The notes under the pieces: model-generated | What the model saw: only the letters and a program-made list of their open reading frames with translations | The model's database searches: none | Told to the model about the DNA's origin: nothing | Origin: Candidatus Eiseniibacteriota bacterium | GTDB lineage: Bacteria; Eisenbacteria; RBG-16-71-46; CAIMUX01 | Direction: 5' to 3' | NCBI GenBank assembly: GCA_041390305.1 | Contig: JAWKQE010000005.1 | Span: 144,380 to 208,379 of the forward strand | DNA length: 64,000 nt | Translations under genes and position numbers: made by a program | In this document: piece by piece, positions 1-64,000 of the stretch | Layout: the number at the start of each line of letters is the position of its first letter | How positions within the stretch are numbered: position 1 is the first letter of the stretch

Positions 1-787
1 CGATGACGGCGAGATCAACGGCTCGTCTCACGAGCGCGTCGCACGGGCCGTCCTGCGCCAGTCCGTCGGCGATCCCGGAAGCGTTGCGTGCGGTACCCCT
101 TGCAGCCAGACCTGATGCTGGGAGGGACGAGGGTTCGGTCGCGGCGTCGTGAGTGACGAGGTGGTCAGCTGCGGGGCGGTCAGCGGCGGAGTCGGCACCG
201 GCGGGGTCGAAGACGATGACATCGGCGGAGCCGGAACTCGAGGAGTCCCTCGGCAGAATCAACGCCGCCCAACGCCGGCTCGCGGCCCACGCGTGCACGA
301 AGTCCCGAACGGAGTGGTTGCGGGCAGGTCCGATCGCGGGGTCGTGATAGGTCACGCCGTCGGAGTTCCAACTCGTCACGACGACGTAGTGGAGCGTCGA
401 GGCGCCGGCATCGATGAGGAGAATGACCGGCCGACCGATTGCGATGTGGTGCTGGATCTGGTCTGGAGTCGCATGCCATGGCCAGGCCTCGTAGCCACGA
501 CTCCGCGCTGCTCGCACCAGGGATTTCGTCGACATTCCCTTCTCACCGGCGTCCAGGGCCGCGTCGAAGCTGGCGGCCGTCACTCCGGGTTCGCCCCAGT
601 AGCGCATCACCATCGCGAGACACGCACCGCCGCAGAGTCTGGGACTCTGCGCAACGTAGGGAACGACAGGACCGCGAGGCGATGGACTCGTCTCGCGGTT
701 CCCGGCCGATGGATTCCCTGCCGCGATGGTCGTGAACGCCAGGGCCAGCACAAGACTGAGCCACTTGCGAGGCGCGAACGGCTCCAC
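1..787 (-). CDS. Peptidase C39-like domain protein, secreted; the gene runs off the window start, so the C-terminus is missing
   Basis: Minus-strand frame from GTG at 787, not listed in the ORF track because it reaches the window edge. N-terminal signal peptide (MEPFAPRKWLSLVLALAFTTIAAG) followed by CGGACLAMVMRYWGEP...HYVVV, matching the Cys/His core of the Peptidase_C39_2 family. Own translation. Confidence 0.55.
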   Translation of the reverse strand, partial: MEPFAPRKWLSLVLALAFTTIAAGNPSAGNRETSPSPRGPVVPYVAQSPRLCGGACLAMVMRYWGEPGVTAASFDAALDAGEKGMSTKSLVRAARSRGYEAWPWHATPDQIQHHIAIGRPVILLIDAGASTLHYVVVTSWNSDGVTYHDPAIGPARNHSVRDFVHAWAASRRWAALILPRDSSSSGSADVIVFDPAGADSAADRPAADHLVTHDAATEPSSLPASGLAARGTARNASGIADGLAQDGPCDALVRRAVDLAVI

Positions 788-790
788 CCG

Positions 791-1163
791 TCAGTCCGTG
801 AGAAGGATGAGAAGGAGAAGGACGATGATGACGGCAGTGGCGGAGATGACGATCGTGTCACCACCCGCGAGTTCGTCATCGAGACCAGCAGACTGGTTCG
901 TCACCTGCTGCAGTTCTTCGCCCGAGAGCGTAGCCGCACGTTCACGGGCGAGCTCCATGTCGATTCCGGCCCGCTGGGCCACCCTTTCCACCTGCGGAGC
1001 TGCGAGGAGACGCAGCCTGTGCGTCGATCGCGCTCTGGACGCTCACGGCGTCGGCGATGTGTGCCTGGTTACCGGCGGCAGCCGGAGAGGGGGTCGCGAT
1101 CGCGGACGCGAACGTGAGGTAGGAGAGCGCAACGGGGACAGCGAGACGTCGAGTGCGAGACAT
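791..1163 (-). CDS. Small secreted/membrane-anchored hypothetical protein; likely a frameshift joining ORFs 942..1163 and 791..991
   Basis: Perfect SD (AGGAGG) 6 nt before the ATG at 1163. Signal peptide MSRTRRLAVPVALSYLTFASAIA. The second frame ends in a hydrophobic anchor (AVIIVLLLLILLTD) just before the next gene. The two frames are coherent only if joined. Confidence 0.3.
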
Positions 1164-1515
1164 GGTTCCTCCTGGATTGCGTGTATGGCTCGATCAGTTC
1201 CGAGTGAGGTAACGCAAGGCCCGTGCCATGCGGAACAGCACGGGAAACACCCAGCCGAAGCCAGGCGGTAAACACCTTGCCCTTAGTCGCTTACGAGTGC
1301 CCCCACCCACACAGGGTGTCTACGCCAGGCATGGATGGGAACGGGGTCGCGCCCGGTGTGGCTTGTAACGAATGCACCGGGTTGTAAGCCGGGATGTGTG
1401 TAGGTCGACGCACACGGCTGCGGCATCCTGCGATGCGCCGGGCAGCCGGCGGTGCTACTCTATTGACGTCAACGCGGCATCCGATCGAACCGCACTCCTC
1501 GAGGGAGGAACGGTC

Positions 1516-4011
1516 ATGAGACGCACCGCCTCCGCTTCCGCCTCCGCCTTCGTTCCCGCCTTCGTCACCGACCTCGGATCCGTCCTCGCTTTCGTCACCC
1601 TGCTGGCCGGGCTCGTGGGAACCGCGCACGCCGACCGTCCCTTCGGTCCGAACGTGGGAGGAATGCTCGTTCTCCACGCAAGCACGTCGACCGAGTACAC
1701 CGCGGACGACGACTACTGCGGTCTCTCCGGACTCACGGATTGCGCAAACGCCGTCGTGCGCTCGGACCAGGCGGAACCCGTCGTGATCCACGCGCTGGCC
1801 GCGTTCTCGCCAGAGCAAGGCTCCCGACTCCAGGCATTGGTGTTTGGGATCGACTACGACGCCAGTGTCGCGCTCGAGAACTGGAAGGTCTGCGGCGACT
1901 TCGAACTCCCGCAGGACCAATGGCCCGAGCCCGGAACGGGGGTCGCGGTCACATGGGCCGATGCGCAGACCGACGAACTCGTCGAAGTCTATTGGTTCGC
2001 GGCCTACTCGGCGTACGAACGACCTGGGCACCTGAACCTCGGACCTCACCCAACGCAGGGCGCATTCTTCGCCGACGATTCCGTCCCGGCCTATCTGGAC
2101 CCGATCGTCGCGTTCGGCTCCTTCGGCTTCTACACCGACGGTTTCGTCGCCTGTCCACTGCAGGAGGGAACCTGCTGTTTCGCCGACGGAAGCTGCCAGG
2201 TGCTCTCGCTCGTGGCATGCGAGGAATCAGACGGAACCTACACGAGCTCCGATCCCAGCTGCGATCCGAACCCTTGCCCAGAGCCGGGCCAGGGTGCGTG
2301 CTGCCTCGTGCTGGGAACGTGCGAGTTCCTCTCGGAAGTGGCTTGCACGATCCGAGACGGGAGTTTCCTCGGGCTCGGCGTCGTCTGTGCGCCGAATCCC
2401 TGTCCCGCTCCTTGTGAGCCGTTCCGCTTGGCCGGGCGGCCGAGCACGACACACCGCGCGCCACGAGTCGATCCGTTCTCCTCCGGCTCGTCCCGACGCC
2501 CACGCGTCGGCCCGAACCGGGGCGGCACGCTCGTCCTCCATCTGGACAGCGAGTTCGTCTACTCCGGAAGCGGCGTCCCCGCTGAGTGTGACTTCGGCAG
2601 CGTCGAGACGTGTCGTGACATCGTCGCTCGTGTCGACCAGGAAGATCCCGTGCTCCTCTACGCCGTCGCACTCTTCCCGGAAGGTTCGGAGCCGCGAGTC
2701 GTAGGCCTGACCTTCGGCATCGACTTCCCGGATTGCGTCCAGCTCCTGGAGTGGGAGACGTGTGGCGACTTCGAGGTCCCGAACAGCGATTGGCCCTCGC
2801 CGGGATCGGGAACCGCCGTCACGTGGTCGACCCCACAAGCGGGCACCGCGATCCCGGTCTACGGGTTCGTGGCGTCCGGCTACGCGGCGGAGCCGGGCGA
2901 GTTCGCGCTCGCGCCGCACCCGACTCACGGAGCTCTCTTCGCGGACGACACGGTCCCCGCGATCCTGGACCCGGTGGCGGAGCTCGGCAGCTTCGGATTC
3001 TTCCGAAGCGGGATCGTTCCCTGTCCGCAGCCACAGGACCCGATCGGCGCGTGCTGTCTCCAGGATGGCACCTGCGAGATTCTTACCGATCCCGCCTGCG
3101 CCGCGGCCGGTGGAGAGTTCGTCGGCGTGAACGTCTCGTGCAATCCGAGCCCGTGCGATCCGCCTGTCGATGGGGCATGTTGCTTCGATGACGGCAGCTG
3201 CCGGGCCCTCGACGAGGAGGAGTGCGCGGCACAAGGCGGGTACTTCCTTGGAGACGCCATCCCCTGCGACCCGAACCCGTGTCCCTCTCCCGAACCGTGC
3301 CCGAACTGGCTCTCGTTCGAGGCCCGAATCGAGCTTCGTCGGCAGGCCATCGAAGCCCGGGAACGCTCGGACGTGCCTCACGCCGCCGAGACGGGCCGCC
3401 GGCAGGGGGCAACCGCCCGCCCGGAGACATCGGGACCGTGTGGAACGCTCTACCTCAACGCGGATGGGACGTACGAGAACGCCTACGCCTGGCAGTACGG
3501 CGGGGTCACGCCGCCCAACTACGGGGCGTTCGCCGAGCGGTACTCCACGACGGACGTGAGACCGTGTGCAATCGTCCTCGACTTGGTCGGAGTCGGCAAC
3601 CAACTCCAGCAGACGATGGATCTCTACGCCTGGGACGCTGCGGACGGCCTTCCGGGCCTGGTCCTCGGAGTCCGAACCGGCGTCGATCCAGGATCCATCG
3701 GGATCTGGCCCGACGTCAGTCGCCACGCCTTCGACTTCGTGAGCGACTGCACGGACGAAACGTTCGTCGGCTATTGGGGGAACTGGCCGGATGCGACTGC
3801 CGGCTGGTACGTCGGAGCGGACCTCGACGGGTTCGGCGGCTGCCCCGTCACCCTCGTCGCGCCCGGAATCGGCTACCCGACTGGATGGCACAACGTCTCG
3901 ATCGTCTGGGGCCCGACCCAGGCGATCGGGATCGGTGGCGAGTTCGTCAAGTGCGGCGCGAGTCCGGTCCGTAGGTCGAGCTGGGGTGAGGTGAAAGCCC
4001 TGTTCCGCTAA
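1516..4011 (+). CDS. Giant secreted Cys-rich-repeat protein, paralog 1 (signal peptide, two ~190-aa 'A' modules, 4 six-Cys ~40-aa repeats, conserved C-terminal domain ending SSWGEVKALFR)
   Basis: Start chosen at the internal ATG 1516 with GGAGG SD (conserved GGTCATGAGACGC start context in all three paralogs). Signal peptide MRRTASASASAFVPAFVTDLGSVLAFVTLLAGLVGTAHA. Repeats GxCC..G.C...C..GG...C.PNPCP. Paralogous to 4296..6650 and 8681..11902. Confidence 0.85.
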   Translation: MRRTASASASAFVPAFVTDLGSVLAFVTLLAGLVGTAHADRPFGPNVGGMLVLHASTSTEYTADDDYCGLSGLTDCANAVVRSDQAEPVVIHALAAFSPEQGSRLQALVFGIDYDASVALENWKVCGDFELPQDQWPEPGTGVAVTWADAQTDELVEVYWFAAYSAYERPGHLNLGPHPTQGAFFADDSVPAYLDPIVAFGSFGFYTDGFVACPLQEGTCCFADGSCQVLSLVACEESDGTYTSSDPSCDPNPCPEPGQGACCLVLGTCEFLSEVACTIRDGSFLGLGVVCAPNPCPAPCEPFRLAGRPSTTHRAPRVDPFSSGSSRRPRVGPNRGGTLVLHLDSEFVYSGSGVPAECDFGSVETCRDIVARVDQEDPVLLYAVALFPEGSEPRVVGLTFGIDFPDCVQLLEWETCGDFEVPNSDWPSPGSGTAVTWSTPQAGTAIPVYGFVASGYAAEPGEFALAPHPTHGALFADDTVPAILDPVAELGSFGFFRSGIVPCPQPQDPIGACCLQDGTCEILTDPACAAAGGEFVGVNVSCNPSPCDPPVDGACCFDDGSCRALDEEECAAQGGYFLGDAIPCDPNPCPSPEPCPNWLSFEARIELRRQAIEARERSDVPHAAETGRRQGATARPETSGPCGTLYLNADGTYENAYAWQYGGVTPPNYGAFAERYSTTDVRPCAIVLDLVGVGNQLQQTMDLYAWDAADGLPGLVLGVRTGVDPGSIGIWPDVSRHAFDFVSDCTDETFVGYWGNWPDATAGWYVGADLDGFGGCPVTLVAPGIGYPTGWHNVSIVWGPTQAIGIGGEFVKCGASPVRRSSWGEVKALFR

Positions 4012-4295
4012 CCGCCGGCTCGATGGCCCTGGGACGCCCGGGATTCTGAGCCCGAATCCACCTCCGGCCGAACCCGGGGCCTGGAACGTCTGCACCGGAC
4101 TGTAAGGCAGCACCAACGGGAGGGTCGCTCGTGGTCCTCCAACCCCAAGCGCAACCGAGTGCGCCCGAGTACATCTTCCTGTGACTTCGGAAACTACATA
4201 CGTCCTTTCACAGTCGCCTCGTCGGTCCGCGGCCGGATTGTGATACCCTCGGCAAGCATCATCCATCCGTAGCCGCCTCTCCGAGGAGGGCCGTC

Positions 4296-6650
4296 ATGAG
4301 ACGCTGCCGATCCGGCTCCGCCTTCGCCTCCGCCTTCGCTTCCGCCTACGTCCCGAAACTCGGCGTTCCCCTTTCGATCGCCCTCGCCGCCGCGGTCGGA
4401 GTCGGCGCCCTGACGACGACCGGACTCGCCGCCGGCGGAGAGGTCAGGCCCGGCGCGGGCACGGGCGAAGGCGCCTGCTGCCTTGCGCTCGGATCGTGTC
4501 AGCTCCTCCCGGAAGCGGACTGCGATGTCGCAGGCGGCAGCTTTCTCGGTTCCGGAATCGAGTGCTCTCCGAATCCGTGTCCGCAGCCTTGCGAGCCGTT
4601 CGACTTGGCCGGGCGTCCCAGCACGACCCATCCGGCACCACCATTCGATCCGTTCCGAAGGGGAGCGTCGGACGGCGAACAGTTCGGACCGAACCGCGGC
4701 GGCACGCTCGTGCTCCATCTCGACCCGGACTTCGTCTATTCAGGCGGTGGCCTTCCCGACTGCGAGAGCGCAGGCCTCCAGTCATGCGGTGACGTCGTCG
4801 CACGGGCGGATGTCGAGGGACCCGTGCTGATCTACGCCCTGGCTCTCTTTCCCGAGGGCGCATCGCCACGCCTGACGGGAGTGACCTTCGGAATCGACTT
4901 CCCGAGCTGTGTGCAACTCCTCGAGTGGTCGACCTGCGCCGATTTCGAGATCGCGGATCCCGATTGGCCGACCCCTGGATCGGGAACCGCCGTCGCCTGG
5001 ACGACTCCACAGACGACCCTCGCGGTGCCTGTCTATCAGTTCGCCGCCTCGGGGTACGCTGCCGAGCCCGGAGAACTCGCGATCACTCCGCACCAGGATC
5101 AAGGCACTTGGTTCGCGGACGACAGCGTCCCCGCGATCCTCGATCCAATCGAAGGGCTCGGGAGCTTTGGATTCTTCCGAAGCGGCGTGGTTCCTTGTCC
5201 TCATGTCGGGGCCTGCTGCTTCCGCGACGGGACCTGCCGCGTAGTCACCGCCTCCGATTGCGATGCGGTCGGCGGAGAGTCGTTCGAGCTCGACATGTCC
5301 TGTTCTCCGAATCCCTGTCCGCAGCCGGCGCTGGGTGCCTGCTGTCTCGGAGAGGGAGCCTGCTCCGTGTTGACGTTCGACCAGTGCACCGCGAGCGGGG
5401 GCAGTTACGAGGGAGACGACACGGTGTGCAGCCCGAACCCCTGCCCACAACTCGGAGCCTGCTGCCTCTACGGCGGAAGCTGCATCATCGCAATGGAAGC
5501 GGACTGCGACGGCACGTTCCAAGGGGATGACACGAGTTGCGACCCCAACCCGTGTCCGATCTGGGGGGCTTGCTGCTTCCCGAGCGGAAGCTGCAGCTTC
5601 ACCACCTACTGGACCTGCGGATACTACGATGGAACGTTCCAGGGGCAAGGAACCGAGTGCAGCCCCAACCCGTGTCCACAACCGACAGGCGCGTGCTGCA
5701 TCGGCGAGACCTGTCAGGTCCTCTTGAGATTGGATTGCACCGCCGCCGGTGGCGAGTGGCTTGGTGCGGACTATCCATGTGACCCGAACCCGTGCCTCGA
5801 CCCCGCAGGCGCCTGCTGCTTCGCCGACGGCTCGTGTCTGTTCATCACGGAGTCGGATTGCGAGGCGCAGTTCGGACGGTACTTGTTGGACGCCTACCCG
5901 TGTGACCCGAACCCATGTCCTGTGGGCGGTGGAGACTGCGGATTCCATCTCTCATACGAAAGCCGAGTGGATCTCCGCCGTCAGGTACTCGATGCGCGCC
6001 GGCGCACCGACGTCCTCCCCGCCGTGGAAACCGGCCGCGGGGTGGGTTCCACGCTGGAATCGGGAACGGCGGGGTCCTGCGGATGGATCAAGTTCAACGC
6101 GGACCGAACGTACGAGAACTCCTACGCATGGCAGTACGGAGGCGTCGTGCCGCCGATGTATGGGGCGTTCGTGGAGATCTACGACTCCTATCGGGAGACG
6201 CCGTGCGCGATCGTCCTCGACCTGACTCAGACGGGAGGCGATGCCGGCCAGACGCTGGACCTCTACGCCTGGAGCATTGTCGCGGGTCTGCCGGGGCAAG
6301 TGCTCGGGATCCGAACTGGAGTCGATCCTGGCCCAATCGCGACCTGGCCGTCCGTCAGCGAGCACGTTCTGGAGTTCTCGAGCGACTGCGCCGATTCGAT
6401 GTTCCTCGGCTTCTGGGGAAACTGGCCGGGTGGACCCAGCGGATGGTTCGTGGGCGCCGACCTCGATGGTTTCGGTGGCTGCCCGATGACCAACATAGCT
6501 CCGGGCATCGGCTATCCGACGGGCTGGCAGAACGTGTCGATCGTCTGGGGCCCGACCCAAGCGATCGGAATCGGCGGGGAGTTCATCGAATGCGGCCCGG
6601 TTCCGGTCCAGGAATCGAGTTGGGGCAAGGTGAAAGCGCTCTTCCGGTAG
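4296..6650 (+). CDS. Giant secreted Cys-rich-repeat protein, paralog 2 (one 'A' module, 7 Cys-rich repeats, C-terminal domain ending SSWGKVKALFR)
   Basis: GAGGAGGG SD before the ATG. N-terminus MRRCRSGSAFASAFASAY... followed by a hydrophobic core. Shares the PCPQPCEPFDLAGRPST linker, the A module and the ~300-aa C-terminal domain with paralogs 1 and 3. Confidence 0.85.
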   Translation: MRRCRSGSAFASAFASAYVPKLGVPLSIALAAAVGVGALTTTGLAAGGEVRPGAGTGEGACCLALGSCQLLPEADCDVAGGSFLGSGIECSPNPCPQPCEPFDLAGRPSTTHPAPPFDPFRRGASDGEQFGPNRGGTLVLHLDPDFVYSGGGLPDCESAGLQSCGDVVARADVEGPVLIYALALFPEGASPRLTGVTFGIDFPSCVQLLEWSTCADFEIADPDWPTPGSGTAVAWTTPQTTLAVPVYQFAASGYAAEPGELAITPHQDQGTWFADDSVPAILDPIEGLGSFGFFRSGVVPCPHVGACCFRDGTCRVVTASDCDAVGGESFELDMSCSPNPCPQPALGACCLGEGACSVLTFDQCTASGGSYEGDDTVCSPNPCPQLGACCLYGGSCIIAMEADCDGTFQGDDTSCDPNPCPIWGACCFPSGSCSFTTYWTCGYYDGTFQGQGTECSPNPCPQPTGACCIGETCQVLLRLDCTAAGGEWLGADYPCDPNPCLDPAGACCFADGSCLFITESDCEAQFGRYLLDAYPCDPNPCPVGGGDCGFHLSYESRVDLRRQVLDARRRTDVLPAVETGRGVGSTLESGTAGSCGWIKFNADRTYENSYAWQYGGVVPPMYGAFVEIYDSYRETPCAIVLDLTQTGGDAGQTLDLYAWSIVAGLPGQVLGIRTGVDPGPIATWPSVSEHVLEFSSDCADSMFLGFWGNWPGGPSGWFVGADLDGFGGCPMTNIAPGIGYPTGWQNVSIVWGPTQAIGIGGEFIECGPVPVQESSWGKVKALFR

Positions 6651-6872
6651 GGCACGGGATCCGGCACCCGCGGGGTGGTGGGCTCCCAGGGCGTGAAACG
6701 GATGGGCGCAGGCAGGGCTGCGCAGAACGGCCAATCCTGCTCCCATCGCAGTCACGACGAATTCGCGGACCTATCGCGCCGAGCGCCGATGAGTTCCGGC
6801 CGCCACACCAGTCCAACGGGTAGTTGGTGGGCTCTCGCCCACGATCCACCGTCAGCTACTCAGGAGGACCCC

Positions 6873-7313
6873 TTGTCCAGCGTCAGCACATACCTCAACT
6901 TCAACGGCAACACCGCAGAGGCGTTCGATTTCTACAAGTCGGTTTTCGGAACGGAGTTCGCCGGCCCCATGATGCGCATGTCGGACCTTCCCCCGATGGA
7001 AGGCATGCCGCCGGTCGCCGAAGCCGACAAGAACATGGTCATGCACGTGGCGCTCCCCATCCTGGGCGGCCACATGCTCATGGGCACCGACACGAGCGAG
7101 AGCTGCGGGGGTCGGATTGCCAACTTCGGCAACAACGTCCACATCAGTCTCCAGCCGGATACCCGCCAGGAGACCGAGCGCCTCTTCTCGGCCCTCGGCG
7201 ATGGAGGCACGGTCACCATGCCGCTCGCGGACATGTTCTGGGGGGACTACTTCGGTTCCCTGACCGACAGGTTCGGCGTCCACTGGATGTTCAACTGCGG
7301 CGAGAAGAAGTGA
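6873..7313 (+). CDS. VOC (glyoxalase/PhnB-like) family protein
   Basis: TTG start with AGGAGG SD. Motif STYLNFNGNTAEAFDFYKSVFG...MFWGDYFGSLTDRFGVHWMF is typical of PhnB-like / 3-demethylubiquinone-9 methyltransferase-like VOC proteins. Confidence 0.7.
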   Translation: MSSVSTYLNFNGNTAEAFDFYKSVFGTEFAGPMMRMSDLPPMEGMPPVAEADKNMVMHVALPILGGHMLMGTDTSESCGGRIANFGNNVHISLQPDTRQETERLFSALGDGGTVTMPLADMFWGDYFGSLTDRFGVHWMFNCGEKK

Positions 7314-7442
7314 TCCCGTAGCGGAGTCTGCGTTGCGGGCGCGGACGGGTCGATCCGTGGGCGGTCCGTTCGCGATCCGCTGGCGCTCCGGGATGCGACT
7401 TCCCGGGCCGAACCGAGCTCGGCCCCCGGCGCGTTCGTGCTC

Positions 7443-7485
7443 GGATCGTAGGAGCCGTGGGCGGCAGGTCCGCCCGCGGCTCTTC
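7443..7485 (+). terminator. Possible rho-independent terminator (GC hairpin + CTCTTCCCTTTC) in the convergent intergenic region
   Basis: GCCGTGGGCGGCAGGTCCGCCCGCGGC hairpin followed by a T-rich tract, between the convergent VOC and PP2C genes. Confidence 0.25.
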
Positions 7486-7489
7486 CCTT

Positions 7490-8557
7490 TCAGGAGAAGG
7501 TGCAGACGAGGACGGTGACGTCGTCCTCGACCATTCCGCGTGCACGTTCCGTGGCGAGATCGGGCAGTGCCTCACAGATCCGGTCCGGATCCGCACTCCT
7601 CGTCTCGTGCGCGCATCGAGCGATGGCGTCACTCGAGAGACCGTCACTCTCCGCGTCCATGGCAACATCCTGGAGTCCGTCGCTGAAGAGCACGAGGCGA
7701 TCGCCCGCACTCCAGGCCACCGTCTGCGGGACGTGTGGCACGCCGTCGAGCATTCCGACCGGGAGGCCTGCGGAGGCCAGTTCCTCATACGAACCGTCCG
7801 CGTGGATCAGGAGTCCGGCAGGGTGTCCCGCATTGACCGCGGTCAGGGTCTCCGTCTCCGTGTCGATCGAGACGAGAAGCAGGGTCGCGAACTCTCCTGG
7901 GCCCGTGTCGGCCACGAGTACGCGGTTCAGTTCGCCGACGATCTGGGCCGGCTCCAGGTGCTGTCGCGCGAGAAGATGGAACTGGGACCGAAGCCCCGCC
8001 ATGAGAAGCGCTGCCGGCACTCCCTTTCCGGCGACATCGATCACGAGGAGGAGAGGGCGACCATTCGCGTCCAGTGTCACGTCCCAGTAGTCGCCGCCGA
8101 TGACCCGTGCCGGGCGGGTGTGCCCGGCACAGGAGAAGCGCGGGCCCTGCGGAACCGATGTCGGAAAGAGTCCGGCCTGGATGCGGGACGCAACGGCCAG
8201 CTCGCCTTCGCGATCCCTGCGTTCGAGGAGCAGGTAGCTCACGACGAAGTCGTACAGCACGAAGAGGAAGACCAGGTTCCCCGCCATGAAGAGGGCGGTC
8301 CGCGTCTCGAGGCCGAGTGCGCCGCCGAAAATTCCGATCGCGATCCCCCAGACTGCCCACGCGAGAAGGAAGGCCCACCGAACACGGGGCCGCAGCCACT
8401 GCGTGGCCCCGAGCCCGGTGAGACTCGCCTTGGCGGCGGCCTTGACGTAAGCGCGGTTGAGACTCAACGTCCGATCTCCCCCTTGGAACCGGCCCGTACC
8501 GTTCGGCCCACGGAAGCTGGGTCCGCCGAGGGTACGCGACCCAGCAGCGGCGTCCAT
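7490..8557 (-). CDS. Membrane-anchored PP2C-type Ser/Thr phosphatase (SpoIIE/RsbU family)
   Basis: Internal ATG chosen at 8557 (MDAAAG...). Upstream part of the track ORF overlaps the paralog-3 leader and looks like a shadow ORF. Three predicted TM segments, then a GGDYWD...DVAGKG...FSDG PP2C catalytic signature. Confidence 0.7.
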   Translation of the reverse strand: MDAAAGSRTLGGPSFRGPNGTGRFQGGDRTLSLNRAYVKAAAKASLTGLGATQWLRPRVRWAFLLAWAVWGIAIGIFGGALGLETRTALFMAGNLVFLFVLYDFVVSYLLLERRDREGELAVASRIQAGLFPTSVPQGPRFSCAGHTRPARVIGGDYWDVTLDANGRPLLLVIDVAGKGVPAALLMAGLRSQFHLLARQHLEPAQIVGELNRVLVADTGPGEFATLLLVSIDTETETLTAVNAGHPAGLLIHADGSYEELASAGLPVGMLDGVPHVPQTVAWSAGDRLVLFSDGLQDVAMDAESDGLSSDAIARCAHETRSADPDRICEALPDLATERARGMVEDDVTVLVCTFS

Positions 8558-8680
8558 CCCCGACTTTCGAAACGGTGATGGCCGCTCGGCCCTCCTTCCG
8601 TGAGCAGCAGCGGTCCGGGTGCTAACATTGAAGACGTTCTCGCGCACCTGCCCCCAAACCGCTACCTGGGAGGATCGGTC

Positions 8681-11600
8681 ATGAGACGCTCCACTCCCGC
8701 CTTCGCCTCCAACTTCGCTTCTACGTTCGTGTCCCTCACCTTCGTCATCCTGCTCTGTGCCGGACTCGCCTCCCCACCGGACGTCCTCGGCTGGGGTGGA
8801 CCGAACGAAGGAGGGACCTTGATCCTCCACGCCGACACGGGGACGGTGTACACGGAGGACGGTGAGTACTGCGGCCTTTCCGGACTCGCCGACTGCGGCA
8901 GTGCCGAGGTCCGGGTCGAACAGGCCGAGCCGGTCGTCGCACACGTCCTCGCCGCTTTCTTCCCCGGCTCGGGCCCGCGCCTTTCCGGCCTCGTCTTCGG
9001 CATCGACTATCCGGCGAACATCGTTCTACTCGGCCACGGGGCGTGCGGCGATTTCGAACTCCCGCAGGACGACTGGCCCGCGTCTGGAAGTGGAACCGCT
9101 GTGACCTTCGCCGAGGCCCAGACCGACGATCTCGTCGAGGTCTACTGGTTCGCGGCCTACTCCGAGTACGCGCAACCGGGTCGCCTGGAACTGGGTGCCC
9201 ATCCGACCCAGGGTGGGCTGTTCGCCGACGACTCCATCCCAGGCTACCTCGATCCGATCGCCGGCTTCGGCGCGCTCGGCTTCTCCACCGACGGGACTCT
9301 CGTCTGCCCGGCCTCCCCCGGCGCCTGCTGCTTTGGCGACGGTAGCTGCGAACTCCTCCGTCAGGATCCATGCGAGGTTCTGGAACACGGCACCTGGTAC
9401 CCGGACGTCACGTGCGATCCGAACCCGTGCCCTCCACCTCAGTACGGTGCGTGCTGCTTCGAGAGCGGAAACTGTCAGTTCACACTCGAAGAAGCCTGCG
9501 GAACGGCGGGCGGAACATGGTTCGTGGACGTTCCCTGTGATCCCAACCCCTGTCCACGCCCACCCGAGGGTGCGTGCTGCTACGACAACGGTAGCTGCGT
9601 CGTCCGCACGGCCTACGAGTGCGAGGACACCTACGGCACGTACCAGGGCGACGAGACGTCGTGCGACCCGAACCAGTGTCCACAACCGGAAGGTGCGTGC
9701 TGCTTCCCGAGCGGAGAGTGTGAAGTCCTCACCCCGGACGAGTGTGACGGCGCCGGCGGCGGCTACCAGGGCAACGGCACGCTCTGCGAACCGAACCCGT
9801 GCACGGTAGAGACCGAAGGCGCGTGCTGCCTGACCCTCGGATCGTGCGAGTTCCTTCCGGAGTCGGTGTGCGGTACGGAAGGCGGCGCGTTCCTCGGCGT
9901 CGGAACTCTCTGTTCCCCGAATCCGTGTCCACAGCCGTGCGAACCGTTCGATCTGGCCGGACGCCCGAGCACCAGCCTTCCGCGACCAGGCGTCGATCCG
10001 TTCCGGACCGGCACCCGGCGTGACGATCAGATCGGTCCGAACGCAGGAGGCGTTCTCGTCCTCCATCTCGGCCCTGCCCTCGCCTACTCGGAGGACGGAT
10101 TCCGCACGGACTGTGACCTGGGCGGCGGCATCGATGGATGCGAGGACATCATCGCCCGCACAGACCAGGAGGAACCGGTCCTCGTCTACGCGGTCGCACT
10201 CTTCCCGACCACCTCGGCACCCCGCCTCCTCGGGCTCACGTTCGGGATCGACTTCCCCGACTGTGTGCAGCTCCTGGAATGGGAGTCGTGCGGAGACTTC
10301 GAGATCGCGGACGACGACTGGCCGTCGCCCGGGTCTGGAACCGCGATGACTTGGACGGCGCCACAGAGGGACTTCGCCGTTCCGGTCTACAGGTTCGTCG
10401 CGTCGGGACTCGCGGCGGAACCGGGTGAACTCGCACTCGCCCCTCATCCGACGCAGGGCGCGGTCTTCGCGGACGACAGCGTCCCCTCGATCCTCGACCC
10501 GATCGCCTCGCTCGGGAGCTTCGGCTTCTTCCGCGACGGAGTCGTCCCGTGTCCGCAACCGCAGGAAGCCATCGGCGCGTGCTGCTTCGACGACGGCACC
10601 TGCCGCATCCTCACCATCCCGGGATGCAGCGACGCGGGCGGGGATTTCTTCGGCGTCAATGTCGCGTGCACCCCCAACCCATGTCCGCAACCGCCCGAGG
10701 GTGCGTGCTGCCATGCGGACGGAGTCTGCAGAGTCCTGACGCTCAGCGACTGCACATCGAGCGGCGGTGGCTACCTCGGAAACGATACGACGTGCGATCC
10801 CAACCCCTGTCCACAACCGGGCGCGTGCTGCTTCCCGAGCGGCAACTGCTCGATCCTCCAGGAGTCCGACTGCGGCGTCCACGGCGGAACCTTCCAGGGC
10901 GACAACACGACCTGCTCCCCCAATCCCTGTCCGCAGCCGACCGGAGCCTGCTGCATCGGCGAGACGTGCGAAGTCCTGACCGCGGGCGACTGCTCGAGTT
11001 CGGGCGGCTCCTGGTTCGGTGCCGACTATCCATGCGACCCGAACCCATGCCTCGAAGGCGTCGGCGCGTGCTGCTTCTCCGACGGCTCCTGCCGCTACCT
11101 CAGCGAGTCCGAGTGCGCAGACGAAGGCGGAAGCTATCTGGCCGATCAGGTCCCGTGTGACCCGAACCCCTGTCCTACCGGTGGAGAGGGATGCCCGGGC
11201 TGGATGCCGTTCGAGACCCGGATGGAGCTCCGGAGGCAGGGAATCGAGGCACGGGCACACTCCGATGTGCCGTACGCCACGGAGACTGGACGCGCGTCCG
11301 GAAGGACGAGCGGGCTCGGGACGACGGGAAGCTGCGGAACGCTCTACTTCAACGCCGATGGCACCTACGAGAACGGGTACGCCTGGCAGTACGGCGGCGT
11401 CGAGCCTCCGATGTACGGCGCATTCTCGGAGTGGTACTCCGCGGCGAGTCTGAAGGTATGCGCGGTCGTACTCGACCTCACGACGACCGGCGAACCTGCG
11501 GCGACCATGGACCTCTACGTCTGGGGCAACGACCATGGCTATCCCGGCGTCGTCCTCGGACTCCGGACCGGTGTCGACCCGGGCGCGATCGCGTTCTGGC

Positions 11601-11902
11601 CATCGGTGAGTCGTCACTCCTTCGCGATCTACGCCGACTGCGCCGACGAACACTTCGTCGGATACTGGGGAAACTGGCCGGGCAGTTACCCCAGCTGGTA
11701 TGTCGGCGCCGACCTGGACGGCTTCGGCGGGTGTCCACTCACGAACATCGCGCCCGGAATCGGCTACCCGACCGGATGGCAGAACGTGTCGGTGGTCTGG
11801 GGGCCGACGCAGGCCATCGGCATCGGCGCGGAGTTCGAGGAGTGCGGCACGATCCCCGTACAGGAGTCGAGCTGGGGGAAGGTGAAAGCGCTCTTCCGCT
11901 AG
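8681..11902 (+). CDS. Giant secreted Cys-rich-repeat protein, paralog 3 (two 'A' modules, 10 Cys-rich repeats, C-terminal domain ending SSWGKVKALFR)
   Basis: Internal ATG 8681 with GGGAGG SD and the same GGTCATGAGACGC context. N-terminus MRRSTPAFASNFASTFVSLTFVILLCAGLASP. Architecture collinear with paralog 1 but with more repeats. Confidence 0.85.
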   Translation: MRRSTPAFASNFASTFVSLTFVILLCAGLASPPDVLGWGGPNEGGTLILHADTGTVYTEDGEYCGLSGLADCGSAEVRVEQAEPVVAHVLAAFFPGSGPRLSGLVFGIDYPANIVLLGHGACGDFELPQDDWPASGSGTAVTFAEAQTDDLVEVYWFAAYSEYAQPGRLELGAHPTQGGLFADDSIPGYLDPIAGFGALGFSTDGTLVCPASPGACCFGDGSCELLRQDPCEVLEHGTWYPDVTCDPNPCPPPQYGACCFESGNCQFTLEEACGTAGGTWFVDVPCDPNPCPRPPEGACCYDNGSCVVRTAYECEDTYGTYQGDETSCDPNQCPQPEGACCFPSGECEVLTPDECDGAGGGYQGNGTLCEPNPCTVETEGACCLTLGSCEFLPESVCGTEGGAFLGVGTLCSPNPCPQPCEPFDLAGRPSTSLPRPGVDPFRTGTRRDDQIGPNAGGVLVLHLGPALAYSEDGFRTDCDLGGGIDGCEDIIARTDQEEPVLVYAVALFPTTSAPRLLGLTFGIDFPDCVQLLEWESCGDFEIADDDWPSPGSGTAMTWTAPQRDFAVPVYRFVASGLAAEPGELALAPHPTQGAVFADDSVPSILDPIASLGSFGFFRDGVVPCPQPQEAIGACCFDDGTCRILTIPGCSDAGGDFFGVNVACTPNPCPQPPEGACCHADGVCRVLTLSDCTSSGGGYLGNDTTCDPNPCPQPGACCFPSGNCSILQESDCGVHGGTFQGDNTTCSPNPCPQPTGACCIGETCEVLTAGDCSSSGGSWFGADYPCDPNPCLEGVGACCFSDGSCRYLSESECADEGGSYLADQVPCDPNPCPTGGEGCPGWMPFETRMELRRQGIEARAHSDVPYATETGRASGRTSGLGTTGSCGTLYFNADGTYENGYAWQYGGVEPPMYGAFSEWYSAASLKVCAVVLDLTTTGEPAATMDLYVWGNDHGYPGVVLGLRTGVDPGAIAFWPSVSRHSFAIYADCADEHFVGYWGNWPGSYPSWYVGADLDGFGGCPLTNIAPGIGYPTGWQNVSVVWGPTQAIGIGAEFEECGTIPVQESSWGKVKALFR

Positions 11903-11978
11903 GGGCGCAGATCACGACTCATTGCCGAACGTCTCGCCGCGCACCTCCGGGCGGAGGATTGGTGGGACGTTCGGAATC

Positions 11979-12008
11979 TCTATGAACCCCGCCTCCGGAG
12001 TTCATAGA
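11979..12008 (+). terminator. Hairpin (9-bp stem TCTATGAAC/GTTCATAGA) downstream of paralog 3; possible terminator
   Basis: Inverted repeat read directly from the sequence. A second small hairpin CCTCCGggcGGAGG lies at 11944-11958. Only a weak T-tract follows. Confidence 0.3.
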
Positions 12009-12199
12009 AACTCTGAACTCGGGCCACACCGACGGTTGGAACCGCTTCGAAACCCTCGCGCCGTCCGAACCTGACGTAGGCAACGGGCCCTGGCGACTCT
12101 ACCTTCATGGAGCCAGTTGGGTCAGATTCGAAAGATGGACGGCGTCGACGGAGTGCAGCCCTCCGCCGACGCCGCGCTATCGAGATCGGGGGGGGAATC

Positions 12200-13706
12200 G
12201 ATGCGCGGTAGCCGCCGCTCGCTTCTGTTCGTGCTCTTTGCGACTCTGCTCGTCAGTTGCTCCGATGACGACCACCCGGTCACGCCGACCCCGACGGATC
12301 CCTACCCTGTTCCCGAAGGCGCCAACGTCGTCCTCCAGTGGAACTCCGCCGCCCTCCAGGCCATCCGCGACGCGAAGCCGGGGCCGCCCCAGGCGGCGCG
12401 ATCCCTCGCGGTCGTGCACACCGCGATCTACGACGCCTGGGCCGCGTTCGACGATGTCGCCGTCGGCACCCGGTATGTCGACGCCCTCCGTCGTCCGGCC
12501 GAGGAGCGCACGGAAGGGAGAAAGGCGGCCGCGATCAGCTACGCCGCGTTCCGCGCGCTCTCCGATCAGTTCCCTTCCGAGGCTCCCGAGTTCGAGGCTC
12601 TCCTCGAGACCCTCGGCTACGACCCGAACGAGAGGACGACGGACCGAACCCTCCCGGAGGGGATCGGGAACGTCGCGGCGGCGGCCGTGCTCGCCTTCCG
12701 GCACGGGGATGGCTCGAACCAACTCGGCACGCTCTCGAACGGCGTCCCGTACGGCGACTACACGAACTACGTAGCGAAGAACCCGCCGATCCGCGTGACC
12801 GAACCGTCCAGCCTGGACGACATGCCGTTTCCCGGCTCGTGGCAGCCGCTCATCTTCACGAACCAGGCAGGGCAGGAGGTGACTCCGGCCTTCATCGCCC
12901 CCCATTGGTGGAACGTCGTTCCGTTCGCGATGACGAGCCCGTCCCAGTTCCGCCCGGCACCGCCGTCTGCCGTCGACAGCGAGGTGTTCCGCCGCGAGGT
13001 GAACCAACTCATCGAGATGAGCGCGAACCTCACGGACGAGCAGAAGTGCATCGCGGAGTACTGGGCAGACGGCCCGAACTCCGAACTCCCCCCGGGACAC
13101 TTCGATCTCTTCGGCCAGTTCGTCTCGCAGCGCGACGCACACACCCTCGACGACGATGCGAAGATGTTCTTCGCCCTCACCAACGCCGTCTTCGACGCGG
13201 GAATCGCGGCGTGGGATGCCAAGCGGTACTACGACTACTGTCGGCCGGTGAGCGCGATCCGGCACATGTACCACGGGCAGACGATCCGGGCCTGGGCCGG
13301 CGCCGGACTCGGCACGCAGGACATCTCCGGCGAGACGTGGAAGCCCTACCAGCCGGACTACTTCCCCACGCCACCGTTCCCCGAGTACGTCTCCGGCCAC
13401 AGCACGTTCAGCGCGGCCGCCGCGGAGGTGCTCCGGTCCTTCACGGGAAGTGACCAGCTGGGATTCCAGGCCCACTTCCCCGCCGGATCCCTTCGCGCCG
13501 AGCCGGGAGTCGCGCCGTCGGTCGACGTCACGCTCGATCTCGCTACGTTCACGGACGCTGCGGACCAGGCCGGCATTTCGCGCAGGTACGGCGGCATCCA
13601 CTTCGAAGAGGGCGACCTCCGGGCGAGAGCGATGGGTCGCAACTGCGGCGTGGTCGCCTGGCAGAAGGCGCAGTCGTACTTCGACGGCTCCGCCACTCGG
13701 CCCTGA
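12200..13706 (+). CDS. Vanadium-dependent haloperoxidase / PAP2-superfamily acid phosphatase-like lipoprotein
   Basis: Lipoprotein signal MRGSRRSLLFVLFATLLVSC. PAP2 / V-haloperoxidase active-site motifs K..RYYDYCRPVSAIR, SGHSTFS and SRRYGGIHFEED. Confidence 0.7.
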
Positions 13707-13820
13707 GCACCTGCCCCGAGCTCGCGTGAAGCCCAGAGCCGCGGCACCCACTCGCCGCAGGCTCCGGGCGCCCGGGCAAGCCACTCCCCTGGGGACCGTG
13801 GCTTGCCCGGCGGGGCCTCC

Positions 13821-14984
13821 TCAGCGCAGCCGGACCACTCGGGAATCGGCGCTTCCGTCCGCGGTCGCGACACGAACGTAGTACACGCCGTCCGCAACGC
13901 TCCTCCCCATAGCGTCCGCGCCGTCCCACTCGAGGACGACATCGCCCGTCGCAGAACTCCCGGAGAGCGTACGGAGCAGACGCCCGGCGGCGTCACAGAT
14001 CGAGACGACCGCACTCCCCGTCACGGACGAGAGCTCGACCCGCGTCTTCTCGCGAAACGGGTTCGGCACGAGCGAGACTCGACCGGACCAGGGCTGGGCC
14101 GCTCCCTCCTTCACGTCCGCGGGATCGCCCAGGAGAACGCGACGCACGAGATTCTGCGACTGGAACCAGAGCGTCCTTCCGTCCTTCGAGAGTGCGAGGC
14201 CGTTCGGAGAGTCGATGAGTGCGGACTCAGCGGGCCCGTCCGTCGTTCCGGGCACACCGGTTCCCGCCAACGTGGTGTAGGTGCCGTCGACGGTCGAGAC
14301 GCGATAGATCTGGTGCGTGTCGAGCCCGGCCACGTAGAGGAAGCCGCTCCGGTAGTCGATGTACCCGGTCTTCGTTCCCGGGAGAGTCACGAGCACGGAT
14401 TCGTTCCCCGCAGGATCCACCTTCGTGATCGTGGGCGTGAGGAAGCTCGCGACGTAGACGTTCCCCGCCTCGTCCAGAGCGATCCCGTCGGGCGCTACGA
14501 TCGTCGATCCGTCCGCCACGACCGTTCGGTCACCGGAGACGGTATCGATCCGGATGAGCTGTCCCAGGTTGTAGCTCGCGGCGTAGAGCGTCTGCTCGTC
14601 CGGCGTGAACACGAGTCCGGTCGGCGTCACGATTCCGGTCGCGAACACCGAGATCGTGCCGTCGGCCGCGATGCGGTGGATGTGGTTCGCATTGAAGCAG
14701 GAGACGTAGTAGTCGCCGTTCGCGGCCACCGCTCCCCCGAGCGGAAACTGGAAGCCCGATCCGATCTCGGTGAGCGTCCCGTCGAGGTCGAGACGAAAGA
14801 CCAGATCTCCGGCCGGGTGACTCGGAAGGAACAGATTCTCGTTCGGCCCTACGGAGATGTCCTCGAACCGTGCGGGCATCTCGGCGAACGTCTCGACGGT
14901 GGCCGCACGGGTTGGAGTGGAAGTGAAGAGCGAGGCCAGCCCGAGAACCGGGACAAGGCGCACGGCACGACGACCGACATGCAT
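13821..14984 (-). CDS. NHL/SMP-30-like beta-propeller protein with FlgD-like/T9SS-type C-terminal sorting domain
   Basis: Internal ATG 14984 with GGAGG SD. Signal peptide MHVGRRAVRLVPVLGLASLFTSTPTRA. Repeated YV(A/S) propeller blades. C-terminal ...GVYYVRVATADGSADSRVVRLR. Confidence 0.65.
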   Translation of the reverse strand: MHVGRRAVRLVPVLGLASLFTSTPTRAATVETFAEMPARFEDISVGPNENLFLPSHPAGDLVFRLDLDGTLTEIGSGFQFPLGGAVAANGDYYVSCFNANHIHRIAADGTISVFATGIVTPTGLVFTPDEQTLYAASYNLGQLIRIDTVSGDRTVVADGSTIVAPDGIALDEAGNVYVASFLTPTITKVDPAGNESVLVTLPGTKTGYIDYRSGFLYVAGLDTHQIYRVSTVDGTYTTLAGTGVPGTTDGPAESALIDSPNGLALSKDGRTLWFQSQNLVRRVLLGDPADVKEGAAQPWSGRVSLVPNPFREKTRVELSSVTGSAVVSICDAAGRLLRTLSGSSATGDVVLEWDGADAMGRSVADGVYYVRVATADGSADSRVVRLR

Positions 14985-15101
14985 GGTTCGACCTCCGATC
15001 ACCCGGATCGAACCCTGAGCCCCGACGCCCCGCGTGAGGTGCGTCGTGCGCGTGAGTCTCTCCGGCGACCCAATGGGTGGGTCCACCCCGGCAGGACCAC
15101 G

Positions 15102-16280
15102 CTAGCGGGGCGGGCGGCGCACCGGCTTTGGAGATCGTTCGAATTCGGCGGCGCACGCCCGCGTCAGGGCACTGAGCAGCCGGACGGAGTCGTCATCGAC
15201 GGCGCGCTGGGAAACGCGCGACGGAGGCTCGTCGAACCACTCGCGGAAGGACGCGCTGAAGTGGCTACCATCCGAGAAACCGAGCCCGAGGGCAAGGTCG
15301 GTAAGGCTTCCTCGGTACTCGGGAAGCCGGTCGTAGGCCGTCCGCAGGCGGAGCTCCCGTACGAACTCGTGGACCGTCTGCCCCGTCATCCGGCGAAAGA
15401 CTACACAGAAGTGGGCCGGAGCCACGCCGACGGCGCGGGCGATCTCGGCGAGCCGGAGCGGCCGCGAGAGGTGCGCCCCGATGTACTCCTTCGCCTCCTC
15501 CACGACCTCCCGATGATACCGCGTCGTCGAGGCCTTGCTCGGCCGCGTCGTCGAGGCCTTGCTCGGCCGCGTCGTCGAGGCCTTGCTCGGCCGCGTCGTC
15601 GAGGCCTTGCTCGGCCTCGTCGTGTGGAGGCCTTGATACGCCGTCGCGAGCAGGTGACGGAGCAGCAGGACACCGGTCTCTTCTACGACGAGCGGGTCGG
15701 GCTCGTCGGCCGAGGCCGCATAGTCGAGGAGGAGGCGATGGATCCGGAACGCCGGTGTGTCGAGCGCAATGCCGACGGCGGGAAACGGAGCCGCCTCACG
15801 GTCCGACGCTGCCGGATCCCAAGCCGACGCTACCTCTCTCACGAGCGTCGGATCGAAGGCGAGGAAGTCGTTGGCCAGGTCCGCGCGGTACCGAGGATCC
15901 CGACGGAAGGGCGTGCCCGGATTGATCAGCAGTGCCCCCGCGACCGAGGCGAAGAGCCGCTCTCCCGGCTCGAGGAGGTCGATGACGTACGAACGCCGGG
16001 GGAAGGAGAGCGTGGCCCAGGACGCCGTGCGCGCATCGCTGCCCCAGAGCGGAGACCAGTGCGCCGTCTCGACGACGCCCAGGCGCACCAGTGGAGTCGT
16101 GCACAGTGTTTCTTGGACGACGCCGTCGCAGCCGGGGGGAAGGGCTTCGGTCCAGGCTGAGGTGTCGGCGTGCGCGCTGGTACGGGGGAGATCATATGTC
16201 TGCCCGTAGCCTTTGACGCGAGTGCCAGCGCGAGGTCGGCGACGCGCGGGACGTGCGGGATTCGGAGCGCCATCAGGCAC
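15102..16280 (-). CDS. AraC-family transcriptional regulator containing an in-frame (TTRPSKAS)x4 tandem repeat; start uncertain
   Basis: C-terminal HTH_AraC (LAEIARAVGVAPAHFCVVFRRMTGQTVHEFVRELRLRTAYDRL...FSDGSHFSASFREWF). A 24-bp DNA repeat x4 at 15523-15618 encodes the linker. Confidence 0.7.
   Translation of the reverse strand: MPDGAPNPARPARRRPRAGTRVKGYGQTYDLPRTSAHADTSAWTEALPPGCDGVVQETLCTTPLVRLGVVETAHWSPLWGSDARTASWATLSFPRRSYVIDLLEPGERLFASVAGALLINPGTPFRRDPRYRADLANDFLAFDPTLVREVASAWDPAASDREAAPFPAVGIALDTPAFRIHRLLLDYAASADEPDPLVVEETGVLLLRHLLATAYQGLHTTRPSKASTTRPSKASTTRPSKASTTRPSKASTTRYHREVVEEAKEYIGAHLSRPLRLAEIARAVGVAPAHFCVVFRRMTGQTVHEFVRELRLRTAYDRLPEYRGSLTDLALGLGFSDGSHFSASFREWFDEPPSRVSQRAVDDDSVRLLSALTRACAAEFERSPKPVRRPPR
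15523..15642. repeat. 24-bp direct tandem repeat x4 (+ degenerate 5th) GTCGTCGAGGCCTTGCTCGGCCGC inside the AraC regulator CDS
   Basis: Seen directly in the sequence. Units 1-3 are perfect, unit 4 has one mismatch. In frame, encoding TTRPSKAS repeats. Confidence 0.95.
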
Positions 16281-16330
16281 GGATCGGTATCTCCTCGATG
16301 AACCCCGGCAGGGAGTCCATCATACCGCAT

Positions 16331-16360
16331 CCGAGTCCGAGTCCGAGTCCGAGTCCGAGT
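16331..16360. repeat. (CCGAGT)5 hexanucleotide microsatellite in the AraC promoter / lipoprotein 3' intergenic region
   Basis: Seen directly in the sequence. Confidence 0.95.
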
Positions 16361-16412
16361 CCGGACCAGCGGCACCTGTCCCTGGTTCGCACGAACAGGA
16401 ACTCTGCCACTC

Positions 16413-17036
16413 CTACTGAGCGCTGAGCTGGCATCGACCCGTCGCGTCCCTGCGGAAGTCGACCGACCAGATGTGGCGCCCGGGAGCGACCGGCACGTCG
16501 TCCAAACCCAGGTCGCAACCGGCACCCCAGGACCATCCGGTCACGAAGAGCTGGAGGACGTTCGGCACGTCGGTCGCAACTTCGATCTCGTAGGTACCGT
16601 TGATGGGCGTCTCGATGGAGACGGCCATGAACTGGTCGTAGTCGAAGTTCCTGGGACCACCGAACTCCTGCCCGTAGCTGCGCGCAGTGTTGGGAATCTC
16701 GTGGACGGCATCGGTATCGAGACGGCCAAACGGGTCGCTGACCTCGACCGTCGTCATGCTCTTCGAGGCAGACACCTGGAAGACGAGCCGGTCGCCCTCC
16801 GTGGGCTGGGCTTCGTCAGCCGGCCCTTCGTCTCCCGGCCTCGTGAGGTCCATGGTGGAAAGCGCCCGGTCCGGAACCGGAAACGTCGCGTCCGAAGTGC
16901 GAGGCATGTCGTCCGAAATGGGAGGCATCCAGTCGGGGATGGAGGGTACCGACTCCGACGAGGAGTGCGAGGAGGTCGCACATCCCCAGAACGGGGCGGA
17001 AACGGTCAGGACGAGAACGATGCCTCGCATCCCCAT
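16413..17036 (-). CDS. Hypothetical lipoprotein
   Basis: Internal ATG 17036 (MGMRGIVLVLTVSAPFWGC lipobox). Upstream portion of the track ORF runs through a degenerate repeat array and is R-rich. Confidence 0.5.
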   Translation of the reverse strand: MGMRGIVLVLTVSAPFWGCATSSHSSSESVPSIPDWMPPISDDMPRTSDATFPVPDRALSTMDLTRPGDEGPADEAQPTEGDRLVFQVSASKSMTTVEVSDPFGRLDTDAVHEIPNTARSYGQEFGGPRNFDYDQFMAVSIETPINGTYEIEVATDVPNVLQLFVTGWSWGAGCDLGLDDVPVAPGRHIWSVDFRRDATGRCQLSAQ

Positions 17037-17189
17037 GACTGCGGCAGCCTCCCAACCTGCGGCGGAGAACTCGTACGTACGGCACTGCGGACGCCGCGCC
17101 TCGAAACGCGAGTGTACCTGCCTGTTCGCAATCCGGCGAGAGGCGCGGTCACGTCGCGGCCAACGCTCCCGATGTGCGCAAGGGCGGTG

Positions 17190-17590
17190 TCCGAGGTGCG
17201 CCACGCGGGGGGAAATCCAGCAAACGTCGTGTCCCAAGTGCGCCATGCGGCGGGACGTCCGGCGCGCACCATATCCCAGGTGCGCCATGCCGCGGGACGT
17301 CCGGCGCGCACTACATCCCAAGTGCGTAGAACGTCCCGACAATCTGCGCGCGCCGTATCCCGACCGCGCGCGGCCTCCCGCGCTCGAGCGTGCTCCGTAT
17401 CCCAAGGACGACATGCCTCCCGTACTTTCGCGCGCGGCGGATCCGACGTGCGCGAAGCGGCGGGAAACTCCGCGGGAACAAGGTCCCACCTGCGACTTGC
17501 GGCGGGAAACCCGGCGCGCCGATTGGACCACCCGGGATGTGCGGCGGGACAGCTCTCCGGTCGCTCAGCGCACCTTGGACATGGGGAGGG
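17190..17590. repeat. Array of about 9-10 degenerate 42-43 bp direct tandem repeats (core GTCCCARGTGCGCCATGCSGCGGGACGTCCGGCGCGCAC)
   Basis: Units recognisable at about 17195, 17232, 17275, 17318, 17361, 17402, 17445, 17488 and 17530. No unique spacers, so not a CRISPR array. Adjacent, progressively decaying copies. Confidence 0.8.
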
Positions 17591-17892
17591 TAGACTCGGC
17601 GCGCGGCATGTCGCGAGTGGGACACGCATTCTGCTTCTCGTCGCGCACCTTGGCACGATCGGGACCCCGGCGCCACCGGTCCGCGCGCCACTCGGACCCC
17701 CGCCCCACAAGTGGCACTCCGACCGCTCGGACCAGATCGGAAAGAAAACACAAACGCGCATGTATCCGACAGCGTCGCGCACGCCCATTGAGTCAGCCCT
17801 CTCCCTCTTGTGAATGGACGCGAGTCTCGATCGAACGATGGAGACAAAGGGTCGCCTCTACTTCGTGCTGGACGGACAAACAGAACCAGAGA

Positions 17893-18456
17893 ATGGAGCA
17901 TGCCATGTTCGGGAATCGAAGCATTCGAAACGTTGGACTCATGTCGCTGGTACCGGTCGCCGCGAAGGCGCTCGCACGGCCCCTCGGACACCTGCGGACT
18001 TCCGGCACGTGGATTCTTCCACTTGTCGCCCTCTCGCTCGTCACCGTCGTCGGCTGTTCCGATTCGGGTGGCTCGCCCACTGAGGCATCCCTACAGCACG
18101 ACTCGATTCTGGACGTCTCCGATCCTGGATCGATCGATTCGCCGGATCAGGCCGTGCCCGTACCGGAGACCATCGGGCAAACCTGCACTCTCACATTCGG
18201 AAACGGCTGCAAAGCCGACGTCACCTGCAAGATCATCCCGACTCCGGTTGGAGCCGAGTGCGCGAGGAAGTGGGTCAAGGTGACCGTCAAGTTCACGTGC
18301 GGGGCCACGTGCGATGCCGAGTTCGAGGTCTGCGGAGAGCAGACGAATGCCCTCGAGTTCTGGTGCAACGGCCACAAGTATTCACTCAACACCACTTCCA
18401 CGTGGCTCGGCCAGGCGAATGGAACCTCAGCCTGTGACAACCTGAGCATCTCATAG
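17893..18456 (+). CDS. Small Cys-rich (10 Cys) lipoprotein, hypothetical; start uncertain (ATG 17893 or 17905)
   Basis: Hydrophobic leader ...WILPLVALSLVTVVGCSDSGG (lipobox), then a Cys-rich C-terminal half. Same frame as the upstream repeat array, but the signal peptide argues for a separate gene. Confidence 0.45.
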   Translation: MEHAMFGNRSIRNVGLMSLVPVAAKALARPLGHLRTSGTWILPLVALSLVTVVGCSDSGGSPTEASLQHDSILDVSDPGSIDSPDQAVPVPETIGQTCTLTFGNGCKADVTCKIIPTPVGAECARKWVKVTVKFTCGATCDAEFEVCGEQTNALEFWCNGHKYSLNTTSTWLGQANGTSACDNLSIS

Positions 18457-18470
18457 GCGGGACAGGTCTC

Positions 18471-18506
18471 GGTGACAACGGGGACCCACCATGTCCCATT
18501 GTCACC
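18471..18506 (+). terminator. Imperfect hairpin (GGTGACAACGGGGAC...GTCCCATTGTCACC) directly after the stop codon; possible bidirectional terminator between convergent genes
   Basis: Inverted repeat seen in the sequence. No clear U-tract. Confidence 0.3.
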
Positions 18507-18715
18507 AGTACATGGACGCTGCGCAGCCGGAGTCCGCTCCATCCAGACGCACAAGGACAGCGGGCGGCCCGTCGTCGAGACGGACCGCCCGCTTCCTCTG
18601 ACGTGGCTCGGACGTCGAGAGCCGGTGAGTTCGGGACCGGACACTCAGTGGGACGTGAGCCCACCGACATCCAACGTGGATGCAGACGCACATCCGTGTT
18701 GGATGTCCCGGCCGG

Positions 18716-20659
18716 TCATCCCATCGACTTGTGCTTCTCCGTGAGCTGCTCGACGATCGCCGGATCGGCCAGTGTCGAGATGTCACCCAGCCCTTCGTAC
18801 TCCGCCGCGGCGATCTTGCGGAGGATGCGCCGCATGATCTTTCCGCTTCGGGTCTTGGGGAGACCCGGAGTGATGAGGATCTGGTCCGGAGTCGCGACCG
18901 GTCCGATGACGTGGCGGACCTGCTCCTTGAGTGCACCGATGATTTCGCCTTCGGGCTGCCCCATCCCCTCCGCGGTGAGGATGACGTAGGCGAAGATGCC
19001 CTGGCCCTTGATGTCGTGCGGGAACCCGACGACCGCGGCTTCGGCCACCATCTCGTGCTCGACGAGCGCGGACTCGACCTCGGCCGTTCCCATCCGGTGA
19101 CCGCTGACGTTGAGGACGTCGTCGACTCGGCCCGTGATCCAGTAGTAGCCGTCCTCGTCTCTCCGGCAGCCGTCTCCCGTGAAGTAGTAGCCGGGATACG
19201 TGGTGAAGTAAGTCTCACCGAACCTCTGATGGTCCCCGTAGATCGTGCGGGCCTGGCCGGGCCACGACTGCGCGAGGCAGAGGTTGCCGCGGACGTTGTT
19301 CCCCTCCAGCACCTGTCCTTCCGCGTCCATCAGGATCGGCTTGACGCCGAAGAACGGGAGCGTGGCGGAACCGGGCTTACAGTCCGTGACGCCGGGGAGC
19401 GGGCTGATGAGGATGCCGCCGGTCTCCGTCTGCCACCAGGTGTCAACGACGGAACAGCGACCGTCGCCCACGACGTCGTGGTACCAGCGCCAGACTTCGG
19501 GGTTGATCGGTTCTCCCACCGTTCCGAGGATGCGGAGCGAGCGACGCGAGTACTGCTTCACCCACTGATCGCCCTCGCGCGCGATGGCACGGATCGCGGT
19601 CGGCGCGGTGTAGAAGATGTTGATGCCGAGGTCGTCGACGAGGCGCCAGTAGCGACCGGCGTCGGGGTAGGTCGGGATGGACTCGAACATCACCGTCGTC
19701 GCCCCGTTGCAGAGTGGGCCGTAGAGGATGTAGCTGTGGCCCGTGATCCATCCGATGTCGGCCACGCAGGCGTAGATGTCCCCGTCGTGGTAGTCGAAGA
19801 CCATCCGGTGGGTGAACGACGCGTAGAGTAGATACCCGGCGGTGGTATGGAGCACACCCTTGGGTTTTCCGGTCGAGCCGGACGTATAGAGGATGAAGAG
19901 AGCGTCCTCGGAGTGCATCCACTCCGCCGGGCAGGTCGCGCGCTGCCGCTTCATCTCTTCGTCGAGCCAGTAGTCACGCCCCGGCTTCATCTTGACGTCG
20001 GTGGCGGTACGGCGTGCCACGAGAACGGTCGAGACTCGGTCGATACCTTCGACCGCATCGTCGACGATGTGCTTGAGACGCAGCGGTTTTCCCCCACGCA
20101 CACCTTCGTTGGCGGTGATCACGATCTTGGAACCGGCATCGAGGATCCGATCCCGCAGCGACTCGGAGCTGAATCCGCCGAAGACGACGGAGTGGATGGC
20201 GCCGATCCGTGCGCACGCGAGCATGACGTACGCGAGTTCCGGAATCATCGGCATGTAGATGCAGACGGTGTCCCCGCGACGCACACCGTGATACTTGAGG
20301 ACGTTCGCGACCCGACCGACGTGGCGATGGAGCTCCCGGTACGTGATGTACTCGTACTCACCCGGCTCGTCCTTCGCCCAGATGATGGCGGTCTTGTTCG
20401 CCTTCTCTTCGAGATGTCGGTCGACGCAGTTGAAGCAGGCGTTGAGGCGCCCACCGTCGAACCAGCTGAACTCGACCTCGTGGTAGTCCATCTCGACGAC
20501 GGAGTCCCAGACCTCGAACCAGTCGAGGCTGTCCGCCTGGTCCCCCCAGAACCACTCCGGATGATCGAGCGACAGTCGATAGAGACGCTCGTACTCCTCC
20601 TTGCTCGAGATGTGCGCACGGGTTCTCAGGTGTTCTTTGGGCGGATAGAGGTCGGACAT
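18716..20659 (-). CDS. acs: Acetyl-CoA synthetase (AMP-forming)
   Basis: Full-length match to Acs architecture ([14 protein letters not shown]-binding motif, ...[16 protein letters not shown]-terminus). Second ATG chosen (MSDLYPP) because of a GGAGGA SD. Confidence 0.9.
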
Positions 20660-20992
20660 GAGGTCCTCCATCGGTCAGGCTGGCTTGTGACGGGGAGCTG
20701 ACCGCCAGGTGGACGGTCCGCCAAACGCTGCGTCACGGAGTCTGCCAGCTCAAGCCTCTTTCTGCAATCCGCGGGGCATGCGGGAAACCCGCTATGCCGT
20801 GAGGGGCGGCGCCGCCCCCCGTTGTCGGTCCCGACACCAGCCGGTCCCCTCGCGTCGCCGTTTGTGGCAGATTCTTGGTATCTCGTCACCGGCCGGAACT
20901 GCCCTACGCTCCACCGGTTCCAAGATATCGGCGCCCGCGGGTCAGGAAGGTCCCCGCACCGCGGTCGTCCCAACCCAAGCGAGAGGCCTCTC

Positions 20993-22066
20993 TTGAGACG
21001 AAGCCCCCACGAGCGGGCATGGGGCCGGTGGACACCGGCACTGCTCCTCACGCTGCTCCTCCATCTGGGGGCGGCTTGGGGGTTCCTGCGTTTCGACCTC
21101 CTGGGTGCGGACGATCTCCCGGAAAAGCCGCCGGAGTTCGTGGAAGTCGTGTTCGAGCAGCCGGAGGAGCCGGCGCCGGATCGGGCCGAGGCCTTTACCG
21201 AACTCCCCGAGGACCGCGCGGACGAGCCCGCGGAGCAGCCGGACTTCCTCAGCAACGTCGACAGCCGGGCGCGGGACCTCACCCCCGGAGGAGAGGACCG
21301 TCTGGCCCGCCAGGACGGCCGGACCGAGTTCCCCCAGGTCGCGATGGAGACGGGGCAGCCCTCCCCACCTTCCGATCCAACACCGCCGGTGCCTCGAACC
21401 GAGGACATGGACCCGGTGGATCCGGATGAGTCGCGGGAAAGCGAAGCGGAAGAGGCCAGAGAGGACGAAGCCCGAGAGAAGGAGACGCTGGCGCAGGAGT
21501 CTCCTCCGCCTCTCGAAGAGGACGTCGTGCTCCGGTCACGCGAACCGGACCCGTGGGCGGCGTTCCGCCGCACGTCCGTTCAGGCCCCGAGTCCCAGGCC
21601 CGAGTCCCCGGCATCCGTCCCCCAGGCCGGCGGCCCGAGCGACCTCGCGCAGGACGCGATGTCGTCCCCCGACGCGAATGCCGAACTCCTCGGCGACATC
21701 TCGCTCAACACGCGCGAGTGGGAGTGGGCCCCCTGGCTCCAGGCGTTTCGGCGCGAACTGATGGAGTCGTGGACGGCCCCCCTCGGCTACCACCTCGGAC
21801 TGATCCACGGCTGGACCCTGCTCGAAGTCGTGGTCGCGCCGAGCGGCCAGGTACTCTCGAACCGCGTGATGGACGAGGAAGGCAACGTCGCCTTCCGCGA
21901 GGCGAGCCTCGCCGCGGTCGACCGGTCCGCCCCGTACCTGCCGCTCCCCGACGACTTCCCGGAAGAGACTTTGGTCATCACACTCCGTCTCGACTATCCG
22001 GAGTGGCAGAAAGCTCCTACACCACCGCCGCAGCCGACCTCACAGAGGCGAGGCCGCAGACGATGA
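20993..22066 (+). CDS. TonB-family energy transducer (N-terminal TM, Pro/Glu-rich spacer, TonB C-terminal domain); TTG start
   Basis: TM helix WTPALLLTLLLHLGAAWGFL, acidic/Pro-rich linker, C-terminal TonB-like fold. Immediately upstream of exbB-exbD. Confidence 0.6.
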   Translation: MRRSPHERAWGRWTPALLLTLLLHLGAAWGFLRFDLLGADDLPEKPPEFVEVVFEQPEEPAPDRAEAFTELPEDRADEPAEQPDFLSNVDSRARDLTPGGEDRLARQDGRTEFPQVAMETGQPSPPSDPTPPVPRTEDMDPVDPDESRESEAEEAREDEAREKETLAQESPPPLEEDVVLRSREPDPWAAFRRTSVQAPSPRPESPASVPQAGGPSDLAQDAMSSPDANAELLGDISLNTREWEWAPWLQAFRRELMESWTAPLGYHLGLIHGWTLLEVVVAPSGQVLSNRVMDEEGNVAFREASLAAVDRSAPYLPLPDDFPEETLVITLRLDYPEWQKAPTPPPQPTSQRRGRRR

Positions 22067-22096
22067 CTCTCCCCTGCGAAAGGAAAGGACCGCTTC

Positions 22097-22831
22097 ATGC
22101 TGGAGTTCTTGGACAGAGCCGGACCTCTCATCTATCCGCTCCTGCTCTGTAGTCTCCTCGCTTCCACCATCGCCATCGAGCGGATCCTCGCGCTTCGCCG
22201 GGGCAAGGTGCTGCCGAGGGAGATCATCGAGATCGTGGAAGCGGTGCGCCCCCATCACGACCTATCCATGGCCATCGACGTCTGCCGCCGGAACCCGGGC
22301 GTCTTCGCGGACATCATCCGGATCGGCCTCGAACGCGCCAACGAACCGTGGGAGGTCGTCCGGGATGCCCTCCAGGACGCCGGCAAGCAGAAGACGACGG
22401 TGCTCGAACGTCACCTCGTCTGGCTCCAGACGATCGCACAGGCCGCACCCCTCCTCGGCCTTCTCGGAACCGTCCTCGGCATGATCAAGATGTTCGGCTC
22501 CATCTCCATCGCCGGACTCGGAGATCCTCAGGCCCTCTCCGAAGGGATCAGCGAGGCGATGCTGACGACAGCCGTCGGCCTCGCCATCGGCATTCCCACG
22601 CTGGTGGCGTACAACCTCCTCGCGTCGAAGGCCGAGGACATGATCGCCGAGATCGAAGCCTACGCGACGCAGCTTCTCACGACGTTCCGGCATGCGGAAC
22701 GGGCGAGGACGGCCGGGATCGGTGATGTGGCTGGTGGTGCGTCCAGAGGACGCACCGCCCCGGGCGCCGGCGCAGCAACAGCGAACCCCGTCGACGGTCG
22801 CCACACGTCCTTCGAAGGAGGAACGGCGTGA
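22097..22831 (+). CDS. exbB: ExbB/TolQ/MotA-family proton channel
   Basis: Three TM segments. Motif LLGLLGTVLGMIKMF...AMLTTAVGLAIGIP is typical of ExbB/TolQ. Good SD. Confidence 0.8.
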   Translation: MLEFLDRAGPLIYPLLLCSLLASTIAIERILALRRGKVLPREIIEIVEAVRPHHDLSMAIDVCRRNPGVFADIIRIGLERANEPWEVVRDALQDAGKQKTTVLERHLVWLQTIAQAAPLLGLLGTVLGMIKMFGSISIAGLGDPQALSEGISEAMLTTAVGLAIGIPTLVAYNLLASKAEDMIAEIEAYATQLLTTFRHAERARTAGIGDVAGGASRGRTAPGAGAATANPVDGRHTSFEGGTA

Positions 22832-23280
22832 GCACGCTCGGATTCCGGGAGAGTCGGAAGAACAAGGACGTCACGCTCAACGTGACGTCGCTCATCGACG
22901 TCCTCTTCCTCCTCATCATCTTCTTCATGCTGACGGGCACGTTCAAGCGGGTCGGAGAGCTGAAGCTCGAGCTGCCGAGTTCGTCGACGTCCGAACTGAC
23001 CAAGTCCACCGATCCCAAGAGCGATCTCGAACTCGTGGCGACGGTCGACGGCCGGATCGTGGTCGACGGCACCGTGGTCGCGCCGGAGGAGCTGGGCGCG
23101 AAACTCAGCGAGATCCGGGCCGCGGAGCCGGAACGGCGCGTCGTACTCAAGGCCGAAACGGACGTCGTACACGGACGGGTCGTGTCGCTCCTGGACGCAG
23201 TGAGGAAGGCAGGGTTCCCGGGCGTGTCGATCGGGACGGAGGTGCAGCCGTTCGCTCCGAATCCGCCTCCAACGAACTGA
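22828..23280 (+). CDS. exbD: ExbD/TolR biopolymer transport protein
   Basis: GTG start overlapping the exbB stop, preceded by GAAGGAGG. Motif NVTSLIDVLFLLIIFFM + periplasmic domain is typical of ExbD. Confidence 0.8.
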   Translation: MSTLGFRESRKNKDVTLNVTSLIDVLFLLIIFFMLTGTFKRVGELKLELPSSSTSELTKSTDPKSDLELVATVDGRIVVDGTVVAPEELGAKLSEIRAAEPERRVVLKAETDVVHGRVVSLLDAVRKAGFPGVSIGTEVQPFAPNPPPTN

Positions 23281-23298
23281 GGCTGTTCCCGACGCGTC

Positions 23299-25086
23299 TC
23301 AGTCAGCCTGGCGGCGCATCGATGGGTCCGGCTCGATCTCGAGTGCGGACTGGATCCACTCCCCGGCCGCGATCCTCGCTTCGATGAGGGGATGGCGGAC
23401 GAGGTAGATCATGGCCACGGTGTGACCATTCCCCAACGGCATCTCGACGACCGTCGTCCCGGGTGGGAACGCGGTCTGGTCCGCGTAGAGTTGGCCGTAC
23501 GGGTCGAGATCTCTCAGACGGTAGCCGTCCACCCTCTTCGCCGGAGAACCTTCCTCCGGATGCCCCAGGAGCAGGTGCGCGTTCCTCTTCCGCAGGTAGG
23601 AGACCGGCGCGATCGTCCGATGCCCCGCCCGGTCCGTATAGGGACGGGCCTCTCCCCCGATCCACGGGTCACACAGACCGAGCATGTCGATCGTGTAGAG
23701 CCGACTCTCGTACGGGATCGCTCCGGCCGGTGTGAGCGCGATCCTCACACCGTCCCCGACGCTGCTTCCGCCTTCGCTCCTGCCCTCGCTCTCGCCTTCG
23801 CTCTCGCGGCCGTTTCCGAGCTGTCGCCCGAGCTCTCGACCGATCCGTCGCCACTCCAAAGGAGAGGACGGATCGAGGTGCGACCGGAGCTCCCGCATCG
23901 ACTCCACCCGATCGAAGAACAGAGTCTGTCGGAAGAGCGGGTCGTGAACACCGCCCAGGACCAGAAGCAGGGCCAGCAACGCGACACCCGCACCTCGGGG
24001 GAGTCGGCGAATCGCCCAGGCTACGGCGGTCGCAACGAGCGGAGTGATCGGGACGAATAGACGCAGCTCCATGAAGTCGCCACCGATCCGGATGACGTAG
24101 GCGGTCCAGAGGACGACCGGCGCGACGAGGAGAAGGAGCCCCGCCCGGCCGAGGTCGCCCGAGAACTCACGTCGACGGAACCAGAGCACGGCGGCGACGA
24201 GGATCCAACCAAAGCTCACGAACCAGGCCGTCGCGTAGAGCCCGCCATGCTCGAGCCAGACGGAGACACCGCCGGGCACCTGAGACTTCACGTGGAACGT
24301 GTGGGGAAGCCAGGCGCCGTAGTAGGCGTAACGCCAGAGGGACGAGGCGATCAGCGCGACGCCAGGCAAGAGGAGGACGGAGGCGGCACGACCAAGGCTC
24401 AGCCTGCGCGTCTCATCCGAGGACGTCGCGCGCTCGGTGAGGAGAAGCCAACCACCCGGCGCGAGGAGCAGAGCACTGTCGAGCCTCGCGAGCAGAGTGA
24501 AGGTCGCGACGAGGGACCAGACGTACCTGGCGTTCGTACCCCTCGCGTTGTCGGCGTCGCTTTCTCGCTCCCGGGCCCAGATCCACGCGGCGAGACCGGT
24601 GGAGAGCGTGATTCCCAGCGTCTGCCAACCGGTCTCGAGTCCGCCCGTGGCGAACGCAGCGGACGTCGAGTTCACCGCGACGAGGACCATGGCAACGAGC
24701 GCCGCGCTCGGTCCGATCAATTCACGACCGAGCCGGAGAGTGGCAAGCAGGGTCAGGCCGACCGTGAGCATCCCGGTTCCGTAGACGAACGCGACGGGGT
24801 CGAGGTGGAGCGAATGGGGGATCGCGAGCCAGAGCGTCCAGAGGAGGTTCGTGAACCCCTCGACCCTCTCGCCCGGATTGAAGACGAGCCCGTGTCCTTC
24901 GGCGAGATTCCGTGCGTACCGAAAGCTGATGAATGCGTCGTCCATCACGAAACGGCGGTGCCAGGCGTGGAGGATCCCGAGACAGAGAACGGAGAGCGCG
25001 GCGGCGCGCCAGGTATCGACGCGATCCGTCGATCCCAATGCACGACGTTGGCTAGCCACCCAGGTGCACCACCCGACACGAAGCAT
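23299..25086 (-). CDS. GT-C-type integral membrane glycosyltransferase-like protein (ArnT/PMT-like, >=10 TM); start may be the internal ATG at about 24945
   Basis: N-terminal DDAFISFRYARNLAEGHGLVFNPGERVEGFTNLLW motif, then multiple TM helices and a C-terminal soluble domain. The start overlaps the end of the upstream UvrA-like gene, suggesting co-transcription. Confidence 0.5.
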   Translation of the reverse strand: MLRVGWCTWVASQRRALGSTDRVDTWRAAALSVLCLGILHAWHRRFVMDDAFISFRYARNLAEGHGLVFNPGERVEGFTNLLWTLWLAIPHSLHLDPVAFVYGTGMLTVGLTLLATLRLGRELIGPSAALVAMVLVAVNSTSAAFATGGLETGWQTLGITLSTGLAAWIWARERESDADNARGTNARYVWSLVATFTLLARLDSALLLAPGGWLLLTERATSSDETRRLSLGRAASVLLLPGVALIASSLWRYAYYGAWLPHTFHVKSQVPGGVSVWLEHGGLYATAWFVSFGWILVAAVLWFRRREFSGDLGRAGLLLLVAPVVLWTAYVIRIGGDFMELRLFVPITPLVATAVAWAIRRLPRGAGVALLALLLVLGGVHDPLFRQTLFFDRVESMRELRSHLDPSSPLEWRRIGRELGRQLGNGRESEGESEGRSEGGSSVGDGVRIALTPAGAIPYESRLYTIDMLGLCDPWIGGEARPYTDRAGHRTIAPVSYLRKRNAHLLLGHPEEGSPAKRVDGYRLRDLDPYGQLYADQTAFPPGTTVVEMPLGNGHTVAMIYLVRHPLIEARIAAGEWIQSALEIEPDPSMRRQAD

Positions 25087-28000
25087 CGATCAGGGCCCGT
25101 CGATGATCCGCGATCACGACGAGATCTCCGCGGGTACAGAGCTCGCCGAGCGCCGAGACCAGCCGCTCGAGGTCGGCGGGGTGTTGCCCGGCACCTGGCT
25201 CGTCGAAGAGGTGGAGTGCAGGCGAGCCGCGATCCATGAGGCTCTGCGCCAAACCGAGGCGCTGCACTTCCCCACCGGACAGGGTCCGGACTTCCCGACC
25301 GAGCGCGAGATGACCGAGTCCCGCGCGAACGAGCGCGTCGAGTCCCGCTCTCAACGACTTCGCGCTGTCCGGAAGTCGCGAAGCGAGAGACGTCGCCGGC
25401 TGGTCCAGGAACTCCGACGGATCGAGGCCGTCCCATCGCACCGCGAGCGGTTCCGGCCGGTACCGTCGCCCCTCACAGACCGGGCAGGGCAGATCCAGGT
25501 CGGCCATGAAATCCATCGCCACGCGCTCGTGACCCGTCCCTCCGCAGGCCGGGCACCGACCCTTCGGGCTGTGGAAGCTGAAGGCCTGGGCCGGCAGATC
25601 GCTTGCTCCGGCTGCCGCGTGATAGAAGCGTTGAAACGGAGTCATGAGGCCGAGGGCGGTGAGAACGGAACCGGCGCGCAGGGTTGTCGCCCGTCCGTGG
25701 ATGGAGCGGAAGTGAGTGAGTGCGTCGACGGGTTCGATCGCATCGCATCCGGCTGGGGTGCCGGCTCGGAACGACGCCTCGATCACGTCGAAGAGCAAAG
25801 TGCTCTTCCCCGAACCGGATGGTCCGACGATCGAGACGAGTCCGGAGCGCGGCAGGTCGAGGTCGAGCCCGCGAATCGGCCCGGCATCGATGCCTCGGAA
25901 GCGGACCCTGGGAGTGTCAGTCGCCCGGGCATCTGTTTGGGCGTCGGCACGGGCGTCCACTTGTGCATCTGTTTGGGCATCCGTTTGGGCGTCTGCTCGG
26001 GCGTCCACTTGGATATCTGCCTGGCCGTCTGCTCGCGGGCTGCGGGTCGGCTTCGTCGGCTCGTCGGATAACACCTCCTCCGGCGCGCCCTCCGCTACGA
26101 TCCGGCCCCCGTCCGGCCCGGCGCCGGGGCCGAGTTCGATCAGGTGGTCGGCCGCGCGCAGTACATCTCGGTCGTGTTCCACCACGACGACGGTGTTGCC
26201 TTCGTCACACAATCCGCGAAGCGCTGCGATGAGCACTCGCGTCTCCCGAGGCTGGAGCCCTGCGCTGGGCTCGTCGAGGACGATCGTGGCACCGGAGAGT
26301 TCCGCGCGGAGCACCGCGGCCAGGCGGACGCGCTGACGCTCCCCGGACGAGAGCGCATCCGTGTATCGGCCGAGAGGAAGGTGCCCGAGACCGAGCCTTT
26401 CGAGGTCGGCGAGTCTCGCCCGGATCTCGGGGACGAGAGATCGGATCGCAGCATGCGCACTCGCGCCCACGGCGTCATCACCGAGTCGGACCAGTTCGCC
26501 GAGGAACGCGAGGAGATCCGTCATTGGAAGCAGCAGCAGCTCGGGAAGTGTGCGCGCCCTCACGGACGTGGGGTCGCTCGTACCTCCGAGGGTCACGGCG
26601 CGCGCATCGACACCGAGCCCTGAGCCCGTGCACTTGGGGCACGGCGACGGAACGAGCGGCGCGCTCCATGCCGCAGCGTTCTTGTGACCCGCCCGCTTCC
26701 GCGCCTCCGACTCGGTGAGCGCGAGGAACCCGGACCACTTCGACTGGAACTGGTGCGCGCCGTCTCCCTCCCGTTTGTCCGCGCCGAACTCCCAGGAAAC
26801 TTGGAAGACACGCTCCCCAGCTCCCTCCAGTGCCACTCGACGCACCCACGCCGGTAGGTCACGCCACGGTGCGGACAGGTCGACGCCTGCCTCGGATACC
26901 CGCAAGGCGGGACCTCCGCCCTCTTCTCGCGGCCCGTCTCCCGGCTCCGCCGCCAGCGCAAACAACGCGGCACGCAGGGTCGCAACGTATCGTCCTTCCG
27001 GCTCGGAGAAGAACTCGCCCGGCTTCGTTCCGGCCAGCGCTCCTCGGAGGAGGGAGCGCTCGGGAGACGTGACGAGTCGGTCTGGATCACAGAGTTCGAG
27101 GACGCCGCGTCCGTGACATGCGGGACACGCGCCCAGGGCGCGGTCGGAACTGAAGTGTTCGGCCGTGAGCCCACAAGGAGTGCCGTCTCGTTTCCCTGCG
27201 CGCGCGAAGAGGAGACGAAGTGTGGGACCGACTCCGCTCTGGGTCGCCACGGTCGATCGTGCGCCTCCACCGTGCTCACCCTGACGGAGGCTGAGCGTCG
27301 GCCCGAGACCGCGCGCGGCCTCGAGACGTGGACGCGGCATCCGCCGCACCTGCCGCCGCACCTCGAACGGGAGGCTCTCCGCGAATCGCTGCCACGCTTC
27401 CGCCGCGAGCGTCCCGAATGCGAGGGAACTCTTGCCACTTCCCGACACGCCACAGATGCCGGTCAGCTTTCCGCGCGGGATTCGGACGTCGATCCCCTGG
27501 AGGTTGTTCGTCGAGACTCCGGCGAGATGGATCTCGGATGGAGCCGAGGGGAGCGGGCGGGCCGAAGCGATCGTGCGCGCGTCCGCCCCCACCCTGCCCC
27601 AGTCCACCTCCGGGTCCCGCCGAATCGCACCGTCCTCGAGTTCGACGAGAACGTCTGCCGCCGCCCAGAGGTGACGATGGTGCGAGATCGCGACGACGGT
27701 GTGCCCGGCCTCGATGAGCCGGTCGAGCGCCCTGATGAGCAACGCGAGATCGGTCGGATGGAGTCCCCGGTCCGGCTCGTCGAGGAGCAGGAGTGTGGGA
27801 GCCGCATCGGTCGTTCCGAGCAGCGTCGCAAGCTTGACGCGCTGCGACTCCCCGCGACTGAGCTGGCCTGAGGGCTGGCCGAGCGAGACGTACCCGAGCC
27901 CGAGGTCGTCCATGGCGCGGCAGAGGTTCGCGACCCTGCGATCGTCCGCGAAGAACGACACCGCGTCGCGCACCGTGAGCGCGAGCACCTCGGCGATCGT

Positions 28001-29887
28001 CTTCCCCCCGAGACGCGGGACCAGTACAGCGGGGGCGTAGCGTCCTCCGCCACACTCCGGGCAGAGGATCTCCGCGTCCTCGACGAGATGGAGGCCGACG
28101 CGGATCACGCCCAGCCCCTCGCACGCCGGGCAGCGTCCTTCCTTGTTGTTGAACGAGAAGTGTCCTGGGCCGAACCCGAGCCGCTTCGCGTCCGGACTGT
28201 CCGCGAAGCTCTTACGCACGAGGTCGAAGAGACCGGACCAGGTCGCGGGCGTGCTCCGTGAGGTGCGTCCGATCGGACGCGCATCGAGGGCCCGCACGGT
28301 TGTGGAGAGTTCGCCCAGATCGAGCGATGCGAAGGGACCGCCCGGCGCGCCGGTCAGTGCGGGCAGGAGCGTCCCGAAGACGAGTGAGCTCTTTCCCGCA
28401 CCGGACGGACCGATGACGACGTTCAGCGCACCGAGTTCGACCGTGAAGTCGTCGCCCTCGAGGTTGTGGAGGGTCGCGCCACGCAGCGTCAACTGTCCGC
28501 CGCTTGGTCGGCGGATCGCCTTGGGGGTCGGCGGCGGGCCGAGCGGATCCAGGGACGGCTCGCCGGCAGGGAGAACGCGCCCCCCTTCCGGCCCCGCACC
28601 TGGACCCAAGCGAACGATCCGATCCGCGTGCCGCACCATGTCGGGATCGTGCTCGACGACGATGAGCGTGTTCCCGAGCGCTCTGAGTTCGCTCAGCACC
28701 GCGCGCATCCCCTCCTGCGCGCTCGGGTGGAGCCCGAGTGTCGGTTCATCGAACGCGAAGAGCGTGCCGGAGAGTCCAGCGGTGAGTTGCGCGACGAGAC
28801 CGAGTCGCTGCGCTTCTCCCCCGGAGAGGGTCGTACTCTCACGGCCCAGGGAGAGGTGACCGAGACCGAGTCGGATCATCCGGTCGAGGCGCGCGTCGAT
28901 CTCGGGACGGAGTGCCTGCAGGACTTCGTGCGGCGGCAACTGATCCAGCGATGGCATGAGCCCCTGGACGGGAAGCGCGAGCAGCTCGGGCAGACGGATC
29001 GTCCCGATCATGGCCTCGCGACCGGGACGCGAGAGGCGCGAGCCCGCACACACCGTGCATGGAACGGAGCGCACGAAGCGGAGCACGTTCGGATTCCGGT
29101 TCCGCTTCAGCGTCTCCTCGATCACGGGGACGAGACCGCGGTAGTAGCCCTCCTCGCGGGGCCGGGCCGTGATCCCCTCCCACTTCATCCGCGACTCGAT
29201 CGGATGCTTCCCGAACGGCACCTGGAGGGCAGTCGTCCCGAAGAAGATGACATTCCGCTGCTCGTCCGTCAGCTCCCGCCACGGAGTGTGGACATCGAAC
29301 CCATGAGCCTCGCAGATCGTCTCCATCACATCGAGCGTGACCTGACTGTAGACGGTGTATCCGTTCTTCAGCGTCGGGACGAGGGCGCCATCTCTCAGGC
29401 TCTTACCCGCGTCCGCGACGAGGAGTTCGGGATCGACCCGATCCTCGACTCCGATCCCGCCGCAGGACTCACATGCACCGACAGGATGATTGAAACTGAA
29501 GTGACTCCGCGTGAGCGACGCACCTTCCGGATCCACCGCGCAACGTGCGTACGCGAGGCGAAGGAGGTCGAGCACACCGGTCATGGTCCCGACCGTCGAC
29601 CGGAGGTTGGCGGTGAACGCGCGCTCCCCGAGCGCGATCGCGGCCGGCAGACCCGTGAGCTCCCGCACGGAGGCACGGCCCAGCTTTCCGAAGTACTGCC
29701 GCGCCCGGGGAGACAGTGTTCCGAGGAACCGGCACTGGCCTTCACGGACCAGGGTTCCGAAGACGAGTGACGTCTTCCCCGAGCCAGACGGGCCGACGAC
29801 GGCGATCCACTCGCCGTGGGGAAGATTGAGGTCGATGCCCTGGAGGTTGTGCTCGGTGGCGCCTCGGAGTCTCAGGATGCCGGACAT
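25052..29887 (-). CDS. Tandemly duplicated (single-chain double) UvrA-like ABC ATPase, 1611 aa with four nucleotide-binding modules
   Basis: Four Walker A sites (GPSGSGKTSLVFGTL, GPSGAGKSSLVFGTL, GVSGSGKSSLAFGTL, GPSGSGKSTLLFDVI). Four ABC signature / Walker B pairs. UvrA-type Zn-finger Cys pairs. Acidic DAQT/DARA low-complexity linker. Confidence 0.8.
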   Translation of the reverse strand: MSGILRLRGATEHNLQGIDLNLPHGEWIAVVGPSGSGKTSLVFGTLVREGQCRFLGTLSPRARQYFGKLGRASVRELTGLPAAIALGERAFTANLRSTVGTMTGVLDLLRLAYARCAVDPEGASLTRSHFSFNHPVGACESCGGIGVEDRVDPELLVADAGKSLRDGALVPTLKNGYTVYSQVTLDVMETICEAHGFDVHTPWRELTDEQRNVIFFGTTALQVPFGKHPIESRMKWEGITARPREEGYYRGLVPVIEETLKRNRNPNVLRFVRSVPCTVCAGSRLSRPGREAMIGTIRLPELLALPVQGLMPSLDQLPPHEVLQALRPEIDARLDRMIRLGLGHLSLGRESTTLSGGEAQRLGLVAQLTAGLSGTLFAFDEPTLGLHPSAQEGMRAVLSELRALGNTLIVVEHDPDMVRHADRIVRLGPGAGPEGGRVLPAGEPSLDPLGPPPTPKAIRRPSGGQLTLRGATLHNLEGDDFTVELGALNVVIGPSGAGKSSLVFGTLLPALTGAPGGPFASLDLGELSTTVRALDARPIGRTSRSTPATWSGLFDLVRKSFADSPDAKRLGFGPGHFSFNNKEGRCPACEGLGVIRVGLHLVEDAEILCPECGGGRYAPAVLVPRLGGKTIAEVLALTVRDAVSFFADDRRVANLCRAMDDLGLGYVSLGQPSGQLSRGESQRVKLATLLGTTDAAPTLLLLDEPDRGLHPTDLALLIRALDRLIEAGHTVVAISHHRHLWAAADVLVELEDGAIRRDPEVDWGRVGADARTIASARPLPSAPSEIHLAGVSTNNLQGIDVRIPRGKLTGICGVSGSGKSSLAFGTLAAEAWQRFAESLPFEVRRQVRRMPRPRLEAARGLGPTLSLRQGEHGGGARSTVATQSGVGPTLRLLFARAGKRDGTPCGLTAEHFSSDRALGACPACHGRGVLELCDPDRLVTSPERSLLRGALAGTKPGEFFSEPEGRYVATLRAALFALAAEPGDGPREEGGGPALRVSEAGVDLSAPWRDLPAWVRRVALEGAGERVFQVSWEFGADKREGDGAHQFQSKWSGFLALTESEARKRAGHKNAAAWSAPLVPSPCPKCTGSGLGVDARAVTLGGTSDPTSVRARTLPELLLLPMTDLLAFLGELVRLGDDAVGASAHAAIRSLVPEIRARLADLERLGLGHLPLGRYTDALSSGERQRVRLAAVLRAELSGATIVLDEPSAGLQPRETRVLIAALRGLCDEGNTVVVVEHDRDVLRAADHLIELGPGAGPDGGRIVAEGAPEEVLSDEPTKPTRSPRADGQADIQVDARADAQTDAQTDAQVDARADAQTDARATDTPRVRFRGIDAGPIRGLDLDLPRSGLVSIVGPSGSGKSTLLFDVIEASFRAGTPAGCDAIEPVDALTHFRSIHGRATTLRAGSVLTALGLMTPFQRFYHAAAGASDLPAQAFSFHSPKGRCPACGGTGHERVAMDFMADLDLPCPVCEGRRYRPEPLAVRWDGLDPSEFLDQPATSLASRLPDSAKSLRAGLDALVRAGLGHLALGREVRTLSGGEVQRLGLAQSLMDRGSPALHLFDEPGAGQHPADLERLVSALGELCTRGDLVVIADHRRALIDASCRVVHLGG
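25931..26026. repeat. Degenerate 12-nt tandem repeat (about x8, ...TTGGGCGTC) within the double-UvrA CDS, encoding a (DAQT/DARA)n linker
   Basis: Seen directly in the sequence. Confidence 0.8.
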
Positions 29888-30014
29888 GCGGGGACTCTAG
29901 CTGCTCGGGTGACCGCGATCCTCCCCAGATTCGCCTTGGGATGAGGCCCGAGTCCGACCGACGTGGCATACTCACTACCATCCACTCAGGGGCCACAAAG
30001 AAGAGGAATCGACC

Positions 30015-30383
30015 ATGGAACTCGGAGCATTCTCGGTCAGCCTGGCCGTCAAGGACTTGGAAGCGTCGCGTACCTTCTACGCAGCATTCGGATTCGAGGT
30101 GGTGGGCGGGGACGCCGCGCAGAACTGGCTCATCCTCCGAAACGGAAACCACACGATCGGTCTGTTCCAGGGCATGTTCGAGCAGAACATCCTCACCTTC
30201 AATCCGGGCTGGAACGCACAGGCGGAGCCGCTGGACTCCTTCACGGACGTCCGGGAGATCGCGAGGGACCTCGAGGCGAAGGGGATCACTCTCGTGCAGA
30301 AGAACCTCGACGGAACGGGGCCCGGCAGCCTCGTCGTCCTCGACCCGGATGGGAACCCGGTCCTGATCGACCAGCACGTGTAG
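30015..30383 (+). CDS. VOC/glyoxalase-family protein
   Basis: Strong SD (AAGAGGAA). 122 aa with a glyoxalase/bleomycin-resistance-like beta-alpha-beta-beta-beta pattern ([17 protein letters not shown]...GFEVV). Confidence 0.7.
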
Positions 30384-30512
30384 CAGACTCGTTCGGGGCC
30401 ATGCAGATCGACAGGGACTCCCGGCCGCGGACCGTGATACTCTCTCCCCCTCGGTGAGTCCCCCCTCTCCTGGTAGTTCCCTCGTGCCCTGATCTCCAGC
30501 CAGGAGGCACTC

Positions 30513-31145
30513 ATGAACCTGAAACCGGCCTTCGCATCCGTTCACCGTTCGTTACCCACACTCACCGCCGCCATCGCCGTGCCCATCGCCCTTCTCGGAT
30601 TGGTCCAATCCTCGGCGATCGCCGACTGGAGCATCCCTGATCCAGCCCTCTGCTCGGTCTCACCGTGCGACGAGCTCGACGGCCTGGTTCTCACTCCAGA
30701 CAGCCCTCATCCGCAACCTGCGAGCCGGGTCGAAGTGGTGGTCAGGAACGACGGCAACTCGCCGATTCCGCATGCGTCTGTGGCAGTGGAGATAGTGAGC
30801 CCCAATCTCTTGTGCCCAACCGCGATACTCACGGAGCATGCCGACCACGACGGCCATGTATCCCTGGTCTTGGCGGGGGGTGGTTGCATCTCGGACGTCA
30901 GTCTGGCCACGGTCATCAAAGCGAACGGCATCACGATCCGCCACTACCGGAACGTGAAGAGCCCGGACTTCGACGGCAGTGGCGGAGATCTCAAGGTCGA
31001 CATCGCCGATCTGGTCGCGTTCTCGGGCGAGTTTCTCGGCACGTCGGCTCCGGGTTGTCACGACTATGACAACTCCGGCACGACGGATCTCGGAGACCTC
31101 ATCATCTTCGCGCCGACGTTCACGGACGCCAGCCACTGCCCGTAG
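30513..31145 (+). CDS. Small secreted protein with two C-terminal dockerin/EF-hand-like Ca-binding repeats, tandem paralog 1 of 3
   Basis: AGGAGG SD. Signal peptide MNLKPAFASVHRSLPTLTAAIAVPIALLGL. Motifs DFDGSGGDLKVDIADLVAF and DYDNSGTTDLGDLIIF. Ends in HCP. Confidence 0.75.
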   Translation: MNLKPAFASVHRSLPTLTAAIAVPIALLGLVQSSAIADWSIPDPALCSVSPCDELDGLVLTPDSPHPQPASRVEVVVRNDGNSPIPHASVAVEIVSPNLLCPTAILTEHADHDGHVSLVLAGGGCISDVSLATVIKANGITIRHYRNVKSPDFDGSGGDLKVDIADLVAFSGEFLGTSAPGCHDYDNSGTTDLGDLIIFAPTFTDASHCP

Positions 31146-31319
31146 CCGAGGACGGCAATTCTCGTGCGGGATCGGTTGGAACTTGTCTGCCGAAGAGGCT
31201 GAGCGGAACACTCCGGGTCGAAAGTGCTTTCCGCGCGTCCCGTCTGATATGCTCTCCATTGGTAGGTCCCCCTCTCGTGGAAGCCACCCAGCGTCCTGAT
31301 CTCCAGCCAGGAGGCACTG

Positions 31320-32000
31320 ATGAACCTGAAACCAGCCTTCGCATCCGCAAGAGTCTCGCTTCCCGCTCTCCTCATCACCCTGACCTCGACCCTTGCTCTT
31401 CTTGGATCGGCCCCGTCGGCTCGCGCAGACAACCTCGTGGACGGAGTGAGCATCGTTCCCGCAGGTTCGCCGGTATTGACGACCAACATCCCGGATCCAG
31501 CCAGCTCCTCGGTCACTCCGTGTGATGAGCTGGGCGGGGTCGTCCTGTCACCCAACGTCCCGAGTCCGCTCACGGCGACGCAGATCCAGATCGTGGTCCG
31601 GAACGTCGCAATGGCCCCGATCATCGACGCTGCGATCGAAGTTCGGTTTCACACTCCAGAACTCGTCTGCCCGAACGCCGTACTCACGGGGATGACGGAC
31701 TCCTCGGGACGCCTTTCGCTGACTCTGGCCGGTGGCGGTTGCCAAACGGACGAGTTCTTCGGCTGTGTCGTCAGGGCGAACGGCGTGACGATCCGGAACT
31801 TCAGCAACGTGAAGAGCCCGGACTTCGATGGTGCCGGTGGAGACCACAAGGTCGACATCGCCGACCTCGTCGCATTCTCGGCAGAGTTTCTCGGAACCTC
31901 GGCTCCGGACTGTCACGACTATGACAACACCGGTACGACGGACCTCGGGGATCTGATCATGTTCGCGCCGGCGTTCACGGACGCCAGCCACTGCCCGTAG
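31320..32000 (+). CDS. Small secreted dockerin-like-repeat protein, tandem paralog 2 of 3
   Basis: Near-identical upstream region and N-terminus (MNLKPAFASARVSLP...). Same two D-x-D-G/N-x-G...DL repeats. Ends in HCP. Confidence 0.75.
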   Translation: MNLKPAFASARVSLPALLITLTSTLALLGSAPSARADNLVDGVSIVPAGSPVLTTNIPDPASSSVTPCDELGGVVLSPNVPSPLTATQIQIVVRNVAMAPIIDAAIEVRFHTPELVCPNAVLTGMTDSSGRLSLTLAGGGCQTDEFFGCVVRANGVTIRNFSNVKSPDFDGAGGDHKVDIADLVAFSAEFLGTSAPDCHDYDNTGTTDLGDLIMFAPAFTDASHCP

Positions 32001-32153
32001 GCGGAGCGGCTTGCCGTTCCGCAGCCCCTGATCGCGATTCGTGACGGGGGTCAACACGGCTTGGCTTGTTCCGTGTGTGGGCATTCGCCATCCGGGCGGT
32101 GCCCGCTCCCCAAACCCCTTGGGCCCGGGTGCAGCCGGGCTCTTGGAGGAAGA

Positions 32154-32778
32154 CATGAAGTCCCACTCGTGGTTCCTGCCTCCGCGCTCTCGTTCTGTCG
32201 TCCCTGGAGTACTTCTGGTCGGAGTTCTCCTCGCACCGACCCTCGCGGCCGCCGATACGGCTCCCGCTCCGGAGCGCTGTACGGTCACACCGTGCGACGG
32301 CCTCGGCGGCGTCGTGCTGGTTCCCGACCTGCCGTCCGTCGCTCCGGCGTCCGACATCGTCGTCACCCTACGAAACGACGCCAACGCCCCGCTCCCCGCA
32401 TGGGAAGTGAGTTGCACCTTCACGGCAGGGACCCTGTGCCCGAGTGCGGTGCTGACGGGCGTGACCGATGCCAATGGCCAGGTCGCGTTCCGTTTCACCG
32501 GCGGGGGCTGTGGCCAGGGGGCCGTCGTGGCCCGCATCGACGCGTCGAACCTCACGCCCATCTACAACGTCCGCACCTTCGACGTCGTGAAGAGCCCGGA
32601 CTTCGACGGCGCGGGCGCAGACGGAGTCGTCAATGTCGCGGATCTCGTCGTCTTCTCGGGGGAGTTCCTCGGAACGTCCCCGGCAGATTGTCACGACTAC
32701 GACAACTCCGGCGCGACGGACCTGGGCGACCTCATCATCATGTCGCCCGCGTTCGTGAACCAGGTGCGATGCCAGTGA
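32154..32778 (+). CDS. Small secreted dockerin-like-repeat protein, tandem paralog 3 of 3 (more diverged)
   Basis: Internal ATG 32154 with GGAGGAAGAC SD. Signal peptide MKSHSWFLPPRSRSVVPGVLLVGVLLAPTLAAA. Motifs DFDGAGADGVVNVADLVVF and DYDNSGATDLGDLIIM. Confidence 0.7.
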
Positions 32779-32893
32779 GTCCATCCGGCCGTTCCTCGAC
32801 TCACGGGCAGCCGTGAGTCGAGGCATCGGATCCCGGACCACCGCACGTTGCACTCCGGGAGGGAACCGGATTGGATCGGTCCGCCTCCACCGC

Positions 32894-33229
32894 CTACCGC
32901 TGACACATTCTCCAGATGACCAGCGCCACTCCGACGACGTACGCGGTCCCACAGACTGGGAAGATCTGGTCGGCCATCCAGCGGGGCAGGAAGATGTCCG
33001 TCACGGCGCCGCGCTCCGCCCCCTGACGTTCGGCCAGAATCGTGAGCGGACAGGTGCCACGGAAGGCGGCCAGGACGAGGGATTCAACGAGGAGAGCACC
33101 CGCGGCGGCCCAGGTCCAGGAGGTGACCCGGTTCGCCACGCCGGCAAAGAGAACGAAGAGCACGCAGAAGCTGAGCGCAAAGCAGATCAACGTGTGAAGG
33201 AACTTGATCTGAAAGATCGTGATCCTCAT
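32894..33229 (-). CDS. DUF2784-like small integral membrane protein
   Basis: Internal ATG 33229. MRITIFQIKFLHTLICFALSFCVLFVLFAG...CPLTILAERQ pattern resembles the DUF2784 family. Confidence 0.5.
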   Translation of the reverse strand: MRITIFQIKFLHTLICFALSFCVLFVLFAGVANRVTSWTWAAAGALLVESLVLAAFRGTCPLTILAERQGAERGAVTDIFLPRWMADQIFPVCGTAYVVGVALVIWRMCQR

Positions 33230-33258
33230 GTTCGCGCCCCCCGCCGGCCGAGTACCGA

Positions 33259-33690
33259 TCAGGAATCCTGACTCAGGATCGCCGCGGTCTTCTCGAGCTC
33301 GTCCAGGAGCGCGAGCGCACCCCTTCCCGACATGGAGAACGGATCGAGCTTCGGCTTCTCGGAGAAGCGGAGCACGGTGCTGAGGTTCACCTTCGAGAGG
33401 TCCACCCGCCCCATCCGCCAACAGGAGAAGCGGCGCTCCCCGATCTCCTCGTAGTGGAGCAGCGTGCATTCTTCGTGACGCGTATCCTGCACGATCTTGT
33501 TGTAGAGCGCGTTCACTTCCTCCCGGCCTCCCTCGAGGAGCTGAAGAAAGACGCCGTCTCCACTCGTGCAGAGAACTCCCGTGATCCCAAGCCGTTCGTT
33601 CTTCTCCCGAGACTTGGTCAGGATCGACGCAATGACTTCCGCCTCGACCGGCCCCTTCGCGCGACTCGCATAGAGCAGACTCACCAACAC
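33259..33690 (-). CDS. BLUF-domain (blue-light sensing using FAD) photoreceptor
   Basis: GTG start with GGGGAGGGGA SD. BLUF signature YxLxYASRA...ILTKSREKNERLGITGVL...FLQLLEGGREEVNALYNKIVQDTRH. Confidence 0.8.
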   Translation of the reverse strand: MLVSLLYASRAKGPVEAEVIASILTKSREKNERLGITGVLCTSGDGVFLQLLEGGREEVNALYNKIVQDTRHEECTLLHYEEIGERRFSCWRMGRVDLSKVNLSTVLRFSEKPKLDPFSMSGRGALALLDELEKTAAILSQDS

Positions 33691-33707
33691 GACATCCCCT
33701 CCCCTGG

Positions 33708-34484
33708 TTAGCGGCTCTCGCCCGAAAGGAGCGAGAGGAACTCTCTACGAAGGTGCGTATTCTTGAGGAACGCGCCTCGCATTATGCTGTTCGTCATCTT
33801 GGAATCCATGTCCTTCACGCCGCGCCACTGCATGCAGTAATGGTCCGCCTTCATCACGATGGCCAGCCCGTCGGGCTGCATCTTCTCCTGGAGGAGCTTG
33901 GCGAGCTGGGCCATCGCCTCCTCCTGGATCTGCGGCCGCGTCATGATCCACTCGACGAGACGGGCGTACTTCGAGAGCCCGATGAGGGCAGAGTGTTCGT
34001 TCGGAAGCACGCCGACCCAGACCTGCCCGATGATCGGGCAGAGATGGTGGGAGCACGCGCTCCGCACCGTCACCGGCCCCACGATCATGAGCTCGTTGAG
34101 GCGGGAAACGTTGGGGAACTCAGTGACGGGAGGCTCCGGCATGTAGCGCCCGCGGAACACCTCCTTGACGAACATCTTCGCGACCCGACGGGCGGTGTCC
34201 CGTGTGTTGTGGTCGTTCTCGGTGTCGATGACGAGCGCGCGGAGGACGTCCCGCATCTTCACCTCGACCTCCGCCTGGATCTCGTCCACCTCCCCTTCCT
34301 CGAGGAAGGAGCTGATGTTGTCGTTCGCGTAGAATCGACGCCCGGCGCGGAGGAGCCGGTTCCGGATCCGGTCGGCGGCCGGAGTTCCAGAATCGAAGGA
34401 ACCGGAAGGCTCGATTCCTTCCTTCTTCTGTCGTGGATTGGAGTTGGTGTCCATCCGGGACTCCGGACCTGGACCATCGTTCAT
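33708..34484 (-). CDS. folE: GTP cyclohydrolase I
   Basis: Motifs HNTRDTARRVAKMF, GPVTVRSACSHHLCPIIG and IVMKADHYCMQWRGV are diagnostic of FolE. Confidence 0.85.
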   Translation of the reverse strand: MNDGPGPESRMDTNSNPRQKKEGIEPSGSFDSGTPAADRIRNRLLRAGRRFYANDNISSFLEEGEVDEIQAEVEVKMRDVLRALVIDTENDHNTRDTARRVAKMFVKEVFRGRYMPEPPVTEFPNVSRLNELMIVGPVTVRSACSHHLCPIIGQVWVGVLPNEHSALIGLSKYARLVEWIMTRPQIQEEAMAQLAKLLQEKMQPDGLAIVMKADHYCMQWRGVKDMDSKMTNSIMRGAFLKNTHLRREFLSLLSGESR

Positions 34485-34674
34485 GAGTCGCTACCCTTCC
34501 CTTCCTGCGGACGAAGCCCAGGGCATTCTAGCAGCTCGCCGTGGGCATGTGTCGCGTTCGGACGGGGAGGGCGTTTGCCGCCGCGCGGTCGTGCGGAAGG
34601 GAGCGTCCCCGGAGGCGGGAAGCTTCGCGCCGTCCGCTGGGCCATCGACGACGCCGGTCGGGTACACTTCTCAG

Positions 34675-35295
34675 GTGACCGAACCCAAGACAGATCCGGC
34701 TCTGACCCGAGCCCTCGGCACCACCGTCGAGCTCCTGACCGCGATCCGCGGCGGTGACGAGGCCGCTCTCCACCGACTGGTCGAGATCTATCGTCCGCTC
34801 CTCGAGAGATGGGCTCGGGGACGCCTTCCCGGAACCGCGCGAGGGCTCGTCGAGACGAGTGACCTCGTGCAGCTGGCCTTCGTGCGCGTGCTCGCGAGAA
34901 TCGATCAGATCGATGCCCAGCGCCCGGGCGCACTCCTTGCCTATCTACGGCGAACGATCGTGAATCAGATGAGGAACGAGATCCGGAACGCGTCCCGACG
35001 ACCGATCCCTTCGACATCCGTCGAAGGGATCATGGACGTCGCGGCCCGATCGGACACGACCCTCTCACCACTCGACGAAGCGATCGGCGCCGAAACCGTC
35101 GACCGATACGAGGACGCGCTCTCCCAACTCCCCGAAGCGCAACAGATCGCCGTCATCCTCCGGATCGAGTTCGGGTGCGGACACGGCGAGATCGCGGAGG
35201 CAATCGGCAGCCCGAGCGCAAACGCGGCCCGCATGGTCGTGTCCCGCGCACTGGTCAAGATGGCCGAGCTCATGGATCCCGGCCCCCAAGCCTGA
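34675..35295 (+). CDS. ECF-type RNA polymerase sigma-70 factor; start uncertain (GTG 34675 proposed; the first ATG at 34483 overlaps the divergent folE start)
   Basis: Sigma-70 region 2 (LVQLAFVRVLARIDQ...LLAYLRRTIVNQMRNEIR) and region 4 (LSQLPEAQQIAVILRIEFGCGHGEIAEAIG...ARMVVSRALVKMAE). Confidence 0.7.
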   Translation: MTEPKTDPALTRALGTTVELLTAIRGGDEAALHRLVEIYRPLLERWARGRLPGTARGLVETSDLVQLAFVRVLARIDQIDAQRPGALLAYLRRTIVNQMRNEIRNASRRPIPSTSVEGIMDVAARSDTTLSPLDEAIGAETVDRYEDALSQLPEAQQIAVILRIEFGCGHGEIAEAIGSPSANAARMVVSRALVKMAELMDPGPQA

Positions 35296-35457
35296 GATTC
35301 TTCGAATCCGCGTGACACCCCACGGGGCGATCTCGCGCGTTTACGGGCAACCCCGACGGCGAGACTCTCTGCCAAACTCGCGAACCCGACTCCCGTAGCC
35401 AGCGCGTCCCCCGCCGGCCCGGGCCGATCGACCGTGTTCGCTGGAAGGAGCCGAACC

Positions 35458-37608
35458 GTGGCTCACGATCGCTCTAGGCCTCGCGTCGCACGGAGACTGT
35501 TCACGAATCCTGTCCCGGCCTCGCCGACATTCCGCAGACGCTCACGTTCCTGGCTCACGAACGCGGCCCTGATCGCTGCCTGGATCGGTGCCCCTCTCTG
35601 CGTGGGCGAGGCCGGGGCGGCCCCCTCTCCGCCGCTTCGGGGAACGGCCAGTCTCCACTTCCACCTGGACCAACTCGCCGTCCTGGATCTCGCAGTCACC
35701 GACGTCGTCGAGAGTGGAGAGCGTGACGGGCGGCTCCACCCGACCGAGGAACCGCTCTGGACGTTTTCCGTCGCGGTCGGAAGTGAGTTCGACCTGGCGG
35801 GGACAACTCGAGCCCGGATCGACGTAAACGCGCTCAGCGCCGACCTCTCCCACGAAGGAGGCTTCGCCATCCGCGACCTCGCGACCGGCGACCTGCTCCC
35901 CTTCCGGCCGTTCCAACTCGCGTGCGATGCGGGATCGAGCGAACTCAGCCTGATCGGCTCGGACGGAGCGGCGCGGCTCCGCCTCGATCACGCGCGCATT
36001 CTCGGGAGCTCTCCGGCGCACGGACACAAGACCGTCCGCATTCTCGACTTCGACCTGCGCATGACACGCTCCGCGGCTCTCTCCCTCCAGCGCCCCGATC
36101 TGGAGGACGCGCTCATCGGAACCGGGCAGTGGATTCTGGACCTCGAGTCCATGGACGCGTCGGAGGAGATCTCCGGGCTGCAAACCCGCGCGGATCAGGA
36201 CCCATCCACCCTCCGCACTTCGATCTCGACCACCGGCTGCACGACCGACGGAAAGCTCGCGGAGCTCTACCAGCCGGCGACGTTCGGGAGGATCGGCTCC
36301 TTCCCCGACGGCGAGACCTCGCTCGCCCTGGCGACGACGATCTGCAACATCGGCGACTGTTCCATCCCCTGGAACGCGCCGATGAACGAGGCGCATCCCG
36401 GCGTAGCCATGCAACTCTATCGTCTCGCGGACGGGAAGTTCGAGCAGATCGGCCTCAGCGACGTGAAGCACGGCTACTTCCCCTTGGGACTCGACGGATG
36501 CGGAAACCTCTGTACCGACCTCCCGAACGACCTCGGCATCGGATGCCAGGACACGTACGGTGCGTCGAGCAACGCGGATCGCCTCTGGCTCGCTCCCCGG
36601 GACGAGTGGTCGGGCTTCCTTGGAACGTGGGAGTGCACCGGAAGCCACTTCGCGGGCGGCGAGCCGGACTGCGTACGCCGCCACGACAGCTCCGGGCACG
36701 ATCCGGTGGAGCATCGTCTTCGGGTACGCGACGCCGATCTGATCGACCCGACCGACTCCTACTTCATCGAGGCGATGTACATCGTCGCGGGGGACGTCGA
36801 TCGCTTCGACAACTACGGCCACCGTCCGATCACGTTCGTCCGCACGGGAGACGACTACACATTCAGCGTGGGGAGTGGATTCTCGGCGACCGAAGGCCCG
36901 GCACTCCAGGCCTGGGGACCTGAGCTCCACTGGGGAACGTTCCCGGGAGAAGGCAACCTGCTCCTCGGCTACTCCGTCACGAACATCGGCGGCGGCCAGT
37001 ACCAGTACGAGTACGCGCTCCAGAACCTCGACTCCGATCTCGGCGTGAAGAGCTTCCGGGTTCCGATCGGAAGCGGAGCACTGAGCGGAATCGGCTTCCA
37101 CGACCCGAACGGAGACGAGCTCGACGACTGGACGGCCACCGTCGACGGCAACGAGCTGATCTGGGAAACGGAGACGAACCCGATCCGGTGGGGAAACCTC
37201 TACAACTTCCGCTTCGTTTCCCCGGAACCCGGAGTTCCCGGCCTCATCTCCTGTGCTTCCTTCGTCGGCGCATCGACTGCAACGATAGAAGCGCTCGTTC
37301 CCGGCGACGTGTCTTCGGTCCCCTCGACCCGCGTCGACTTCGCCCTCGAGATCAGACCGAACCCGACCGCGCACGCGAGCCGGATCGAGTTCAGCCTGCC
37401 CCGCACCGCAGACGTCGGTCTCGATGTGTACGACAGCGCGGGCCGACTGGTTCGCCGGCTCGTCGCGGGACCGCTGTCCGCCGGTGTTCACCGCCTGGTG
37501 TGGGACGGCACGGACGACCGTGGTCTGGACGTCGGCTCCGGAGTCTACTACTGCCGACTCGGAGCGGACGGAGAAGCCGCGATCCGTACGGTGCGCCGAG
37601 TTCGGTAG
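35458..37608 (+). CDS. Large secreted hypothetical protein with FlgD-like/T9SS-type C-terminal domain
   Basis: GTG start with GGAAGGAG SD. N-terminal TM/signal (LTNAALIAAWIGAPLCVGEA). C-terminal ...GSGVYYCRLGADGEAAIRTVRRVR. Directly downstream of the ECF sigma factor. Confidence 0.6.
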   Translation: MAHDRSRPRVARRLFTNPVPASPTFRRRSRSWLTNAALIAAWIGAPLCVGEAGAAPSPPLRGTASLHFHLDQLAVLDLAVTDVVESGERDGRLHPTEEPLWTFSVAVGSEFDLAGTTRARIDVNALSADLSHEGGFAIRDLATGDLLPFRPFQLACDAGSSELSLIGSDGAARLRLDHARILGSSPAHGHKTVRILDFDLRMTRSAALSLQRPDLEDALIGTGQWILDLESMDASEEISGLQTRADQDPSTLRTSISTTGCTTDGKLAELYQPATFGRIGSFPDGETSLALATTICNIGDCSIPWNAPMNEAHPGVAMQLYRLADGKFEQIGLSDVKHGYFPLGLDGCGNLCTDLPNDLGIGCQDTYGASSNADRLWLAPRDEWSGFLGTWECTGSHFAGGEPDCVRRHDSSGHDPVEHRLRVRDADLIDPTDSYFIEAMYIVAGDVDRFDNYGHRPITFVRTGDDYTFSVGSGFSATEGPALQAWGPELHWGTFPGEGNLLLGYSVTNIGGGQYQYEYALQNLDSDLGVKSFRVPIGSGALSGIGFHDPNGDELDDWTATVDGNELIWETETNPIRWGNLYNFRFVSPEPGVPGLISCASFVGASTATIEALVPGDVSSVPSTRVDFALEIRPNPTAHASRIEFSLPRTADVGLDVYDSAGRLVRRLVAGPLSAGVHRLVWDGTDDRGLDVGSGVYYCRLGADGEAAIRTVRRVR

Positions 37609-37648
37609 CCCTCGGGGTTCGCCACACGAAGGACTGAGCCGCAGGCGG

Positions 37649-37690
37649 GCGCCGCCCCATGCCGCGCCGGCCCGCGGCATGGGGCGGCGC
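37649..37690 (+). terminator. Perfect 18-bp GC-rich stem-loop (GCGCCGCCCCATGCCGCG-ccggcc-CGCGGCATGGGGCGGCGC); likely transcription terminator or protein-binding palindrome
   Basis: Seen directly in the sequence, 40 nt after the stop of the upstream CDS. No U-tract. Confidence 0.45.
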
Positions 37691-37771
37691 GTGAAACGAC
37701 ACACGCGCCGCGTCCCCCCTTCCCAGGACCGTCTCCTTACCGGACAATGCACGGGTCAGGAGAAACACACC

Positions 37772-38680
37772 ATGCAATGCACCGTGCACTATGTCCATGA
37801 GCCGCTGGCGTACATCGACATCGGCCCCCACGTCTTCCCCACGGAGAAGTACGACCTGATCGCGGAAGCGCTCCGCCGAGATCTGGGCGTCGAGAAGGCG
37901 CGGATCCATGGTTGGGAAGCGCTCACCGAGGCAGACCTCGCCCGCGTCCACACACCGCAGTATCTGTCCGACCTGTACCACGCACGCATCTCCCCTGCCA
38001 CGGAGTCGAGCGAACTCCCGGTCACCCAGACGATCATCCAGGGGTTTCAGCGGATGGCCGGAGGAAGCCTCGCCGCGGCTCGACTCGCACGTCGCCACGG
38101 TGTCGGCTTCCATGTGGGAGGAGGGTTTCACCACGCGTTCGCGGACCACGCAGAGGGGTTCTGCTACGTCCACGACATGGCGATCGCGATCGAGCATCTG
38201 CGCGTCAAGGAAGGCCTGGGGCGCGTGCTCTTCGTCGACGTGGACGTCCACCAGGGCAACGGGACCGCCGCCATCTATGCGAACGACCACGAGACCTTCA
38301 CGTACTCGATCCACCAGGAGAACAACTACCCGGTGAAGGAGACGAGTGACCTCGACCGGGGGCTCGACGACGGGATCGGGGACGAGGAGTACCTGGCCTG
38401 CCTCCGCGAGGATCTCGAGAGGATCGACCAGTCCTTCGCACCAGAGCTCGTCTGCTATGTCGCCGGCGTGGATCCGCACATGGATGACATGCTCGGCGGA
38501 CTCGCGCTCACGGAGAGCGGGATCCTGGAGCGGGATCGTCTCGTCCTCTCGCGCTTCGTCGGCCGGGGCATCTCCGTCGCGGTCTTCCTCGCCGGCGGCT
38601 ACTCGCCGAGCCCGGAACAGACCGCCCGCCTCCATGTCGGAACGGCGAGAGCGGCGGAGGAGGCCTGCCGAGTCAGGTAA
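37772..38680 (+). CDS. Histone deacetylase-family (HDAC / AcuC-like) deacetylase
   Basis: Internal ATG 37772 with AGGAGA SD. HDAC signatures GGGFHHAFADHAEGFCYVHD and DVDVHQGNGT. Confidence 0.8.
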   Translation: MQCTVHYVHEPLAYIDIGPHVFPTEKYDLIAEALRRDLGVEKARIHGWEALTEADLARVHTPQYLSDLYHARISPATESSELPVTQTIIQGFQRMAGGSLAAARLARRHGVGFHVGGGFHHAFADHAEGFCYVHDMAIAIEHLRVKEGLGRVLFVDVDVHQGNGTAAIYANDHETFTYSIHQENNYPVKETSDLDRGLDDGIGDEEYLACLREDLERIDQSFAPELVCYVAGVDPHMDDMLGGLALTESGILERDRLVLSRFVGRGISVAVFLAGGYSPSPEQTARLHVGTARAAEEACRVR

Positions 38681-38825
38681 GGAGCGCAGGCGCCGAGACA
38701 TCCACGGAGTTCAGTGAGAGCGATCGTGGGAGAACTGCCGGGTTCGGTGAACGGTACGATCGACTTCGACGCGACCCCGCGCGCTCGGCCGGTGTGAACC
38801 CGACCGAACGCGCGGAACGCGAGAG

Positions 38826-40628
38826 CTATTCGAGAATGACGACGCGCGAGGACGCTGTGCTCGTCTCCGTCCGCGCACGGACGAGATAGATGCCCGCGGG
38901 CAGGGACGCTCCCCGGTCATCGCGCCCATCCCACACCACGGTCTTCGTTCCCGACGGCACGACGGCATCGACCAGGCTGCGCTGGAGACGACCATCGGAC
39001 GAGTACACGTCCACCGAAACCACGCCGGTCACCGGGACGTCGTACTCCAGTGTCACCTGGTCACGGAGCACCGTCGGCACCGCGCGCAGGGATCCCGCAT
39101 TCGGCCCGACCGCAACGTCGTCCACCGCGGACGGAGCGATCGGAACGGTCACGCGGAAGAGTCCTTCCAGCACCACGGTTCCACGCGACGTATCCGAGCT
39201 TCCATCGGCGGAGGAAGCGGCATCCTCCGCGGCCGAGGCGCCTTCGATGCCAAGCGCATCGCAGACCTCGACGGAGAGAGCCTCACCAGGGTCGGTCGAG
39301 AGAACATCACCGCCGTGATCGGGCGCGGCCACCAAAGCCGACCGCCATCCGGTCTGACGGGCGAGCGTGATCGGAATCTCGACATCCGCGGTGAAGTACG
39401 CATCGACCTCGTCCCCGAACCGATCGCCCAGAGTGAGCGAGCTGATTCCGGTGAAGTCCGTGAGACGCGTTCCCGCGTCGACCAGTCCGTCTCCGTCCCA
39501 GTCGACTTCGTCGTTCTCCACGAGCACGATCTGATCGTTGACGATGAGCGCCTCGAGGGCCGCCGTTTCTCCCACGATGTCCCAGACCAGCGCATAGTCT
39601 CCGTCCGCGTTGAGATACCCGCCTTCGATCGCGCCGGTCAGGGTCTCGCCGTCCAGAACATCGCCCTCGCGGAGTACGAGGACACCGTCACGCGCATAGA
39701 ACTCGTCCGTCGCGGTGGAGCCTCCGGCCGTGTTTCCGGTCAGCATCCAGTCACCGCTCTCGGTGATTCCGACGAAGTCGAGGCCCGCCCAGGTCTCGAC
39801 GCCGTCGCCACCGGACTCGACCGGAATCACGACGCCTTCCCGCACGGGTTGACCGTTCGATTCCGCCACCGCGCCGTCGATCCCGATCGCGGTGTCGACC
39901 GAGGACGAGGCGTTGAGTGTCACCTCCGCGACGTAGTGCGTTCCCAAGGACGAGAACCGATAGTCGAAGGAGATGTTCGTGACCGGGACGGGGAGCCCCG
40001 CGAGCATGTCGCCGCTGAAGATGAGCGGAGTGGCGTCGAATCCGTAGAACAGCCCACGGTCGACCGTGGAACCGCCTTGCGTGTCGGTGACCCCACCCAC
40101 CCAGTAGGGCACTCCATCGGCCGTCACTCCGGGGCGACTCCCGAACGACCAGAACCGGTTCGGATCGTTCGGATAGACGTCCTCTTCCACGGCGATCGGA
40201 GCTTGATCCAGCCAGACAGCATCGAGACCGGTAGATCCGCTCACGGTATCCGTGCAGCTCGGGCTGTACGACACCTCCCCGGCATCGCCGATTCCGAAGA
40301 AGCTCTCGAACGACGTCTGGATGTACTGGCCGTAGGCTCCCTCCATGAAGAGGACGCCACCGGCGCCGCCATCTGCAGATCCCCAAACGTAGCTCGTCGT
40401 GTTTCCTCCCAGATCTGCATTGAGAGTGACTGCATAGCCGTCTGCATGGTTGACGGCGGAGTTGCTGAGCGAGGTGATCGTCTCTCCGTCTCCGACGAAT
40501 GGGTCGCCTTCGTGGATCAACGCGCTGGCGACTTGCGCTGCGGCGGGAGAAGGGACGAGAGCACAGGTGAGGGCGATGCCCGTCGCAACGGACGCGAGCG
40601 CACCGCACACTGGACGCAACCTCGGCAT
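38826..40628 (-). CDS. Secreted hypothetical protein with FlgD-like/T9SS-type C-terminal domain
   Basis: CTAGGAGG SD. Signal peptide MPRLRPVCGALASVATGIALTCALVPSPAAA. C-terminal ...AGIYLVRARTETSTASSRVVILE. Confidence 0.6.
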   Translation of the reverse strand: MPRLRPVCGALASVATGIALTCALVPSPAAAQVASALIHEGDPFVGDGETITSLSNSAVNHADGYAVTLNADLGGNTTSYVWGSADGGAGGVLFMEGAYGQYIQTSFESFFGIGDAGEVSYSPSCTDTVSGSTGLDAVWLDQAPIAVEEDVYPNDPNRFWSFGSRPGVTADGVPYWVGGVTDTQGGSTVDRGLFYGFDATPLIFSGDMLAGLPVPVTNISFDYRFSSLGTHYVAEVTLNASSSVDTAIGIDGAVAESNGQPVREGVVIPVESGGDGVETWAGLDFVGITESGDWMLTGNTAGGSTATDEFYARDGVLVLREGDVLDGETLTGAIEGGYLNADGDYALVWDIVGETAALEALIVNDQIVLVENDEVDWDGDGLVDAGTRLTDFTGISSLTLGDRFGDEVDAYFTADVEIPITLARQTGWRSALVAAPDHGGDVLSTDPGEALSVEVCDALGIEGASAAEDAASSADGSSDTSRGTVVLEGLFRVTVPIAPSAVDDVAVGPNAGSLRAVPTVLRDQVTLEYDVPVTGVVSVDVYSSDGRLQRSLVDAVVPSGTKTVVWDGRDDRGASLPAGIYLVRARTETSTASSRVVILE

Positions 40629-40677
40629 GGGGGACCTCCTAGGTTGGGACTTGATGTGCTTTGAAGGCCCCCGGAGC

Positions 40678-41709
40678 TTAGTCCCCTACGGCAGGCCGGA
40701 CAACGCCGGGCGCATCGGAAGACTCGAACCCGATGGTGCGCAACCGTTCACCACCCGCTGCCCCCGCCACCCGACCGACCCTGGACGCGTCGACCACCTC
40801 GATTCGGATCCTGCAGAGCGTCTGGTAGACAGGTAGGTCGTCCCGCATCCACAAGTAGAGCATGTGGATCGTGCCGACCTCCTCGCTACCGAACACATAG
40901 GGTGCGTCGAGTGTGCTCCGCCGAGTCCAGCCGATCCATCCGCCGATCCCGTCGGGATCGCTCGGGGTCATGTCCTCGGGGTCCGCGACGTCGAGGGCGT
41001 AGTTCGTCTCTCCCGGATAGTTTCCGTACCATCCAGCGTCGATCACCCAATCGAGAGTGAACGGAGTGTCTGCCGCGACGCTGACGTCCCAGACACCGGG
41101 CCCGGGACCGAACTGAGTGCTCCCGTACCCCTCGGAACGGACGTCGACGAGCGGCCCGAGGAGGAAGTCCGGTGCGGCGAGGAACGTCACGTAGTTTCGA
41201 TCGTACTCGAGCTCCGGCTCGGGCATGCCCGAAGCGTCGACGGCCCGAACCGCAACCGCGAACTGGTTGACATTGGGGAACGCGTGCCGGAACCCTCTCA
41301 CGTTCGGGCCGACCCGGGTCCACGCAATCGGATCCACCCCCGCCTCGCGGACGACATTCTCACCGGTGAGCAGCTTCTCGAGAATCACTTCCTGAGTATC
41401 GCGGATGAGGTCGATCTCGACGGCCTTGTACTCGAATGCGGAGGGCCGGGCCGGCCCGTTGAGGTCGACTCCTGAATCGAACGCGTCCCACTCCGCGATG
41501 AGATTCGCCGGAGCCTGACGGAGAGAGTTGTCGTGGCTGAAGTTCGGGCGAGTCAGTCGGGCTCGGGGGCCCGCGTCTCGATACGCCTCGACGTTGGGGC
41601 CGAGTGGCGGAGAAGGATCCTCGGAGACGGCGGTACACCCGATCGTCCCCGTGAGGGTGAGGAAAGCCGCGAGGCCGAGAAGACGCCGAAGAGCCTGGAT
41701 CTGAGTCAT
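40678..41709 (-). CDS. Hypothetical lipoprotein
   Basis: Internal ATG 41709 (MTQIQALRRLLGLAAFLTLTGTIGC lipobox). No recognisable domain. Confidence 0.5.
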   Translation of the reverse strand: MTQIQALRRLLGLAAFLTLTGTIGCTAVSEDPSPPLGPNVEAYRDAGPRARLTRPNFSHDNSLRQAPANLIAEWDAFDSGVDLNGPARPSAFEYKAVEIDLIRDTQEVILEKLLTGENVVREAGVDPIAWTRVGPNVRGFRHAFPNVNQFAVAVRAVDASGMPEPELEYDRNYVTFLAAPDFLLGPLVDVRSEGYGSTQFGPGPGVWDVSVAADTPFTLDWVIDAGWYGNYPGETNYALDVADPEDMTPSDPDGIGGWIGWTRRSTLDAPYVFGSEEVGTIHMLYLWMRDDLPVYQTLCRIRIEVVDASRVGRVAGAAGGERLRTIGFESSDAPGVVRPAVGD

Positions 41710-41972
41710 CGTCCATTTCCTTCCAACCCGGCAGAGAGGAAAGGACACGAGACCACCGTTCGCAGCGGAACGACTCCATGCAGCGAGAAGGGGAGAGACG
41801 GCGCCGGAGGAGCTTGGTGGGAACGGTAGACACTCGCCGTGACGATGGCAAGCAATCCGTTTGTACACGATCCACAATGAGGCCGGTATCGGCCGGGAGT
41901 GCTAGACTGCCGGGTTCCAAGGGCCGGTTCGGCCAAGGATGACGAAGTTCCGCATCGAGAGGACGATCAGCT

Positions 41973-44900
41973 TTGAAGAAGAGCGCTCCGGCCTGCCGGA
42001 TCGAAGGCGCGCGCACGCACAATCTCAAGGGCATCAGCTGCCAGATCCCGTTCGGGAAGCTCACCGCGGTTACAGGAGTTTCGGGTTCCGGGAAGTCGAC
42101 CCTCGCGTTCGACGTTCTCTACGCCGAAGGCCAGCGGCGTTTCGTCGACTGCCTTTCGACCTACGCTCGTCAATTCCTCCAGCGGCTCGATCGTCCGGAT
42201 GTCGACCGGATCGGAGAGATCCAGCCGCCGATCGCCCTCAAACAGCAGGTGTCGATCCGGAACGCCCGCTCGACCGTCGGGTCGATCACCGAACTGTCGG
42301 ACCTCCTCCAACTGCTCTTCGCCCACGGAGGAACGCCCCATTGTCCGGCGGACGGGACCGAACTCGTGCTCCACACGGCCGAGAGCGCCGCGGAGGCGCT
42401 GCGATCCCTCGGGGCGGACCGGAAGTTCGTACTCACGGCGCAGGTTCGACTCCCCGCCGGAACGGGCGGGCTCGCTGCCGCAGTCGCGCTCGGATATCAG
42501 GAACAGGGCTACACGCGCATCTATCGAAAGAGCGAAGTCCAGGAGTGGACCGAACCCCATCGAGGGGGAGACTACGACGTCGTGATCGATCGGTTCACGA
42601 CTCGTGCGCTCCCCCGCGCCCGCGCACTGGAAGCGATCGAGGCGGCGTGGAAGCTCGCCGGTGGACGGGCCGACGTCTGGGAACTCGGCGAGGCAGAGCC
42701 GCTCACCTCGCTCACCGAAGGGCTCTCGTGTCCGACCTGCCACGAACGGACCCGTCCTCTGCGTCCGCAGCTCTTCTCCCCCAACTCACCACTCGGCGCG
42801 TGTCCCGAGTGCAACGGGTTCGGGCGGATCGTCGTCCTCGACCGCGACAAGGTCGTGCCGAATGGAAGCCTGAGCCTCGACGAGGGCGCAGTGGTTCCGT
42901 TCGAGACCAAGACGGGACGGCTCTTCCGGAGAGCGATGCTCGCGGAGGCCAAGGCCCGTGGCATTCCGACGAACGTGCCCTTCCGCGACCTCTCCCCGGC
43001 CGAGAAGGACTGGGTTTTCGAGGGGGCGCCGGTCGAACGACGGAAGCGGCCCGCCGCCGGGAAGACAGGCGCAAAGACAGGCGGAAAGGCTGGCGGAAAG
43101 GCCGGCGGAAAGGCCGGCGCACAGGCAGGCGCACGGGCAGGCGCGGACGTGCCTACCCAGGCAGCCATCTCCGCCACAGTTCGGTCCGCGGCGCGGAGGT
43201 ATCGCGGCGTCGAAGGCCTCTTCAAGAAGCTCGAGCGCAAACGGTACCGTCCTCACGTCCGGATCTTCCTCGCGCGGTTCCGGGGATACGAGACGTGCCC
43301 CAAGTGCCGCGGGTCCCGCCTCCATCCGGTCGCGCTCTCGGTGACGATCGGAGGGCTCGACCTCGCACGGATCGAGCAGATGCCGGTCCAGGATCTGCTC
43401 ACGTTTCTGGAACAGCTCGATCTCGGCTCGGCGCGGACCGCACGCGTTCGACTCGTCCTGGACGAAGCGAAGGAGCGGCTCGAGTACCTCACGGAAGTCG
43501 GCCTGGGGTACCTCACGCTCGCGCGCACGGCCCGCACGCTCTCGGGCGGCGAAACCCAGCGGATCCGGCTCGCCTCCGGCCTCGGGACGTCTCTGACCGA
43601 GACGCTCTACGTCCTCGACGAACCAACGGTCGGCCTCCATGCCGCCGACACCGCGCGCATGCTCGAGGTCCTGCGCCAACTCTGCGCGAGCGGGAACACG
43701 GCGGTCGTCGTCGAGCACGACCCAGGGATCGTCCTCCACGCGGATCATCTCATCGTGCTCGGCCCCACGGGCGGAGAAGGCGGCGGTGAGGTCGTCTATG
43801 AAGGAACGACCGACGGATTCGTAATGGAGCATCCGGAGTTCTTCCGCGTGAGTGACGCACTCGGCCGGCTCGGGAGCGAGGAGCACCGGGTGGCAGGCGC
43901 CGACGCGCGCAGCGGACCCGCGTCTGCGATCCGGCTCCGCGACGTCCGGCAGCACAATCTCGAGATCGAAGCACTCGATCTCCCGACCGATCGCCTCGTC
44001 GTGATCACCGGTGTGTCGGGTTCCGGGAAGTCCACGCTCATCGAGGACGTGCTCTATCGGAACGCGCTCCGCCAGTTCGGAAAGCCGGTCGAGGACGTCG
44101 GGCGGGTCGGTGAGCTGACCGGTCTCGACTCGTTCACCGAAGTGCTCCTCGTCTCCCAGAATCCGCTCGGCAGGTCGAGCCGCTCGACACTCGTCAGCTA
44201 CACCGGCCTCCTCGCGCCGGTACGGAAGCGTCTCGCGTCCACCCCACGCGCGAAGGAACTCGGCCTCCGTCCGGGAGACTTCTCCTTCAACGTCCCGGGC
44301 GGACGGTGCGAAACGTGCAAGGGGATGGGCTCGGTCCTTCTCGAAATGCACTTCATGGCCGACGTAGAGGTCACCTGCGAGGTCTGCAAGGGCAGGCGCT
44401 TCCGCGAGGACGTCCTCGAAGTGACGCACGGAGGACGCTCGATCCTCCAGTATCTGGACCTCACCGTGAGCGAGGCCCTGGAGGTGTTCGAAGGCGACCG
44501 CGACGCGGTGCGGCGACTCACGCCTCTCATCGACGTCGGACTCGGCTACCTGCGCCTGGGGCAGAGCACGTCCACTCTCTCCGGCGGAGAAGCCCAGCGT
44601 CTCAAGCTCGCGAGCCTGCTCGCGGAGGGCCAACCGACTGAGAAGCGTCCGGCGAAGAGCACGAAGGCGGCACGCAAGAAGTCACGCTCCGCCAAGAGCC
44701 CGGCGACATCCGCCGGCCGTCGGGTCTTCCTCTTCGATGAACCGACTTCCGGGCTCCACCCACAGGACATCCAGAAGCTGCTCGATGCACTGCGAGGACT
44801 GCTCGCGCTCGGACACGCCGTCGTCGTGGTCGAGCATCAACTCGACTTCATCGCATCCTGTGACTGGATCGTGGACCTGGGACCCGGCGGAGGCGCGGAA

Positions 44901-45113
44901 GGTGGCCGCCTGCTCTACTCGGGCGCGGTTCCGAGAATCCTCGACGTTCCGGGGTCCATCACGGGAAGACTGCTCCGCGAGCAGATCTGTGGACCGGCCT
45001 GCATTGGCGAGCAGGTCGCCGAACGAAGCGACGATGCCCGGCGCCAGAAACGGACGCGCGCCGCTTCCAGGAACAGGAAGAAGGGGTCGACGGAGACCAC
45101 GGCGCCCGCGTGA
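41973..45113 (+). CDS. UvrA-like ABC ATPase paralog (1046 aa) with a Gly/Lys-rich insertion
   Basis: TTG start. Two Walker A sites (GVSGSGKSTLAFDVLYAEGQRRF; GVSGSGKSTLIEDVLY). Two signature motifs (LSGGETQRIRLAS; LSGGEAQRLKLAS). Zn-finger Cys pairs. Insertions GKTGAKTGGKAGGKAGGKAG and KRPAKSTKAARKKSRSAKS. Confidence 0.8.
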   Translation: MKKSAPACRIEGARTHNLKGISCQIPFGKLTAVTGVSGSGKSTLAFDVLYAEGQRRFVDCLSTYARQFLQRLDRPDVDRIGEIQPPIALKQQVSIRNARSTVGSITELSDLLQLLFAHGGTPHCPADGTELVLHTAESAAEALRSLGADRKFVLTAQVRLPAGTGGLAAAVALGYQEQGYTRIYRKSEVQEWTEPHRGGDYDVVIDRFTTRALPRARALEAIEAAWKLAGGRADVWELGEAEPLTSLTEGLSCPTCHERTRPLRPQLFSPNSPLGACPECNGFGRIVVLDRDKVVPNGSLSLDEGAVVPFETKTGRLFRRAMLAEAKARGIPTNVPFRDLSPAEKDWVFEGAPVERRKRPAAGKTGAKTGGKAGGKAGGKAGAQAGARAGADVPTQAAISATVRSAARRYRGVEGLFKKLERKRYRPHVRIFLARFRGYETCPKCRGSRLHPVALSVTIGGLDLARIEQMPVQDLLTFLEQLDLGSARTARVRLVLDEAKERLEYLTEVGLGYLTLARTARTLSGGETQRIRLASGLGTSLTETLYVLDEPTVGLHAADTARMLEVLRQLCASGNTAVVVEHDPGIVLHADHLIVLGPTGGEGGGEVVYEGTTDGFVMEHPEFFRVSDALGRLGSEEHRVAGADARSGPASAIRLRDVRQHNLEIEALDLPTDRLVVITGVSGSGKSTLIEDVLYRNALRQFGKPVEDVGRVGELTGLDSFTEVLLVSQNPLGRSSRSTLVSYTGLLAPVRKRLASTPRAKELGLRPGDFSFNVPGGRCETCKGMGSVLLEMHFMADVEVTCEVCKGRRFREDVLEVTHGGRSILQYLDLTVSEALEVFEGDRDAVRRLTPLIDVGLGYLRLGQSTSTLSGGEAQRLKLASLLAEGQPTEKRPAKSTKAARKKSRSAKSPATSAGRRVFLFDEPTSGLHPQDIQKLLDALRGLLALGHAVVVVEHQLDFIASCDWIVDLGPGGGAEGGRLLYSGAVPRILDVPGSITGRLLREQICGPACIGEQVAERSDDARRQKRTRAASRNRKKGSTETTAPA

Positions 45114-45129
45114 CGGCGCGCGGAAGGGG

Positions 45130-45738
45130 CTACTTCTTCTTTCCCTTGCCGTCGAGGAAGTCCTTCGCGCGCCGCTTCAGCCAGTCCTCCGGCTCTTCCA
45201 TCATCCACACTTCCGGTTCGACGCCGAGAGCGTTCGCGACGCGGCTCGTGTAGTTGACGTAGGAGATGACCTGGGTGGCGACGACGAGCGTCTCGTCGTT
45301 GTTGCCGCCGGCGCGAGCGGCGTCGATGTCTTCCGCGGTCATCTCGCCGGGCTGAAGCGTCAGCTTGAGGGCGTAGTCACAGAGGGAACGGTCGTTTTCT
45401 TCGAGCGCGGCCTTCCGGTAGTCGAGGGTGATCTGCTCGGCGAGCTTCTTGTTTCCGGTCGCCTCGACGTACTCCTTGAAGTACTGGAACGTCGTGTAAT
45501 AGCAGACGTTCGCGTTCCCGACGACCATGCCGAGAATGGCGCGCCGCTCCGGAGTGAGCGCGTTCTTCGTCTTCATAAGGTTGGTGTCGAGGTTGTGGGC
45601 GGCCTGCGTCGACTTCGCGTCGATGCTCGTGGCGCGGATCAGCTCGGAGATCTCGCCATCCCGGGCCATGGACGCATCGAACACCCGCCGAATCGCACCG
45701 GATGCGTTGTCCTCGTTCACCTGCTTCACATAGCTCAT
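45130..45738 (-). CDS. CMD/AhpD-like (peroxidase-related) family protein
   Basis: All-helical, about 200 aa, with a carboxymuconolactone-decarboxylase-like core (ILGMVVGNANVCYYTTFQYF). Family assignment is tentative. Confidence 0.45.
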   Translation of the reverse strand: MSYVKQVNEDNASGAIRRVFDASMARDGEISELIRATSIDAKSTQAAHNLDTNLMKTKNALTPERRAILGMVVGNANVCYYTTFQYFKEYVEATGNKKLAEQITLDYRKAALEENDRSLCDYALKLTLQPGEMTAEDIDAARAGGNNDETLVVATQVISYVNYTSRVANALGVEPEVWMMEEPEDWLKRRAKDFLDGKGKKK

Positions 45739-45810
45739 CCGCTCACCTCCATTGGCCCGCTATTGTCGCGCCCCCGCGCGCGGGCCGCAACCTTGGATCC
45801 CGAGGCCCGG

Positions 45811-47529
45811 TCAGGTGCCAGACGGTGCGGCCGGCTGGCGTCTCAGTCGGGTGTTCCACGCCTTCCCGAGCGGCAGCCAGGGCGTGCCGTCGAAGCCCTC
45901 GACCCGGGACCGAAGTAGATCGATCCGCTGCCGCCGGACGAGATAGGTCACGGCCTGATCCCGCCGGACCTGCTGTTCGAGGAGGCGGGCGAGACGAACG
46001 ACGTCGTCTCCATCGCTCCGATAGGTCTCCCGGATCAGGGAGTCAGCGACAGCGCTCTGGTAGCCCATCCCGTTCCAGCTCCCCCACGAGGCGTAGAGCC
46101 CGGAGAGGTCCAGGGAGAGGGGCGGTTGGAACCCGAGGAGCGCGACCTCGAAGTCGCCGGCGAGGTAGCGCCGCCACACCTCCGGTCCCTCGAGCGGGAT
46201 CGGACGGAGCGCGACCCCGATCCGGGCGAGGTCCTCCTCCAGGTACGTCGCGATCTGCTCCCGCACCTGGTTGTTCCGGTCGTAGATCATGTTGAGGAAG
46301 CGCCGCGGCGGGGCCCCGGGCGGCAGCGGCGTCGGATAGCCGAGTTCGAGGGACGCGGCCAGGATGTCGGGGACCAGAACCGAGTCTCGGTCGGTGAAGA
46401 AGCCGCCGCCGGGGGATGCGTAGGTTTCGTCGCCGATCGCGAAGAGCCGTCCGATCCGGCCCCGATCGATGACGAGATCCGTGGCCCGTCTCAGTTCGGA
46501 CGGCAGCCCGGGAAGCGCAACATTCCAGCAGAGCATTTCGATCGAGCCGATGGCGCCGGCGTAGAGTGCGACGGAACCGTCGTCCCGGGTGCGACGCGCC
46601 ACACCGTCGGCCGAAACGTCGAGCGCGACGTCCGCGTCTCCCCGCAGGACTCGTTCGATCCGGCCCGGATCACCCGGCAGTACGTCCGTCAGGATCCCCT
46701 CGATCTTCGGCTCGGCCGCCCCTTCGGCATCCTTCCGCGCGACGAGACGAAGCTGATCCGACCGCGTCACCGGCTCGAGCCGGAACGGCGCGCCGCGCGG
46801 CGGGACGGGTGTCGGCACACCCGGCTCGGGCTTCAGCGCGCCTGTGGTGAGATCGATCTTCACCTGGGGTAGGACCGGAGCGGTGGCGACCTCGGTCGCA
46901 AGCCACTCCGGGACGCCGGGAACGAACCTCAGGACGACGAGACTGTCCCCCATCACATCGATGGCCCGCAGGATCCGATCCCGGCCGCGCGGGTCCCGCC
47001 GGGCCTGGTCCGCCGCGACCCGACCGGCGGCACCCTGACCGCTCCCGCGCGGTCCCGGGCGGGTGGGAAGGAGGTTCCTCTCCTCGAGGAAGCGGTAGGA
47101 CCGCACGACGTCACCCGCCGAGATCGGCTCGCCGGTACTCCAGCGACGACGCGGGTCGAGGGAGAGGAGGAGAGACCGGTCCTCCGGGTCCCACCTCCAC
47201 GCTCTCGCGAGATCAGGCCGTGCCTTGGGTAGCGCCCGAATCGGACCACCCGACGCACCCATGGCCGCTGGAGATTCGGGCTCCAGACGGAGGAGCGCGG
47301 GATAGAGATACCGCCAGAGCTCGAGGCGGAACGGCCGACGTCCTTCGAGCGGATCGACGGAAGGTGGCACCGGCACGACGACGCGCAACCAGGGCGTCGT
47401 GATCGCCTCGGTCGCGGGATTCTCCGTGTCGACTTCGGTGTCCACTCCCTCACGTCCGCAGGCGTGGAGAACGAGGCTGAGGGCGAGGGCGAAGAGAAGA
47501 CCGATCGAACGAACCGCGGACCGCCTCAC
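45811..47529 (-). CDS. Solute-binding protein family 5-like lipoprotein (orphan ABC-type peptide/nickel SBP homolog); GTG start
   Basis: Lipobox LVLHAC. SBP_bac_5-like motif [20 protein letters not shown]. The start overlaps the aroC stop by 4 nt. Confidence 0.5.
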
Positions 47530-48650
47530 TTCCGTCCGTCCCGCATCCGCTCGACGGCCGCCGTCATCGAGAGCTGCCGGAGCCAGTGGTCGACCAGCAC
47601 GAGGGCCGTCATCGCCTCGACCACAGGCACGGCGCGGGGAAGGACGCACGGATCGTGCCGCCCACGCGCCTCGAGCGTGCGGCGCCGACCTTCACTGTCC
47701 ACCGTTCGCTGCGGTTTCCGGATCGTCGCGGTCGGTTTGAAGGCGACGCGAAAGACGATCGGCTCGCCGTTCGAGATGCCGCCCTGGACGCCTCCCGAGT
47801 GGTTCGTCGTCGTCCCGATCCGCTTCCGGCCGGTCTTCCGATCCGTGCGCGCGACGAACGGATCGTTGTGCTCGGATCCGCGGAGCAGGGTTCCGCCGAA
47901 CCCCGACCCGATCTCGAACCCCTTGCTCGCCGGGATGCTGAGCATCGCCTTGGCGAGGTCCGCCTCCAGTCGATCGAAGACGGGGATTCCGAGTCCGGCC
48001 GGCGTGCCTGTCACGACCGTCTCGACCACTCCGCCGAGCGAATCACCGTCTCGCCGGGCCTGGTCGATCGCGTGGGCCATCTTCTCCGCGGCGTCCTCAT
48101 CCGGACAGCGGACGTCGTTCGCGTCGACCTTCTTCCGGCTGAGACGCTTCGGGTCCGCCGCTTCGATCGACCCGACCTGGCGGACGAAGGAGATGATCGA
48201 GACGCCCTCGGCCAGCCCGAGGATCTTCTCCGCGATCGCGCCCGCAGCCACGCGTCCGACCGTCTCGCGTGCGCTCGACCGTCCGCCTCCCTGCCAGTTG
48301 CGGATCCCGTACTTGGCGTCGTACGTGAAGTCCGCGTGCGACGGCCGGTAGACGTCCTGGAATCCTTCGTAGGCGGAGGGACGGGCATCTTCGTTCTCCA
48401 CCATGAGGAGGATCGGCGTGCCGAGCGTCTTGCCCTCGAAGACACCGGACAGGATCCGGATCGTGTCCGACTCCCGCCGCGGCGTGGTGAGCCGGCTCTG
48501 CCCAGGCCGTCGCCTGTCCAGCTGGGGCTGGATATCCTCTTCGGAGAGAGGCAGCAGCGGAGGACAGCCATCGACGACCACGCCAACGCCACCCCCGTGG
48601 GACTCGCCCCAGGTGGAGATTCTGAACAGAGTGCCGAAAGAAGAACCCAT
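47526..48650 (-). CDS. aroC: Chorismate synthase
   Basis: Motifs [31 protein letters not shown] and [17 protein letters not shown] are diagnostic of AroC. Confidence 0.9.
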
Positions 48651-48791
48651 TGCGGCGAGATGCTATCCCGAGCCGCGAGGAAGTTCCACCGCGATGAGAA
48701 CGGGCTGGAAGTCCGCGCGCGGAGCCCGGCTCCGGGTTAGGATCGTCCTTCGCCCCGGAGACCGAGCCTTTGGGGCAAACGGAGGCACCGA

Positions 48792-50669
48792 GTGGACGCA
48801 AAGGAACGGGCCCTCTTCCGTAGCCAGGGCCTTCTTCGCCTGGACCGGGAACTCGAGGGCATCTCGATCCAGACATCCGACTCCCGATTCTTGAGATCCG
48901 CCCTCCGCACCGTCGCCGAGTGTCTGGAGGCGGACCTCGCCATGCAGGTCGACTACTCCCGGAGCGACATCGCGATCGACGGGAGCTTCCAGGTGGTCCT
49001 CACTCCAGGCGGACAACACCTCCTCGACGAGTCCCGCGGCACGGCATGCAGCGCCATCGGGCTGCGGCCCCACCGGTACACGCGGGCGTTCGAGGCGGCG
49101 GCGGAGCGGATCGTGCTCGGCCGTCCGATCGGCGACGTCCCCCAGTGTCTCCTCGTCGCGGTCATCAACACGGCGAGCCGTCGCACCGGTGCGCTCGGCT
49201 TCGTGCGCCACGGACGCGACTTCTCCAGAGAAGAGCTGCGCTGGCTTCTCGAGGCCGCGGAACGTGTGGAGCATCAGCTCACGGCCCGGGAGCGCGAACG
49301 CGCGCGTCGCCTGCGGGAACGGATCTCCGCCAAGATCTTCTCGGAACTCCGCCCCAAGGACGTCCTCTACCAGACGCTCCATGGACTCAAGAAGCTGTTC
49401 CGCTACGACCACTCGGGCGCCGTCCTCCTCATCGCCCCCGGGGGGGACTCCTGGACGGTGCAGGCGGAGATCGTCACGTGGACGAAGGGGAAGTCGGAAC
49501 GGATCGGCCTCGAACGAACGCTCGATCCCGAAGTCCGCGACTGGCTCGCCCAGCGTCGGCATCCGATCCTCATCGCGGACGGCGCCGTTCACCTGAGTAG
49601 TGGACACGGAAGCGACCGCAGCCTTCCCATACCCGAAGGCCTTCTCCGCTCGATCCTCGAGCCCGACCCGGAAGCGCCGGCCGCGCGGTCCTGCCTCCTC
49701 GGCGTGCTGAGGAGAAAGGACCAGCTCCTCGGAGTGATCCAACTCTTCGGACGCGGCGCGCGCGCATTCACGACGGAAGACGAGCGGACGCTCCTCAAGT
49801 TCCTCCCCCTGGCCGCGGCGACGGTCTACAACTCAGAGCTCTACGCGGCCCAGCACGAACGGATGGTGTCGGCGGAGCGGAAGGTCGGCCTGGGCGAACT
49901 CGCCCGCGCCATCTCGCATGATCTCAACAACGCGTTCGGCGTCTTCCTCCCCCTCCTCCAGACCATGCGGCGCGACATCGAAAGAGCGATGGGGAGCGAG
50001 ACACCGCTCAACGCAGAGCGTCTCAAGGAAGACGTCGACGTCGCACTCCACTACGCAGGCTACAGCGCGCGGATCTTCGAGGGACTCCTCTCCATGGGAC
50101 GCGGACCGACCGAGTCGTTCTCCTGGATCGATCCGAACCCGCTCGTCGAGACGACGCTGGCCATGGTCTCGCCGAGTTTCGAGACGCGGGCGGTGCGCGT
50201 CGAGACGTCACTCGAGCCCGTCCCCCGGATCTGTGCGCGCCGTGGCGAACTCGAACAGCTCTTCCTCAACCTGCTCTACAACGCGCGGGACGCCATGCCG
50301 AACGGCGGCACGCTCCGGTGCGCGACCCATCCCGTCGACGGAGGCGCCACCATCGAGTTCGCCGACACGGGAACGGGAATCTCGGACGAGATCCGGGAGA
50401 AGATCTTCGAGCCGTTCTTCACGACGAAGCGCGAAGGCACCGGCCTCGGCCTCGACATCTGTCGTTCGATCGTGTGGGAGTACGGCGGACGGATCGAGCT
50501 AGCGGGCCACCCCGAAGGCGGAACGATCGCGCGCGTGTGGCTACCCCCGTGTACGGAACGGATTCCGGAAGAGCTGCGGCGGGCTCATGGCGCCCTCATC
50601 CCGGCCGCGGCCGAGTCACGCACGGAACCCACGGTCGGATTCCGTACGAAGGAGAAAACTCCGCGATGA
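48792..50669 (+). CDS. Sensor histidine kinase (GAF-type sensory region + HisKA + HATPase_c)
   Basis: GTG start with GGAGG SD. H-box LGELARAISHDLNNAF. ATPase motifs DTGTGISDEIREKIFEPFFTTK and GTGLGLDICRSIV. Confidence 0.8.
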   Translation: MDAKERALFRSQGLLRLDRELEGISIQTSDSRFLRSALRTVAECLEADLAMQVDYSRSDIAIDGSFQVVLTPGGQHLLDESRGTACSAIGLRPHRYTRAFEAAAERIVLGRPIGDVPQCLLVAVINTASRRTGALGFVRHGRDFSREELRWLLEAAERVEHQLTARERERARRLRERISAKIFSELRPKDVLYQTLHGLKKLFRYDHSGAVLLIAPGGDSWTVQAEIVTWTKGKSERIGLERTLDPEVRDWLAQRRHPILIADGAVHLSSGHGSDRSLPIPEGLLRSILEPDPEAPAARSCLLGVLRRKDQLLGVIQLFGRGARAFTTEDERTLLKFLPLAAATVYNSELYAAQHERMVSAERKVGLGELARAISHDLNNAFGVFLPLLQTMRRDIERAMGSETPLNAERLKEDVDVALHYAGYSARIFEGLLSMGRGPTESFSWIDPNPLVETTLAMVSPSFETRAVRVETSLEPVPRICARRGELEQLFLNLLYNARDAMPNGGTLRCATHPVDGGATIEFADTGTGISDEIREKIFEPFFTTKREGTGLGLDICRSIVWEYGGRIELAGHPEGGTIARVWLPPCTERIPEELRRAHGALIPAAAESRTEPTVGFRTKEKTPR

Positions 50670-51835
50670 CGAAGAGCGACGGACCCGTCCCCCGTCGGCG
50701 TGTGCTGATCGTCGACGACGAGCCCGGCATGCGTTACATGGCGAGGCGGGTCTTCCAGGATCGCTTCGACGTGGTCGAGGCGGAACACGGGGAGGCCGCG
50801 CTCCGGATCCTGGAGGAGCAGTCGTTCCACTTCGCGGTCGTCGACGTGCGGCTCCCCGGCCTCTCCGGGCTCGAGCTCCTCACCCGGATCAAACTGCTGC
50901 GTCCCGAGATCGACGTCATCGTCATGACCGGCAGCTCGGCCGATCCGGACGAGGTCCTCGAAGATTCGATCCGTCGGAAGGCGTTCTTCTTCCTCCGAAA
51001 GCCGTTCCCCGTCTCCGTGCTCGAGACCCTGGCGGACCGGATCGTCGAGATCCAGGCGGCAAGGGAAGCGCTCGACCGACACATGCGACGCCTGGAACGC
51101 GATCTCGAAGCCGCGCGCAAGTTCCAGCGCCGACTCCTCCCGCCTCCCACGTTCGAGGAGTCCGGAGTCCGCATCGTCTCCCATCACGTCGCCTCCGAAC
51201 GCCTGTCCGGCGACTTCTACGACTACTGGCGCCTCCCGGGCGGCGAGGTCGTCGTCCTCATCGCGGACGTGATGGGACACGGGCCCACCGCCGCGATGGC
51301 GACCGGGATCATCAAGTCGCAGCTCCAGCGTTCCCTCGCGGAGCGGCCCGATCCGGCCGAGGCACTCGTCCAGTTGGAGCAGGAGCTAGTGCGCTCCCAG
51401 ATCAACGGCTTCGTGACCGCGTTCCTCCTCGTCTTCGGAACGGACGAGGTCCGGTACTGCGGCGCGGGCCATCCCGCGGTACTTGGGTTCACGAAGTCCG
51501 GGAACGCGTTCGAACTCCAGTCGAACGGAATCCCCGTGAACACAGGGTTCGCGCAGATCGAACGGAGCACACAATCCCATTCGCGCACCCACGGAGATCG
51601 GTTCTTCCTCTTCACCGACGGCTACACCGAAGGAGCGAACGGATCCGACGTCATGTTCGGAGAAGCGACCGAGGACGGCGCGTCCAGTCCGCTCTTCACC
51701 TGCATCGCGACCGAGGTGAGAGAAGACGGTGCGCTCGAGTCCGTGCTCACCGAGGTGGAGCGTGCCTGGGTCGCCCACACCGGAAGCCGGCAGAGCGACG
51801 ACGACCGGGCCGTGATCGGCATCGAGGTCTCCTGA
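50666..51835 (+). CDS. Response regulator receiver fused to a PP2C/SpoIIE-type phosphatase (RsbU-like)
   Basis: ATGA start/stop overlap with the kinase. REC domain (RVLIVDDEPGMRYMARRVF...VVDVRLPGLSGLELL). PP2C motifs GDFYDYW and FLFTDGYTE. Confidence 0.8.
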   Translation: MTKSDGPVPRRRVLIVDDEPGMRYMARRVFQDRFDVVEAEHGEAALRILEEQSFHFAVVDVRLPGLSGLELLTRIKLLRPEIDVIVMTGSSADPDEVLEDSIRRKAFFFLRKPFPVSVLETLADRIVEIQAAREALDRHMRRLERDLEAARKFQRRLLPPPTFEESGVRIVSHHVASERLSGDFYDYWRLPGGEVVVLIADVMGHGPTAAMATGIIKSQLQRSLAERPDPAEALVQLEQELVRSQINGFVTAFLLVFGTDEVRYCGAGHPAVLGFTKSGNAFELQSNGIPVNTGFAQIERSTQSHSRTHGDRFFLFTDGYTEGANGSDVMFGEATEDGASSPLFTCIATEVREDGALESVLTEVERAWVAHTGSRQSDDDRAVIGIEVS

Positions 51836-52237
51836 CGCGGCGGGAGGCGGAGCGGTGAGGCGGGCACCCGGAACGGAAGGTCGGAGTGGGGGCCCGGCGC
51901 GGGAGCTCATCAGCGTGGAGGCTCGACCTGAGGGCTCGACGCGGGGGCTCGACGCGGGGGCTCGAGCCGGAACCTCGAAACGGACGTTGCCCCCAGCGGT
52001 CCACCTGGGACCGCATCTCGGGAACCGTGCGGTACAGTTTCCGACGCGCCCCACCGGTCCCGCTCTCGCCCCGACGCAACTCAACCACCTGCGTCGGCGG
52101 CCCTTAGCACTCGGCACCTCCGGACGGCACACCTGTTGCTCCTCTTCCAGGGAACTGGGCGCACGGGGACCCCTCGAGTGTGCCGCCAGAGACATCCAGA
52201 TCGATGGGATTGGACCCCCAGGGAAAGGAATCACACC

Positions 52238-53245
52238 GTGCGACGCCTACTGACTCTCCCCCGCTCCGCTCGAATTCTCCCCGCAGCCCTCGTCCTCTTC
52301 GGTACGAGCGCGCTGCTCTTCTCCGCGGGTTGTTCCGACTCGAACGACCCCACCACGAGCCCCGACCCGACGAATCAGGAAGAAGAAGCGATCCCGACGA
52401 TCTCGGACGTGCAGAACGAAGTCGCCCTCACCGCGGAACAGGCGGCCGAGGTCGAGCGTGCCCTCAATCAGTGGCGGATCGAGTCCCGGCGCTCCGAGAA
52501 CATGGAAGACGTGCTGCTGGAAGACTCGCCCGCAGTCGCGTTCCTCGCCCGCTCCGCTCAGTCTCTGAACGAAGCGCAGATGGTCGCGCTTCGCGAGATG
52601 GCCGGCCGCGTGGAAGGTGCCCGCGCCGAAGAGTTCCGCCCGGAGCCGGGCGATCGCGCCGCCAGCCTCATCCCCGGAATCCGCGGCCTCTTCCACGGCC
52701 TCGATCTCAGCCGTGAGCAGGTCATCGCAATCCGCGACGCTCTGGCCGCGGCACGGGAAGACGTCTTCGATCTCTGCGAGCAGTATCGCGACGGCCTCCT
52801 CTCCGAAGAGGAGATGATCGCCGCGCGCGCAGAGGTGCGGGTGGAGCTCCAGGCCGCGATCGCGAACATCCTGACCGAGGAGCAGAACGCCGCGCTCGAG
52901 CAGAACAAGCTGAACATCCTCGCCCGTCGTCTCGACCATCTCCTCCAGCGCTTCGACCAGCGGACGGAGATGCGGGTCGGCCACCTCGATGCCCTTCTCG
53001 ACCTCTCGGACGAGCAGGAAGTCGCGATCACGGCCGTCATCGAAGCGGCCAAGCCTTCCATCGTCGCGCTTCTGGAGTCGATCGAGGCAGGTAACCTGAC
53101 CTCGGCCGAGGCGTGGGAAGAGTTCCGCTCGATCCAGGAAGAGACGGCAGCAGGCGTCCGCCTCGAGCTGACCGAAGACCAGATCGGGATCCTCGACGAG
53201 CTGCGCGAGATGCACGAGCCCTGTCGCGGAAACGTCGAACTCTGA
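52238..53245 (+). CDS. LTXXQ-motif (Spy/CpxP-like) periplasmic lipoprotein
   Basis: GTG start. Lipobox LLFSAGC. Multiple LTxEQ / LSxEQ helical repeats (LTAEQAAEV, LSREQVIAI, LTEEQNAALEQ, LSDEQEVAI, LTEDQIGIL). Confidence 0.5.
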   Translation: MRRLLTLPRSARILPAALVLFGTSALLFSAGCSDSNDPTTSPDPTNQEEEAIPTISDVQNEVALTAEQAAEVERALNQWRIESRRSENMEDVLLEDSPAVAFLARSAQSLNEAQMVALREMAGRVEGARAEEFRPEPGDRAASLIPGIRGLFHGLDLSREQVIAIRDALAAAREDVFDLCEQYRDGLLSEEEMIAARAEVRVELQAAIANILTEEQNAALEQNKLNILARRLDHLLQRFDQRTEMRVGHLDALLDLSDEQEVAITAVIEAAKPSIVALLESIEAGNLTSAEAWEEFRSIQEETAAGVRLELTEDQIGILDELREMHEPCRGNVEL

Positions 53246-53447
53246 TCGCCTGAGCAGGGAGCTCGGCAGTCGGACGGATCCGACGCGCTAGAGATCCGCG
53301 CTTCGTGAACACCGGGTACTTCGCGGCCCCCGGTCGATCGAAGCGCGGATCTCTGCATTTGAGCCAGGTCCGCGTCGCTCTATCAGAAGAGCAACACCGT
53401 GCGCCGGACAGAAGCACGGAGTAGAGGCACCTGCCGACTCGCCGAGA

Positions 53448-56212
53448 CTAGCGGAGCAGCACCTTCCGCACCGTCGCGCCGGCCGGCGTCTGCGCCCTCA
53501 GGAAGTAGATCCCGTGCGCTACGTTCGGCATGGCGACACCGAGTTCGTGCGTGCCCGCCGTGAGCTCACGATCGAGCAGGCTCTCGACGCGGCGGCCGCC
53601 CACGTCGAAGAGCCCCACACTCACCCGTCCGGCCACGGGAACCTCGAGCCGGAGAGTGGAGCTGCCCTCGGGTCCGGAGACGGAGAGACTCGCCTTCGGC
53701 AGTGCCGCGAAGTCCGGCGATCCCGTTTCCTGTTCGTCGAGGAACGCCATCTCGAGCGCGTAGTTCTCCGACCCTTCCACGCTGAAGTAGTCCTCGATGT
53801 AGAAGGTCCAGGTCCCTGGTGACGGGCTCTCGATGATCGCCATCTCCGGGCTGTCGATCGTGGCCGCGGGCACGAACTCGCCGCTCGGTCCGAAGATGAA
53901 CAGGTCGAGGTCGTAGGTCGGGAACTCTCTCCAGTCGTGATCCCAGGACAGGCGGACGCCGAGGATGCCGAACCCGGCGGGAACGTCGACTTCATGGATG
54001 GCGGATTCACCGAACCCGAGGCTTCCCGTCGCCGTGTAGTCCGCCGTGATGTCGAGCGGAACGCCCTCCATGCTGAAGCCGAGGCTGGCCGGACTGATGT
54101 TCGAGAACGGAGCGATCACGGTGACGCGTGCCTTGCCGGGCTCCGGGAACTCGTACGTGAAGCCGTCTCCCGGAGTCGCCGGGGACGAGACGAATCGGTA
54201 GTCACCACTCGCGCCACGCTTCGCCGAGTGAACGAGGAGAGCGAGCGCGTCCCCGATGAGCGGGTTCTGGTCCGCTCCGAGCGCCACGTCGTCGATCGTG
54301 AACTCGATCGCGGCCGTGTTCTCCGGAACGTCGACGAAGAAGTCGAAGGTCTCACCCGCGGCGAGCGGCGGCGTCCGGAACGACTGTACGTTCGCGGTCA
54401 GGTCGACTCTCCGAGTGAGGACGTGACGCAGGTCCGCGGGGTCCGCCGACATCGCGCCCGCCTCGAGCTCCGCGAGCGCGGCGGGCAGGTTGATGAATCC
54501 GTAGCCCTGGTCCCGCATGCTGAACGACCGAAGGTCCGAGATCGGGATTGCGCCGTTCCGCAGGGCGTTCGCGACGAAGGGGGCCTCATCCCCGAGCCCG
54601 TTGAGCTTCCCATACGCGGTCACGAGTGCGGCAGCGCCGGCCACGGTCGGAGAGGCCAAGGACGTCCCGACCGCAAATCCGTAGTTCGGCGTGTCCCTCA
54701 ATCCGTCGCCGTTCACGTCCGCGGTCGACGCCGTGAAGACGAGGAATCCCGTCGCCACCACGTCCGGAACGAGACGCCGGTCTGCCGTGAGACCGCGGGA
54801 GCTGAAGTCGCCGACCATCATCTCGTCGTACGGATAGACCAACTGCCCGATTCCGACGGAGCCGAACAGGTAGTCGATGCCCACCCGCGCGTGGAGCGGA
54901 TCGGTCACCGCGCCGACGGCGAGCCCCGTGTGCGCGCTGGCCGGGCTGCCGACGCTCATCAGCACCGGTCCCTCGTTCGATGCGGCGGAAACGACGGTGA
55001 TACCTGCGGCCGTGGCCGCGTCGACGAGGAGGTCGAGCGGATTCCCACCGTCGTTCAGCACGGGACCACTGAGGCTCATGTTGATGACGTCCGTATCGAG
55101 CTCGCCGGTCTTCTTCATCGAGATGACGAGATCGATCGCTTCCGCCACCCGCGCGTCGGGAGCGCTACCGATTCCGTAGGGGAAGACCTTGACCGCGTAG
55201 AGCGACGCTCCCGGCGCCGTCCCCATGAGCGCGATCGCGGCCGTTCCGTCGCCCAGGAACTCGACCGAGCCCGGACTGTTCGCGGCAACGGCGAGAACGA
55301 ACGGATCGTCGGCCGGAAGGACGAGTTCGACATGGCCGGCGACCATGCCGGACACCGCAGTGCCGTGACTGCCGTTCTCGATGGCGTTCCAGTCGAAGGA
55401 GAGACCGTCCGGGATGCTATCCCCGTTGTAGTCCCACGCCTGCTCCTCCGCCTCCGGAACGAGGTTCGTCCCCCCGATCACGTTCCCATCCAGCATCGGA
55501 TGGCCCGGATAGATCCCGCTGTCGATGACGGTGACGATCACACCGTCTCCGTAGTTCGTCTCCTCCCACACGTCGCTCGCGCCGGTCATGTCGTTGTACT
55601 CGGCGAAGGCACGCTTCGCGGAGTGGCGGTCCGGTGACCTGGAAGTGAGCAGTCCGGGATCCGTCGAACTGGGATCGAGCGAGCTGGGGTCGAGCCGCGT
55701 AGGATCGATCGCATCGGAGAGCAGTGACTTGGGATCGAGCGGCGTGCTGCGGAGCGGCCGCGACCGCAGCGGAACGATGCAATCCTCGGGCACGTCACCG
55801 AGATCGAACCGTCCCTCCAGCCCGGGTGGGAACGACGGCGGAAGGATCGCGGGATGGACCAGCGTCTGCCGCCCGACGAAGTCGATCCCGGCGAGACGTC
55901 CCAGATCGCCCAGCGCGTCCGGCGGCACGGTCGCCGACAGGGCCGGGATGTTCTCGAACCGATAGGTCACGATCCGCCGGCAGCTCCGATGGTCCGTGCA
56001 GCCGCCTCGAGGTTGGATCCCATGATCATGACCGGCAACTGCCCCTCAGCCGTCGGTGGGGCGAACGGTGCTGTGGACGCGAAGAACCGAGCGTCCGGTC
56101 CGATACTCGGCCCGGTGTCCGTGTCGGAGACTCTCGACCCGTCCGCCCAGGACGCTGCCGATGTAAGGAGGCCCAGGCCCAGAGCGAGCAGAGTCGTCTT
56201 CAGTGTGCGCAT
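53448..56212 (-). CDS. Subtilisin-like (S8) serine peptidase with FlgD-like/T9SS-type C-terminal domain; apparent -1 frameshift near 55970 separates the signal-peptide ORF (55967..56212) from the catalytic ORF
   Basis: Catalytic triad motifs VIDSGI (Asp), HGTAVSGMVAG (His) and GTSLASPTVAGAAAL (Ser). C-terminal ...GIYFLRAQTPAGATVRKVLLR. An upstream ORF in another frame supplies the signal peptide (MRTLKTTLLALGLGLLTSAASWA) with an AAGGAGGAG SD. Confidence 0.7.
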
Positions 56213-56586
56213 TCCTCGAACTCCTCCTTTGAGATGCGTTGGTAGCAGCCGGCCGTGCTGCCTGCTCCAGGAACGGGCGGCGGAACCCGCGGGGAGAGGT
56301 GCGGATTCCCAGCGAAGGGCCGGCGGTAGTCCTCCTGACGTGACGAATCTAGCAGCCGGAATGTTCACGGGCACGGGAAGTCCATGTGAGCTTCGGATCG
56401 TCGAAACAGGCCCGGTCGCAGATCGGCACGAGCGTGGGTACCCGCGCCGGCACCGGGCATTCACGAGAAAGTCGGGCTGAACTCGACCTTTCAGCCGCTG
56501 GGCACTTGATCACCTTCGCACTGCGATCGAACGCACGACGCATCGACGATGGTCGCAATCTATCCACCGACGGCCTATCCTTCACC

Positions 56587-57192
56587 ATGCTCCTTCTGCT
56601 GATCCTCTCCGCCACACTTCTGCAATGCCAGTCTCCGACGGTCGCTGAAGCTCCGAGCGACATCCACTCGCATCGGATGGTCATGGCTGAATCTGTCTCC
56701 GCGAGCATTCTCTCTCCCGCTGCTCGCGTTGTTTCGACGCATGCAGCGCCACTCATTCAAGAGAGACTTGGATCGCGACCAAGCGAGAATCGTCGGCCTT
56801 TGACGAACCCAATGGAAAGCCCCACGCTCTCCACACACCTGAAGGAGTACCTTCTGGGCTTGGTTCTTGGACTACCATTGACTTTGGTGGTCTGGTTCCT
56901 AGTGCGGGTTGCCAGCGGCCCACCGAGGAGCGTTGGCTGTATCATCCTCATTTCGTTGACCAGTGCATACCTCGGCCTCCGGAACTTGATCCCAAAGATG
57001 CGACTGTCTCAACCTACTTCGCTCGAACGAGAACTCGATGTCACCGATGGGGCGAATGGGGATTTCGGCTTCGCAGATGGCGTCGCGCTACTCCTCCTTT
57101 TGGTGGCGTGGAAGGTCGGCATCGACCTTTGGACAAGTCGACCAGAGGCAAGACCCACTTCCTCGAAGGATCGTGGGGCAGACGACGCGTGA
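56587..57192 (+). CDS. Hypothetical small membrane protein in a lower-GC (~56%) islet; start uncertain
   Basis: MLLLLILSATLLQC leader and two further TM segments. The local GC is clearly below the ~68% of the window. Confidence 0.3.
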   Translation: MLLLLILSATLLQCQSPTVAEAPSDIHSHRMVMAESVSASILSPAARVVSTHAAPLIQERLGSRPSENRRPLTNPMESPTLSTHLKEYLLGLVLGLPLTLVVWFLVRVASGPPRSVGCIILISLTSAYLGLRNLIPKMRLSQPTSLERELDVTDGANGDFGFADGVALLLLLVAWKVGIDLWTSRPEARPTSSKDRGADDA

Positions 57193-57336
57193 ACTCGTGC
57201 CTGAGACAGGGCCGACTCCAAGGCCGGCCGGCATGGGCCGCCTTTCGCCGCCAACACTTCGGGAGCTATACGGATAGCCCGATCCTTGCCGAACTACCGG
57301 ATCACACGCGTTCGGCAAGGATCTCGTGCTGCCCCC

Positions 57337-57732
57337 CTACACTCTCGGTACGAACTTGTACCCGTAGCAGAGGACGCCGGACTCTCCGTCCTGCTGCACC
57401 CTCCGGAACTCGAGCCGAACGGGTGTTCCGACCTCCAGTTCCTCGGGCTCGCAGTCGACGATCTGCGCCGTGATCTTGACGCCGTCGTCGAGCTTGATGA
57501 TCCCGACTGCATACGGGGCTTCGTCGCCGAAGCCGCTCGGCGCGACCCGGATCACGGTGAACGTCTCCACCGTTCCCGTCTTCGCCAGGACCGTCTGCGC
57601 GAACTCCAGTCCTTGGCACTCGCTACACACGAGCCGCGGCGGGAAGAACACCTTTCCGCACGACGTGCACTTGGACGCCTCGTAGCGATACCGCTGGGGG
57701 ATCTCACGCCAGTATCTCGCTGAACCGATCAT
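57337..57732 (-). CDS. DUF35 Zn-ribbon/OB-fold protein (thiolase/HMG-CoA synthase-associated)
   Basis: CxxC...CxxC Zn ribbon (CTSCGKVFFPPRLVCSEC) followed by an OB fold. Canonical partner of the two upstream genes. Confidence 0.75.
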   Translation of the reverse strand: MIGSARYWREIPQRYRYEASKCTSCGKVFFPPRLVCSECQGLEFAQTVLAKTGTVETFTVIRVAPSGFGDEAPYAVGIIKLDDGVKITAQIVDCEPEELEVGTPVRLEFRRVQQDGESGVLCYGYKFVPRV

Positions 57733-57758
57733 CGTTTCCTCCTTCCCAGGGTTCGCGG

Positions 57759-58916
57759 CTACGCGCGTTCCAAGATGTGGATGACGGAACTCGCTCCGGT
57801 CCCGCCCATGTTCTGCGTCAGTCCACGGTGGGCGTCTTTGATCTGACGATCACCGCACGCGCCACGGAGTTGCATCACGGTCTCCCGGATCTGGGCGATG
57901 CCGGTCGCGCCGACGGGGTGGCCCTTGGACTTGAGTCCGCCGGATGGGTTGATCGGGATCCGGCCTCCGAGTGCCGTCGCACCGGACGCCGCGCCCTTTC
58001 CGCCCTGTCCCCGATCGAAGAGGCCGAGCGCTTCGATCACCATGACCTCGGCGATGGTGAAGCAGTCGTGGACCTCACAGAACGAGAGCCCGTCCGGTCC
58101 GCACCCGGCCTGCTTGTAGGCCACCTCCGCGGCGCGAGCGGTCGAACCGATCCAGCAGAGATCCTCCCGGTCGTGGAGAGCGATCGTGTCGGTTGCGGTC
58201 GCAGATGCCGCGACTCTGACGAGCGGTCCGGACTTCATCTTCTTCGCCATGTCGAGAGGGACGACGACGACAGCCGCGGCGCCGTCCGTGATCGGCGAGC
58301 AGTCGAGGATCCGAAGTGGATCCGCCACCTTCACCGACTCCATCACCTGCTTCGCCGTCACCTTCATCGGGAACTGTGCGAGCGGATTGAGAGAACCATG
58401 AGCATGGTTCTTCGCGGCGACCTCCGCGAGCTCTTCCCGCGTCGTCCCGTAGCGATGCATGTGCGCCTTCGCCATCATCGCGTAGAGGCCCGGGAACGTG
58501 ATCCCGTGGTAGCACTCGTACTCCTGGTCGGCCGCCGTCGAGAGTGCGTAGGTCGCGGCGCCGCCGTCGACGTCCGTCATCTTCTCGAGGCCGGTGGCGA
58601 GGACGATGTCGTGGGCCCCGGACGCGACCGCGAGGTAGGCCTGCCGGAACGCGAGCCCTCCGGACGCACAGGCCGATTCGACGCGGGTCGCCGGAATCGG
58701 TCCCATGCCCAGCTGCTCGGCGAGCAGCGGCCCGAGGTGTTCCTGGCCCATGAAGAGCCCGCCGCTCATGCATCCCACGTACATCGCGTCGACATGGTCG
58801 ACCCCGGAGTCGTCGATCGCTTCGAGTGCGGCCTCCGTCCAGATGGTTCTATGGGACTTCTCCCACAGCTCTCCCCACCGGTTCATCCCTACGCCAATCA
58901 CTGCAACATCACGCAT
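57759..58916 (-). CDS. Thiolase-domain protein (SCP-x/archaeal-type acetyl-CoA acetyltransferase)
   Basis: Internal ATG 58916 with GAGGAGG SD. Thiolase motifs ([24 protein letters not shown]-terminal [10 protein letters not shown]...GGTGAS). The upstream track ORF extension is R/S-rich junk. Confidence 0.8.
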
Positions 58917-58926
58917 GATCGCCTCC

Positions 58927-59979
58927 TCAGTCCGCGAGCTTGCGGATCTTGCCGCGGAACTTCGCGTAGGTGCCGTAGTCGATGTAGATCGGCCTGTCCT
59001 CGAGCTGGGCGCGTGTGTGTGGCGCCATGGCCCGCACCTTCTCGATCCGATCGGTGACCCGCCAGATGAAGCCGTCGCTTCCGGAACCCGAGCCGTAGCT
59101 GACCATGAAGATCCGATCGCCCGGCTTCGCGACGTCGAGGATGGCGGTGAGTCCCATGGGCGAAGAGCCGGAGTACGTGTTCCCGAGTGTCGGCGCGAGC
59201 CAGCCCTGCTCCACCTTCTCCTTCGGGAATCCCAACTCCTTGGCCGCACGCATCGGGAACTTCCCGTTCGGCTGGTGGAAGACCGCCCACTGGAAATCCT
59301 CGGGGGTCAGCTTCGCCCGGTCGAGCAGTCCGCGTCCGCAGGAGAGAACGTGCTTGAAGTACGCAGGTTCTCCGGTGAACCGGCCGGCATGACGTGGATA
59401 GAACTGGTACTCACGACGCCAGAAGTCAGGCGTGTCCGTCATGAAGGCATAGGTGTGTTCGCAGACGGCGATGATGTCCTTCGTCCCGAAGACGAAGGCC
59501 GCAGCACCTGCCGAGGCCGAATACTCGAGTGCGTCGCCGGGAGCGCCCTGCGACGTGTCGGCACCGATGCCGAGCGCATACTCCATCTGTCCTGCCTTGA
59601 CGAGGGAGAGCGCGACGAACATGCCTTCACTGCCCGCCTTGCACGCGAACTCGAAGTCGGCGCAGTGGATCTCGGGAGTGGCGCCGAGAGCTTCCGCGAC
59701 GACGGTTCCACTCGGCTTCACCGCGTAAGGATGAGATTCCGAGCCGATGTAGATCGCACCGACCTGCCGGCCGTCGATCCCGGCGCGCTCCAGAGCGTGG
59801 CGCGCGGCCTCCACCGACATCGTGATCGTGTCCTGATCGGGCGTTGGAACGGACTTCTCCCTGAGCATCAGCCCCTTCTCGTAGGCGGGGGCGTCCGCAC
59901 CCCAGACTTTTGCGATCTCCCCGACTTTGATCCGATGGCGCGGCACGTATGCGCCGTACCCGACGATTCCAACGTCCAT
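58927..59979 (-). CDS. Hydroxymethylglutaryl-CoA synthase, archaeal/UPF0219 type
   Basis: Internal ATG 59979 with [29 protein letters not shown]-terminus and condensing-enzyme fold. Confidence 0.8.
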
Positions 59980-60060
59980 GGTCTCCTCCTTCTCGGGGTG
60001 CAGTGTCGATTGCGAAGAACGTGTGTCTGGGGACTGTGCGTGCACAGGACCAGGCGCTAC

Positions 60061-60550
60061 TCAGAACGTCGATCCACGGTTCTTGCCAGCGAGATCGCCT
60101 TCTTTGGGACGCCCGGCTTTCTGGAGGAGCTCGCGCGCGGCAAAAACGACGTTGGGACAAACTTGGAACGTGACCGAGACGGTCTCGAACGGCGCATCGA
60201 GCAGGAACGAGAGCCCGAGTGGGTGCCGCTTCGCGGCCTCGATCAACTCTTCCGGGCAGTGAATGGCGGTCTGCTGTTTGCGGCGGCGCACGGGCAAGTC
60301 GGTTCCCGGCGCGGCCGGTGCGTGCGCGGCGGCACGCCGCTTCGCCCGTCGGAACTCCGCTATGATCGCCGCCCGGCCACTTTCCGACGCCAGGAGGCTC
60401 ACGCGCTTCGACGACGAAGCGGGGATGGACCTCCAGGGTTACGGAGACGCACTCGAGCTCCCCGAGATGGAGGAAGCCAAGTCCGTGAGGGTGCCCCGCG
60501 ACGCGGGCGAGTAGTTCACGGATCTGCGGCGAGAGAGCCTTTGACGCCAT
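60061..60550 (-). CDS. Hypothetical protein with two tandem homologous ~50-aa domains split across two frames (probable frameshift near 60400)
   Basis: ORF-a (MASKALSPQIRELLARVAGHPHGLGFLHLGELECVSVTLEVHPRFVVEARE) and ORF-b (...ELIEAAKRHPLGLSFLLDAPFETVSVTFQVCPNVVFAARE) are protein-level repeats in different frames. Confidence 0.35.
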
Positions 60551-60889
60551 GTTCGGGAACTCCCGGGTCCGGCGTTTTGGAGTCGATTCATGGGCCGAGG
60601 ACAGGTCCATCGAGATCCAGCGATCGTTCCAAGAAGCCACACTACGCCCGGCGCGCGAGTAGGCACAACGACGAACTCCGTGGAAACGGCGGTCGTCCGG
60701 CGCGGTCTATCACACTGTGTAAACAAACATCCGTTGATCAAGTGGATCCGCGTTGATGAAGTCGAATGTGCTACCCTGAGAGTCGTGTTCGATGCTCTCG
60801 GGGCCCGTCTTCTGACTCTCGACGTGCACTGCGTCGATCGGACCGGGATACCGCGCCCGAGCGCGGACGCACCCCCAGGAGGTTCCACC

Positions 60890-61651
60890 ATGAGGAAACG
60901 ACTCGTCTCTGTGCCCGTATCCGTTTCGCTGCCTGTCTCCACGTTCGCCCTCGTCGCCGGTCTTGCACTGCTCTCGGTGCCGAGCGCCCAGGCACAGAAC
61001 TACCACCCGCTCGACGAAGGACTCCACTGGGAGTACGCGAGCACGGTCGACGGTACGATGCACGTGACCATGATGGACGATCGAGACGTCTTCGGCACGG
61101 AAACCCGGATCCGCCTGCAGGAAGAGGAAGCGCAGACCTATGAGAACTACTGGACGTCCGACACGTCCGGGAATCTCTTCCTCCACGGTGCCTACAACTA
61201 CGACGGGTTCGGATTCCTCTTCGATCCGCCGATCCAGCTCGTCTCGGCGCCGCTCTTCCTGGGAAAGGCATGGACGACCGACGGAATCCAGACCTTCGAT
61301 CTGGACGGGAATCCTTCGGGCTCCGAGCCGTTCGACTATCCGATGCGCGTCTACACCGAAGGAACCGAGACGGTCCCGGCGGGGGACTTCTACGGCTATG
61401 GCGTGGGATTCGACTTCGGCGCGACCCTGCGGTTCAGCGCAAACGGGAGCACGTACGACGTCTTTGGACGACGCGTGGAGAACACCGAGGAACGGGGCGG
61501 CTCTGCAACGGATTGGTACGCCGAAAACGTCGGAGTGGTGATCTACTCTGCACTCGCGGACCCGGAGACGGGATTCCGACTCGTCTCCTACGACTCCCCG
61601 GTTCCGGTGCAGCCGATGAGTTGGGGTGTGATCCGGTCGCTCTTCCGCTAG
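60890..61651 (+). CDS. Secreted hypothetical protein ending in the SWGxV(K/R)xLFR C-terminal tag (...PVQPMSWGVIRSLFR)
   Basis: CCAGGAGG SD. Signal peptide MRKRLVSVPVSVSLPVSTFALVAGLALLSVPSAQA. C-terminal 15 aa align with the termini of the three giant paralogs, but the body is unrelated. Confidence 0.7.
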   Translation: MRKRLVSVPVSVSLPVSTFALVAGLALLSVPSAQAQNYHPLDEGLHWEYASTVDGTMHVTMMDDRDVFGTETRIRLQEEEAQTYENYWTSDTSGNLFLHGAYNYDGFGFLFDPPIQLVSAPLFLGKAWTTDGIQTFDLDGNPSGSEPFDYPMRVYTEGTETVPAGDFYGYGVGFDFGATLRFSANGSTYDVFGRRVENTEERGGSATDWYAENVGVVIYSALADPETGFRLVSYDSPVPVQPMSWGVIRSLFR

Positions 61652-61800
61652 CCGCGGGACCACTGGTCCCGGTCGGCGACGTGCTCGGGGCCTGAGGACG
61701 GACGCGGCGCAGATCGTCGCGCTCCCGGGCTCCGGACGAACCCGGCATGCGTCGTTGCTCGTGCCGGGTGCGGGCGGGCCTCTCCCTCCGGTGCGAACAG

Positions 61801-62916
61801 TCAGCGAATCCGCATCAACGTTCCGCTGCTCTCACCGTGCACCGTCCGAGCCAAGAACGGATACGCGCCGCTTGGCAAAGACTCTCCTCGCTCGTTGCGT
61901 CCGTCCCAAAGCAACCCTCCCGCGCCCGGCCCCTCGAGCGTGCGCACGGTTCGCCCCGTGGCGTCGTGGATCGTGACGACGACGTTGCGGGCGTCCCCGA
62001 ACTCCAATCGCGTCCAGGCTCCGAAAGGGTTGGGATGTGCGCTCACCGCGAGCTTTGATACGACCTCACCAGGATCCGGCAGGGCCGACGGATCCGGGCG
62101 GAGCTGGGCGAGGTGTCGTGGTCGTTCGATTCCACCCGAGAGCAGCACTTCGTGGTCACTGCCATCGAGGTTCGCGCTCCATATGACTCCAGAGAGATCA
62201 CTCCCGTAGATCCTGCCCGCAGCGGGATCCAACGCGAGGCCGGACGCACCGGCCATGGTCACGAGCTGGGACTGACCGCCGGAGAGTTCCGAGCGATAGA
62301 CGCCGCCCGACGTCGCGACGTACACGTGGCCCGCCGCGCCATCGATGGCCACGTCCACCGGCGTGGGAAGCCCATCCATGACCACCTCCAGGCCGCTTCC
62401 ATCGTAGTTCATGCGCTCGAGGCGGGTGTTCTGCCCTCCACTCACGTAGACCTTCGCTGCAAACGCGTCGACCGCGACACCACGCGCGTGTCCGGCCAGG
62501 TTCGCGATCTCCACGGCTCCGGTCCCGTCCAGGTTCGCGCGCCAGACCCCACCCGTGGCAACGTTCGTCCAGACGAACATGCCCGCATCCCGATCGAGGG
62601 CCAGGCCGGCGGGGTTGAAGAGATCGGACAGGAGTGGAACCACGTCGGACCCGTCGAGCCGCGCCTCGTACAGCGTCGAGGTCACACCGTCGACCCAGTA
62701 GATCCGATCGGCACCTCGGTCCACGACCAGGCCTTCCGGATAGTCGAGGCCGGAGAGAACGATCTGGCGATCGCTGCCGTCCACGTTCGCCCGTTCGATC
62801 GTCCCGAGCGTCGTATCCGACCAGAACAGCGACACGGAGCCGGCGGCGACGTTCTGGGCGGTGAGGGGCAGGAGGACCAGCGAGAGGAGCACGCGGACAC
62901 CGCGAAGGTCGAGCAT
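61801..62916 (-). CDS. YWTD (LDL-receptor class B)-repeat beta-propeller protein with FlgD-like/T9SS-type C-terminal domain
   Basis: Internal ATG 62916 with GGAGGAGG SD. Signal peptide MLDLRGVRVLLSLVLLPLTAQNVAAG. Propeller blades RIYWVD, MFVWTN, KVYVSG and HVYVAT. C-terminal ...GAYPFLARTVHGESSGTLMRIR. Confidence 0.65.
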   Translation of the reverse strand: MLDLRGVRVLLSLVLLPLTAQNVAAGSVSLFWSDTTLGTIERANVDGSDRQIVLSGLDYPEGLVVDRGADRIYWVDGVTSTLYEARLDGSDVVPLLSDLFNPAGLALDRDAGMFVWTNVATGGVWRANLDGTGAVEIANLAGHARGVAVDAFAAKVYVSGGQNTRLERMNYDGSGLEVVMDGLPTPVDVAIDGAAGHVYVATSGGVYRSELSGGQSQLVTMAGASGLALDPAAGRIYGSDLSGVIWSANLDGSDHEVLLSGGIERPRHLAQLRPDPSALPDPGEVVSKLAVSAHPNPFGAWTRLEFGDARNVVVTIHDATGRTVRTLEGPGAGGLLWDGRNERGESLPSGAYPFLARTVHGESSGTLMRIR

Positions 62917-63134
62917 CGACACCTCCTCCGGAGCGTTCGTGAATCGGTGGTCGGGTCCGAAAGCGTTCCGCACTGGTGGTCGCTGGAAGAGCCGGGTTGA
63001 TACGCGCGCACGGCCCTGCCATCGCGACCGCAGTCACCTCAGCGTCAACGTGTCATCGTCGCCGTCGCGTCGGATTCGACCGGGGACACCATCGTCCGCC
63101 TCGGGCGCCAGCGTCAGCGGCCTCGGCTCCCCCG

Positions 63135-64000
63135 CTATCCGCGCCGGAAGTCGATGAATCCCTGCTCGACGTCGGTTCTCACGAGCCGGACACGCACGCG
63201 GTCGCCGACGTCGAGTCCGTGGGCGCCACCAACGACCATGCCTTCCACGGGCGGATCGAAGATCCGGACCCACGTGCCCTTCTCGGACGCGCCCGTGATG
63301 ACACCTTCGAACTGCTCGCCGATCGACTGCTCGAGGAGGAGCGCCGCCGCGGACTTGCTCACCTGGCGCTCCACCTTCTTCGCCGCGTCTTCCTGCGCCG
63401 TGCAGTGACGCGCGAGCTTGTCGAGCTCGGCCACGGTGTACGTCGGCGACTCCCCGGCCAGAGCCGCCTTGAGGAGGCGCTGCGTGATGAGGTCCGGGTA
63501 GCGCCGGTTCGGCGCGGTCGAGTGGGCGTAATCCTTGACCGCGAGACCGAAGTGTCCTCCGGCGTCCTGTCCGGGCGCTTCGGCGACATACTCCCCCGCG
63601 CCGAGGAGTTTGATGACGCTGAGCGACAGGTCTGGAAAGCGGATCGGATCATCCGCCTCCGCCTCGACCAGGAACTTCTCCAGGGCACGGGGATTCGGCA
63701 CCTCCGGCAGTTCGTAACGAAGGTCGGCCGCAAGCTGGACGATCCGGTCCCAACGCCGAGGAGTCCGGACGACCCGCCGAATCGACGGAAACCCGCGCTT
63801 CTCGAGGAAACGGGCCGTCACGCCGTTCGCCGCGATCATGAAGTCTTCGATCAGGGTACGCGCGCGGGTTCGGTCTCCGACTTCGAGCCCGCTCAGCATC
63901 TCTCCCTCGAACACGGCCTTCGGTTGATCGTGTCGAGGCTCAACGCCCCGCGCTCGTGGCGCCGGTCCTTCATCTTCTGCGCGACCTTGTCCTGCAACCG
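63135..64000 (-). CDS. RNase II/R-family 3'-5' exoribonuclease, C-terminal part (RNB domain end + S1 domain); the gene runs off the window end, so the N-terminus is missing
   Basis: RNB motif HFGLAVKDYAHSTAPNRRYPDLITQR and a C-terminal S1-like segment (GVITGASEKGTWVRI). The frame is open to the window end. Confidence 0.7.
   Translation of the reverse strand, partial: VAGQGRAEDEGPAPRARGVEPRHDQPKAVFEGEMLSGLEVGDRTRARTLIEDFMIAANGVTARFLEKRGFPSIRRVVRTPRRWDRIVQLAADLRYELPEVPNPRALEKFLVEAEADDPIRFPDLSLSVIKLLGAGEYVAEAPGQDAGGHFGLAVKDYAHSTAPNRRYPDLITQRLLKAALAGESPTYTVAELDKLARHCTAQEDAAKKVERQVSKSAAALLLEQSIGEQFEGVITGASEKGTWVRIFDPPVEGMVVGGAHGLDVGDRVRVRLVRTDVEQGFIDFRRG

What the first reader, a model, noticed from the sequence alone, without database searches (positions are those of the whole stretch)
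1516..11902. Family of three giant paralogous secreted proteins built from a six-cysteine ~40-aa repeat in variable copy number (4/7/10)
Three genes (1516-4011, 4296-6650, 8681-11902) encode collinear proteins of 879, 784 and 1100 aa. Each has a signal peptide, one or two copies of a ~190-aa 'A' module (LVLH...VYWFAAYS...PHPTQG.FADDSVP.ILDPI..FGSFGF), and arrays of a ~40-aa repeat GACC[FL]..G.C.......C...GG.[FY].G....C.PNPCP with 6 Cys each. They share a conserved linker PCPQPCEPFDLAGRPST and a ~300-aa C-terminal domain. I do not recognise the repeat or either domain as a known family. The repeat number differs between paralogs, implying ongoing expansion. The start codons sit in a conserved GGTCATGAGACGC context. 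The cluster also encloses a membrane PP2C phosphatase and is followed by a V-haloperoxidase-like lipoprotein.
Basis: seen in the sequence. Interest (0 to 1): 0.8.

Follow-up and report, generated by a model that had tools for sequence, protein, structure and literature searches.

The report
Modular cysteine-repeat secreted proteins, Eisenbacteria
Three neighbouring genes of an uncultured Eisenbacteria genome encode exported, disulfide-rich proteins made of shuffled modules (a cohesin-like fold, a lectin-like fold, a 38-residue six-cysteine spacer) and end in a short conserved tail that many unrelated secreted proteins share and that looks like an undescribed sorting signal.

Summary
Three + strand genes (1516-4011, 4296-6650, 8681-11902; 831, 784 and 1073 aa) carry 4, 7 and 10 copies of a 35-38 aa six-Cys repeat, one or two ~175-aa 'A' modules, a shared linker and a shared C-terminal region. 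The window is an NCBI MAG of Candidatus Eisenbacteria, where all three are 'hypothetical'. Pfam and NCBIfam match nothing.

Structure prediction and fold search show:

The repeat also occurs in Planctomycetota enzymes. Its only sequence relative in the PDB is the iRhom homology domain (E about 1e-3).

The last 17 residues, (V/T)P(V/T)xxx(S/T)WGx(I/V)Kxx(F/Y)R-COOH, form a strictly C-terminal tag. Many unrelated signal-peptide proteins carry it. On A-module relatives it alternates with T9SS C-terminal domains.

Best reading: Sec-exported surface or extracellular binding proteins on rigid disulfide spacers, sorted or anchored by a new tag.

'Ongoing expansion' is not supported: repeats are at most 72% identical at DNA level and positionally orthologous. 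'Giant' and the quoted lengths 879/1100 are off.

The parts
1516..4011 (+). Paralog 1 (831 aa; NCBI R3E97_05475): SP - A - 2 repeats - linker - A - 2 repeats - C domain - tag
1516..1632 (+). P1 Sec-type signal peptide (MRR..., hydrophobic core, ...TAHA|D)
   Evidence: sequence; family-wide AxA|GPNAGGTL pattern
1633..2166 (+). P1 A module, copy 1 (cohesin-like fold)
   Evidence: own HMM; fold by homology to the modelled copy
2167..2406 (+). P1 six-Cys repeats 1-2
2407..2505 (+). P1 conserved linker (APCEPFRLAGRPST...)
2506..3045 (+). P1 A module, copy 2
3046..3285 (+). P1 six-Cys repeats 3-4
3286..4008 (+). P1 C region: helix + lectin-like jelly-roll domain + tag
3958..4008 (+). P1 C-terminal tag (...PVRRSSWGEVKALFR-COOH)
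4296..6650 (+). Paralog 2 (784 aa; R3E97_05480): SP - 1 repeat - linker - A - 6 repeats - C domain - tag
4470..4583 (+). P2 six-Cys repeat 1 (orthologous to P1 r2 and P3 r5)
4584..4679 (+). P2 linker (QPCEPFDLAGRPST...)
4680..5207 (+). P2 A module; the copy modelled with AF2 (pLDDT 94); cohesin-like
5208..5921 (+). P2 six-Cys repeats 2-7
5922..6647 (+). P2 C region; modelled with AF2 (pLDDT 83): helix, jelly-roll, tag
6597..6647 (+). P2 C-terminal tag (...PVPVQESSWGKVKALFR-COOH)
8681..11902 (+). Paralog 3 (1073 aa; R3E97_05495): SP - A - 5 repeats - linker - A - 5 repeats - C domain - tag
8789..9319 (+). P3 A module, copy 1
9320..9931 (+). P3 six-Cys repeats 1-5
9932..10033 (+). P3 linker (QPCEPFDLAGRPST...)
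10034..10573 (+). P3 A module, copy 2
10574..11176 (+). P3 six-Cys repeats 6-10
11177..11899 (+). P3 C region: helix + jelly-roll domain + tag
11849..11899 (+). P3 C-terminal tag (...IPVQESSWGKVKALFR-COOH)

Best explanation
The three genes are tandem paralogs of a large, unannotated family of Sec-exported, disulfide-rich modular proteins. The family is typical of Candidatus Eisenbacteria.

Each protein is a string of independently folding modules:
- (i) One or two cohesin-like beta-sandwich A modules. The first one starts at the mature N-terminus.
- (ii) Arrays of a 38-residue mini-domain (two strands, a short helix, a third strand). Six invariant cysteines, presumably forming three disulfides, hold it together. 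It acts as a stiff, protease-resistant spacer.
- (iii) A lectin/CBM-like jelly-roll domain.
- (iv) A 17-residue C-terminal tag.

Inferred mechanism:
1. The signal peptide takes the protein across the inner membrane, and the repeats oxidise in the periplasm.
2. The tag directs sorting or retention at the cell envelope or surface. In relatives, a T9SS C-terminal domain takes this role.
3. The beta-sandwich modules, held away from the cell on the Cys-repeat stalks, bind ligands (protein or glycan). The proteins would thus work as adhesins or scaffolds, not as enzymes.

Shown: the module anatomy, the predicted folds, the family size, the tag's positional specificity and its alternation with T9SS domains.
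Inferred: the disulfides, surface localisation, the tag's function and ligand binding.
For: Anatomy and repeat counts.

Signal peptides across the family: cleavage pattern AxA|GPNAGGTL.LH.

Folds:

Module independence: in relatives the order varies (A r..A r..C; C r..C r..A r C; A alone; r arrays on enzymes).

Repeat: 1,268 of 1,308 distinct repeats have exactly 6 Cys.

The A module as an accessory module: it also sits N-terminal to Peptidase_S8 domains that end in FlgD_ig/Por_Secre_tail.

Tag:
- 77 of 120 homologs carry it, with W, G and K invariant.
- Of 115 motif occurrences in 181,910 residues, 86 are at the exact C-terminus and 26 within 10 residues of it.
- Of 121 metagenomic ORFs ending in WGxIKxx[FY]R-stop, 110 lack the A, C and repeat modules. 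Nearly all still have S/T before W, and many have a (T/V)P upstream. Neither feature was in the search pattern.
- All 10 of these ORFs that I inspected for it begin with a signal peptide. Family scans of 17 of them found a choice-of-anchor V domain, ScyF-like NHL propellers (the best-matching NCBIfam model is named as a PEP-CTERM protein), a DNRLRE domain, beta-helices and a plastocyanin-like domain.
- Among 115 further A-module proteins, 47 end in the tag and at least 25 in a T9SS-type CTD.
Against: - No experiment exists, and no localisation data.
- The tag has no transmembrane segment and no known processing enzyme.
- No conserved neighbouring secretion or sorting gene was found in four genomic contexts (window).
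- Cohesin-likeness rests on predicted structure only. Sequence profiles reach neither Pfam Cohesin nor PDB cohesins.
- Beta-sandwich folds are promiscuous, so 'binding module' is a generic inference.
- The proteins could remain periplasmic.
Confidence: 0.55

Rival explanations
1. Scaffoldin analogue. The A modules are true functional cohesins that bind a dockerin-like partner module (or the C-terminal tag itself) on other secreted proteins. The three paralogs would then be scaffolds that assemble multi-protein complexes on the cell surface, as in cellulosomes.
For: - Proteins carry 1-3 A modules separated by spacers and also a CBM-like jelly roll, which is the classical scaffoldin layout.
- In Planctomycetota the same Cys repeat sits in enzymes that end in dockerin/EF-hand-like tails.
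- The tag is carried by many different secreted proteins.
Against: - There is no sequence-level link to Cohesin.
- No Dockerin hit appeared in any Eisenbacteria protein scanned, including about 28 window ORFs.
- A modules also occur singly at the N-terminus of T9SS-cargo subtilases, more like a CBM or targeting module than a scaffold.
Confidence: 0.13
2. The tail is not a sorting signal. It is a functional amphipathic, basic peptide (W, I/V, L, F/Y on one face; K, R on the other). It would hold the protein non-covalently on an anionic surface such as LPS, the outer membrane or exopolysaccharide, or mediate self-association. The proteins would form an envelope-associated or S-layer-like coat.
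For: - The tag is short, has no hydrophobic span and ends in [FY][RKH].
- AF2 draws residues 272-279 as a helix, at low confidence.
- No sortase-like gene was seen nearby.
- Multigene tandem families are typical of surface coats.
Against: - The strict requirement for the free C-terminus (86 of 115 occurrences at the exact end) and the invariant W-G...K suit recognition by a dedicated machine better than simple electrostatic binding.
- The tag replaces T9SS CTDs and sits on families whose best-matching NCBIfam models are named as PEP-CTERM or MYXO-CTERM-anchored proteins.
Confidence: 0.17
3. The cysteine arrays are metal- or redox-active (metallothionein-like or thiol-buffer proteins) rather than structural disulfide spacers.
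For: The proteins are very rich in Cys (40-77 per protein). In Planctomycetota some relatives carry the repeats next to multicopper oxidase domains.
Against: - The proteins are exported.
- There are exactly six Cys at fixed spacing within a confidently predicted compact alpha/beta mini-fold (pLDDT 85-97).
- The repeats are attached to unrelated enzymes (trypsin, M12, S8), as a generic linker would be.
Confidence: 0.05

Closest known systems
Cohesin modules of cellulosomal and non-cellulosomal scaffoldins (e.g. PDB 2vo8, 1ohz, 2xdh; Pfam PF00963)
   Different: - Sequence identity is 4-14%, with no Pfam Cohesin hit at E<=1.
- A is about 175 aa, against about 140 for cohesins.
- It has a near-invariant GPN.GG.L.LH start and several conserved Cys positions.
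- No dockerin partner was identified.
- It also occurs singly on T9SS-cargo subtilases.
Lectin-like domain of Clostridioides difficile Cwp84 (PDB 4ci7) and galactose-binding-like CBMs (CBM32, CBM35, discoidin)
   Different: Sequence identity is 5-14% and there is no family-model hit. Ligand and metal sites are unknown. The domain can be N-terminal, internal or C-terminal in relatives.
iRhom homology domain (IRHD) of eukaryotic iRhom1/iRhom2 (PDB 8snl, 9xy4, 9q7y, 9o58)
   Same: A profile of 139 diverse bacterial repeats hits only iRhoms in the whole PDB (E 9e-4 to 0.02). In iRhom1 two stretches of the IRHD match; in iRhom2 one. In the better stretch all six Cys align with the same spacings (CC-x6-C-x7-C-x13-C-x4-C, against CC-x5-C-x7-C-x13-C-x4-C), as do the G-x-C, T and G-x-[FY] positions. 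Both are extracytoplasmic and disulfide-stapled.
   Different: - Significance is marginal.
- The IRHD is a single globular domain with 8 disulfides, not a tandem array (PMC11248996).
- No fold comparison could be run.
- Convergence on a Cys pattern cannot be excluded.
C-terminal sorting signals: T9SS CTD (PF18962/TIGR04183, FlgD_ig-like) and PEP-CTERM/MYXO-CTERM ('choice-of-anchor' logic)
   Same: The tag is strictly C-terminal and sits on signal-peptide proteins of many unrelated families. It alternates with T9SS CTDs on the same module family. It also occupies the end of proteins whose best-matching NCBIfam models are named for a C-terminal anchor: choice-of-anchor V (with a weaker match to an MXYO-CTERM-anchored family) and the ScyF NHL PEP-CTERM protein.
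   Different: The tag has only 17 residues. It is not a folded ~80-aa beta-sandwich (T9SS), and it lacks the hydrophobic helix plus basic cluster of exosortase-type signals. No model in Pfam or NCBIfam matches it, and no processing machinery is known.
Planctomycetota/Phycisphaerae secreted enzymes with the same six-Cys repeat
   Same: The repeat is the same (own HMM; canonical spacing), in arrays of 1-18 copies in secreted proteins.
   Different: There the repeats link known catalytic domains (trypsin, reprolysin M12, multicopper oxidase). Those proteins end in dockerin/EF-hand-like tails (...LLAAWGPCP) and have no A module, C domain or WGxIK tag.

Membership tests
Cohesin (PF00963; cellulosomal type I/II/III) | Nine-stranded flattened beta-sandwich with jelly-roll topology | tested here: met
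Cohesin (PF00963; cellulosomal type I/II/III) | Sequence-profile membership | tested here: not met
   No Pfam hit at E<=1 for any of the three proteins. The A+repeats profile (A2) finds no cohesin among PDB sequences at E<=10.
Cohesin (PF00963; cellulosomal type I/II/III) | A cognate dockerin (duplicated Ca-binding F-hand) in the same organism, and binding to it | tested here: inconclusive
   No Dockerin hit in about 28 window ORFs scanned or in Eisenbacteria-type relatives. The whole genome was not available, and binding is not testable here.
T9SS cargo (type A CTD, PF18962/TIGR04183, FlgD_ig-like) | A folded C-terminal beta-sandwich sorting domain of about 70-100 aa | tested here: not met
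   The three proteins end in a 17-aa tag directly after the jelly-roll domain and have no Pfam or NCBIfam CTD hit. Relatives with the A module do have FlgD_ig/Por_Secre_tail.
Exosortase/archaeosortase/rhombosortase substrates (PEP-CTERM, MYXO-CTERM, GlyGly-CTERM...) | Tripartite C-terminus: short motif, hydrophobic transmembrane helix, basic cluster | tested here: not met
   There is no hydrophobic span in the last 30 residues (...GPVPVQESSWGKVKALFR). No NCBIfam sorting-signal model hits at E<=1.
Galactose-binding-domain-like / CBM jelly rolls (CBM32, CBM35, discoidin; Cwp84 lectin-like domain) | Beta jelly-roll fold | tested here: met
Galactose-binding-domain-like / CBM jelly rolls (CBM32, CBM35, discoidin; Cwp84 lectin-like domain) | Sequence membership, and carbohydrate binding | tested here: not met
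   No Pfam hit. A PDB profile search gives nothing related. Sugar binding is not testable with these tools.
iRhom homology domain | Shared Cys framework and sequence-profile similarity | tested here: inconclusive
   The only PDB hits of the repeat profile are iRhoms, E 9e-4 to 0.02, with six Cys aligned. The value is marginal for a Cys-rich 38-position profile.
iRhom homology domain | Same three-dimensional fold and disulfide connectivity | not tested
Described bacterial Cys-rich repeats held in NCBIfam/Pfam (e.g. the Myxococcus cysteine-rich repeat) | Match to the family model | tested here: not met
   No hit at E<=1 in either library for proteins holding 4-10 repeats. There was also no repeat hit in the Planctomycetota carriers.

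The most novel reading that the evidence does not exclude
The 17-residue tail (V/T)P(V/T)xxx(S/T)WGx(I/V)Kxx(F/Y)R-COOH is a previously undescribed, widespread C-terminal protein-sorting or anchoring signal of Eisenbacteria and other uncultured lineages. An as yet unknown machinery would serve it, as an alternative to the T9SS C-terminal domain. The three paralogs would be among its cargo.

A second, independent possibility concerns the six-Cys repeat. It may be the free-standing bacterial relative of the sub-modules that build the iRhom homology domain, whose fold was reported as unprecedented.
Probability: 0.35. Interest if true: 0.8.

Novelty: new variant of a known kind. Interest (0 to 1): 0.62.

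Why it matters
Eisenbacteria are common in soils and sediments but uncultured, and their cell surface is unknown.

This locus gives a structural reading for a family of at least 1,730 protein clusters that currently carry no annotation. It defines three reusable modules that could become family models:
- the cohesin-like A module;
- the six-Cys spacer, which is shared with Planctomycetota enzymes;
- the lectin-like C domain.

It also exposes a short C-terminal tag, shared by many unrelated secreted proteins, that behaves like a sorting signal. If the tag is confirmed, it would point to an unknown secretion or anchoring pathway. It would also allow surface proteomes of these lineages to be predicted from sequence.

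The possible link to the iRhom homology domain would give that orphan eukaryotic domain its first relatives.

Tried and rejected
Tools that did not deliver:
I replaced it with a degenerate DNA pattern.
- The afdb50 fold library was not available.
- The listing of cluster members returned no organism names.
- The search for homologous proteins with the A-only profile returned just 11 short proteins. The exhaustive representative search gave the real family size.
- A tag-only protein search was impossible because the E-value cap is 10. A DNA pattern scan of metagenomes replaced it.
- The promoter and terminator scan of 1000-12500 gave nothing above the shuffles.
- Literature searches for Eisenbacteria + 'cysteine-rich' and for tag strings found no paper.

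Ideas considered and rejected:
- Recent or ongoing repeat expansion.
- A functional link to the enclosed PP2C gene. SpoIIE genes are frequent in this genome and contexts differ elsewhere.
- A lipoprotein reading for the three proteins. There is no lipobox: ILLC in P3 has L at position -1.
- A Tat signal. There is no S/TRRxFLK motif.
- A metal-binding reading of the Cys arrays (see rivals).
- An outer-membrane beta-signal reading of the tail. It ends in [FY][RKH], not in an aromatic residue, and there is no barrel.

Full report
**1. Observation**

The ORF list shows three long + strand ORFs ending at 4011, 6650 and 11902. With these starts the products are 831, 784 and 1073 aa. These are exactly the lengths of three 'hypothetical proteins' (R3E97_05475, _05480, _05495) of an NCBI MAG named Candidatus Eisenbacteria bacterium, which match at 100% identity or are listed for the same 251,689-bp contig. 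The lengths 879 and 1100 aa quoted in the finding belong to the longest possible ORFs, not to the coordinates given.

A regular expression finds 4, 7 and 10 repeats of 35-38 aa, each with six Cys. A degenerate DNA pattern for the canonical spacing (CC-x3-G-x-C-x7-C-x13-C-x-P-x2-C) hits 17 times in the window, against 0.00 expected from shuffles.

The architectures are as follows:
- P1: SP-A-r2-linker-A-r2-C
- P2: SP-r1-linker-A-r6-C
- P3: SP-A-r5-linker-A-r5-C

Window GC is 63-70% throughout.

**2. No library match, but a large family**

Pfam-A and NCBIfam give no hit at E<=1 for any of the three proteins, apart from one chance NCBIfam match at E 0.31. A PDB sequence search gives nothing meaningful.

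A protein search with P2 finds more than 1,000 relatives. Every relative that carries an organism name is from Candidatus Eisenbacteria.

My own HMMs of the A module, the C region and the repeat show that the modules are shuffled in relatives. Observed orders include A r..A r..C, C r..C r..A r C, and A r.. alone. Pure repeat arrays are joined to known domains (multicopper oxidase, S8 and C1 peptidases, FlgD_ig, Por_Secre_tail). The globular core of the C region (about 175 aa) also occurs directly after the signal peptide in some relatives, so it is an independent module.

An exhaustive HMMER search with the A-module profile over 1.84 billion cluster representatives finds 1,730 clusters at E<=1e-3, 1,137 at E<=1e-10 and 580 at E<=1e-30. 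These carry up to three A modules per protein.

**3. Folds**

An AlphaFold2 model of the P2 A module plus two repeats (32-sequence alignment) has pLDDT 94 and pTM 0.80.
- Foldseek agrees independently (2vo8 E 2e-5, probability 1.00, target TM 0.70).

Sequence profiles do not reach cohesins. A is therefore cohesin-like by predicted fold only.

In both models each repeat is strand (ACCF), strand (CxVLT), short helix (xxDCxxxGG), strand (xFxG), then the CxPNPCP tail, at high confidence. Of 1,308 distinct repeats collected, 1,268 have exactly six Cys, and 38 aa is the modal length.

**4. Repeat history**

The nearest relative of almost every repeat is the repeat at the equivalent position in another paralog. 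Examples are P1r2 = P2r1 = P3r5 (before the linker), P1r3 = P3r6 (after A2), P1r4 = P2r7 = P3r10 (before C), and P2r6 = P3r9. The highest DNA identity between any two repeats is 72%, and adjacent repeats are 45-68% identical. Copy number differs between paralogs, but through old gains or losses. Nothing indicates ongoing expansion.

**5. Distribution of the repeat**

The canonical-repeat DNA pattern was scanned over one genome per GTDB species.
- Multi-copy loci come from Candidatus Eisenbacteria/Eiseniibacteriota MAGs, from Planctomycetota (Phycisphaerae, Planctomycetaceae, Isosphaeraceae), and from MAGs deposited without a phylum name.
- Most single matches in other phyla have no repeat-HMM hit and look like chance. 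Exceptions with 1-4 HMM-confirmed repeats occur in a few MAGs labelled Gammaproteobacteria, Acidobacteriota, Bacteroidetes, Ignavibacteriales and Halobacteria.

In Planctomycetota the repeats sit in enzymes (trypsin, reprolysin M12, multicopper oxidase). Those proteins end in dockerin/EF-hand-like tails (...LLAAWGPCP) and have no A module, C domain or tag. The repeat is thus a generic spacer used by two phyla, and it has no model in the libraries tested.

**6. A lead on the repeat**

Profiles containing the repeat hit only iRhom1 and iRhom2 among 177,635 distinct PDB sequences (E 9e-4 to 0.02). In iRhom1 two stretches of the iRhom homology domain match. In iRhom2 one stretch matches. In the better stretch ([37 protein letters not shown]) all six Cys align, with spacings 6/7/13/4 against 5/7/13/4.

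The cryo-EM paper on iRhom2/ADAM17 describes this domain as stapled by eight disulfides. It also says its structure 'appears to be unprecedented', with no similar structure in the PDB or in the human AlphaFold database (PMC11248996). The statistical support here is marginal and no fold comparison could be run. I report it as a lead, not a finding.

**7. The C-terminal tag**

Seventy-seven of the 120 best homologs end in (V/T)P(V/T)xxx(S/T)WGx(I/V)Kxx(F/Y)(R/K/H). W, G and K are invariant, and 57 of the 77 stop exactly one residue after F/Y. In 250 proteins (181,910 residues) the motif occurs 115 times: 86 at the exact C-terminus, 26 within ten residues of it, and 3 elsewhere. In the window it occurs three times, only on the three paralogs.

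As an unbiased test I scanned metagenome contigs for TGGGGNNNNATCAAGNNNNNNTWCCGNTGA, which encodes WGxIKxx[FY]R-stop.
- Of the 121 ORFs that end there, 110 contain none of the A, C or repeat modules.
- Nearly all still have S/T before the W, and many have a (T/V)P a few residues upstream. Neither feature was part of the pattern.
- All 10 of these ORFs that I inspected for it have an N-terminal signal peptide.
- Family scans of 17 of them found right-handed beta-helices and a plastocyanin-like domain and NHL propellers and CBM96. They also found a choice-of-anchor V domain (NF041895), ScyF-like NHL proteins whose best-matching NCBIfam model is named as a PEP-CTERM protein, and a DNRLRE domain. 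Nine of the 17 matched no family in the libraries used.
- GC content of the loci ranges from 0.40 to 0.75, so several lineages are involved.

Among 115 additional A-module proteins, 47 end in the tag and at least 25 end in a T9SS-type C-terminal domain. Pfam confirms Peptidase_S8 plus FlgD_ig/Por_Secre_tail in several of the latter. The tag therefore occupies the position that established sorting domains occupy on related proteins. No Pfam or NCBIfam model matches it, and a word search of the literature finds nothing.

**8. Context**

- Between P2 and P3 lie a VOC/glyoxalase-like gene (6675-7313) and, on the minus strand, a SpoIIE/PP2C gene with two hydrophobic segments (7490-8944).
- Downstream lie a DUF6851 + VCPO_2nd lipoprotein (12117-13706), an SGL/NHL propeller with a FlgD_ig CTD (13821-15086, minus strand) and an AraC regulator.
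- The rest of the window holds three more FlgD_ig-CTD proteins, an S8 peptidase, two UvrA-like genes, an SBP_bac_5 protein, a GAF histidine kinase and a second SpoIIE phosphatase with a receiver domain.

In three other genomes the family members again occur singly or in tandem arrays, including five in a row in one case. No accessory gene is shared. Ser/Thr kinases or SpoIIE phosphatases lie nearby in some contexts, but such genes are common in these genomes. I see no evidence that the PP2C gene belongs to the system.

**9. Interpretation**

Best-supported reading (confidence about 0.55): the paralogs are Sec-exported, disulfide-stabilised, non-enzymatic surface or extracellular proteins.
- The cohesin-like and lectin-like beta-sandwiches are the binding modules.
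- The six-Cys mini-domains are rigid spacers.
- The tag sorts or anchors the protein.

Rivals:
- A true cohesin-type scaffold that assembles other proteins (0.13).
- The tail as a passive amphipathic, basic anchor or self-association peptide of a surface coat (0.17).
- A metal or redox role for the Cys arrays (0.05).

The anatomy, the predicted folds, the family size, and the tag's positional specificity and alternation with T9SS domains are shown. Localisation, disulfides, ligands and the tag's mechanism are inferred.

**10. Novelty and verdict**

The proteins belong to a known general kind: modular secreted proteins built from beta-sandwich binding modules on spacers. However, all four parts lack family models. 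The spacer repeat and the tag are, as far as the libraries and papers searched show, undescribed. I rate this 'new variant of a known kind', with interest 0.62.

The most novel reading not excluded is that the tag marks an unknown sorting pathway (probability about 0.35; interest 0.8 if true).

Noticed in passing
window 3958-4008, 6597-6647, 11849-11899; metagenome loci L118-L237: The C-terminal tag ...(S/T)WGx(I/V)Kxx(F/Y)R-COOH is not specific to this family. Of 121 metagenomic ORFs ending in it, 110 have none of the family's modules. These include NHL propellers, beta-helices, a choice-of-anchor V domain, a DNRLRE domain and a plastocyanin-like domain. All 10 ORFs inspected for it have signal peptides.
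   Followed up: partly
repeats, e.g. window 10574-10687; PDB 9xy4, 9q7y, 8snl, 9o58: The six-Cys repeat profile hits only the iRhom homology domain in the whole PDB (E 9e-4 to 0.02), with all six Cys aligned. The cryo-EM paper says that domain's structure 'appears to be unprecedented' (PMC11248996).
   Followed up: partly
loci L003, L007, L030, L040, L088 and others (Planctomycetota MAGs): The same repeat forms arrays inside Planctomycetota/Phycisphaerae secreted enzymes (trypsin, reprolysin M12, multicopper oxidase). These end in dockerin/EF-hand-like tails (...LLAAWGPCP). Pfam does not annotate either the repeat or these tails.
   Followed up: partly
P0192, P0195, P0239, P0168 (relatives): The cohesin-like A module also occurs in subtilase (Peptidase_S8) proteins: right after the signal peptide and ahead of the S8 domain in three of them, after it in P0168. 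Three of the four end in T9SS-type FlgD_ig/Por_Secre_tail domains.
   Followed up: partly
window 13821-15086 (-), 35434-37608 (+), 38826-40628 (-), 61801-62973 (-): Four secreted proteins with FlgD_ig-type C-terminal domains lie in the same 64 kb. T9SS-style cargo and tag-type cargo therefore coexist in this genome.
   Followed up: no
window about 15500-15800, within the AraC-family gene 15102-16280 (-): The gene contains a perfect tandem peptide repeat, TTRPSKAS x4-5. On the opposite strand it reads RRGLARPR x4. This implies a 24-nt tandem DNA repeat inside a regulator gene.
   Followed up: no
window 25052-29887 (-) and 41973-45113 (+): Two large UvrA-like ABC ATPase genes (1611 aa and 1046 aa ORFs) lie in one window. 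The first is about twice the usual UvrA length.
   Followed up: no
window 7490-8944 (-) and 50318-51835 (+): Two SpoIIE/PP2C phosphatase genes lie in the window, the second fused to a response-regulator receiver. Ser/Thr kinases or SpoIIE genes also lie near family members in other genomes (L115, L116). This is probably coincidence, given how common such genes are here.
   Followed up: partly
locus L117 (contig_16400, 683 kb) 5348-19000: Five consecutive + strand genes with no Pfam hit (935, 469, 1328, 620 and 833 aa). At least four are family members (P0013, P0114, P0011, P0068). This tandem array is larger than the one in the window.
   Followed up: partly
P0075, P0083, P0088 N-termini; L225 ORF: More divergent A-like modules exist (e.g. 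GGAFVAHYVAELTYSSDPP..., SALLIHVQPVTGTC...). My A HMM misses them, so the A superfamily is probably wider than the 1,730 clusters counted.
   Followed up: no

What the first reader, a model, noticed from the sequence alone, without database searches (positions are those of the whole stretch)
1516..32778. Common 'PAFAS' motif in the leader peptides of the giant Cys-rich proteins and the dockerin-like trio
The N-termini read MRRSTPAFASNFASTFVS..., MRRCRSGSAFASAFASAYVP... and MRRTASASASAFVPAFVT... for the giants, and MNLKPAFASVHRSLP... and MNLKPAFASARVSLP... for the small proteins. In every case the motif precedes the hydrophobic core. None of the other signal peptides in the window has it. This looks like an extended signal-peptide region motif (compare YSIRK or ESPR motifs) marking a subset of exported proteins. 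It links the two families functionally.
Basis: seen in the sequence. Interest (0 to 1): 0.55.

Follow-up and report, generated by a model that had tools for sequence, protein, structure and literature searches.

The report
Repeat-built extension of signal peptides
A short Ala-Phe-Ala-Ser string sits near the start of the export signals of five secreted proteins of an uncultured Eisenbacteria bacterium. It looks like a fast-evolving, repeat-derived spacer inherited by gene duplication rather than a dedicated sorting tag, so the finding is real but fairly ordinary.

Summary
The strings are in the sequence as quoted, in five of the six named proteins. S3, the third 'dockerin-like' protein, lacks the motif, and giant G1 has AFVP/AFVT rather than AFAS. 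Each gene starts at an ATG 5-7 nt after a GGAGG ribosome-binding site. The motif lies in an uncharged spacer between the N-terminal basic residues and the hydrophobic core of an otherwise ordinary Sec signal peptide.

The window comes from a Candidatus Eisenbacteria MAG (locus tags R3E97_054xx).

- In the giants the motif is encoded by in-frame tandem DNA repeats of 6, 12 or 18 nt.
- A sister genome carries an expanded version, and two near-identical strains differ by exactly one 18-nt repeat unit.
- Most homologues of both families, including paralogues in the same genome, have plain leaders.
- About 31 other signal peptides sampled from this genome and a sister genome lack the motif. One unrelated HEAT-repeat protein has an Ala/Phe-rich extended leader.
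- No known N-terminal signal family matches (ESPR, YSIRK, Tat).
- The similarity between the two families is only 4-5 residues. By my rough estimate (0.04-0.15% per leader pair, about 150 pairs) a window like this would yield 0.06-0.2 such matches by chance.

Best reading: a lineage-restricted, slippage-prone n-region extension shared by descent within each tandem gene cluster. A dedicated sorting role is not excluded but has no support. Interest is low to moderate.

The parts
1516..1632 (+). G1 signal peptide (39 aa), MRRTASASASAFVPAFVTD|LGSVLAFVTLLAGLVGTAHA. The A/S/F spacer is at 1528-1569.
   Evidence: Translation. TRF finds 6-nt x4 and 18-nt x2 repeats at 1526-1561. Hydropathy profile.
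4296..4436 (+). G2 signal peptide (about 47 aa), MRRCRSGSAFASAFASAYVPK|LGVPLSIALAAAVGVGALTTTGLAAG. The AFAS x2 spacer is at 4317-4355.
   Evidence: TRF finds a 12-nt unit CTCCGCCTTCGC x2.7 at 4316-4347. The 12-mer GCCTTCGCNTCC lies at 4320 and 4332.
8681..8770 (+). G3 signal peptide (about 30 aa), MRRSTPAFASNFASTFVS|LTFVILLCAGLA. The spacer is at 8696-8734.
   Evidence: The NCBI protein P0024 has the same start.
30513..30623 (+). S1 signal peptide (37 aa), MNLKPAFASVHRSLPTLTAAIAVPIALLGLVQSSAIA. PAFAS is at 30525-30539.
31320..31427 (+). S2 signal peptide (36 aa), MNLKPAFASARVSLPALLITLTSTLALLGSAPSARA. PAFAS is at 31332-31346.
   Evidence: Identical to NCBI protein P0002.
30488..30526 (+). Conserved translation-initiation block of S1, CCTGATCTCCAGCCAGGAGGCACTCATGAACCTGAAACC. 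The S2 copy is at 31295-31333.
   Evidence: S1 versus S2 identity is 93-97% in windows covering -23 to +22, against about 60% elsewhere. The block from -22 to +6 is also conserved in the metagenomic orthologue L136.
32155..32253 (+). S3 signal peptide, MKSHSWFLPPRSRSVVPGVLLVGVLLAPTLAAA. It is a member of the trio WITHOUT the motif (negative case).
   Evidence: Identical to NCBI protein P0018.

Best explanation
The AFAS-type strings are a lineage-restricted, repeat-derived extension of the n-region of ordinary Sec (signal peptidase I) signal peptides.

Shown:
- In the giants the extension is built from in-frame tandem DNA units (GCC TTC GCC TCC and variants; periods 6, 12, 18 and 27 nt).
- These units expand and contract between relatives.
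- The extension was inherited by the tandem paralogues G1-G3.
- S1 and S2 carry a single copy that they share through their own duplication, together with a nucleotide-conserved ribosome-binding and start region.

Inferred:
- The copy-number changes arise by replication slippage.
- The peptide is removed with the leader, so it is tolerated and drifts quickly.
- At most it acts as an uncharged, weakly hydrophobic spacer that tunes Sec targeting. It is not a tag read by a dedicated sorting machine.
- The 4-5-residue resemblance between the two families is convergence on the same short TTC-GCN unit, or coincidence. It is not evidence that the families work together.
For: 1. Tandem repeats in the leaders: TRF hits at 1526-1561 and 4311-4347 and in the sister-genome homologue L001 (12-nt x2.3 and 27-nt x2.2).
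2. Copy number varies. The HK-STAS-EISE-1 homologue P0026 reads MRRLAPAFASAFASASGSESFASASGSASFASVFAAS. The syntenic orthologue L002 has a different unit, SAFLSA. It differs from the near-identical strain L137 (1 substitution across the ~280 aligned nt) by exactly one 18-nt unit. The S1 orthologue L136 carries an extra 6-nt TTT-GCT (FA) unit.
3. The motif is not family-wide. S3 and the three other R3E97 S paralogues (P0004, P0005, P0015) have plain leaders, as does the sister-genome S homologue P0007. About 110 of the 120 listed G homologues end in a short ...ALA|GPNAGGTL leader, including the 58%-identical P0025.
4. About 31 other signal peptides in the window and in L001, L002, L008 and L133 are plain. 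Two [ASTGP]F[AVL][ASTP] units within 12 aa occur 7 times in 275 kb of Eisenbacteria DNA, 6 of them in G-clade leaders.
5. Canonical Sec features are present: N-terminal K/R, hydrophobic core, and AHA / GLA / AIA / ARA before the mature part. The mature start GPNxGGTL aligns with the post-cleavage start of most homologues.
6. There is no match to ESPR, YSIRK, Tat or any Pfam/NCBIfam model. No protein among 1.84 billion representatives matches the leader profile at E<=0.001.
7. The chance rate of a shared n-region 5-mer is 0.04-0.15% per leader pair. With my estimate of about 150 leader pairs per window that gives 0.06-0.2 matches expected.
Against: - Within each lineage the n-region is better conserved than the hydrophobic core.
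- In L136 the residues P, F, A and S are kept through synonymous codon changes (CCT, TTT, GCT against CCG, TTC, GCA) while the rest of the leader diverges. That hints at selection on the peptide.
- An unrelated HEAT-repeat protein next to P0026 (L001 13432-14631) has a 72-aa leader with 12 Phe in 59 residues and SAFAAF/SAFADPAF units.
- An S3-type homologue (P0019) has SFVPSF, which resembles G1's AFVPAF.
- The two lineages use the same codons, GCC TTC GCN TCC. The probability of that given the peptide AFAS is about 0.10.
- I could not scan the whole source genome, so a wider set of motif-bearing leaders cannot be excluded.
Confidence: 0.55

Rival explanations
1. It is a genuine targeting motif of an extended signal peptide, working like ESPR or YSIRK. 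A short H1-like segment [AS]-F-[AV]-[SP] between two charged positions is recognised by a targeting or quality-control factor, or slows Sec translocation. It marks a subset of Eisenbacteria surface proteins, including the giants and the small dockerin-like proteins.
For: - The layout is N1-H1-N2-H2-C (compare PMC2805444).
- The n-region is more conserved than the hydrophobic core in both lineages.
- Synonymous changes leave P-x-F-A-S intact in L136.
- The pattern recurs in a third, unrelated family (HEAT-repeat protein) and in P0019.
- The motif always sits at residues about 5-20.
- The motif-bearing n-regions are uncharged, whereas other long Eisenbacteria n-regions are Arg-rich.
Against: - It is absent from most paralogues and orthologues of the same families, including in the same genome.
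- Unit sequence and copy number vary freely (AFAS, AFVP, SAFLSA, SGSESFAS), and near-identical strains differ by one unit.
- It is absent from about 31 other secreted proteins sampled.
- No hits at E<=0.001 in 1.84 billion representative proteins.
- No amphipathic signal: the hydrophobic moment is no higher than in shuffles.
- No conserved S-G gene neighbourhood.
Confidence: 0.2
2. The conserved object is the mRNA, not the peptide. Selection for a G-poor, C/U-rich, weakly structured translation-initiation region in a 66% G+C genome favours GCC/GCA/GCT, TTC, TCC and CCC codons just after the start. The Ala-Phe-Ser-Pro peptide is a by-product.
For: - S1 and S2 are 93-97% identical in DNA in windows covering -23 to +22, then drop to about 60%.
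- The rare AGA codon at position 2 is conserved in G1, G2, G3 and L001.
- None of the 23 Ala codons in the first 25 codons of the motif genes is GCG. GCG makes up 30% in other gene starts and 48% in gene bodies.
- Third-position G is 10% in the motif genes against 23-27% in others.
- Folds of -30..+70 are no more stable than shuffles, and often less (z = 0 to +1.5).
Against: - Pyrimidine content and local folding energy of these starts are not outliers among other signal-peptide genes of the window.
- In L136 the nucleotide-conserved block ends at +6, and the motif codons differ synonymously.
- The Ala codon counts are inflated by paralogy and by the repeats themselves.
Confidence: 0.15
3. The MRR leaders are Tat (twin-arginine) signals, lipoprotein signals or uncleaved signal anchors rather than Sec/SPase I signals.
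For: All three giants and P0026 start with MRR. The uncharged stretch in G3 runs for 25 residues and contains a Cys (LLCAG).
Against: - There is no RRxFLK context and no hit to TAT_signal/TIGR01409.
- S1 and S2 have no RR.
- The cargo holds 43-77 cysteines, which is typical of proteins oxidised after Sec export (inference).
- ILLC is not a lipobox, because position -1 is Leu.
- AxA-type sites are followed by the conserved mature start GPNxGG.
Confidence: 0.03

Closest known systems
Extended signal peptide region (ESPR, Pfam PF13018) of autotransporter and two-partner-secretion proteins
   Same: An extra N-terminal charged segment plus a short hydrophobic segment precede an otherwise normal Sec signal peptide (N1-H1-N2-H2-C; PMC2805444). 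It is found on a subset of large surface proteins.
   Different: There is no sequence similarity. The extension is 6-15 aa (about 35 aa in P0026) rather than about 25 conserved residues. It is made of variable tandem units. The cargo has no type V beta-barrel. It is also present on 210-aa proteins. Its distribution is limited to a few close relatives.
YSIRK-G/S signal peptide motif of Gram-positive surface proteins (Pfam PF04650, TIGR01168)
   Same: A short motif near the start of the signal peptide that marks a subset of exported surface proteins.
   Different: There is no model match. The organism and envelope type differ. YSIRK is conserved across whole families and genera, whereas this motif is not conserved even among paralogues. 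The cargo has no LPXTG.
In-frame simple-sequence-repeat length polymorphism inside coding regions
   Same: Units are multiples of 3 nt, are detected by TRF, and copy number differs between close strains.
   Different: The repeats lie in the cleaved leader rather than the mature protein. They cannot switch the gene off, so this is not classical phase variation.
Planctomycete extracellular N-terminal motif (Pfam PF07595, recalled from memory)
   Same: A lineage-specific N-terminal motif shared by otherwise unrelated predicted extracellular proteins of one bacterial group.
   Different: There is no model match at E<=0.1 on the full proteins, or at E<=10 on the leaders, within HMMER's speed filters. 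That motif is shared by many proteins per genome. Here only two or three gene clusters carry the string in the DNA I could sample.

Membership tests
Sec-type signal peptide cleaved by signal peptidase I | Basic residues at the N-terminus | tested here: met
   MRR (G1-G3) and MNLK (S1, S2).
Sec-type signal peptide cleaved by signal peptidase I | Hydrophobic core of about 10-20 residues | tested here: met
   The 9-residue Kyte-Doolittle mean peaks at 2.1-3.0 after the motif in all five leaders. This is a heuristic; SignalP was not available.
Sec-type signal peptide cleaved by signal peptidase I | Small residues at -3 and -1 of a cleavage site | tested here: met
   AHA|D (G1), GLA|S (G3), AIA|D (S1), ARA|D (S2). 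The mature start GPNxGGTL aligns with the start after ALA| in most homologues. Cleavage itself has not been shown.
ESPR (PF13018) | Match to the ESPR profile | tested here: not met
   No hit at E<=0.1 on the full proteins or at E<=10 on the leaders alone.
ESPR (PF13018) | Cargo is a type V secretion protein (autotransporter or TPS) | tested here: not met
   The giants and small proteins have no Pfam or NCBIfam domain of that kind.
ESPR (PF13018) | N1-H1-N2-H2-C layout with a total length of 40-50 aa or more | tested here: inconclusive
   The layout is present in G1, G2, S1 and S2. Lengths are only 30-47 aa in the window and 62 aa in P0026.
YSIRK signal peptide (PF04650 / TIGR01168) | Match to the YSIRK profile | tested here: not met
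   No hits.
Tat signal peptide (PF10518 / TIGR01409) | S/T-R-R-x-F-L-K consensus and profile match | tested here: not met
   RR is followed by STPAF, CRSGS or TASAS. No profile hit. S1 and S2 have no RR.
Lipoprotein signal peptide | Lipobox [LVI][ASTVI][GAS]C | tested here: not met
   The only Cys in a leader is in G3 (ILLC), with Leu at -1.
Coding tandem repeat with length polymorphism | Head-to-tail DNA units in multiples of 3 nt | tested here: met
   TRF at 1526-1561 (6 and 18 nt), 4311-4347 (6 and 12 nt), and L001 9885-9960 (12 and 27 nt). Not detected for the single PAFAS of S1 and S2.
Coding tandem repeat with length polymorphism | Copy number differs between close relatives | tested here: met
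   L002 and L137 differ by one 18-nt unit and one substitution across the ~280 aligned nt. There are 2 AFAS units in G2 against several FAS-containing units (12-nt x2.3 and 27-nt x2.2 repeats) in P0026. L136 has an extra 6-nt FA unit.

The most novel reading that the evidence does not exclude
Eisenbacteria of this clade use a previously undescribed N-terminal tag to route a defined set of surface proteins to a particular export route or site. The tag is an uncharged [AS]-F-[AV]-[SP] segment, often repeated, placed between the initial basic residues and a second charged residue of the signal peptide. The cargo would include the Cys-rich giants, some dockerin-like small proteins and a HEAT-repeat protein. 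Repeat number would tune the effect.
Probability: 0.08. Interest if true: 0.6.

Novelty: new variant of a known kind. Interest (0 to 1): 0.25.

Why it matters
If the segment were a real sorting tag, it would be the first protein-targeting signal described for the uncultured phylum Eisenbacteria. It would also give a handle for predicting which of its many large surface proteins travel together.

As the evidence stands, it mainly shows that signal-peptide n-regions in this lineage can carry slippage-prone in-frame repeats that change length between strains. That is useful for gene-start annotation and for signal-peptide predictors. One example: NCBI annotates S1 as a 116-aa fragment that lacks the leader. 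It does not change how we think about secretion.

Tried and rejected
1. Leader-profile search of 5.8 billion proteins. It returned one junk hit and did not return the training proteins, which score 40-57 bits locally. The result is uninformative.
2. The same profile against 1.84 billion cluster representatives. There were no hits at E<=0.001. This argues only against a widespread conserved leader domain. It has low power for a 5-residue motif, and the window proteins are evidently not cluster representatives.
3. Metagenome DNA scan for GGAGG-N4-10-ATG-N6-30-GCCTTCGCNTCC. Of 120 matches, 65 were in frame. AFAS there lies mostly inside ordinary hydrophobic cores of assorted bacteria, and no Eisenbacteria G or S genes were hit. 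It does not test the hypothesis.
4. Fetching more of the source MAG. R3E97 proteins are not indexed, and the MAG is not a GTDB representative. Only about 80 kb of the sister genome could be sampled (L001, L002, L008, L133).
5. Amphipathic helix. Hydrophobic moments are no higher than in shuffles.
6. RNA hairpin or SD sequestration. The MFE folds of G1-G3 pair GGAGG with downstream CCUCC/CCUUC, but z-scores are 0 to +1.5, and S1 and S2 have GCAUCC instead.
7. General pyrimidine richness. This is shared by all signal-peptide coding regions in the window.
8. Conserved S-G gene neighbourhood. It is present in L133 but absent in L134 and L135.
9. Tat, lipobox, ESPR, YSIRK. No matches.
10. Literature. 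No paper in the library links Eisenbacteria with a signal-peptide motif.
Full report
**Source and genes.** The window has 66% G+C. It comes from a Candidatus Eisenbacteria MAG: the proteins are identical to NCBI entries R3E97_05475, 05480 and 05495 (the giants) and R3E97_05565 and 05570 (small proteins), on a 251,689-bp contig.
- The giants are G1 (1516-4011+, 831 aa), G2 (4296-6650+, 784 aa) and G3 (8681-11902+, 1073 aa). They contain 5-7% Cys and have no Pfam or NCBIfam match.
- The small proteins are S1 (30513-31145+), S2 (31320-32000+) and S3 (32155-32778+). They show weak Big_1 and GC-type-dockerin similarity.

**The observation.** The quoted N-termini are exact. Each ATG follows a strong GGAGG by 5-7 nt, so the starts are sound. 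In the six-frame translation PAFAS occurs three times (G3, S1, S2). AFAS occurs six times, five of them at these N-termini. At the DNA level GCCTTCGCNTCC occurs five times against 0.17 expected. It occurs nowhere else in the other Eisenbacteria loci fetched except the leader of one G homologue.

Two corrections are needed. S3 has no such motif (MKSHSWFLPPRSRS...). G1 has (AS)3-AFVP-AFVT rather than AFAS.

**Anatomy.** The segment is uncharged and only weakly hydrophobic (Kyte-Doolittle 0.5-1.4). It follows the initial basic residues (MRR or MNLK). In G1, G2, S1 and S2 it is followed by another charged residue (D19, K21, H11-R12, R11). Next come the true hydrophobic core (peaks 2.1-3.0) and an AxA-type site: AHA|D, GLA|S, AIA|D, ARA|D. 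In the G family the mature protein begins GPNxGGTL. In most homologues this directly follows a short ...ALA| leader. These are therefore ordinary Sec/SPase I signal peptides with an inserted spacer, laid out like the N1-H1-N2-H2-C pattern of long autotransporter signals (PMC2805444).

**Independence.** G1-G3 share GGAGGnnCGGTC ATG AGA CGC and the following CCGCCTTCGCCTCCGCCTTCGCTTCC at the DNA level. S1 and S2 are 93-97% identical in windows covering -23 to +22 and about 60% identical elsewhere. That leaves two lineages, not five observations.

Among 2,584-2,596 pairs of non-homologous Eisenbacteria leaders:
- 1.2% share a 5-mer within 35 aa;
- 0.04% share one within 12 aa;
- 0.15% share one within 15 aa.

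With my estimate of about 150 leader pairs in a window, that is roughly 0.06-0.2 such coincidences. The match is suggestive but not compelling. The identical codon choice (probability about 0.10 given AFAS) adds a little.

**Repeats.** TRF finds 6-, 12- and 18-nt tandem repeats exactly over the G1 and G2 spacers.
- The closest genome available, HK-STAS-EISE-1, has a 72%-identical homologue. Its leader is MRRLAPAFASAFASASGSESFASASGSASFASVFAAS..., with 12- and 27-nt repeats.
- The syntenic orthologue of G3 in that genome (L002, with the same two upstream genes) has a different repeated unit, SAFLSA.
- L002 differs from a near-identical metagenomic strain (L137) by one 18-nt unit and one substitution across the ~280 aligned nt.
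- The positional orthologue of S1 (L136, after the same 122-aa glyoxalase-like gene) reads MNRSPSFAFASR, with an extra 6-nt Phe-Ala unit.

The spacer is therefore a slippage-prone in-frame repeat tract.

**Distribution.**
- S family: only S1, S2 and P0003/P0006 carry the motif. P0013 and P0019 have related strings (SFAS, SFVPSF). S3, the three other R3E97 paralogues and the sister-genome homologue P0007 do not carry it.
- G family: only G1-G3, P0026 and the variant P0028/L002 carry it, among 120 listed homologues. P0025 is 58% identical and has a plain leader.
- About 31 other signal peptides in the window and in 80 kb of the sister genome are plain.
- The double unit occurs 7 times in 275 kb, 6 of them in G-clade leaders.
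- Long n-regions are common in this phylum (median 10 aa), but most are Arg-rich.
- One exception: a HEAT-repeat protein directly downstream of P0026 (L001 13432-14631) has a 72-aa leader with 12 Phe in 59 residues.

**Peptide or mRNA?** Two observations favour the peptide. In L136 the nucleotide-conserved block stops at +6, while P, F, A and S persist through synonymous changes. The n-region is also better conserved than the hydrophobic core.

Several observations favour the mRNA:
- GCG is absent from all 23 Ala codons in the first 25 codons of the motif genes, against 30% in other gene starts and 48% in gene bodies;
- third-position G is 10% against 23-27%;
- folds are no more stable than shuffles.

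Neither case is decisive. Pyrimidine content and folding energy are not outliers among other signal-peptide genes.

**Comparison with known signals.** There is no match to ESPR, YSIRK, Tat or any other Pfam or NCBIfam model, on the full proteins or on the leaders alone. The leader profile has no hit at E<=0.001 among 1.84 billion representative proteins. The word-indexed search of 5.8 billion proteins did not return the positive controls, so it says nothing.

**Functional link between the families.** S and G genes are close in L133 but not in L134 or L135. No independent support was found.

**Verdict.** The feature is real and is not a generic property of this organism's signal peptides. The evidence fits a fast-evolving, repeat-derived n-region extension inherited within two tandem gene clusters. 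Whether the similarity between the families is convergence or coincidence remains unresolved. A dedicated sorting role (about 0.2, or 0.08 for the full 'new tag' reading) needs a whole-proteome motif scan, which I could not run.

Noticed in passing
window 11855-11902 (G3 C-terminus), 3964-4011 (G1), 6603-6650 (G2), 61604-61651 (unrelated 253-aa protein): A modular C-terminal tag ...PVQxSSWG[KE][VI]KALFR*. The 253-aa secreted protein at 60890-61651 shares only its last 16 residues with G3. 76 of the 120 G-family hits carry WGx[IVL]Kxx[FY] in their last 25 aa. No Pfam or NCBIfam model covers it. It looks more like a real sorting signal than the N-terminal motif does.
   Followed up: partly
L001 13432-14631 (+), HK-STAS-EISE-1 contig JACKCR010000012: A HEAT-repeat protein directly downstream of the G homologue P0026. 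Its leader is 72 aa long, extremely Phe/Ala-rich (12 Phe in 59 residues; SAFAAFRSAFADPAFT...RFASFPFVSFP) and ends in ATA|DGG.
   Followed up: partly
window 30513-30797: NCBI annotates S1 (R3E97_05560, P0001) as a 116-aa protein starting at an internal GTG. The full 210-aa ORF, with a strong SD, a leader identical to S2 and a family-conserved N-terminal half, is intact in the window. The deposited start is probably wrong.
   Followed up: partly
window 30459-30473 and 31267-31280; L136 about 690-705: A conserved C-rich element, TCCCCC(C)TCTC[CG]TGG, lies about 40-55 nt upstream of the S1, S2 and L136 start codons. It is separate from the conserved SD/start block. It may be a promoter or a 5'-UTR element.
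   Followed up: no
window 13821-15086(-), 35434-37608(+), 38826-40628(-), 53448-55970(-), 61801-62973(-): Many neighbouring secreted proteins end in a FlgD-Ig/T9SS-like C-terminal strand (...YYVRVATADGSADSRVVRLR*...RTVRRVR*...SRVVILE*...VRKVLLR*...GTLMRIR*). This is a second kind of C-terminal ending, different from the WGxVKALFR tag. FlgD_ig Pfam hits were seen on similar genes in L133 and L135.
   Followed up: no
window 15519-15643, 17232-17326, 43062-43144: Other strong tandem repeats in the window: 24 nt x4.4 (98% matches), 42 nt x2.3, and 12 nt x6.9. They were not examined.
   Followed up: no
L136 743-1411 (P0006) versus P0003 and P0007: The N-terminal two-thirds of P0006 is identical to P0003 (S2-like). 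Its C-terminal 60 aa are identical to the KDA27 protein P0007. It is followed by the same SpoIIAA-like gene as P0007. This is either recombination between S paralogues or a chimeric assembly.
   Followed up: no

What the first reader, a model, noticed from the sequence alone, without database searches (positions are those of the whole stretch)
25052..29887. Single-chain 'double UvrA' with four ABC ATPase modules, co-transcribed with a GT-C membrane glycosyltransferase-like gene
The 1611-aa product contains two complete UvrA-like units in tandem: four Walker A motifs, four signature / Walker B pairs, and Zn-finger Cys pairs. Canonical UvrA (~940 aa) has two modules and acts as a dimer. This protein would be an intramolecular 'dimer'. 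Both units look class-II-like: the insertion in ATP-binding domain I is short, so the UvrB-binding domain may be absent. An acidic (DAQT/DARA)n linker encoded by 12-nt tandem repeats (25931-26026) separates the last two modules. Its stop overlaps the start of a polytopic GT-C glycosyltransferase-like gene (23299-25086). That pairing is unusual for DNA repair. It hints at a resistance or export-coupled function, as with DrrC-like UvrA paralogs.
Basis: partly seen in the sequence, partly recalled or inferred. Interest (0 to 1): 0.65.

Follow-up and report, generated by a model that had tools for sequence, protein, structure and literature searches.

The report
Fused double UvrA2-type DNA-scanning ATPase
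This gene really does encode two UvrB-blind (class II) UvrA units fused into one 1611-residue chain. It belongs to a widespread but unstudied protein family, it sits 12 kb from an ordinary uvrA, and its link to the neighbouring glycosyltransferase gene is an accident of this one genome.

Summary
ORF 25052-29887(-) is intact and encodes 1611 aa made of two complete UvrA units. It has four Walker A/B, signature and H-loop sets and four Zn modules. Both units keep the insertion (DNA-binding) domain. Both lack the UvrB-binding domain and Zn module 1. A 12-nt repeat (25927-26033) encodes an acidic linker. The stop codon overlaps an AftB-like GT-C gene.

It is not an assembly chimera: 36 independent assemblies carry the same uninterrupted 1500-1690 aa ORF, and both units are under purifying selection (dN/dS about 0.1).

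The GT-C gene is absent from the same position in a fully syntenic sister Eisenbacteria genome. Its closest homologues are not next to any UvrA gene. No neighbour family is shared by more than 5 of 36 loci. The acidic linker is unique to this genome.

A canonical class I uvrA lies in the same window (41973-45113), so the fused protein is a paralogue and not the excision-repair sensor.

The most likely function is a single-chain pseudo-dimeric class II UvrA that binds DNA and hydrolyses ATP without UvrB. The fusion is old, and it has let the two halves diverge. One subclade has lost one composite ATP site. Interest is moderate to low, because this is an uncharacterised variant of a known kind.

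The parts
25052..29887 (-). Fused double class II UvrA gene (1611 aa; NCBI MEZ4648245.1, named 'AAA family ATPase', Candidatus Eisenbacteria MAG)
   Evidence: ORF. Scores 1024.7 bits on TIGR00630 uvra as a whole, but each unit alone falls below the 729.8-bit cutoff. Source identity.
27638..29887 (-). Unit 1 (aa 1-750): ABC modules 1 and 2, insertion domain, Zn modules 2 and 3. No UvrB-binding domain.
   Evidence: Aligns to E. coli UvrA 4-114 plus 268-904. Aligns in a single stretch to D. radiodurans UvrA2, PDB 2vf7. PF17755 present, PF17760 absent. 85% aa identity to L025, dN/dS 0.095.
29048..29473 (-). Unit 1 insertion (DNA-binding) domain, flanked by Zn module 2 cysteines (aa 139-280)
   Evidence: CxxC at aa 139 and 277. 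PF17755 scores 55-73 bits. This is the most conserved segment against L025: 91.8% identity, dN/dS 0.05.
27536..27637 (-). Inter-unit linker (aa 751-784)
   Evidence: The aa 738-800 region that holds this linker is 59 aa (58-63) in most of the 36 family members. The outliers are L052 (74), L059 (78), L036 (83) and L025 (99).
25052..27535 (-). Unit 2 (aa 785-1611): ABC modules 3 and 4, enlarged insertion domain, Zn modules 2 and 3. No UvrB-binding domain.
   Evidence: Aligns to E. coli UvrA 3-117 plus 268-905. AlphaFold2 model has pLDDT 88.5 and pTM 0.84. Foldseek top hits are UvrA 2r6f (TM 0.77), UvrA2 2vf7/2vf8 and Ecm16 7sh1. 75% identity to L025, dN/dS 0.14.
26630..27127 (-). Unit 2 insertion domain, flanked by Zn module 2 cysteines (aa 921-1086). 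It is longer and more divergent than in unit 1.
   Evidence: CxxC at aa 921 and 1083. Partial PF17755 match of 29.3 bits, above the cutoff.
25927..26033 (-). 12-nt tandem repeat encoding the acidic (DAQT/DARA)n linker between modules 3 and 4 (aa ~1286-1321). Specific to this genome.
   Evidence: TRF period 12, 8.9 copies. Absent from all 35 homologues aligned, including L025. Predicted disordered, pLDDT 33-53.
23299..25086 (-). AftB-like GT-C membrane glycosyltransferase-like gene. It overlaps the dUvrA stop codon. It is a lineage-specific neighbour and not part of the system.
   Evidence: PDB 9dlf AftB E = 2e-11. Homologues are named arabinofuranosyltransferase and carry PF13231/PF03901. Absent at this spot in syntenic L025.
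41973..45113 (+). Canonical class I uvrA (1046 aa) of the same genome, with a UvrB-binding domain
   Evidence: Aligns contiguously to E. coli UvrA 6-937 at 38.5% identity. TIGR00630 842 bits, above the 729.8 cutoff. PF17760 UvrA_inter at 23.7 bits, above the 23.3 cutoff.
30015..30383 (+). Small VOC/glyoxalase-superfamily gene, divergent from dUvrA with a 127-nt gap. Conserved only in the syntenic sister genome.
   Evidence: Pfam Glyoxalase 28 bits. No specific NCBIfam family and only weak PDB hits. Adjacency seen only in L025.

Best explanation
The gene encodes a covalently fused tandem of two class II (UvrA2-type) UvrA units.

**Shown**
- Each unit has the full UvrA core: two ABC ATPase modules, an insertion/DNA-binding domain, and Zn modules 2 and 3.
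- Neither unit has the UvrB-binding domain or Zn module 1.
- All four ATP sites look catalytically competent in this protein.
- The architecture is an old, single fusion kept in dozens of genomes under purifying selection.
- The genome also encodes a normal class I UvrA.
- The gene has no conserved gene partner.

**Inferred**
- The two units fold back on each other into the head-to-head four-module saddle that ordinary UvrA and UvrA2 build as a homodimer. The chain would then be an obligate 'heterodimer in one piece'.
- It would clamp duplex DNA in the central groove and use ATP binding and hydrolysis to probe and release DNA.
- It cannot hand DNA to UvrB. It therefore works outside canonical excision repair, as the class II proteins DrUvrA2, DrrC and Ecm16 do.
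- The most likely role is to sense, and dislodge or tolerate, DNA-bound or DNA-distorting agents.
- Fusion fixes a 1:1 pairing and lets the halves specialise. Unit 1 is the conserved half, including its insertion domain. Unit 2 evolves faster, and in one subclade it has lost its module-4 ATP site.
- The downstream GT-C gene is a recent local insertion that may ride on the same transcript here, but it is functionally unrelated.
For: - **Architecture and missing UvrB-binding domains:**, with an E. coli positive control. Unit 1 aligns in one stretch to DrUvrA2. The unit 2 model matches UvrA, UvrA2 and Ecm16 folds.
- **Each unit alone scores below the NER-UvrA equivalog cutoff:** 593 and 442 bits against 729.8. 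The window's other UvrA passes at 842 bits.
- **Canonical uvrA in the same window:**
- **Not a chimera:** 36 uninterrupted ORFs from independent assemblies. More than 120 protein clusters at 47-68% identity; all but two span at least 94% of the query. About 50 species-level genomes carry it.
- **Purifying selection on both units:** dN/dS 0.095 and 0.137.
- **Single old fusion:** N-units and C-units form two separate clades with matching internal topology.
- **Motif conservation:** all four sites are conserved in 32 of 36 members. In L027, L028, L033 and L039, Walker A-4, Walker B-4, H-loop-4 and signature-3 degenerate together. That is the pattern expected if modules 3 and 4 form composite ATP sites as in UvrA.
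- **Linker length:** the region holding the inter-unit linker is 59 aa (58-63) in most members, with four longer exceptions.
- **Class II precedent:** Ecm16 needs ATPase activity, binds drug-loaded DNA, and works without UvrA, UvrB, UvrC or UvrD (PMC9328131). Its insertion domain sets DNA binding and specificity (PMC10192343).
Against: - The intramolecular pseudo-dimer could not be modelled.
- No substrate or phenotype is known for any member of this family.
- The gene is not in a biosynthetic or resistance cluster, so the drug-displacement analogy rests on homology alone.
- Whether the other genomes that carry the fused gene also carry a class I uvrA was not testable here.
- dS between the two Eisenbacteria genes is near saturation (1.0-1.4), so the dN/dS values are approximate.
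- The tree is neighbour-joining without bootstrap support.
Confidence: 0.68

Rival explanations
1. The fused UvrA and the GT-C glycosyltransferase-like gene form a functional operon.
For: Both genes are on the same strand. The stop and start overlap by 8-35 nt. No terminator-like site lies between them. Co-transcription in this genome is therefore plausible.
Against: - The GT-C gene is absent from the same position in the otherwise collinear sister genome L025.
- No GT-C homologue flanks any of the other 35 fused-UvrA loci. The only hit is a 52-aa match in L025's relative set, in L014.
- The closest GT-C homologues (52% and 48% identity) have unrelated neighbours.
- No neighbour family is conserved across the loci.
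Confidence: 0.05
2. The fused protein is a nucleotide-excision-repair UvrA. Either it is the main sensor, or it loads UvrB through a surface other than the classical UvrB-binding domain, as long Chlamydia-type UvrAs presumably act in repair.
For: - The whole protein exceeds the TIGR00630 score cutoff, and some sources name homologues 'excinuclease ABC subunit A'.
- Other double UvrAs (L053, L060, L061, L076) keep UvrB-binding regions.
Against: - Neither unit has the UvrB-binding domain or Zn module 1.
- Each unit alone fails the equivalog cutoff.
- A complete class I uvrA is present 12 kb away.
- It scores 677 bits against a 3054-bit cutoff on the long-UvrA model NF001885.
- No uvrB lies next to any fused-UvrA locus.
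Confidence: 0.1
3. The two units do not pair within one chain. Instead, chains pair with each other (unit 1 with unit 1', or unit 1 with unit 2'), giving eight-module assemblies or filaments.
For: Nothing here excludes it, because the full-length fold could not be predicted. UvrA and UvrA2 dimerise readily (PMC5128194).
Against: - The region holding the inter-unit linker is short and of near-constant length in most members.
- The two units have co-evolved as separate clades.
- One site has degenerated asymmetrically.
- All three fit a fixed 1:1 pairing of unit 1 with unit 2, which is achieved most simply within one chain.
Confidence: 0.15
4. The ORF is an assembly chimera or a decaying pseudogene made from two adjacent uvrA-like genes.
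For: None found.
Against: - 36 independent assemblies carry the same uninterrupted ORF, including the complete genome of the cultured Saltatorellus ferox Poly30.
- dN/dS is about 0.1 in both units.
- All catalytic motifs are intact.
Confidence: 0.01
5. It is a component of an anti-phage defence system.
For: It hits the PADLOC models mad3 (318 bits) and mad8 (128 bits).
Against: - E. coli UvrA itself scores higher on the same models (342 and 124 bits), and so does the window's canonical UvrA. The hit is therefore generic UvrA similarity.
- The neighbours give no PADLOC hits.
- There is no conserved neighbourhood.
Confidence: 0.01

Closest known systems
Class II (IIa) UvrA paralogues: D. radiodurans UvrA2 (PDB 2vf7/2vf8), Ecm16 (PDB 7sh1), DrrC
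   Same: - Each unit has the class II layout: two ABC modules, an insertion domain with Zn module 2, and Zn module 3. There is no UvrB-binding domain and no Zn module 1.
- Unit 1 aligns end to end with DrUvrA2.
- The unit 2 model superposes on UvrA2 and Ecm16.
- It coexists with a class I UvrA in the genome.
   Different: - The known class II proteins are ~750-840 aa chains that form homodimers. Here two units only 33% identical to each other are fused into one 1611-aa chain.
- The gene is not in a biosynthetic gene cluster.
- Unit 2 has an enlarged, divergent insertion domain.
- The family consistently has LSRGE as signature 2 and SHH as H-loop 2.
Canonical class I UvrA (E. coli UvrA; TIGR00630/NF001503; PDB 2r6f, 3pih, 3zqj)
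   Same: It shares the fold, the ATPase motifs, the insertion domain and the C-terminal Zn finger. The four-module saddle is expected to be equivalent to the UvrA2 dimer.
   Different: - It has no UvrB-binding domain (PF17760) and no Zn module 1.
- Each unit scores below the equivalog cutoff.
- The ~35 C-terminal residues of E. coli UvrA are absent from both units.
Other double UvrAs: 'type B' (L053, L060, L061, L076) and the Chlamydia-type long UvrA model NF001885/PRK00635 (1809 positions)
   Same: They are also single chains with two UvrA units and four ABC modules.
   Different: - Type B is a separate fusion that arose within the class I clade.
- Its unit 1 is a complete class I UvrA.
- Its unit 2 keeps the UvrB-binding region but lacks the insertion domain.
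- The window protein scores 677 bits against a 3054-bit cutoff on NF001885. The type B proteins also miss that cutoff, at ~1030 bits.
Mycobacterial AftB (PDB 9dlf), GT-C arabinofuranosyltransferase. This comparison is for the neighbouring gene only.
   Same: The N-terminal ~350 aa align (E = 2e-11). The DD-containing motif is conserved and the N-terminal half is polytopic.
   Different: - It scores 57.6 bits against a 1050-bit cutoff on the AftB model.
- It belongs to a broad environmental family of unknown acceptor.
- It is not linked to UvrA genes elsewhere.

Membership tests
UvrA superfamily (ABC ATPase, UVR type) | Two tandem ABC modules per unit, each with Walker A, signature, Walker B and H-loop | tested here: met
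   All four modules carry the motifs.
UvrA superfamily (ABC ATPase, UVR type) | Insertion (DNA-binding) domain within module I, flanked by Zn module 2, and a Zn finger (module 3) in module II | tested here: met
   PF17755 is found in both units. CxxC pairs lie at aa 139/277, 586/609, 921/1083 and 1445/1468.
UvrA superfamily (ABC ATPase, UVR type) | UvrA three-dimensional fold | tested here: met
   The unit 2 model has pLDDT 88.5. Foldseek gives E = 1e-57 to 2r6f and TM 0.67-0.77 to UvrA and UvrA2. Unit 1 was tested by sequence only.
Class I (NER) UvrA | UvrB-binding domain (PF17760) and Zn module 1 inserted in module I | tested here: not met
   E. coli residues ~115-267 have no counterpart in either unit. 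PF17760 gives no hit at E <= 1, while the window's canonical UvrA (23.7 bits) and E. coli UvrA (135 bits) are both hit.
Class I (NER) UvrA | Score at or above the TIGR00630 equivalog cutoff (729.8 bits) for one UvrA unit | tested here: not met
   Unit 1 scores 593 bits and unit 2 scores 442 bits. Only the sum over both units, 1024.7 bits, exceeds the cutoff.
Class II(a) UvrA (UvrA2/DrrC/Ecm16) | UvrA core without the UvrB-binding domain and Zn module 1 | tested here: met
   The class definition is as quoted in PMC9328131 and PMC10192343.
Class II(a) UvrA (UvrA2/DrrC/Ecm16) | A single ~750-840 aa unit that acts as a homodimer | tested here: not met
   Two non-identical units (33% identity) sit in one 1611-aa chain.
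Class II(a) UvrA (UvrA2/DrrC/Ecm16) | NER-independent, ATP-dependent action on DNA | not testable with these tools
   This needs biochemistry or genetics. It is inferred only from the missing UvrB-binding domains and from Ecm16 (PMC9328131).
Self-resistance UvrA-like proteins of DNA-intercalator gene clusters (DrrC, Ecm16, MtrX) | Location inside a biosynthetic gene cluster for a DNA-binding metabolite | tested here: not met
   The neighbours are acetyl-CoA synthetase, TonB/ExbB/ExbD, GT-C, VOC, BLUF and GTP cyclohydrolase I. None is a biosynthetic enzyme.
Chlamydia-type long UvrA (NCBIfam NF001885 / PRK00635) | Score at or above the 3054-bit cutoff | tested here: not met
   677 bits.
Functional operon dUvrA + GT-C | Adjacency conserved across related genomes | tested here: not met
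   The GT-C gene is absent in syntenic L025 and absent from the other loci. GT-C homologues lie elsewhere.
GT-C glycosyltransferase (neighbour gene) | Polytopic membrane protein with an N-terminal acidic DD motif, homologous to a known GT-C enzyme | tested here: met
   AftB 9dlf E = 2e-11. D49 and D50 are invariant. Hydrophobic segments are present. Enzyme activity and acceptor were not tested.

The most novel reading that the evidence does not exclude
The fused class II+II UvrA family could be a distinct, UvrB-independent DNA-surveillance machine in which covalent fusion has fixed an asymmetric heterodimer. It occurs in Planctomycetota, Nannocystales/Myxococcota, Eisenbacteria and some Bacteroidota.

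- In this reading, unit 1 does the DNA or ligand recognition through its highly conserved insertion domain.
- Unit 2 is a diverged partner whose module-4 ATP site is regulatory or dispensable. That site is lost in the Saltatorellus subclade.
- Its substrate would differ from both UV lesions and the intercalator antibiotics handled by DrrC and Ecm16.
- It would also be a natural single-chain system for assigning separate roles to the four ATP sites of a UvrA dimer. That cannot be done cleanly in a homodimer.
Probability: 0.3. Interest if true: 0.5.

Novelty: new variant of a known kind. Interest (0 to 1): 0.3.

Why it matters
- **A natural tool for a standing question.** UvrA-type sensors work as symmetric homodimers with four ATP sites, and the separate roles of those sites are still debated. 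A single chain in which the four sites are genetically distinct allows one-site-at-a-time mutagenesis. In some lineages one site has already been lost naturally.
- **A correction to annotation.** The family is present in dozens of environmental genomes and at least one cultured planctomycete. It is auto-annotated either as 'excinuclease ABC subunit A' or as 'AAA family ATPase'. Neither name is right for a protein that cannot bind UvrB. A dedicated family model would fix this.
- **A caution for this locus.** An overlapping stop/start pair with an unusual neighbour is not evidence of function unless the adjacency recurs in other genomes.

Tried and rejected
- **Assembly chimera.** Rejected.
- **GT-C coupling.** Rejected by synteny with L025 and by the contexts of the GT-C homologues.
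- **Any conserved neighbour.** ORFs within 6 kb in 36 loci were clustered all against all. No family occurs in more than 5 loci.
- **VOC/'bleomycin-resistance-like' divergent neighbour as a resistance hint.**
  - It has no specific family assignment. PDB hits have E >= 0.015 and there is no NCBIfam hit.
  - The adjacency is seen only in the syntenic sister genome. It is not used as evidence.
- **Defence-system reading from PADLOC mad3/mad8 hits.** Rejected by the E. coli UvrA control.
- **Shared operator or SOS box upstream of dUvrA and canonical uvrA.** No shared 9-mer or longer and no palindrome was found. The sigma-70 scan found no promoter.
- **uvrB in the window or beside other fused-UvrA loci.** None found.
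- **Class I uvrA within 10 kb of other fused loci.** None found.
- **Literature.**
  - Six full-text searches found no paper in the held library that describes a tandem class II UvrA.
  - Timmins 2009 and Marszalkowska 2013 are not held.
  - My unverified recollection is that older reviews of UvrA classes (Goosen & Moolenaar 2008) may mention duplicated forms. That could not be checked.
- **Exact contig look-up for the window protein.** It returned nothing.
- **Rfam and tRNA scans of the window.** Both were empty.
- **Full-length structure prediction.** Not possible, because the protein is 1611 aa and the limit is 1200 aa. Only unit 2 was modelled.
Full report
**1. The observation**

The minus-strand ORF 25052-29887 is open and encodes 1611 aa. 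It contains four Walker A motifs (aa 32, 493, 813, 1355), four signature motifs (aa 354, 676, 1179, 1536) and four Walker B DEP motifs. It also contains eight CxxC pairs that make four zinc modules.

A 12-nt tandem repeat of 8.9 copies spans 25927-26033. It encodes the acidic (DAQT/DARA)n stretch at aa ~1286-1321, between modules 3 and 4.

The stop codon (25052-25054) lies inside the start of the next minus-strand ORF, 23299-25086. The overlap is 35 nt from ATG 25086, or 8 nt from GTG 25059. No terminator-like site lies between the two genes.

**2. Domain map**

- Against E. coli UvrA, unit 1 aligns as aa 5-115 to Ec 4-114, then aa 130-750 to Ec 268-904.
- Unit 2 aligns as aa 785-899 to Ec 3-117, then aa 912-1610 to Ec 268-905.
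- In both units, the ~150 residues that form the UvrB-binding domain and Zn module 1 are replaced by 12-14 residues.
- A focused Pfam scan of the junction regions finds the insertion/DNA-binding domain PF17755 in both units, at 55 and 29 bits, both above the cutoff. It finds no UvrA_inter (PF17760) in either. The same scan does find PF17760 in the window's other UvrA (23.7 bits, cutoff 23.3) and in E. coli UvrA (135 bits).
- Unit 1 aligns in one uninterrupted stretch with D. radiodurans UvrA2 (2vf7) and with Ecm16 (7sh1).
- An AlphaFold2 model of unit 2 was built on 35 homologues and reaches pLDDT 88.5 and pTM 0.84. The acidic repeat is its only long low-confidence segment.
- Its best structural matches are UvrA 2r6f (E = 1e-57, TM 0.77), UvrA2 2vf7/2vf8 and Ecm16.
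- Each unit alone scores below NCBI's UvrA equivalog cutoff, at 593 and 442 bits against 729.8.
- The two units are 33% identical to each other.

**3. Not a chimera, and not rare**

- The identical protein is NCBI MEZ4648245.1, 'MAG: AAA family ATPase [Candidatus Eisenbacteria bacterium]', on a 251,689-bp contig.
- The 120 best protein clusters are 47-68% identical, and all but two of them (P0078 and P0108) cover at least 94% of the query. Most are 1490-1710 aa long; the exceptions are the partial P0078 (1228 aa) and P0108 (1870 aa).
- A scan of one genome per GTDB species returned about 50 loci of this kind. They come from Planctomycetota, Nannocystales/Myxococcota, Eisenbacteria and a few Bacteroidota. 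They include the complete genome of the cultured Saltatorellus ferox Poly30. Some MAG taxon labels in that list (Paceibacteria, Paracoccaceae, Cognaticolwellia) are probably binning errors.
- In 36 loci with enough sequence, the gene is a single uninterrupted 1500-1690 aa ORF.
- Against the sister Eisenbacteria MAG (L025), the protein is 79% identical. dN/dS is 0.095 for unit 1 and 0.137 for unit 2. The unit 1 insertion domain is the most conserved part, at 92% identity and dN/dS 0.05. dS is close to saturation, so these ratios are approximate.

**4. History of the fusion**

In a neighbour-joining tree of separated units, all N-units of the main family form one clade and all C-units form another. 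The two clades have matching internal branching, and the C-units have longer branches. This indicates one old fusion followed by co-evolution of the two halves. The tree has no bootstrap support.

A second, unrelated kind of double UvrA turned up in L053, L060, L061 and L076 (1738-1956 aa). Its unit 1 is a complete class I UvrA. Its unit 2 keeps the UvrB-binding region but lacks the insertion domain. Both of its units sit inside the class I clade.

The curated long-UvrA model NF001885 (Chlamydia type) is matched poorly by the window protein, at 677 bits against a 3054-bit cutoff. The type B proteins also miss that cutoff, but they match it across the unit junction.

**5. Asymmetry**

- In this protein all four ATP sites look intact.
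- Across the family, signature 2 is almost always LSRGE and H-loop 2 is SHH.
- In four related members (L027 Saltatorellus, L028, L033, L039), Walker A-4, Walker B-4, H-loop-4 and signature-3 are all degenerate together.
- ABC ATP sites are composite, built from the Walker A/B of one module and the signature of its partner. This joint loss is therefore what is expected if modules 3 and 4 pair as in UvrA. It shows that one of the four sites is dispensable in that lineage.
- A homodimer cannot lose one site in only one protomer. A fused chain can.

**6. Linkers**

The region that holds the inter-unit linker (aa 738-800 here) is 59 aa, or 58-63 aa, in most members. The exceptions are L052 (74 aa), L059 (78 aa), L036 (83 aa) and L025 (99 aa).

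The acidic DAQT repeat is found only in this genome. The module 3-4 linker region is 84 aa here, against 53-67 aa in most others and as little as 32 aa in the Saltatorellus subclade. L025 lacks the repeat.

L025 instead has an A/S/V-rich expansion in the inter-unit linker. These are lineage-specific repeat expansions in flexible linkers and not family features.

**7. Surroundings**

| Coordinates | Strand | Gene |
|---|---|---|
| 18716-20671 | - | acetyl-CoA synthetase |
| 20822-22066 | + | TonB-like |
| 22097-22831 | + | ExbB |
| 22828-23280 | + | ExbD |
| 23299-25086 | - | GT-C-like |
| 25052-29887 | - | fused UvrA |
| 30015-30383 | + | small VOC/glyoxalase-family gene |
| 30513-32778 | + | three paralogous ORFs |
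| 33259-33690 | - | BLUF |
| 33708-34484 | - | GTP cyclohydrolase I |

Sources. There are no exporters and no biosynthetic genes.

The GT-C-like gene is a genuine AftB-like membrane protein. It hits PDB 9dlf at E = 2e-11. It has an invariant DD motif. Its homologues are named arabinofuranosyltransferase.

L025 is collinear with the window over more than 20 kb on both sides. At this junction, however, the window has 1.83 kb (25092..23258) where L025 has 105 bp. The GT-C gene is therefore an insertion or deletion difference between two close relatives.

- Its nearest homologues (52% and 48% identity) sit in unrelated contexts.
- The closest fused-UvrA homologue outside Eisenbacteria (68% identity) has different neighbours.
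- Clustering all ORFs within 6 kb of the gene in 36 loci gives no family present in more than 5 loci. Those five loci are close relatives of each other.
- The fused UvrA is a stand-alone gene.

**8. The requested check: is there a canonical uvrA?**

Yes, and it lies in the same window. ORF 41973-45113(+) encodes 1046 aa that align contiguously with E. coli UvrA 6-937 at 38.5% identity. The alignment includes Zn module 1 and the UvrB-binding region. The protein passes the TIGR00630 cutoff at 842 bits and carries PF17760.

No uvrB is present in the window or beside any fused-UvrA locus. The 12-kb proximity of the two UvrA genes is not seen elsewhere.

**9. What it most likely does**

- **Shown:** the architecture, the missing UvrB-binding domains, intact ATP sites, purifying selection, coexistence with a class I UvrA, and no conserved gene partner.
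- **From established knowledge:**
  - UvrA and UvrA2 act as head-to-head dimers whose four modules form a DNA-binding saddle (PMC5128194).
  - Class II proteins lack the UvrB-binding domain.
  - Where tested, in Ecm16, they need ATPase activity, prefer drug-loaded DNA and work without UvrA, UvrB, UvrC or UvrD (PMC9328131).
- **Inferred:** the fused chain forms that saddle intramolecularly. It scans and clamps DNA in an ATP-dependent cycle and acts outside UvrB-dependent repair. The substrate is unknown. The pseudo-dimer could not be tested here because of the 1200-aa modelling limit.

**10. Comparison and novelty**

The protein works like a class II UvrA but fails the 'single unit, homodimer' feature of that class. 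It fails class I membership on the UvrB-binding domain. It is not the Chlamydia-type long UvrA.

No paper in the held library describes a tandem class II UvrA. Two classification papers that might do so are not held. Databases hold many members under generic names.

It is therefore an uncharacterised architectural variant of a known kind, and this locus is an ordinary member of that variant family. The locus-specific oddities, the GT-C neighbour and the acidic linker, are incidental.

**11. Verdict**

- Interest is about 0.3. The family deserves a biochemical look as a natural single-chain UvrA, but nothing at this locus points to a new system.

Noticed in passing
window 41973-45113 (+): The canonical class I uvrA of the same genome lies 12 kb from the fused paralogue. 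It carries K/A/G-rich low-complexity inserts at aa ~365-400 (in the insertion domain) and aa ~885-915 (before the second Walker B).
   Followed up: partly
L053:10031-15526, L060:9098-14314, L061:9527-15397, L076:9028-14400: There is a second, independent kind of double UvrA (1738-1956 aa). Unit 1 is a complete class I UvrA. Unit 2 keeps the UvrB-binding region but lacks the insertion domain. It passes the ordinary UvrA cutoffs but not the NF001885 cutoff.
   Followed up: partly
L027:10025-14569 (Saltatorellus ferox Poly30, NZ_CP036434.1), L028, L033, L039: A subclade of the fused family has lost Walker A, Walker B and the H-loop of module 4 together with the signature of module 3. That is one composite ATP site out of four.
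   Followed up: partly
L025:9869-14935, inter-unit linker: The sister Eisenbacteria orthologue lacks the DAQT repeat but has an A/S/V-rich repeat expansion in the inter-unit linker (99 aa against 59 aa). The GT-C-like ORF of the window has its own ESEGESEGRSEG insert (window ~23740-23830). These genomes seem prone to short-repeat expansion in coding linkers.
   Followed up: partly
PADLOC model PDLC04135 (mad3) against L002 (E. coli uvrA): The MADS defence model mad3 is UvrA-like. E. coli UvrA scores 342 bits on it, so any UvrA family protein will hit it. This is a false-positive risk for defence-system annotation.
   Followed up: yes
window 33259-33690 (-) and 33708-34484 (-): A stand-alone BLUF blue-light sensor protein sits directly downstream of GTP cyclohydrolase I. 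The pair is conserved in L025 at 96% and 88% identity.
   Followed up: no
window 30513-31145, 31320-32000, 32041-32778 (+): Three tandem paralogous ORFs cross-hit one another's counterparts in L025. Only the last has a weak Big_1 match. Their function is unknown.
   Followed up: no
window 29888-29915 and L025 ~9975-10003: In an otherwise poorly conserved intergenic region, the sequence TAGAGTC(C)CCCGCATG is conserved up to the dUvrA start codon. It may be a -10-like hexamer about 7 nt before the ATG, which would suggest a leaderless or near-leaderless mRNA.
   Followed up: no
window 23299-25086 (-): The GT-C-like protein has no identical or near-identical entry in the 5.8-billion-sequence collection (best hit 52%). 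The fused UvrA of the same contig is present there. The gene may not have been called in the public record.
   Followed up: no
window 13821-15086 (-), 35434-37608 (+), 38826-40628 (-), 61801-62973 (-): Several otherwise unrelated proteins end in a FlgD_ig-type Ig-like domain. This is possibly a shared C-terminal sorting or secretion tag in this phylum.
   Followed up: no
window 12117-13706 (+) and 6675-7313 (+): There is a vanadium-chloroperoxidase-like protein (DUF6851 plus VCPO_2nd) and a second VOC/glyoxalase-family protein in the window.
   Followed up: no
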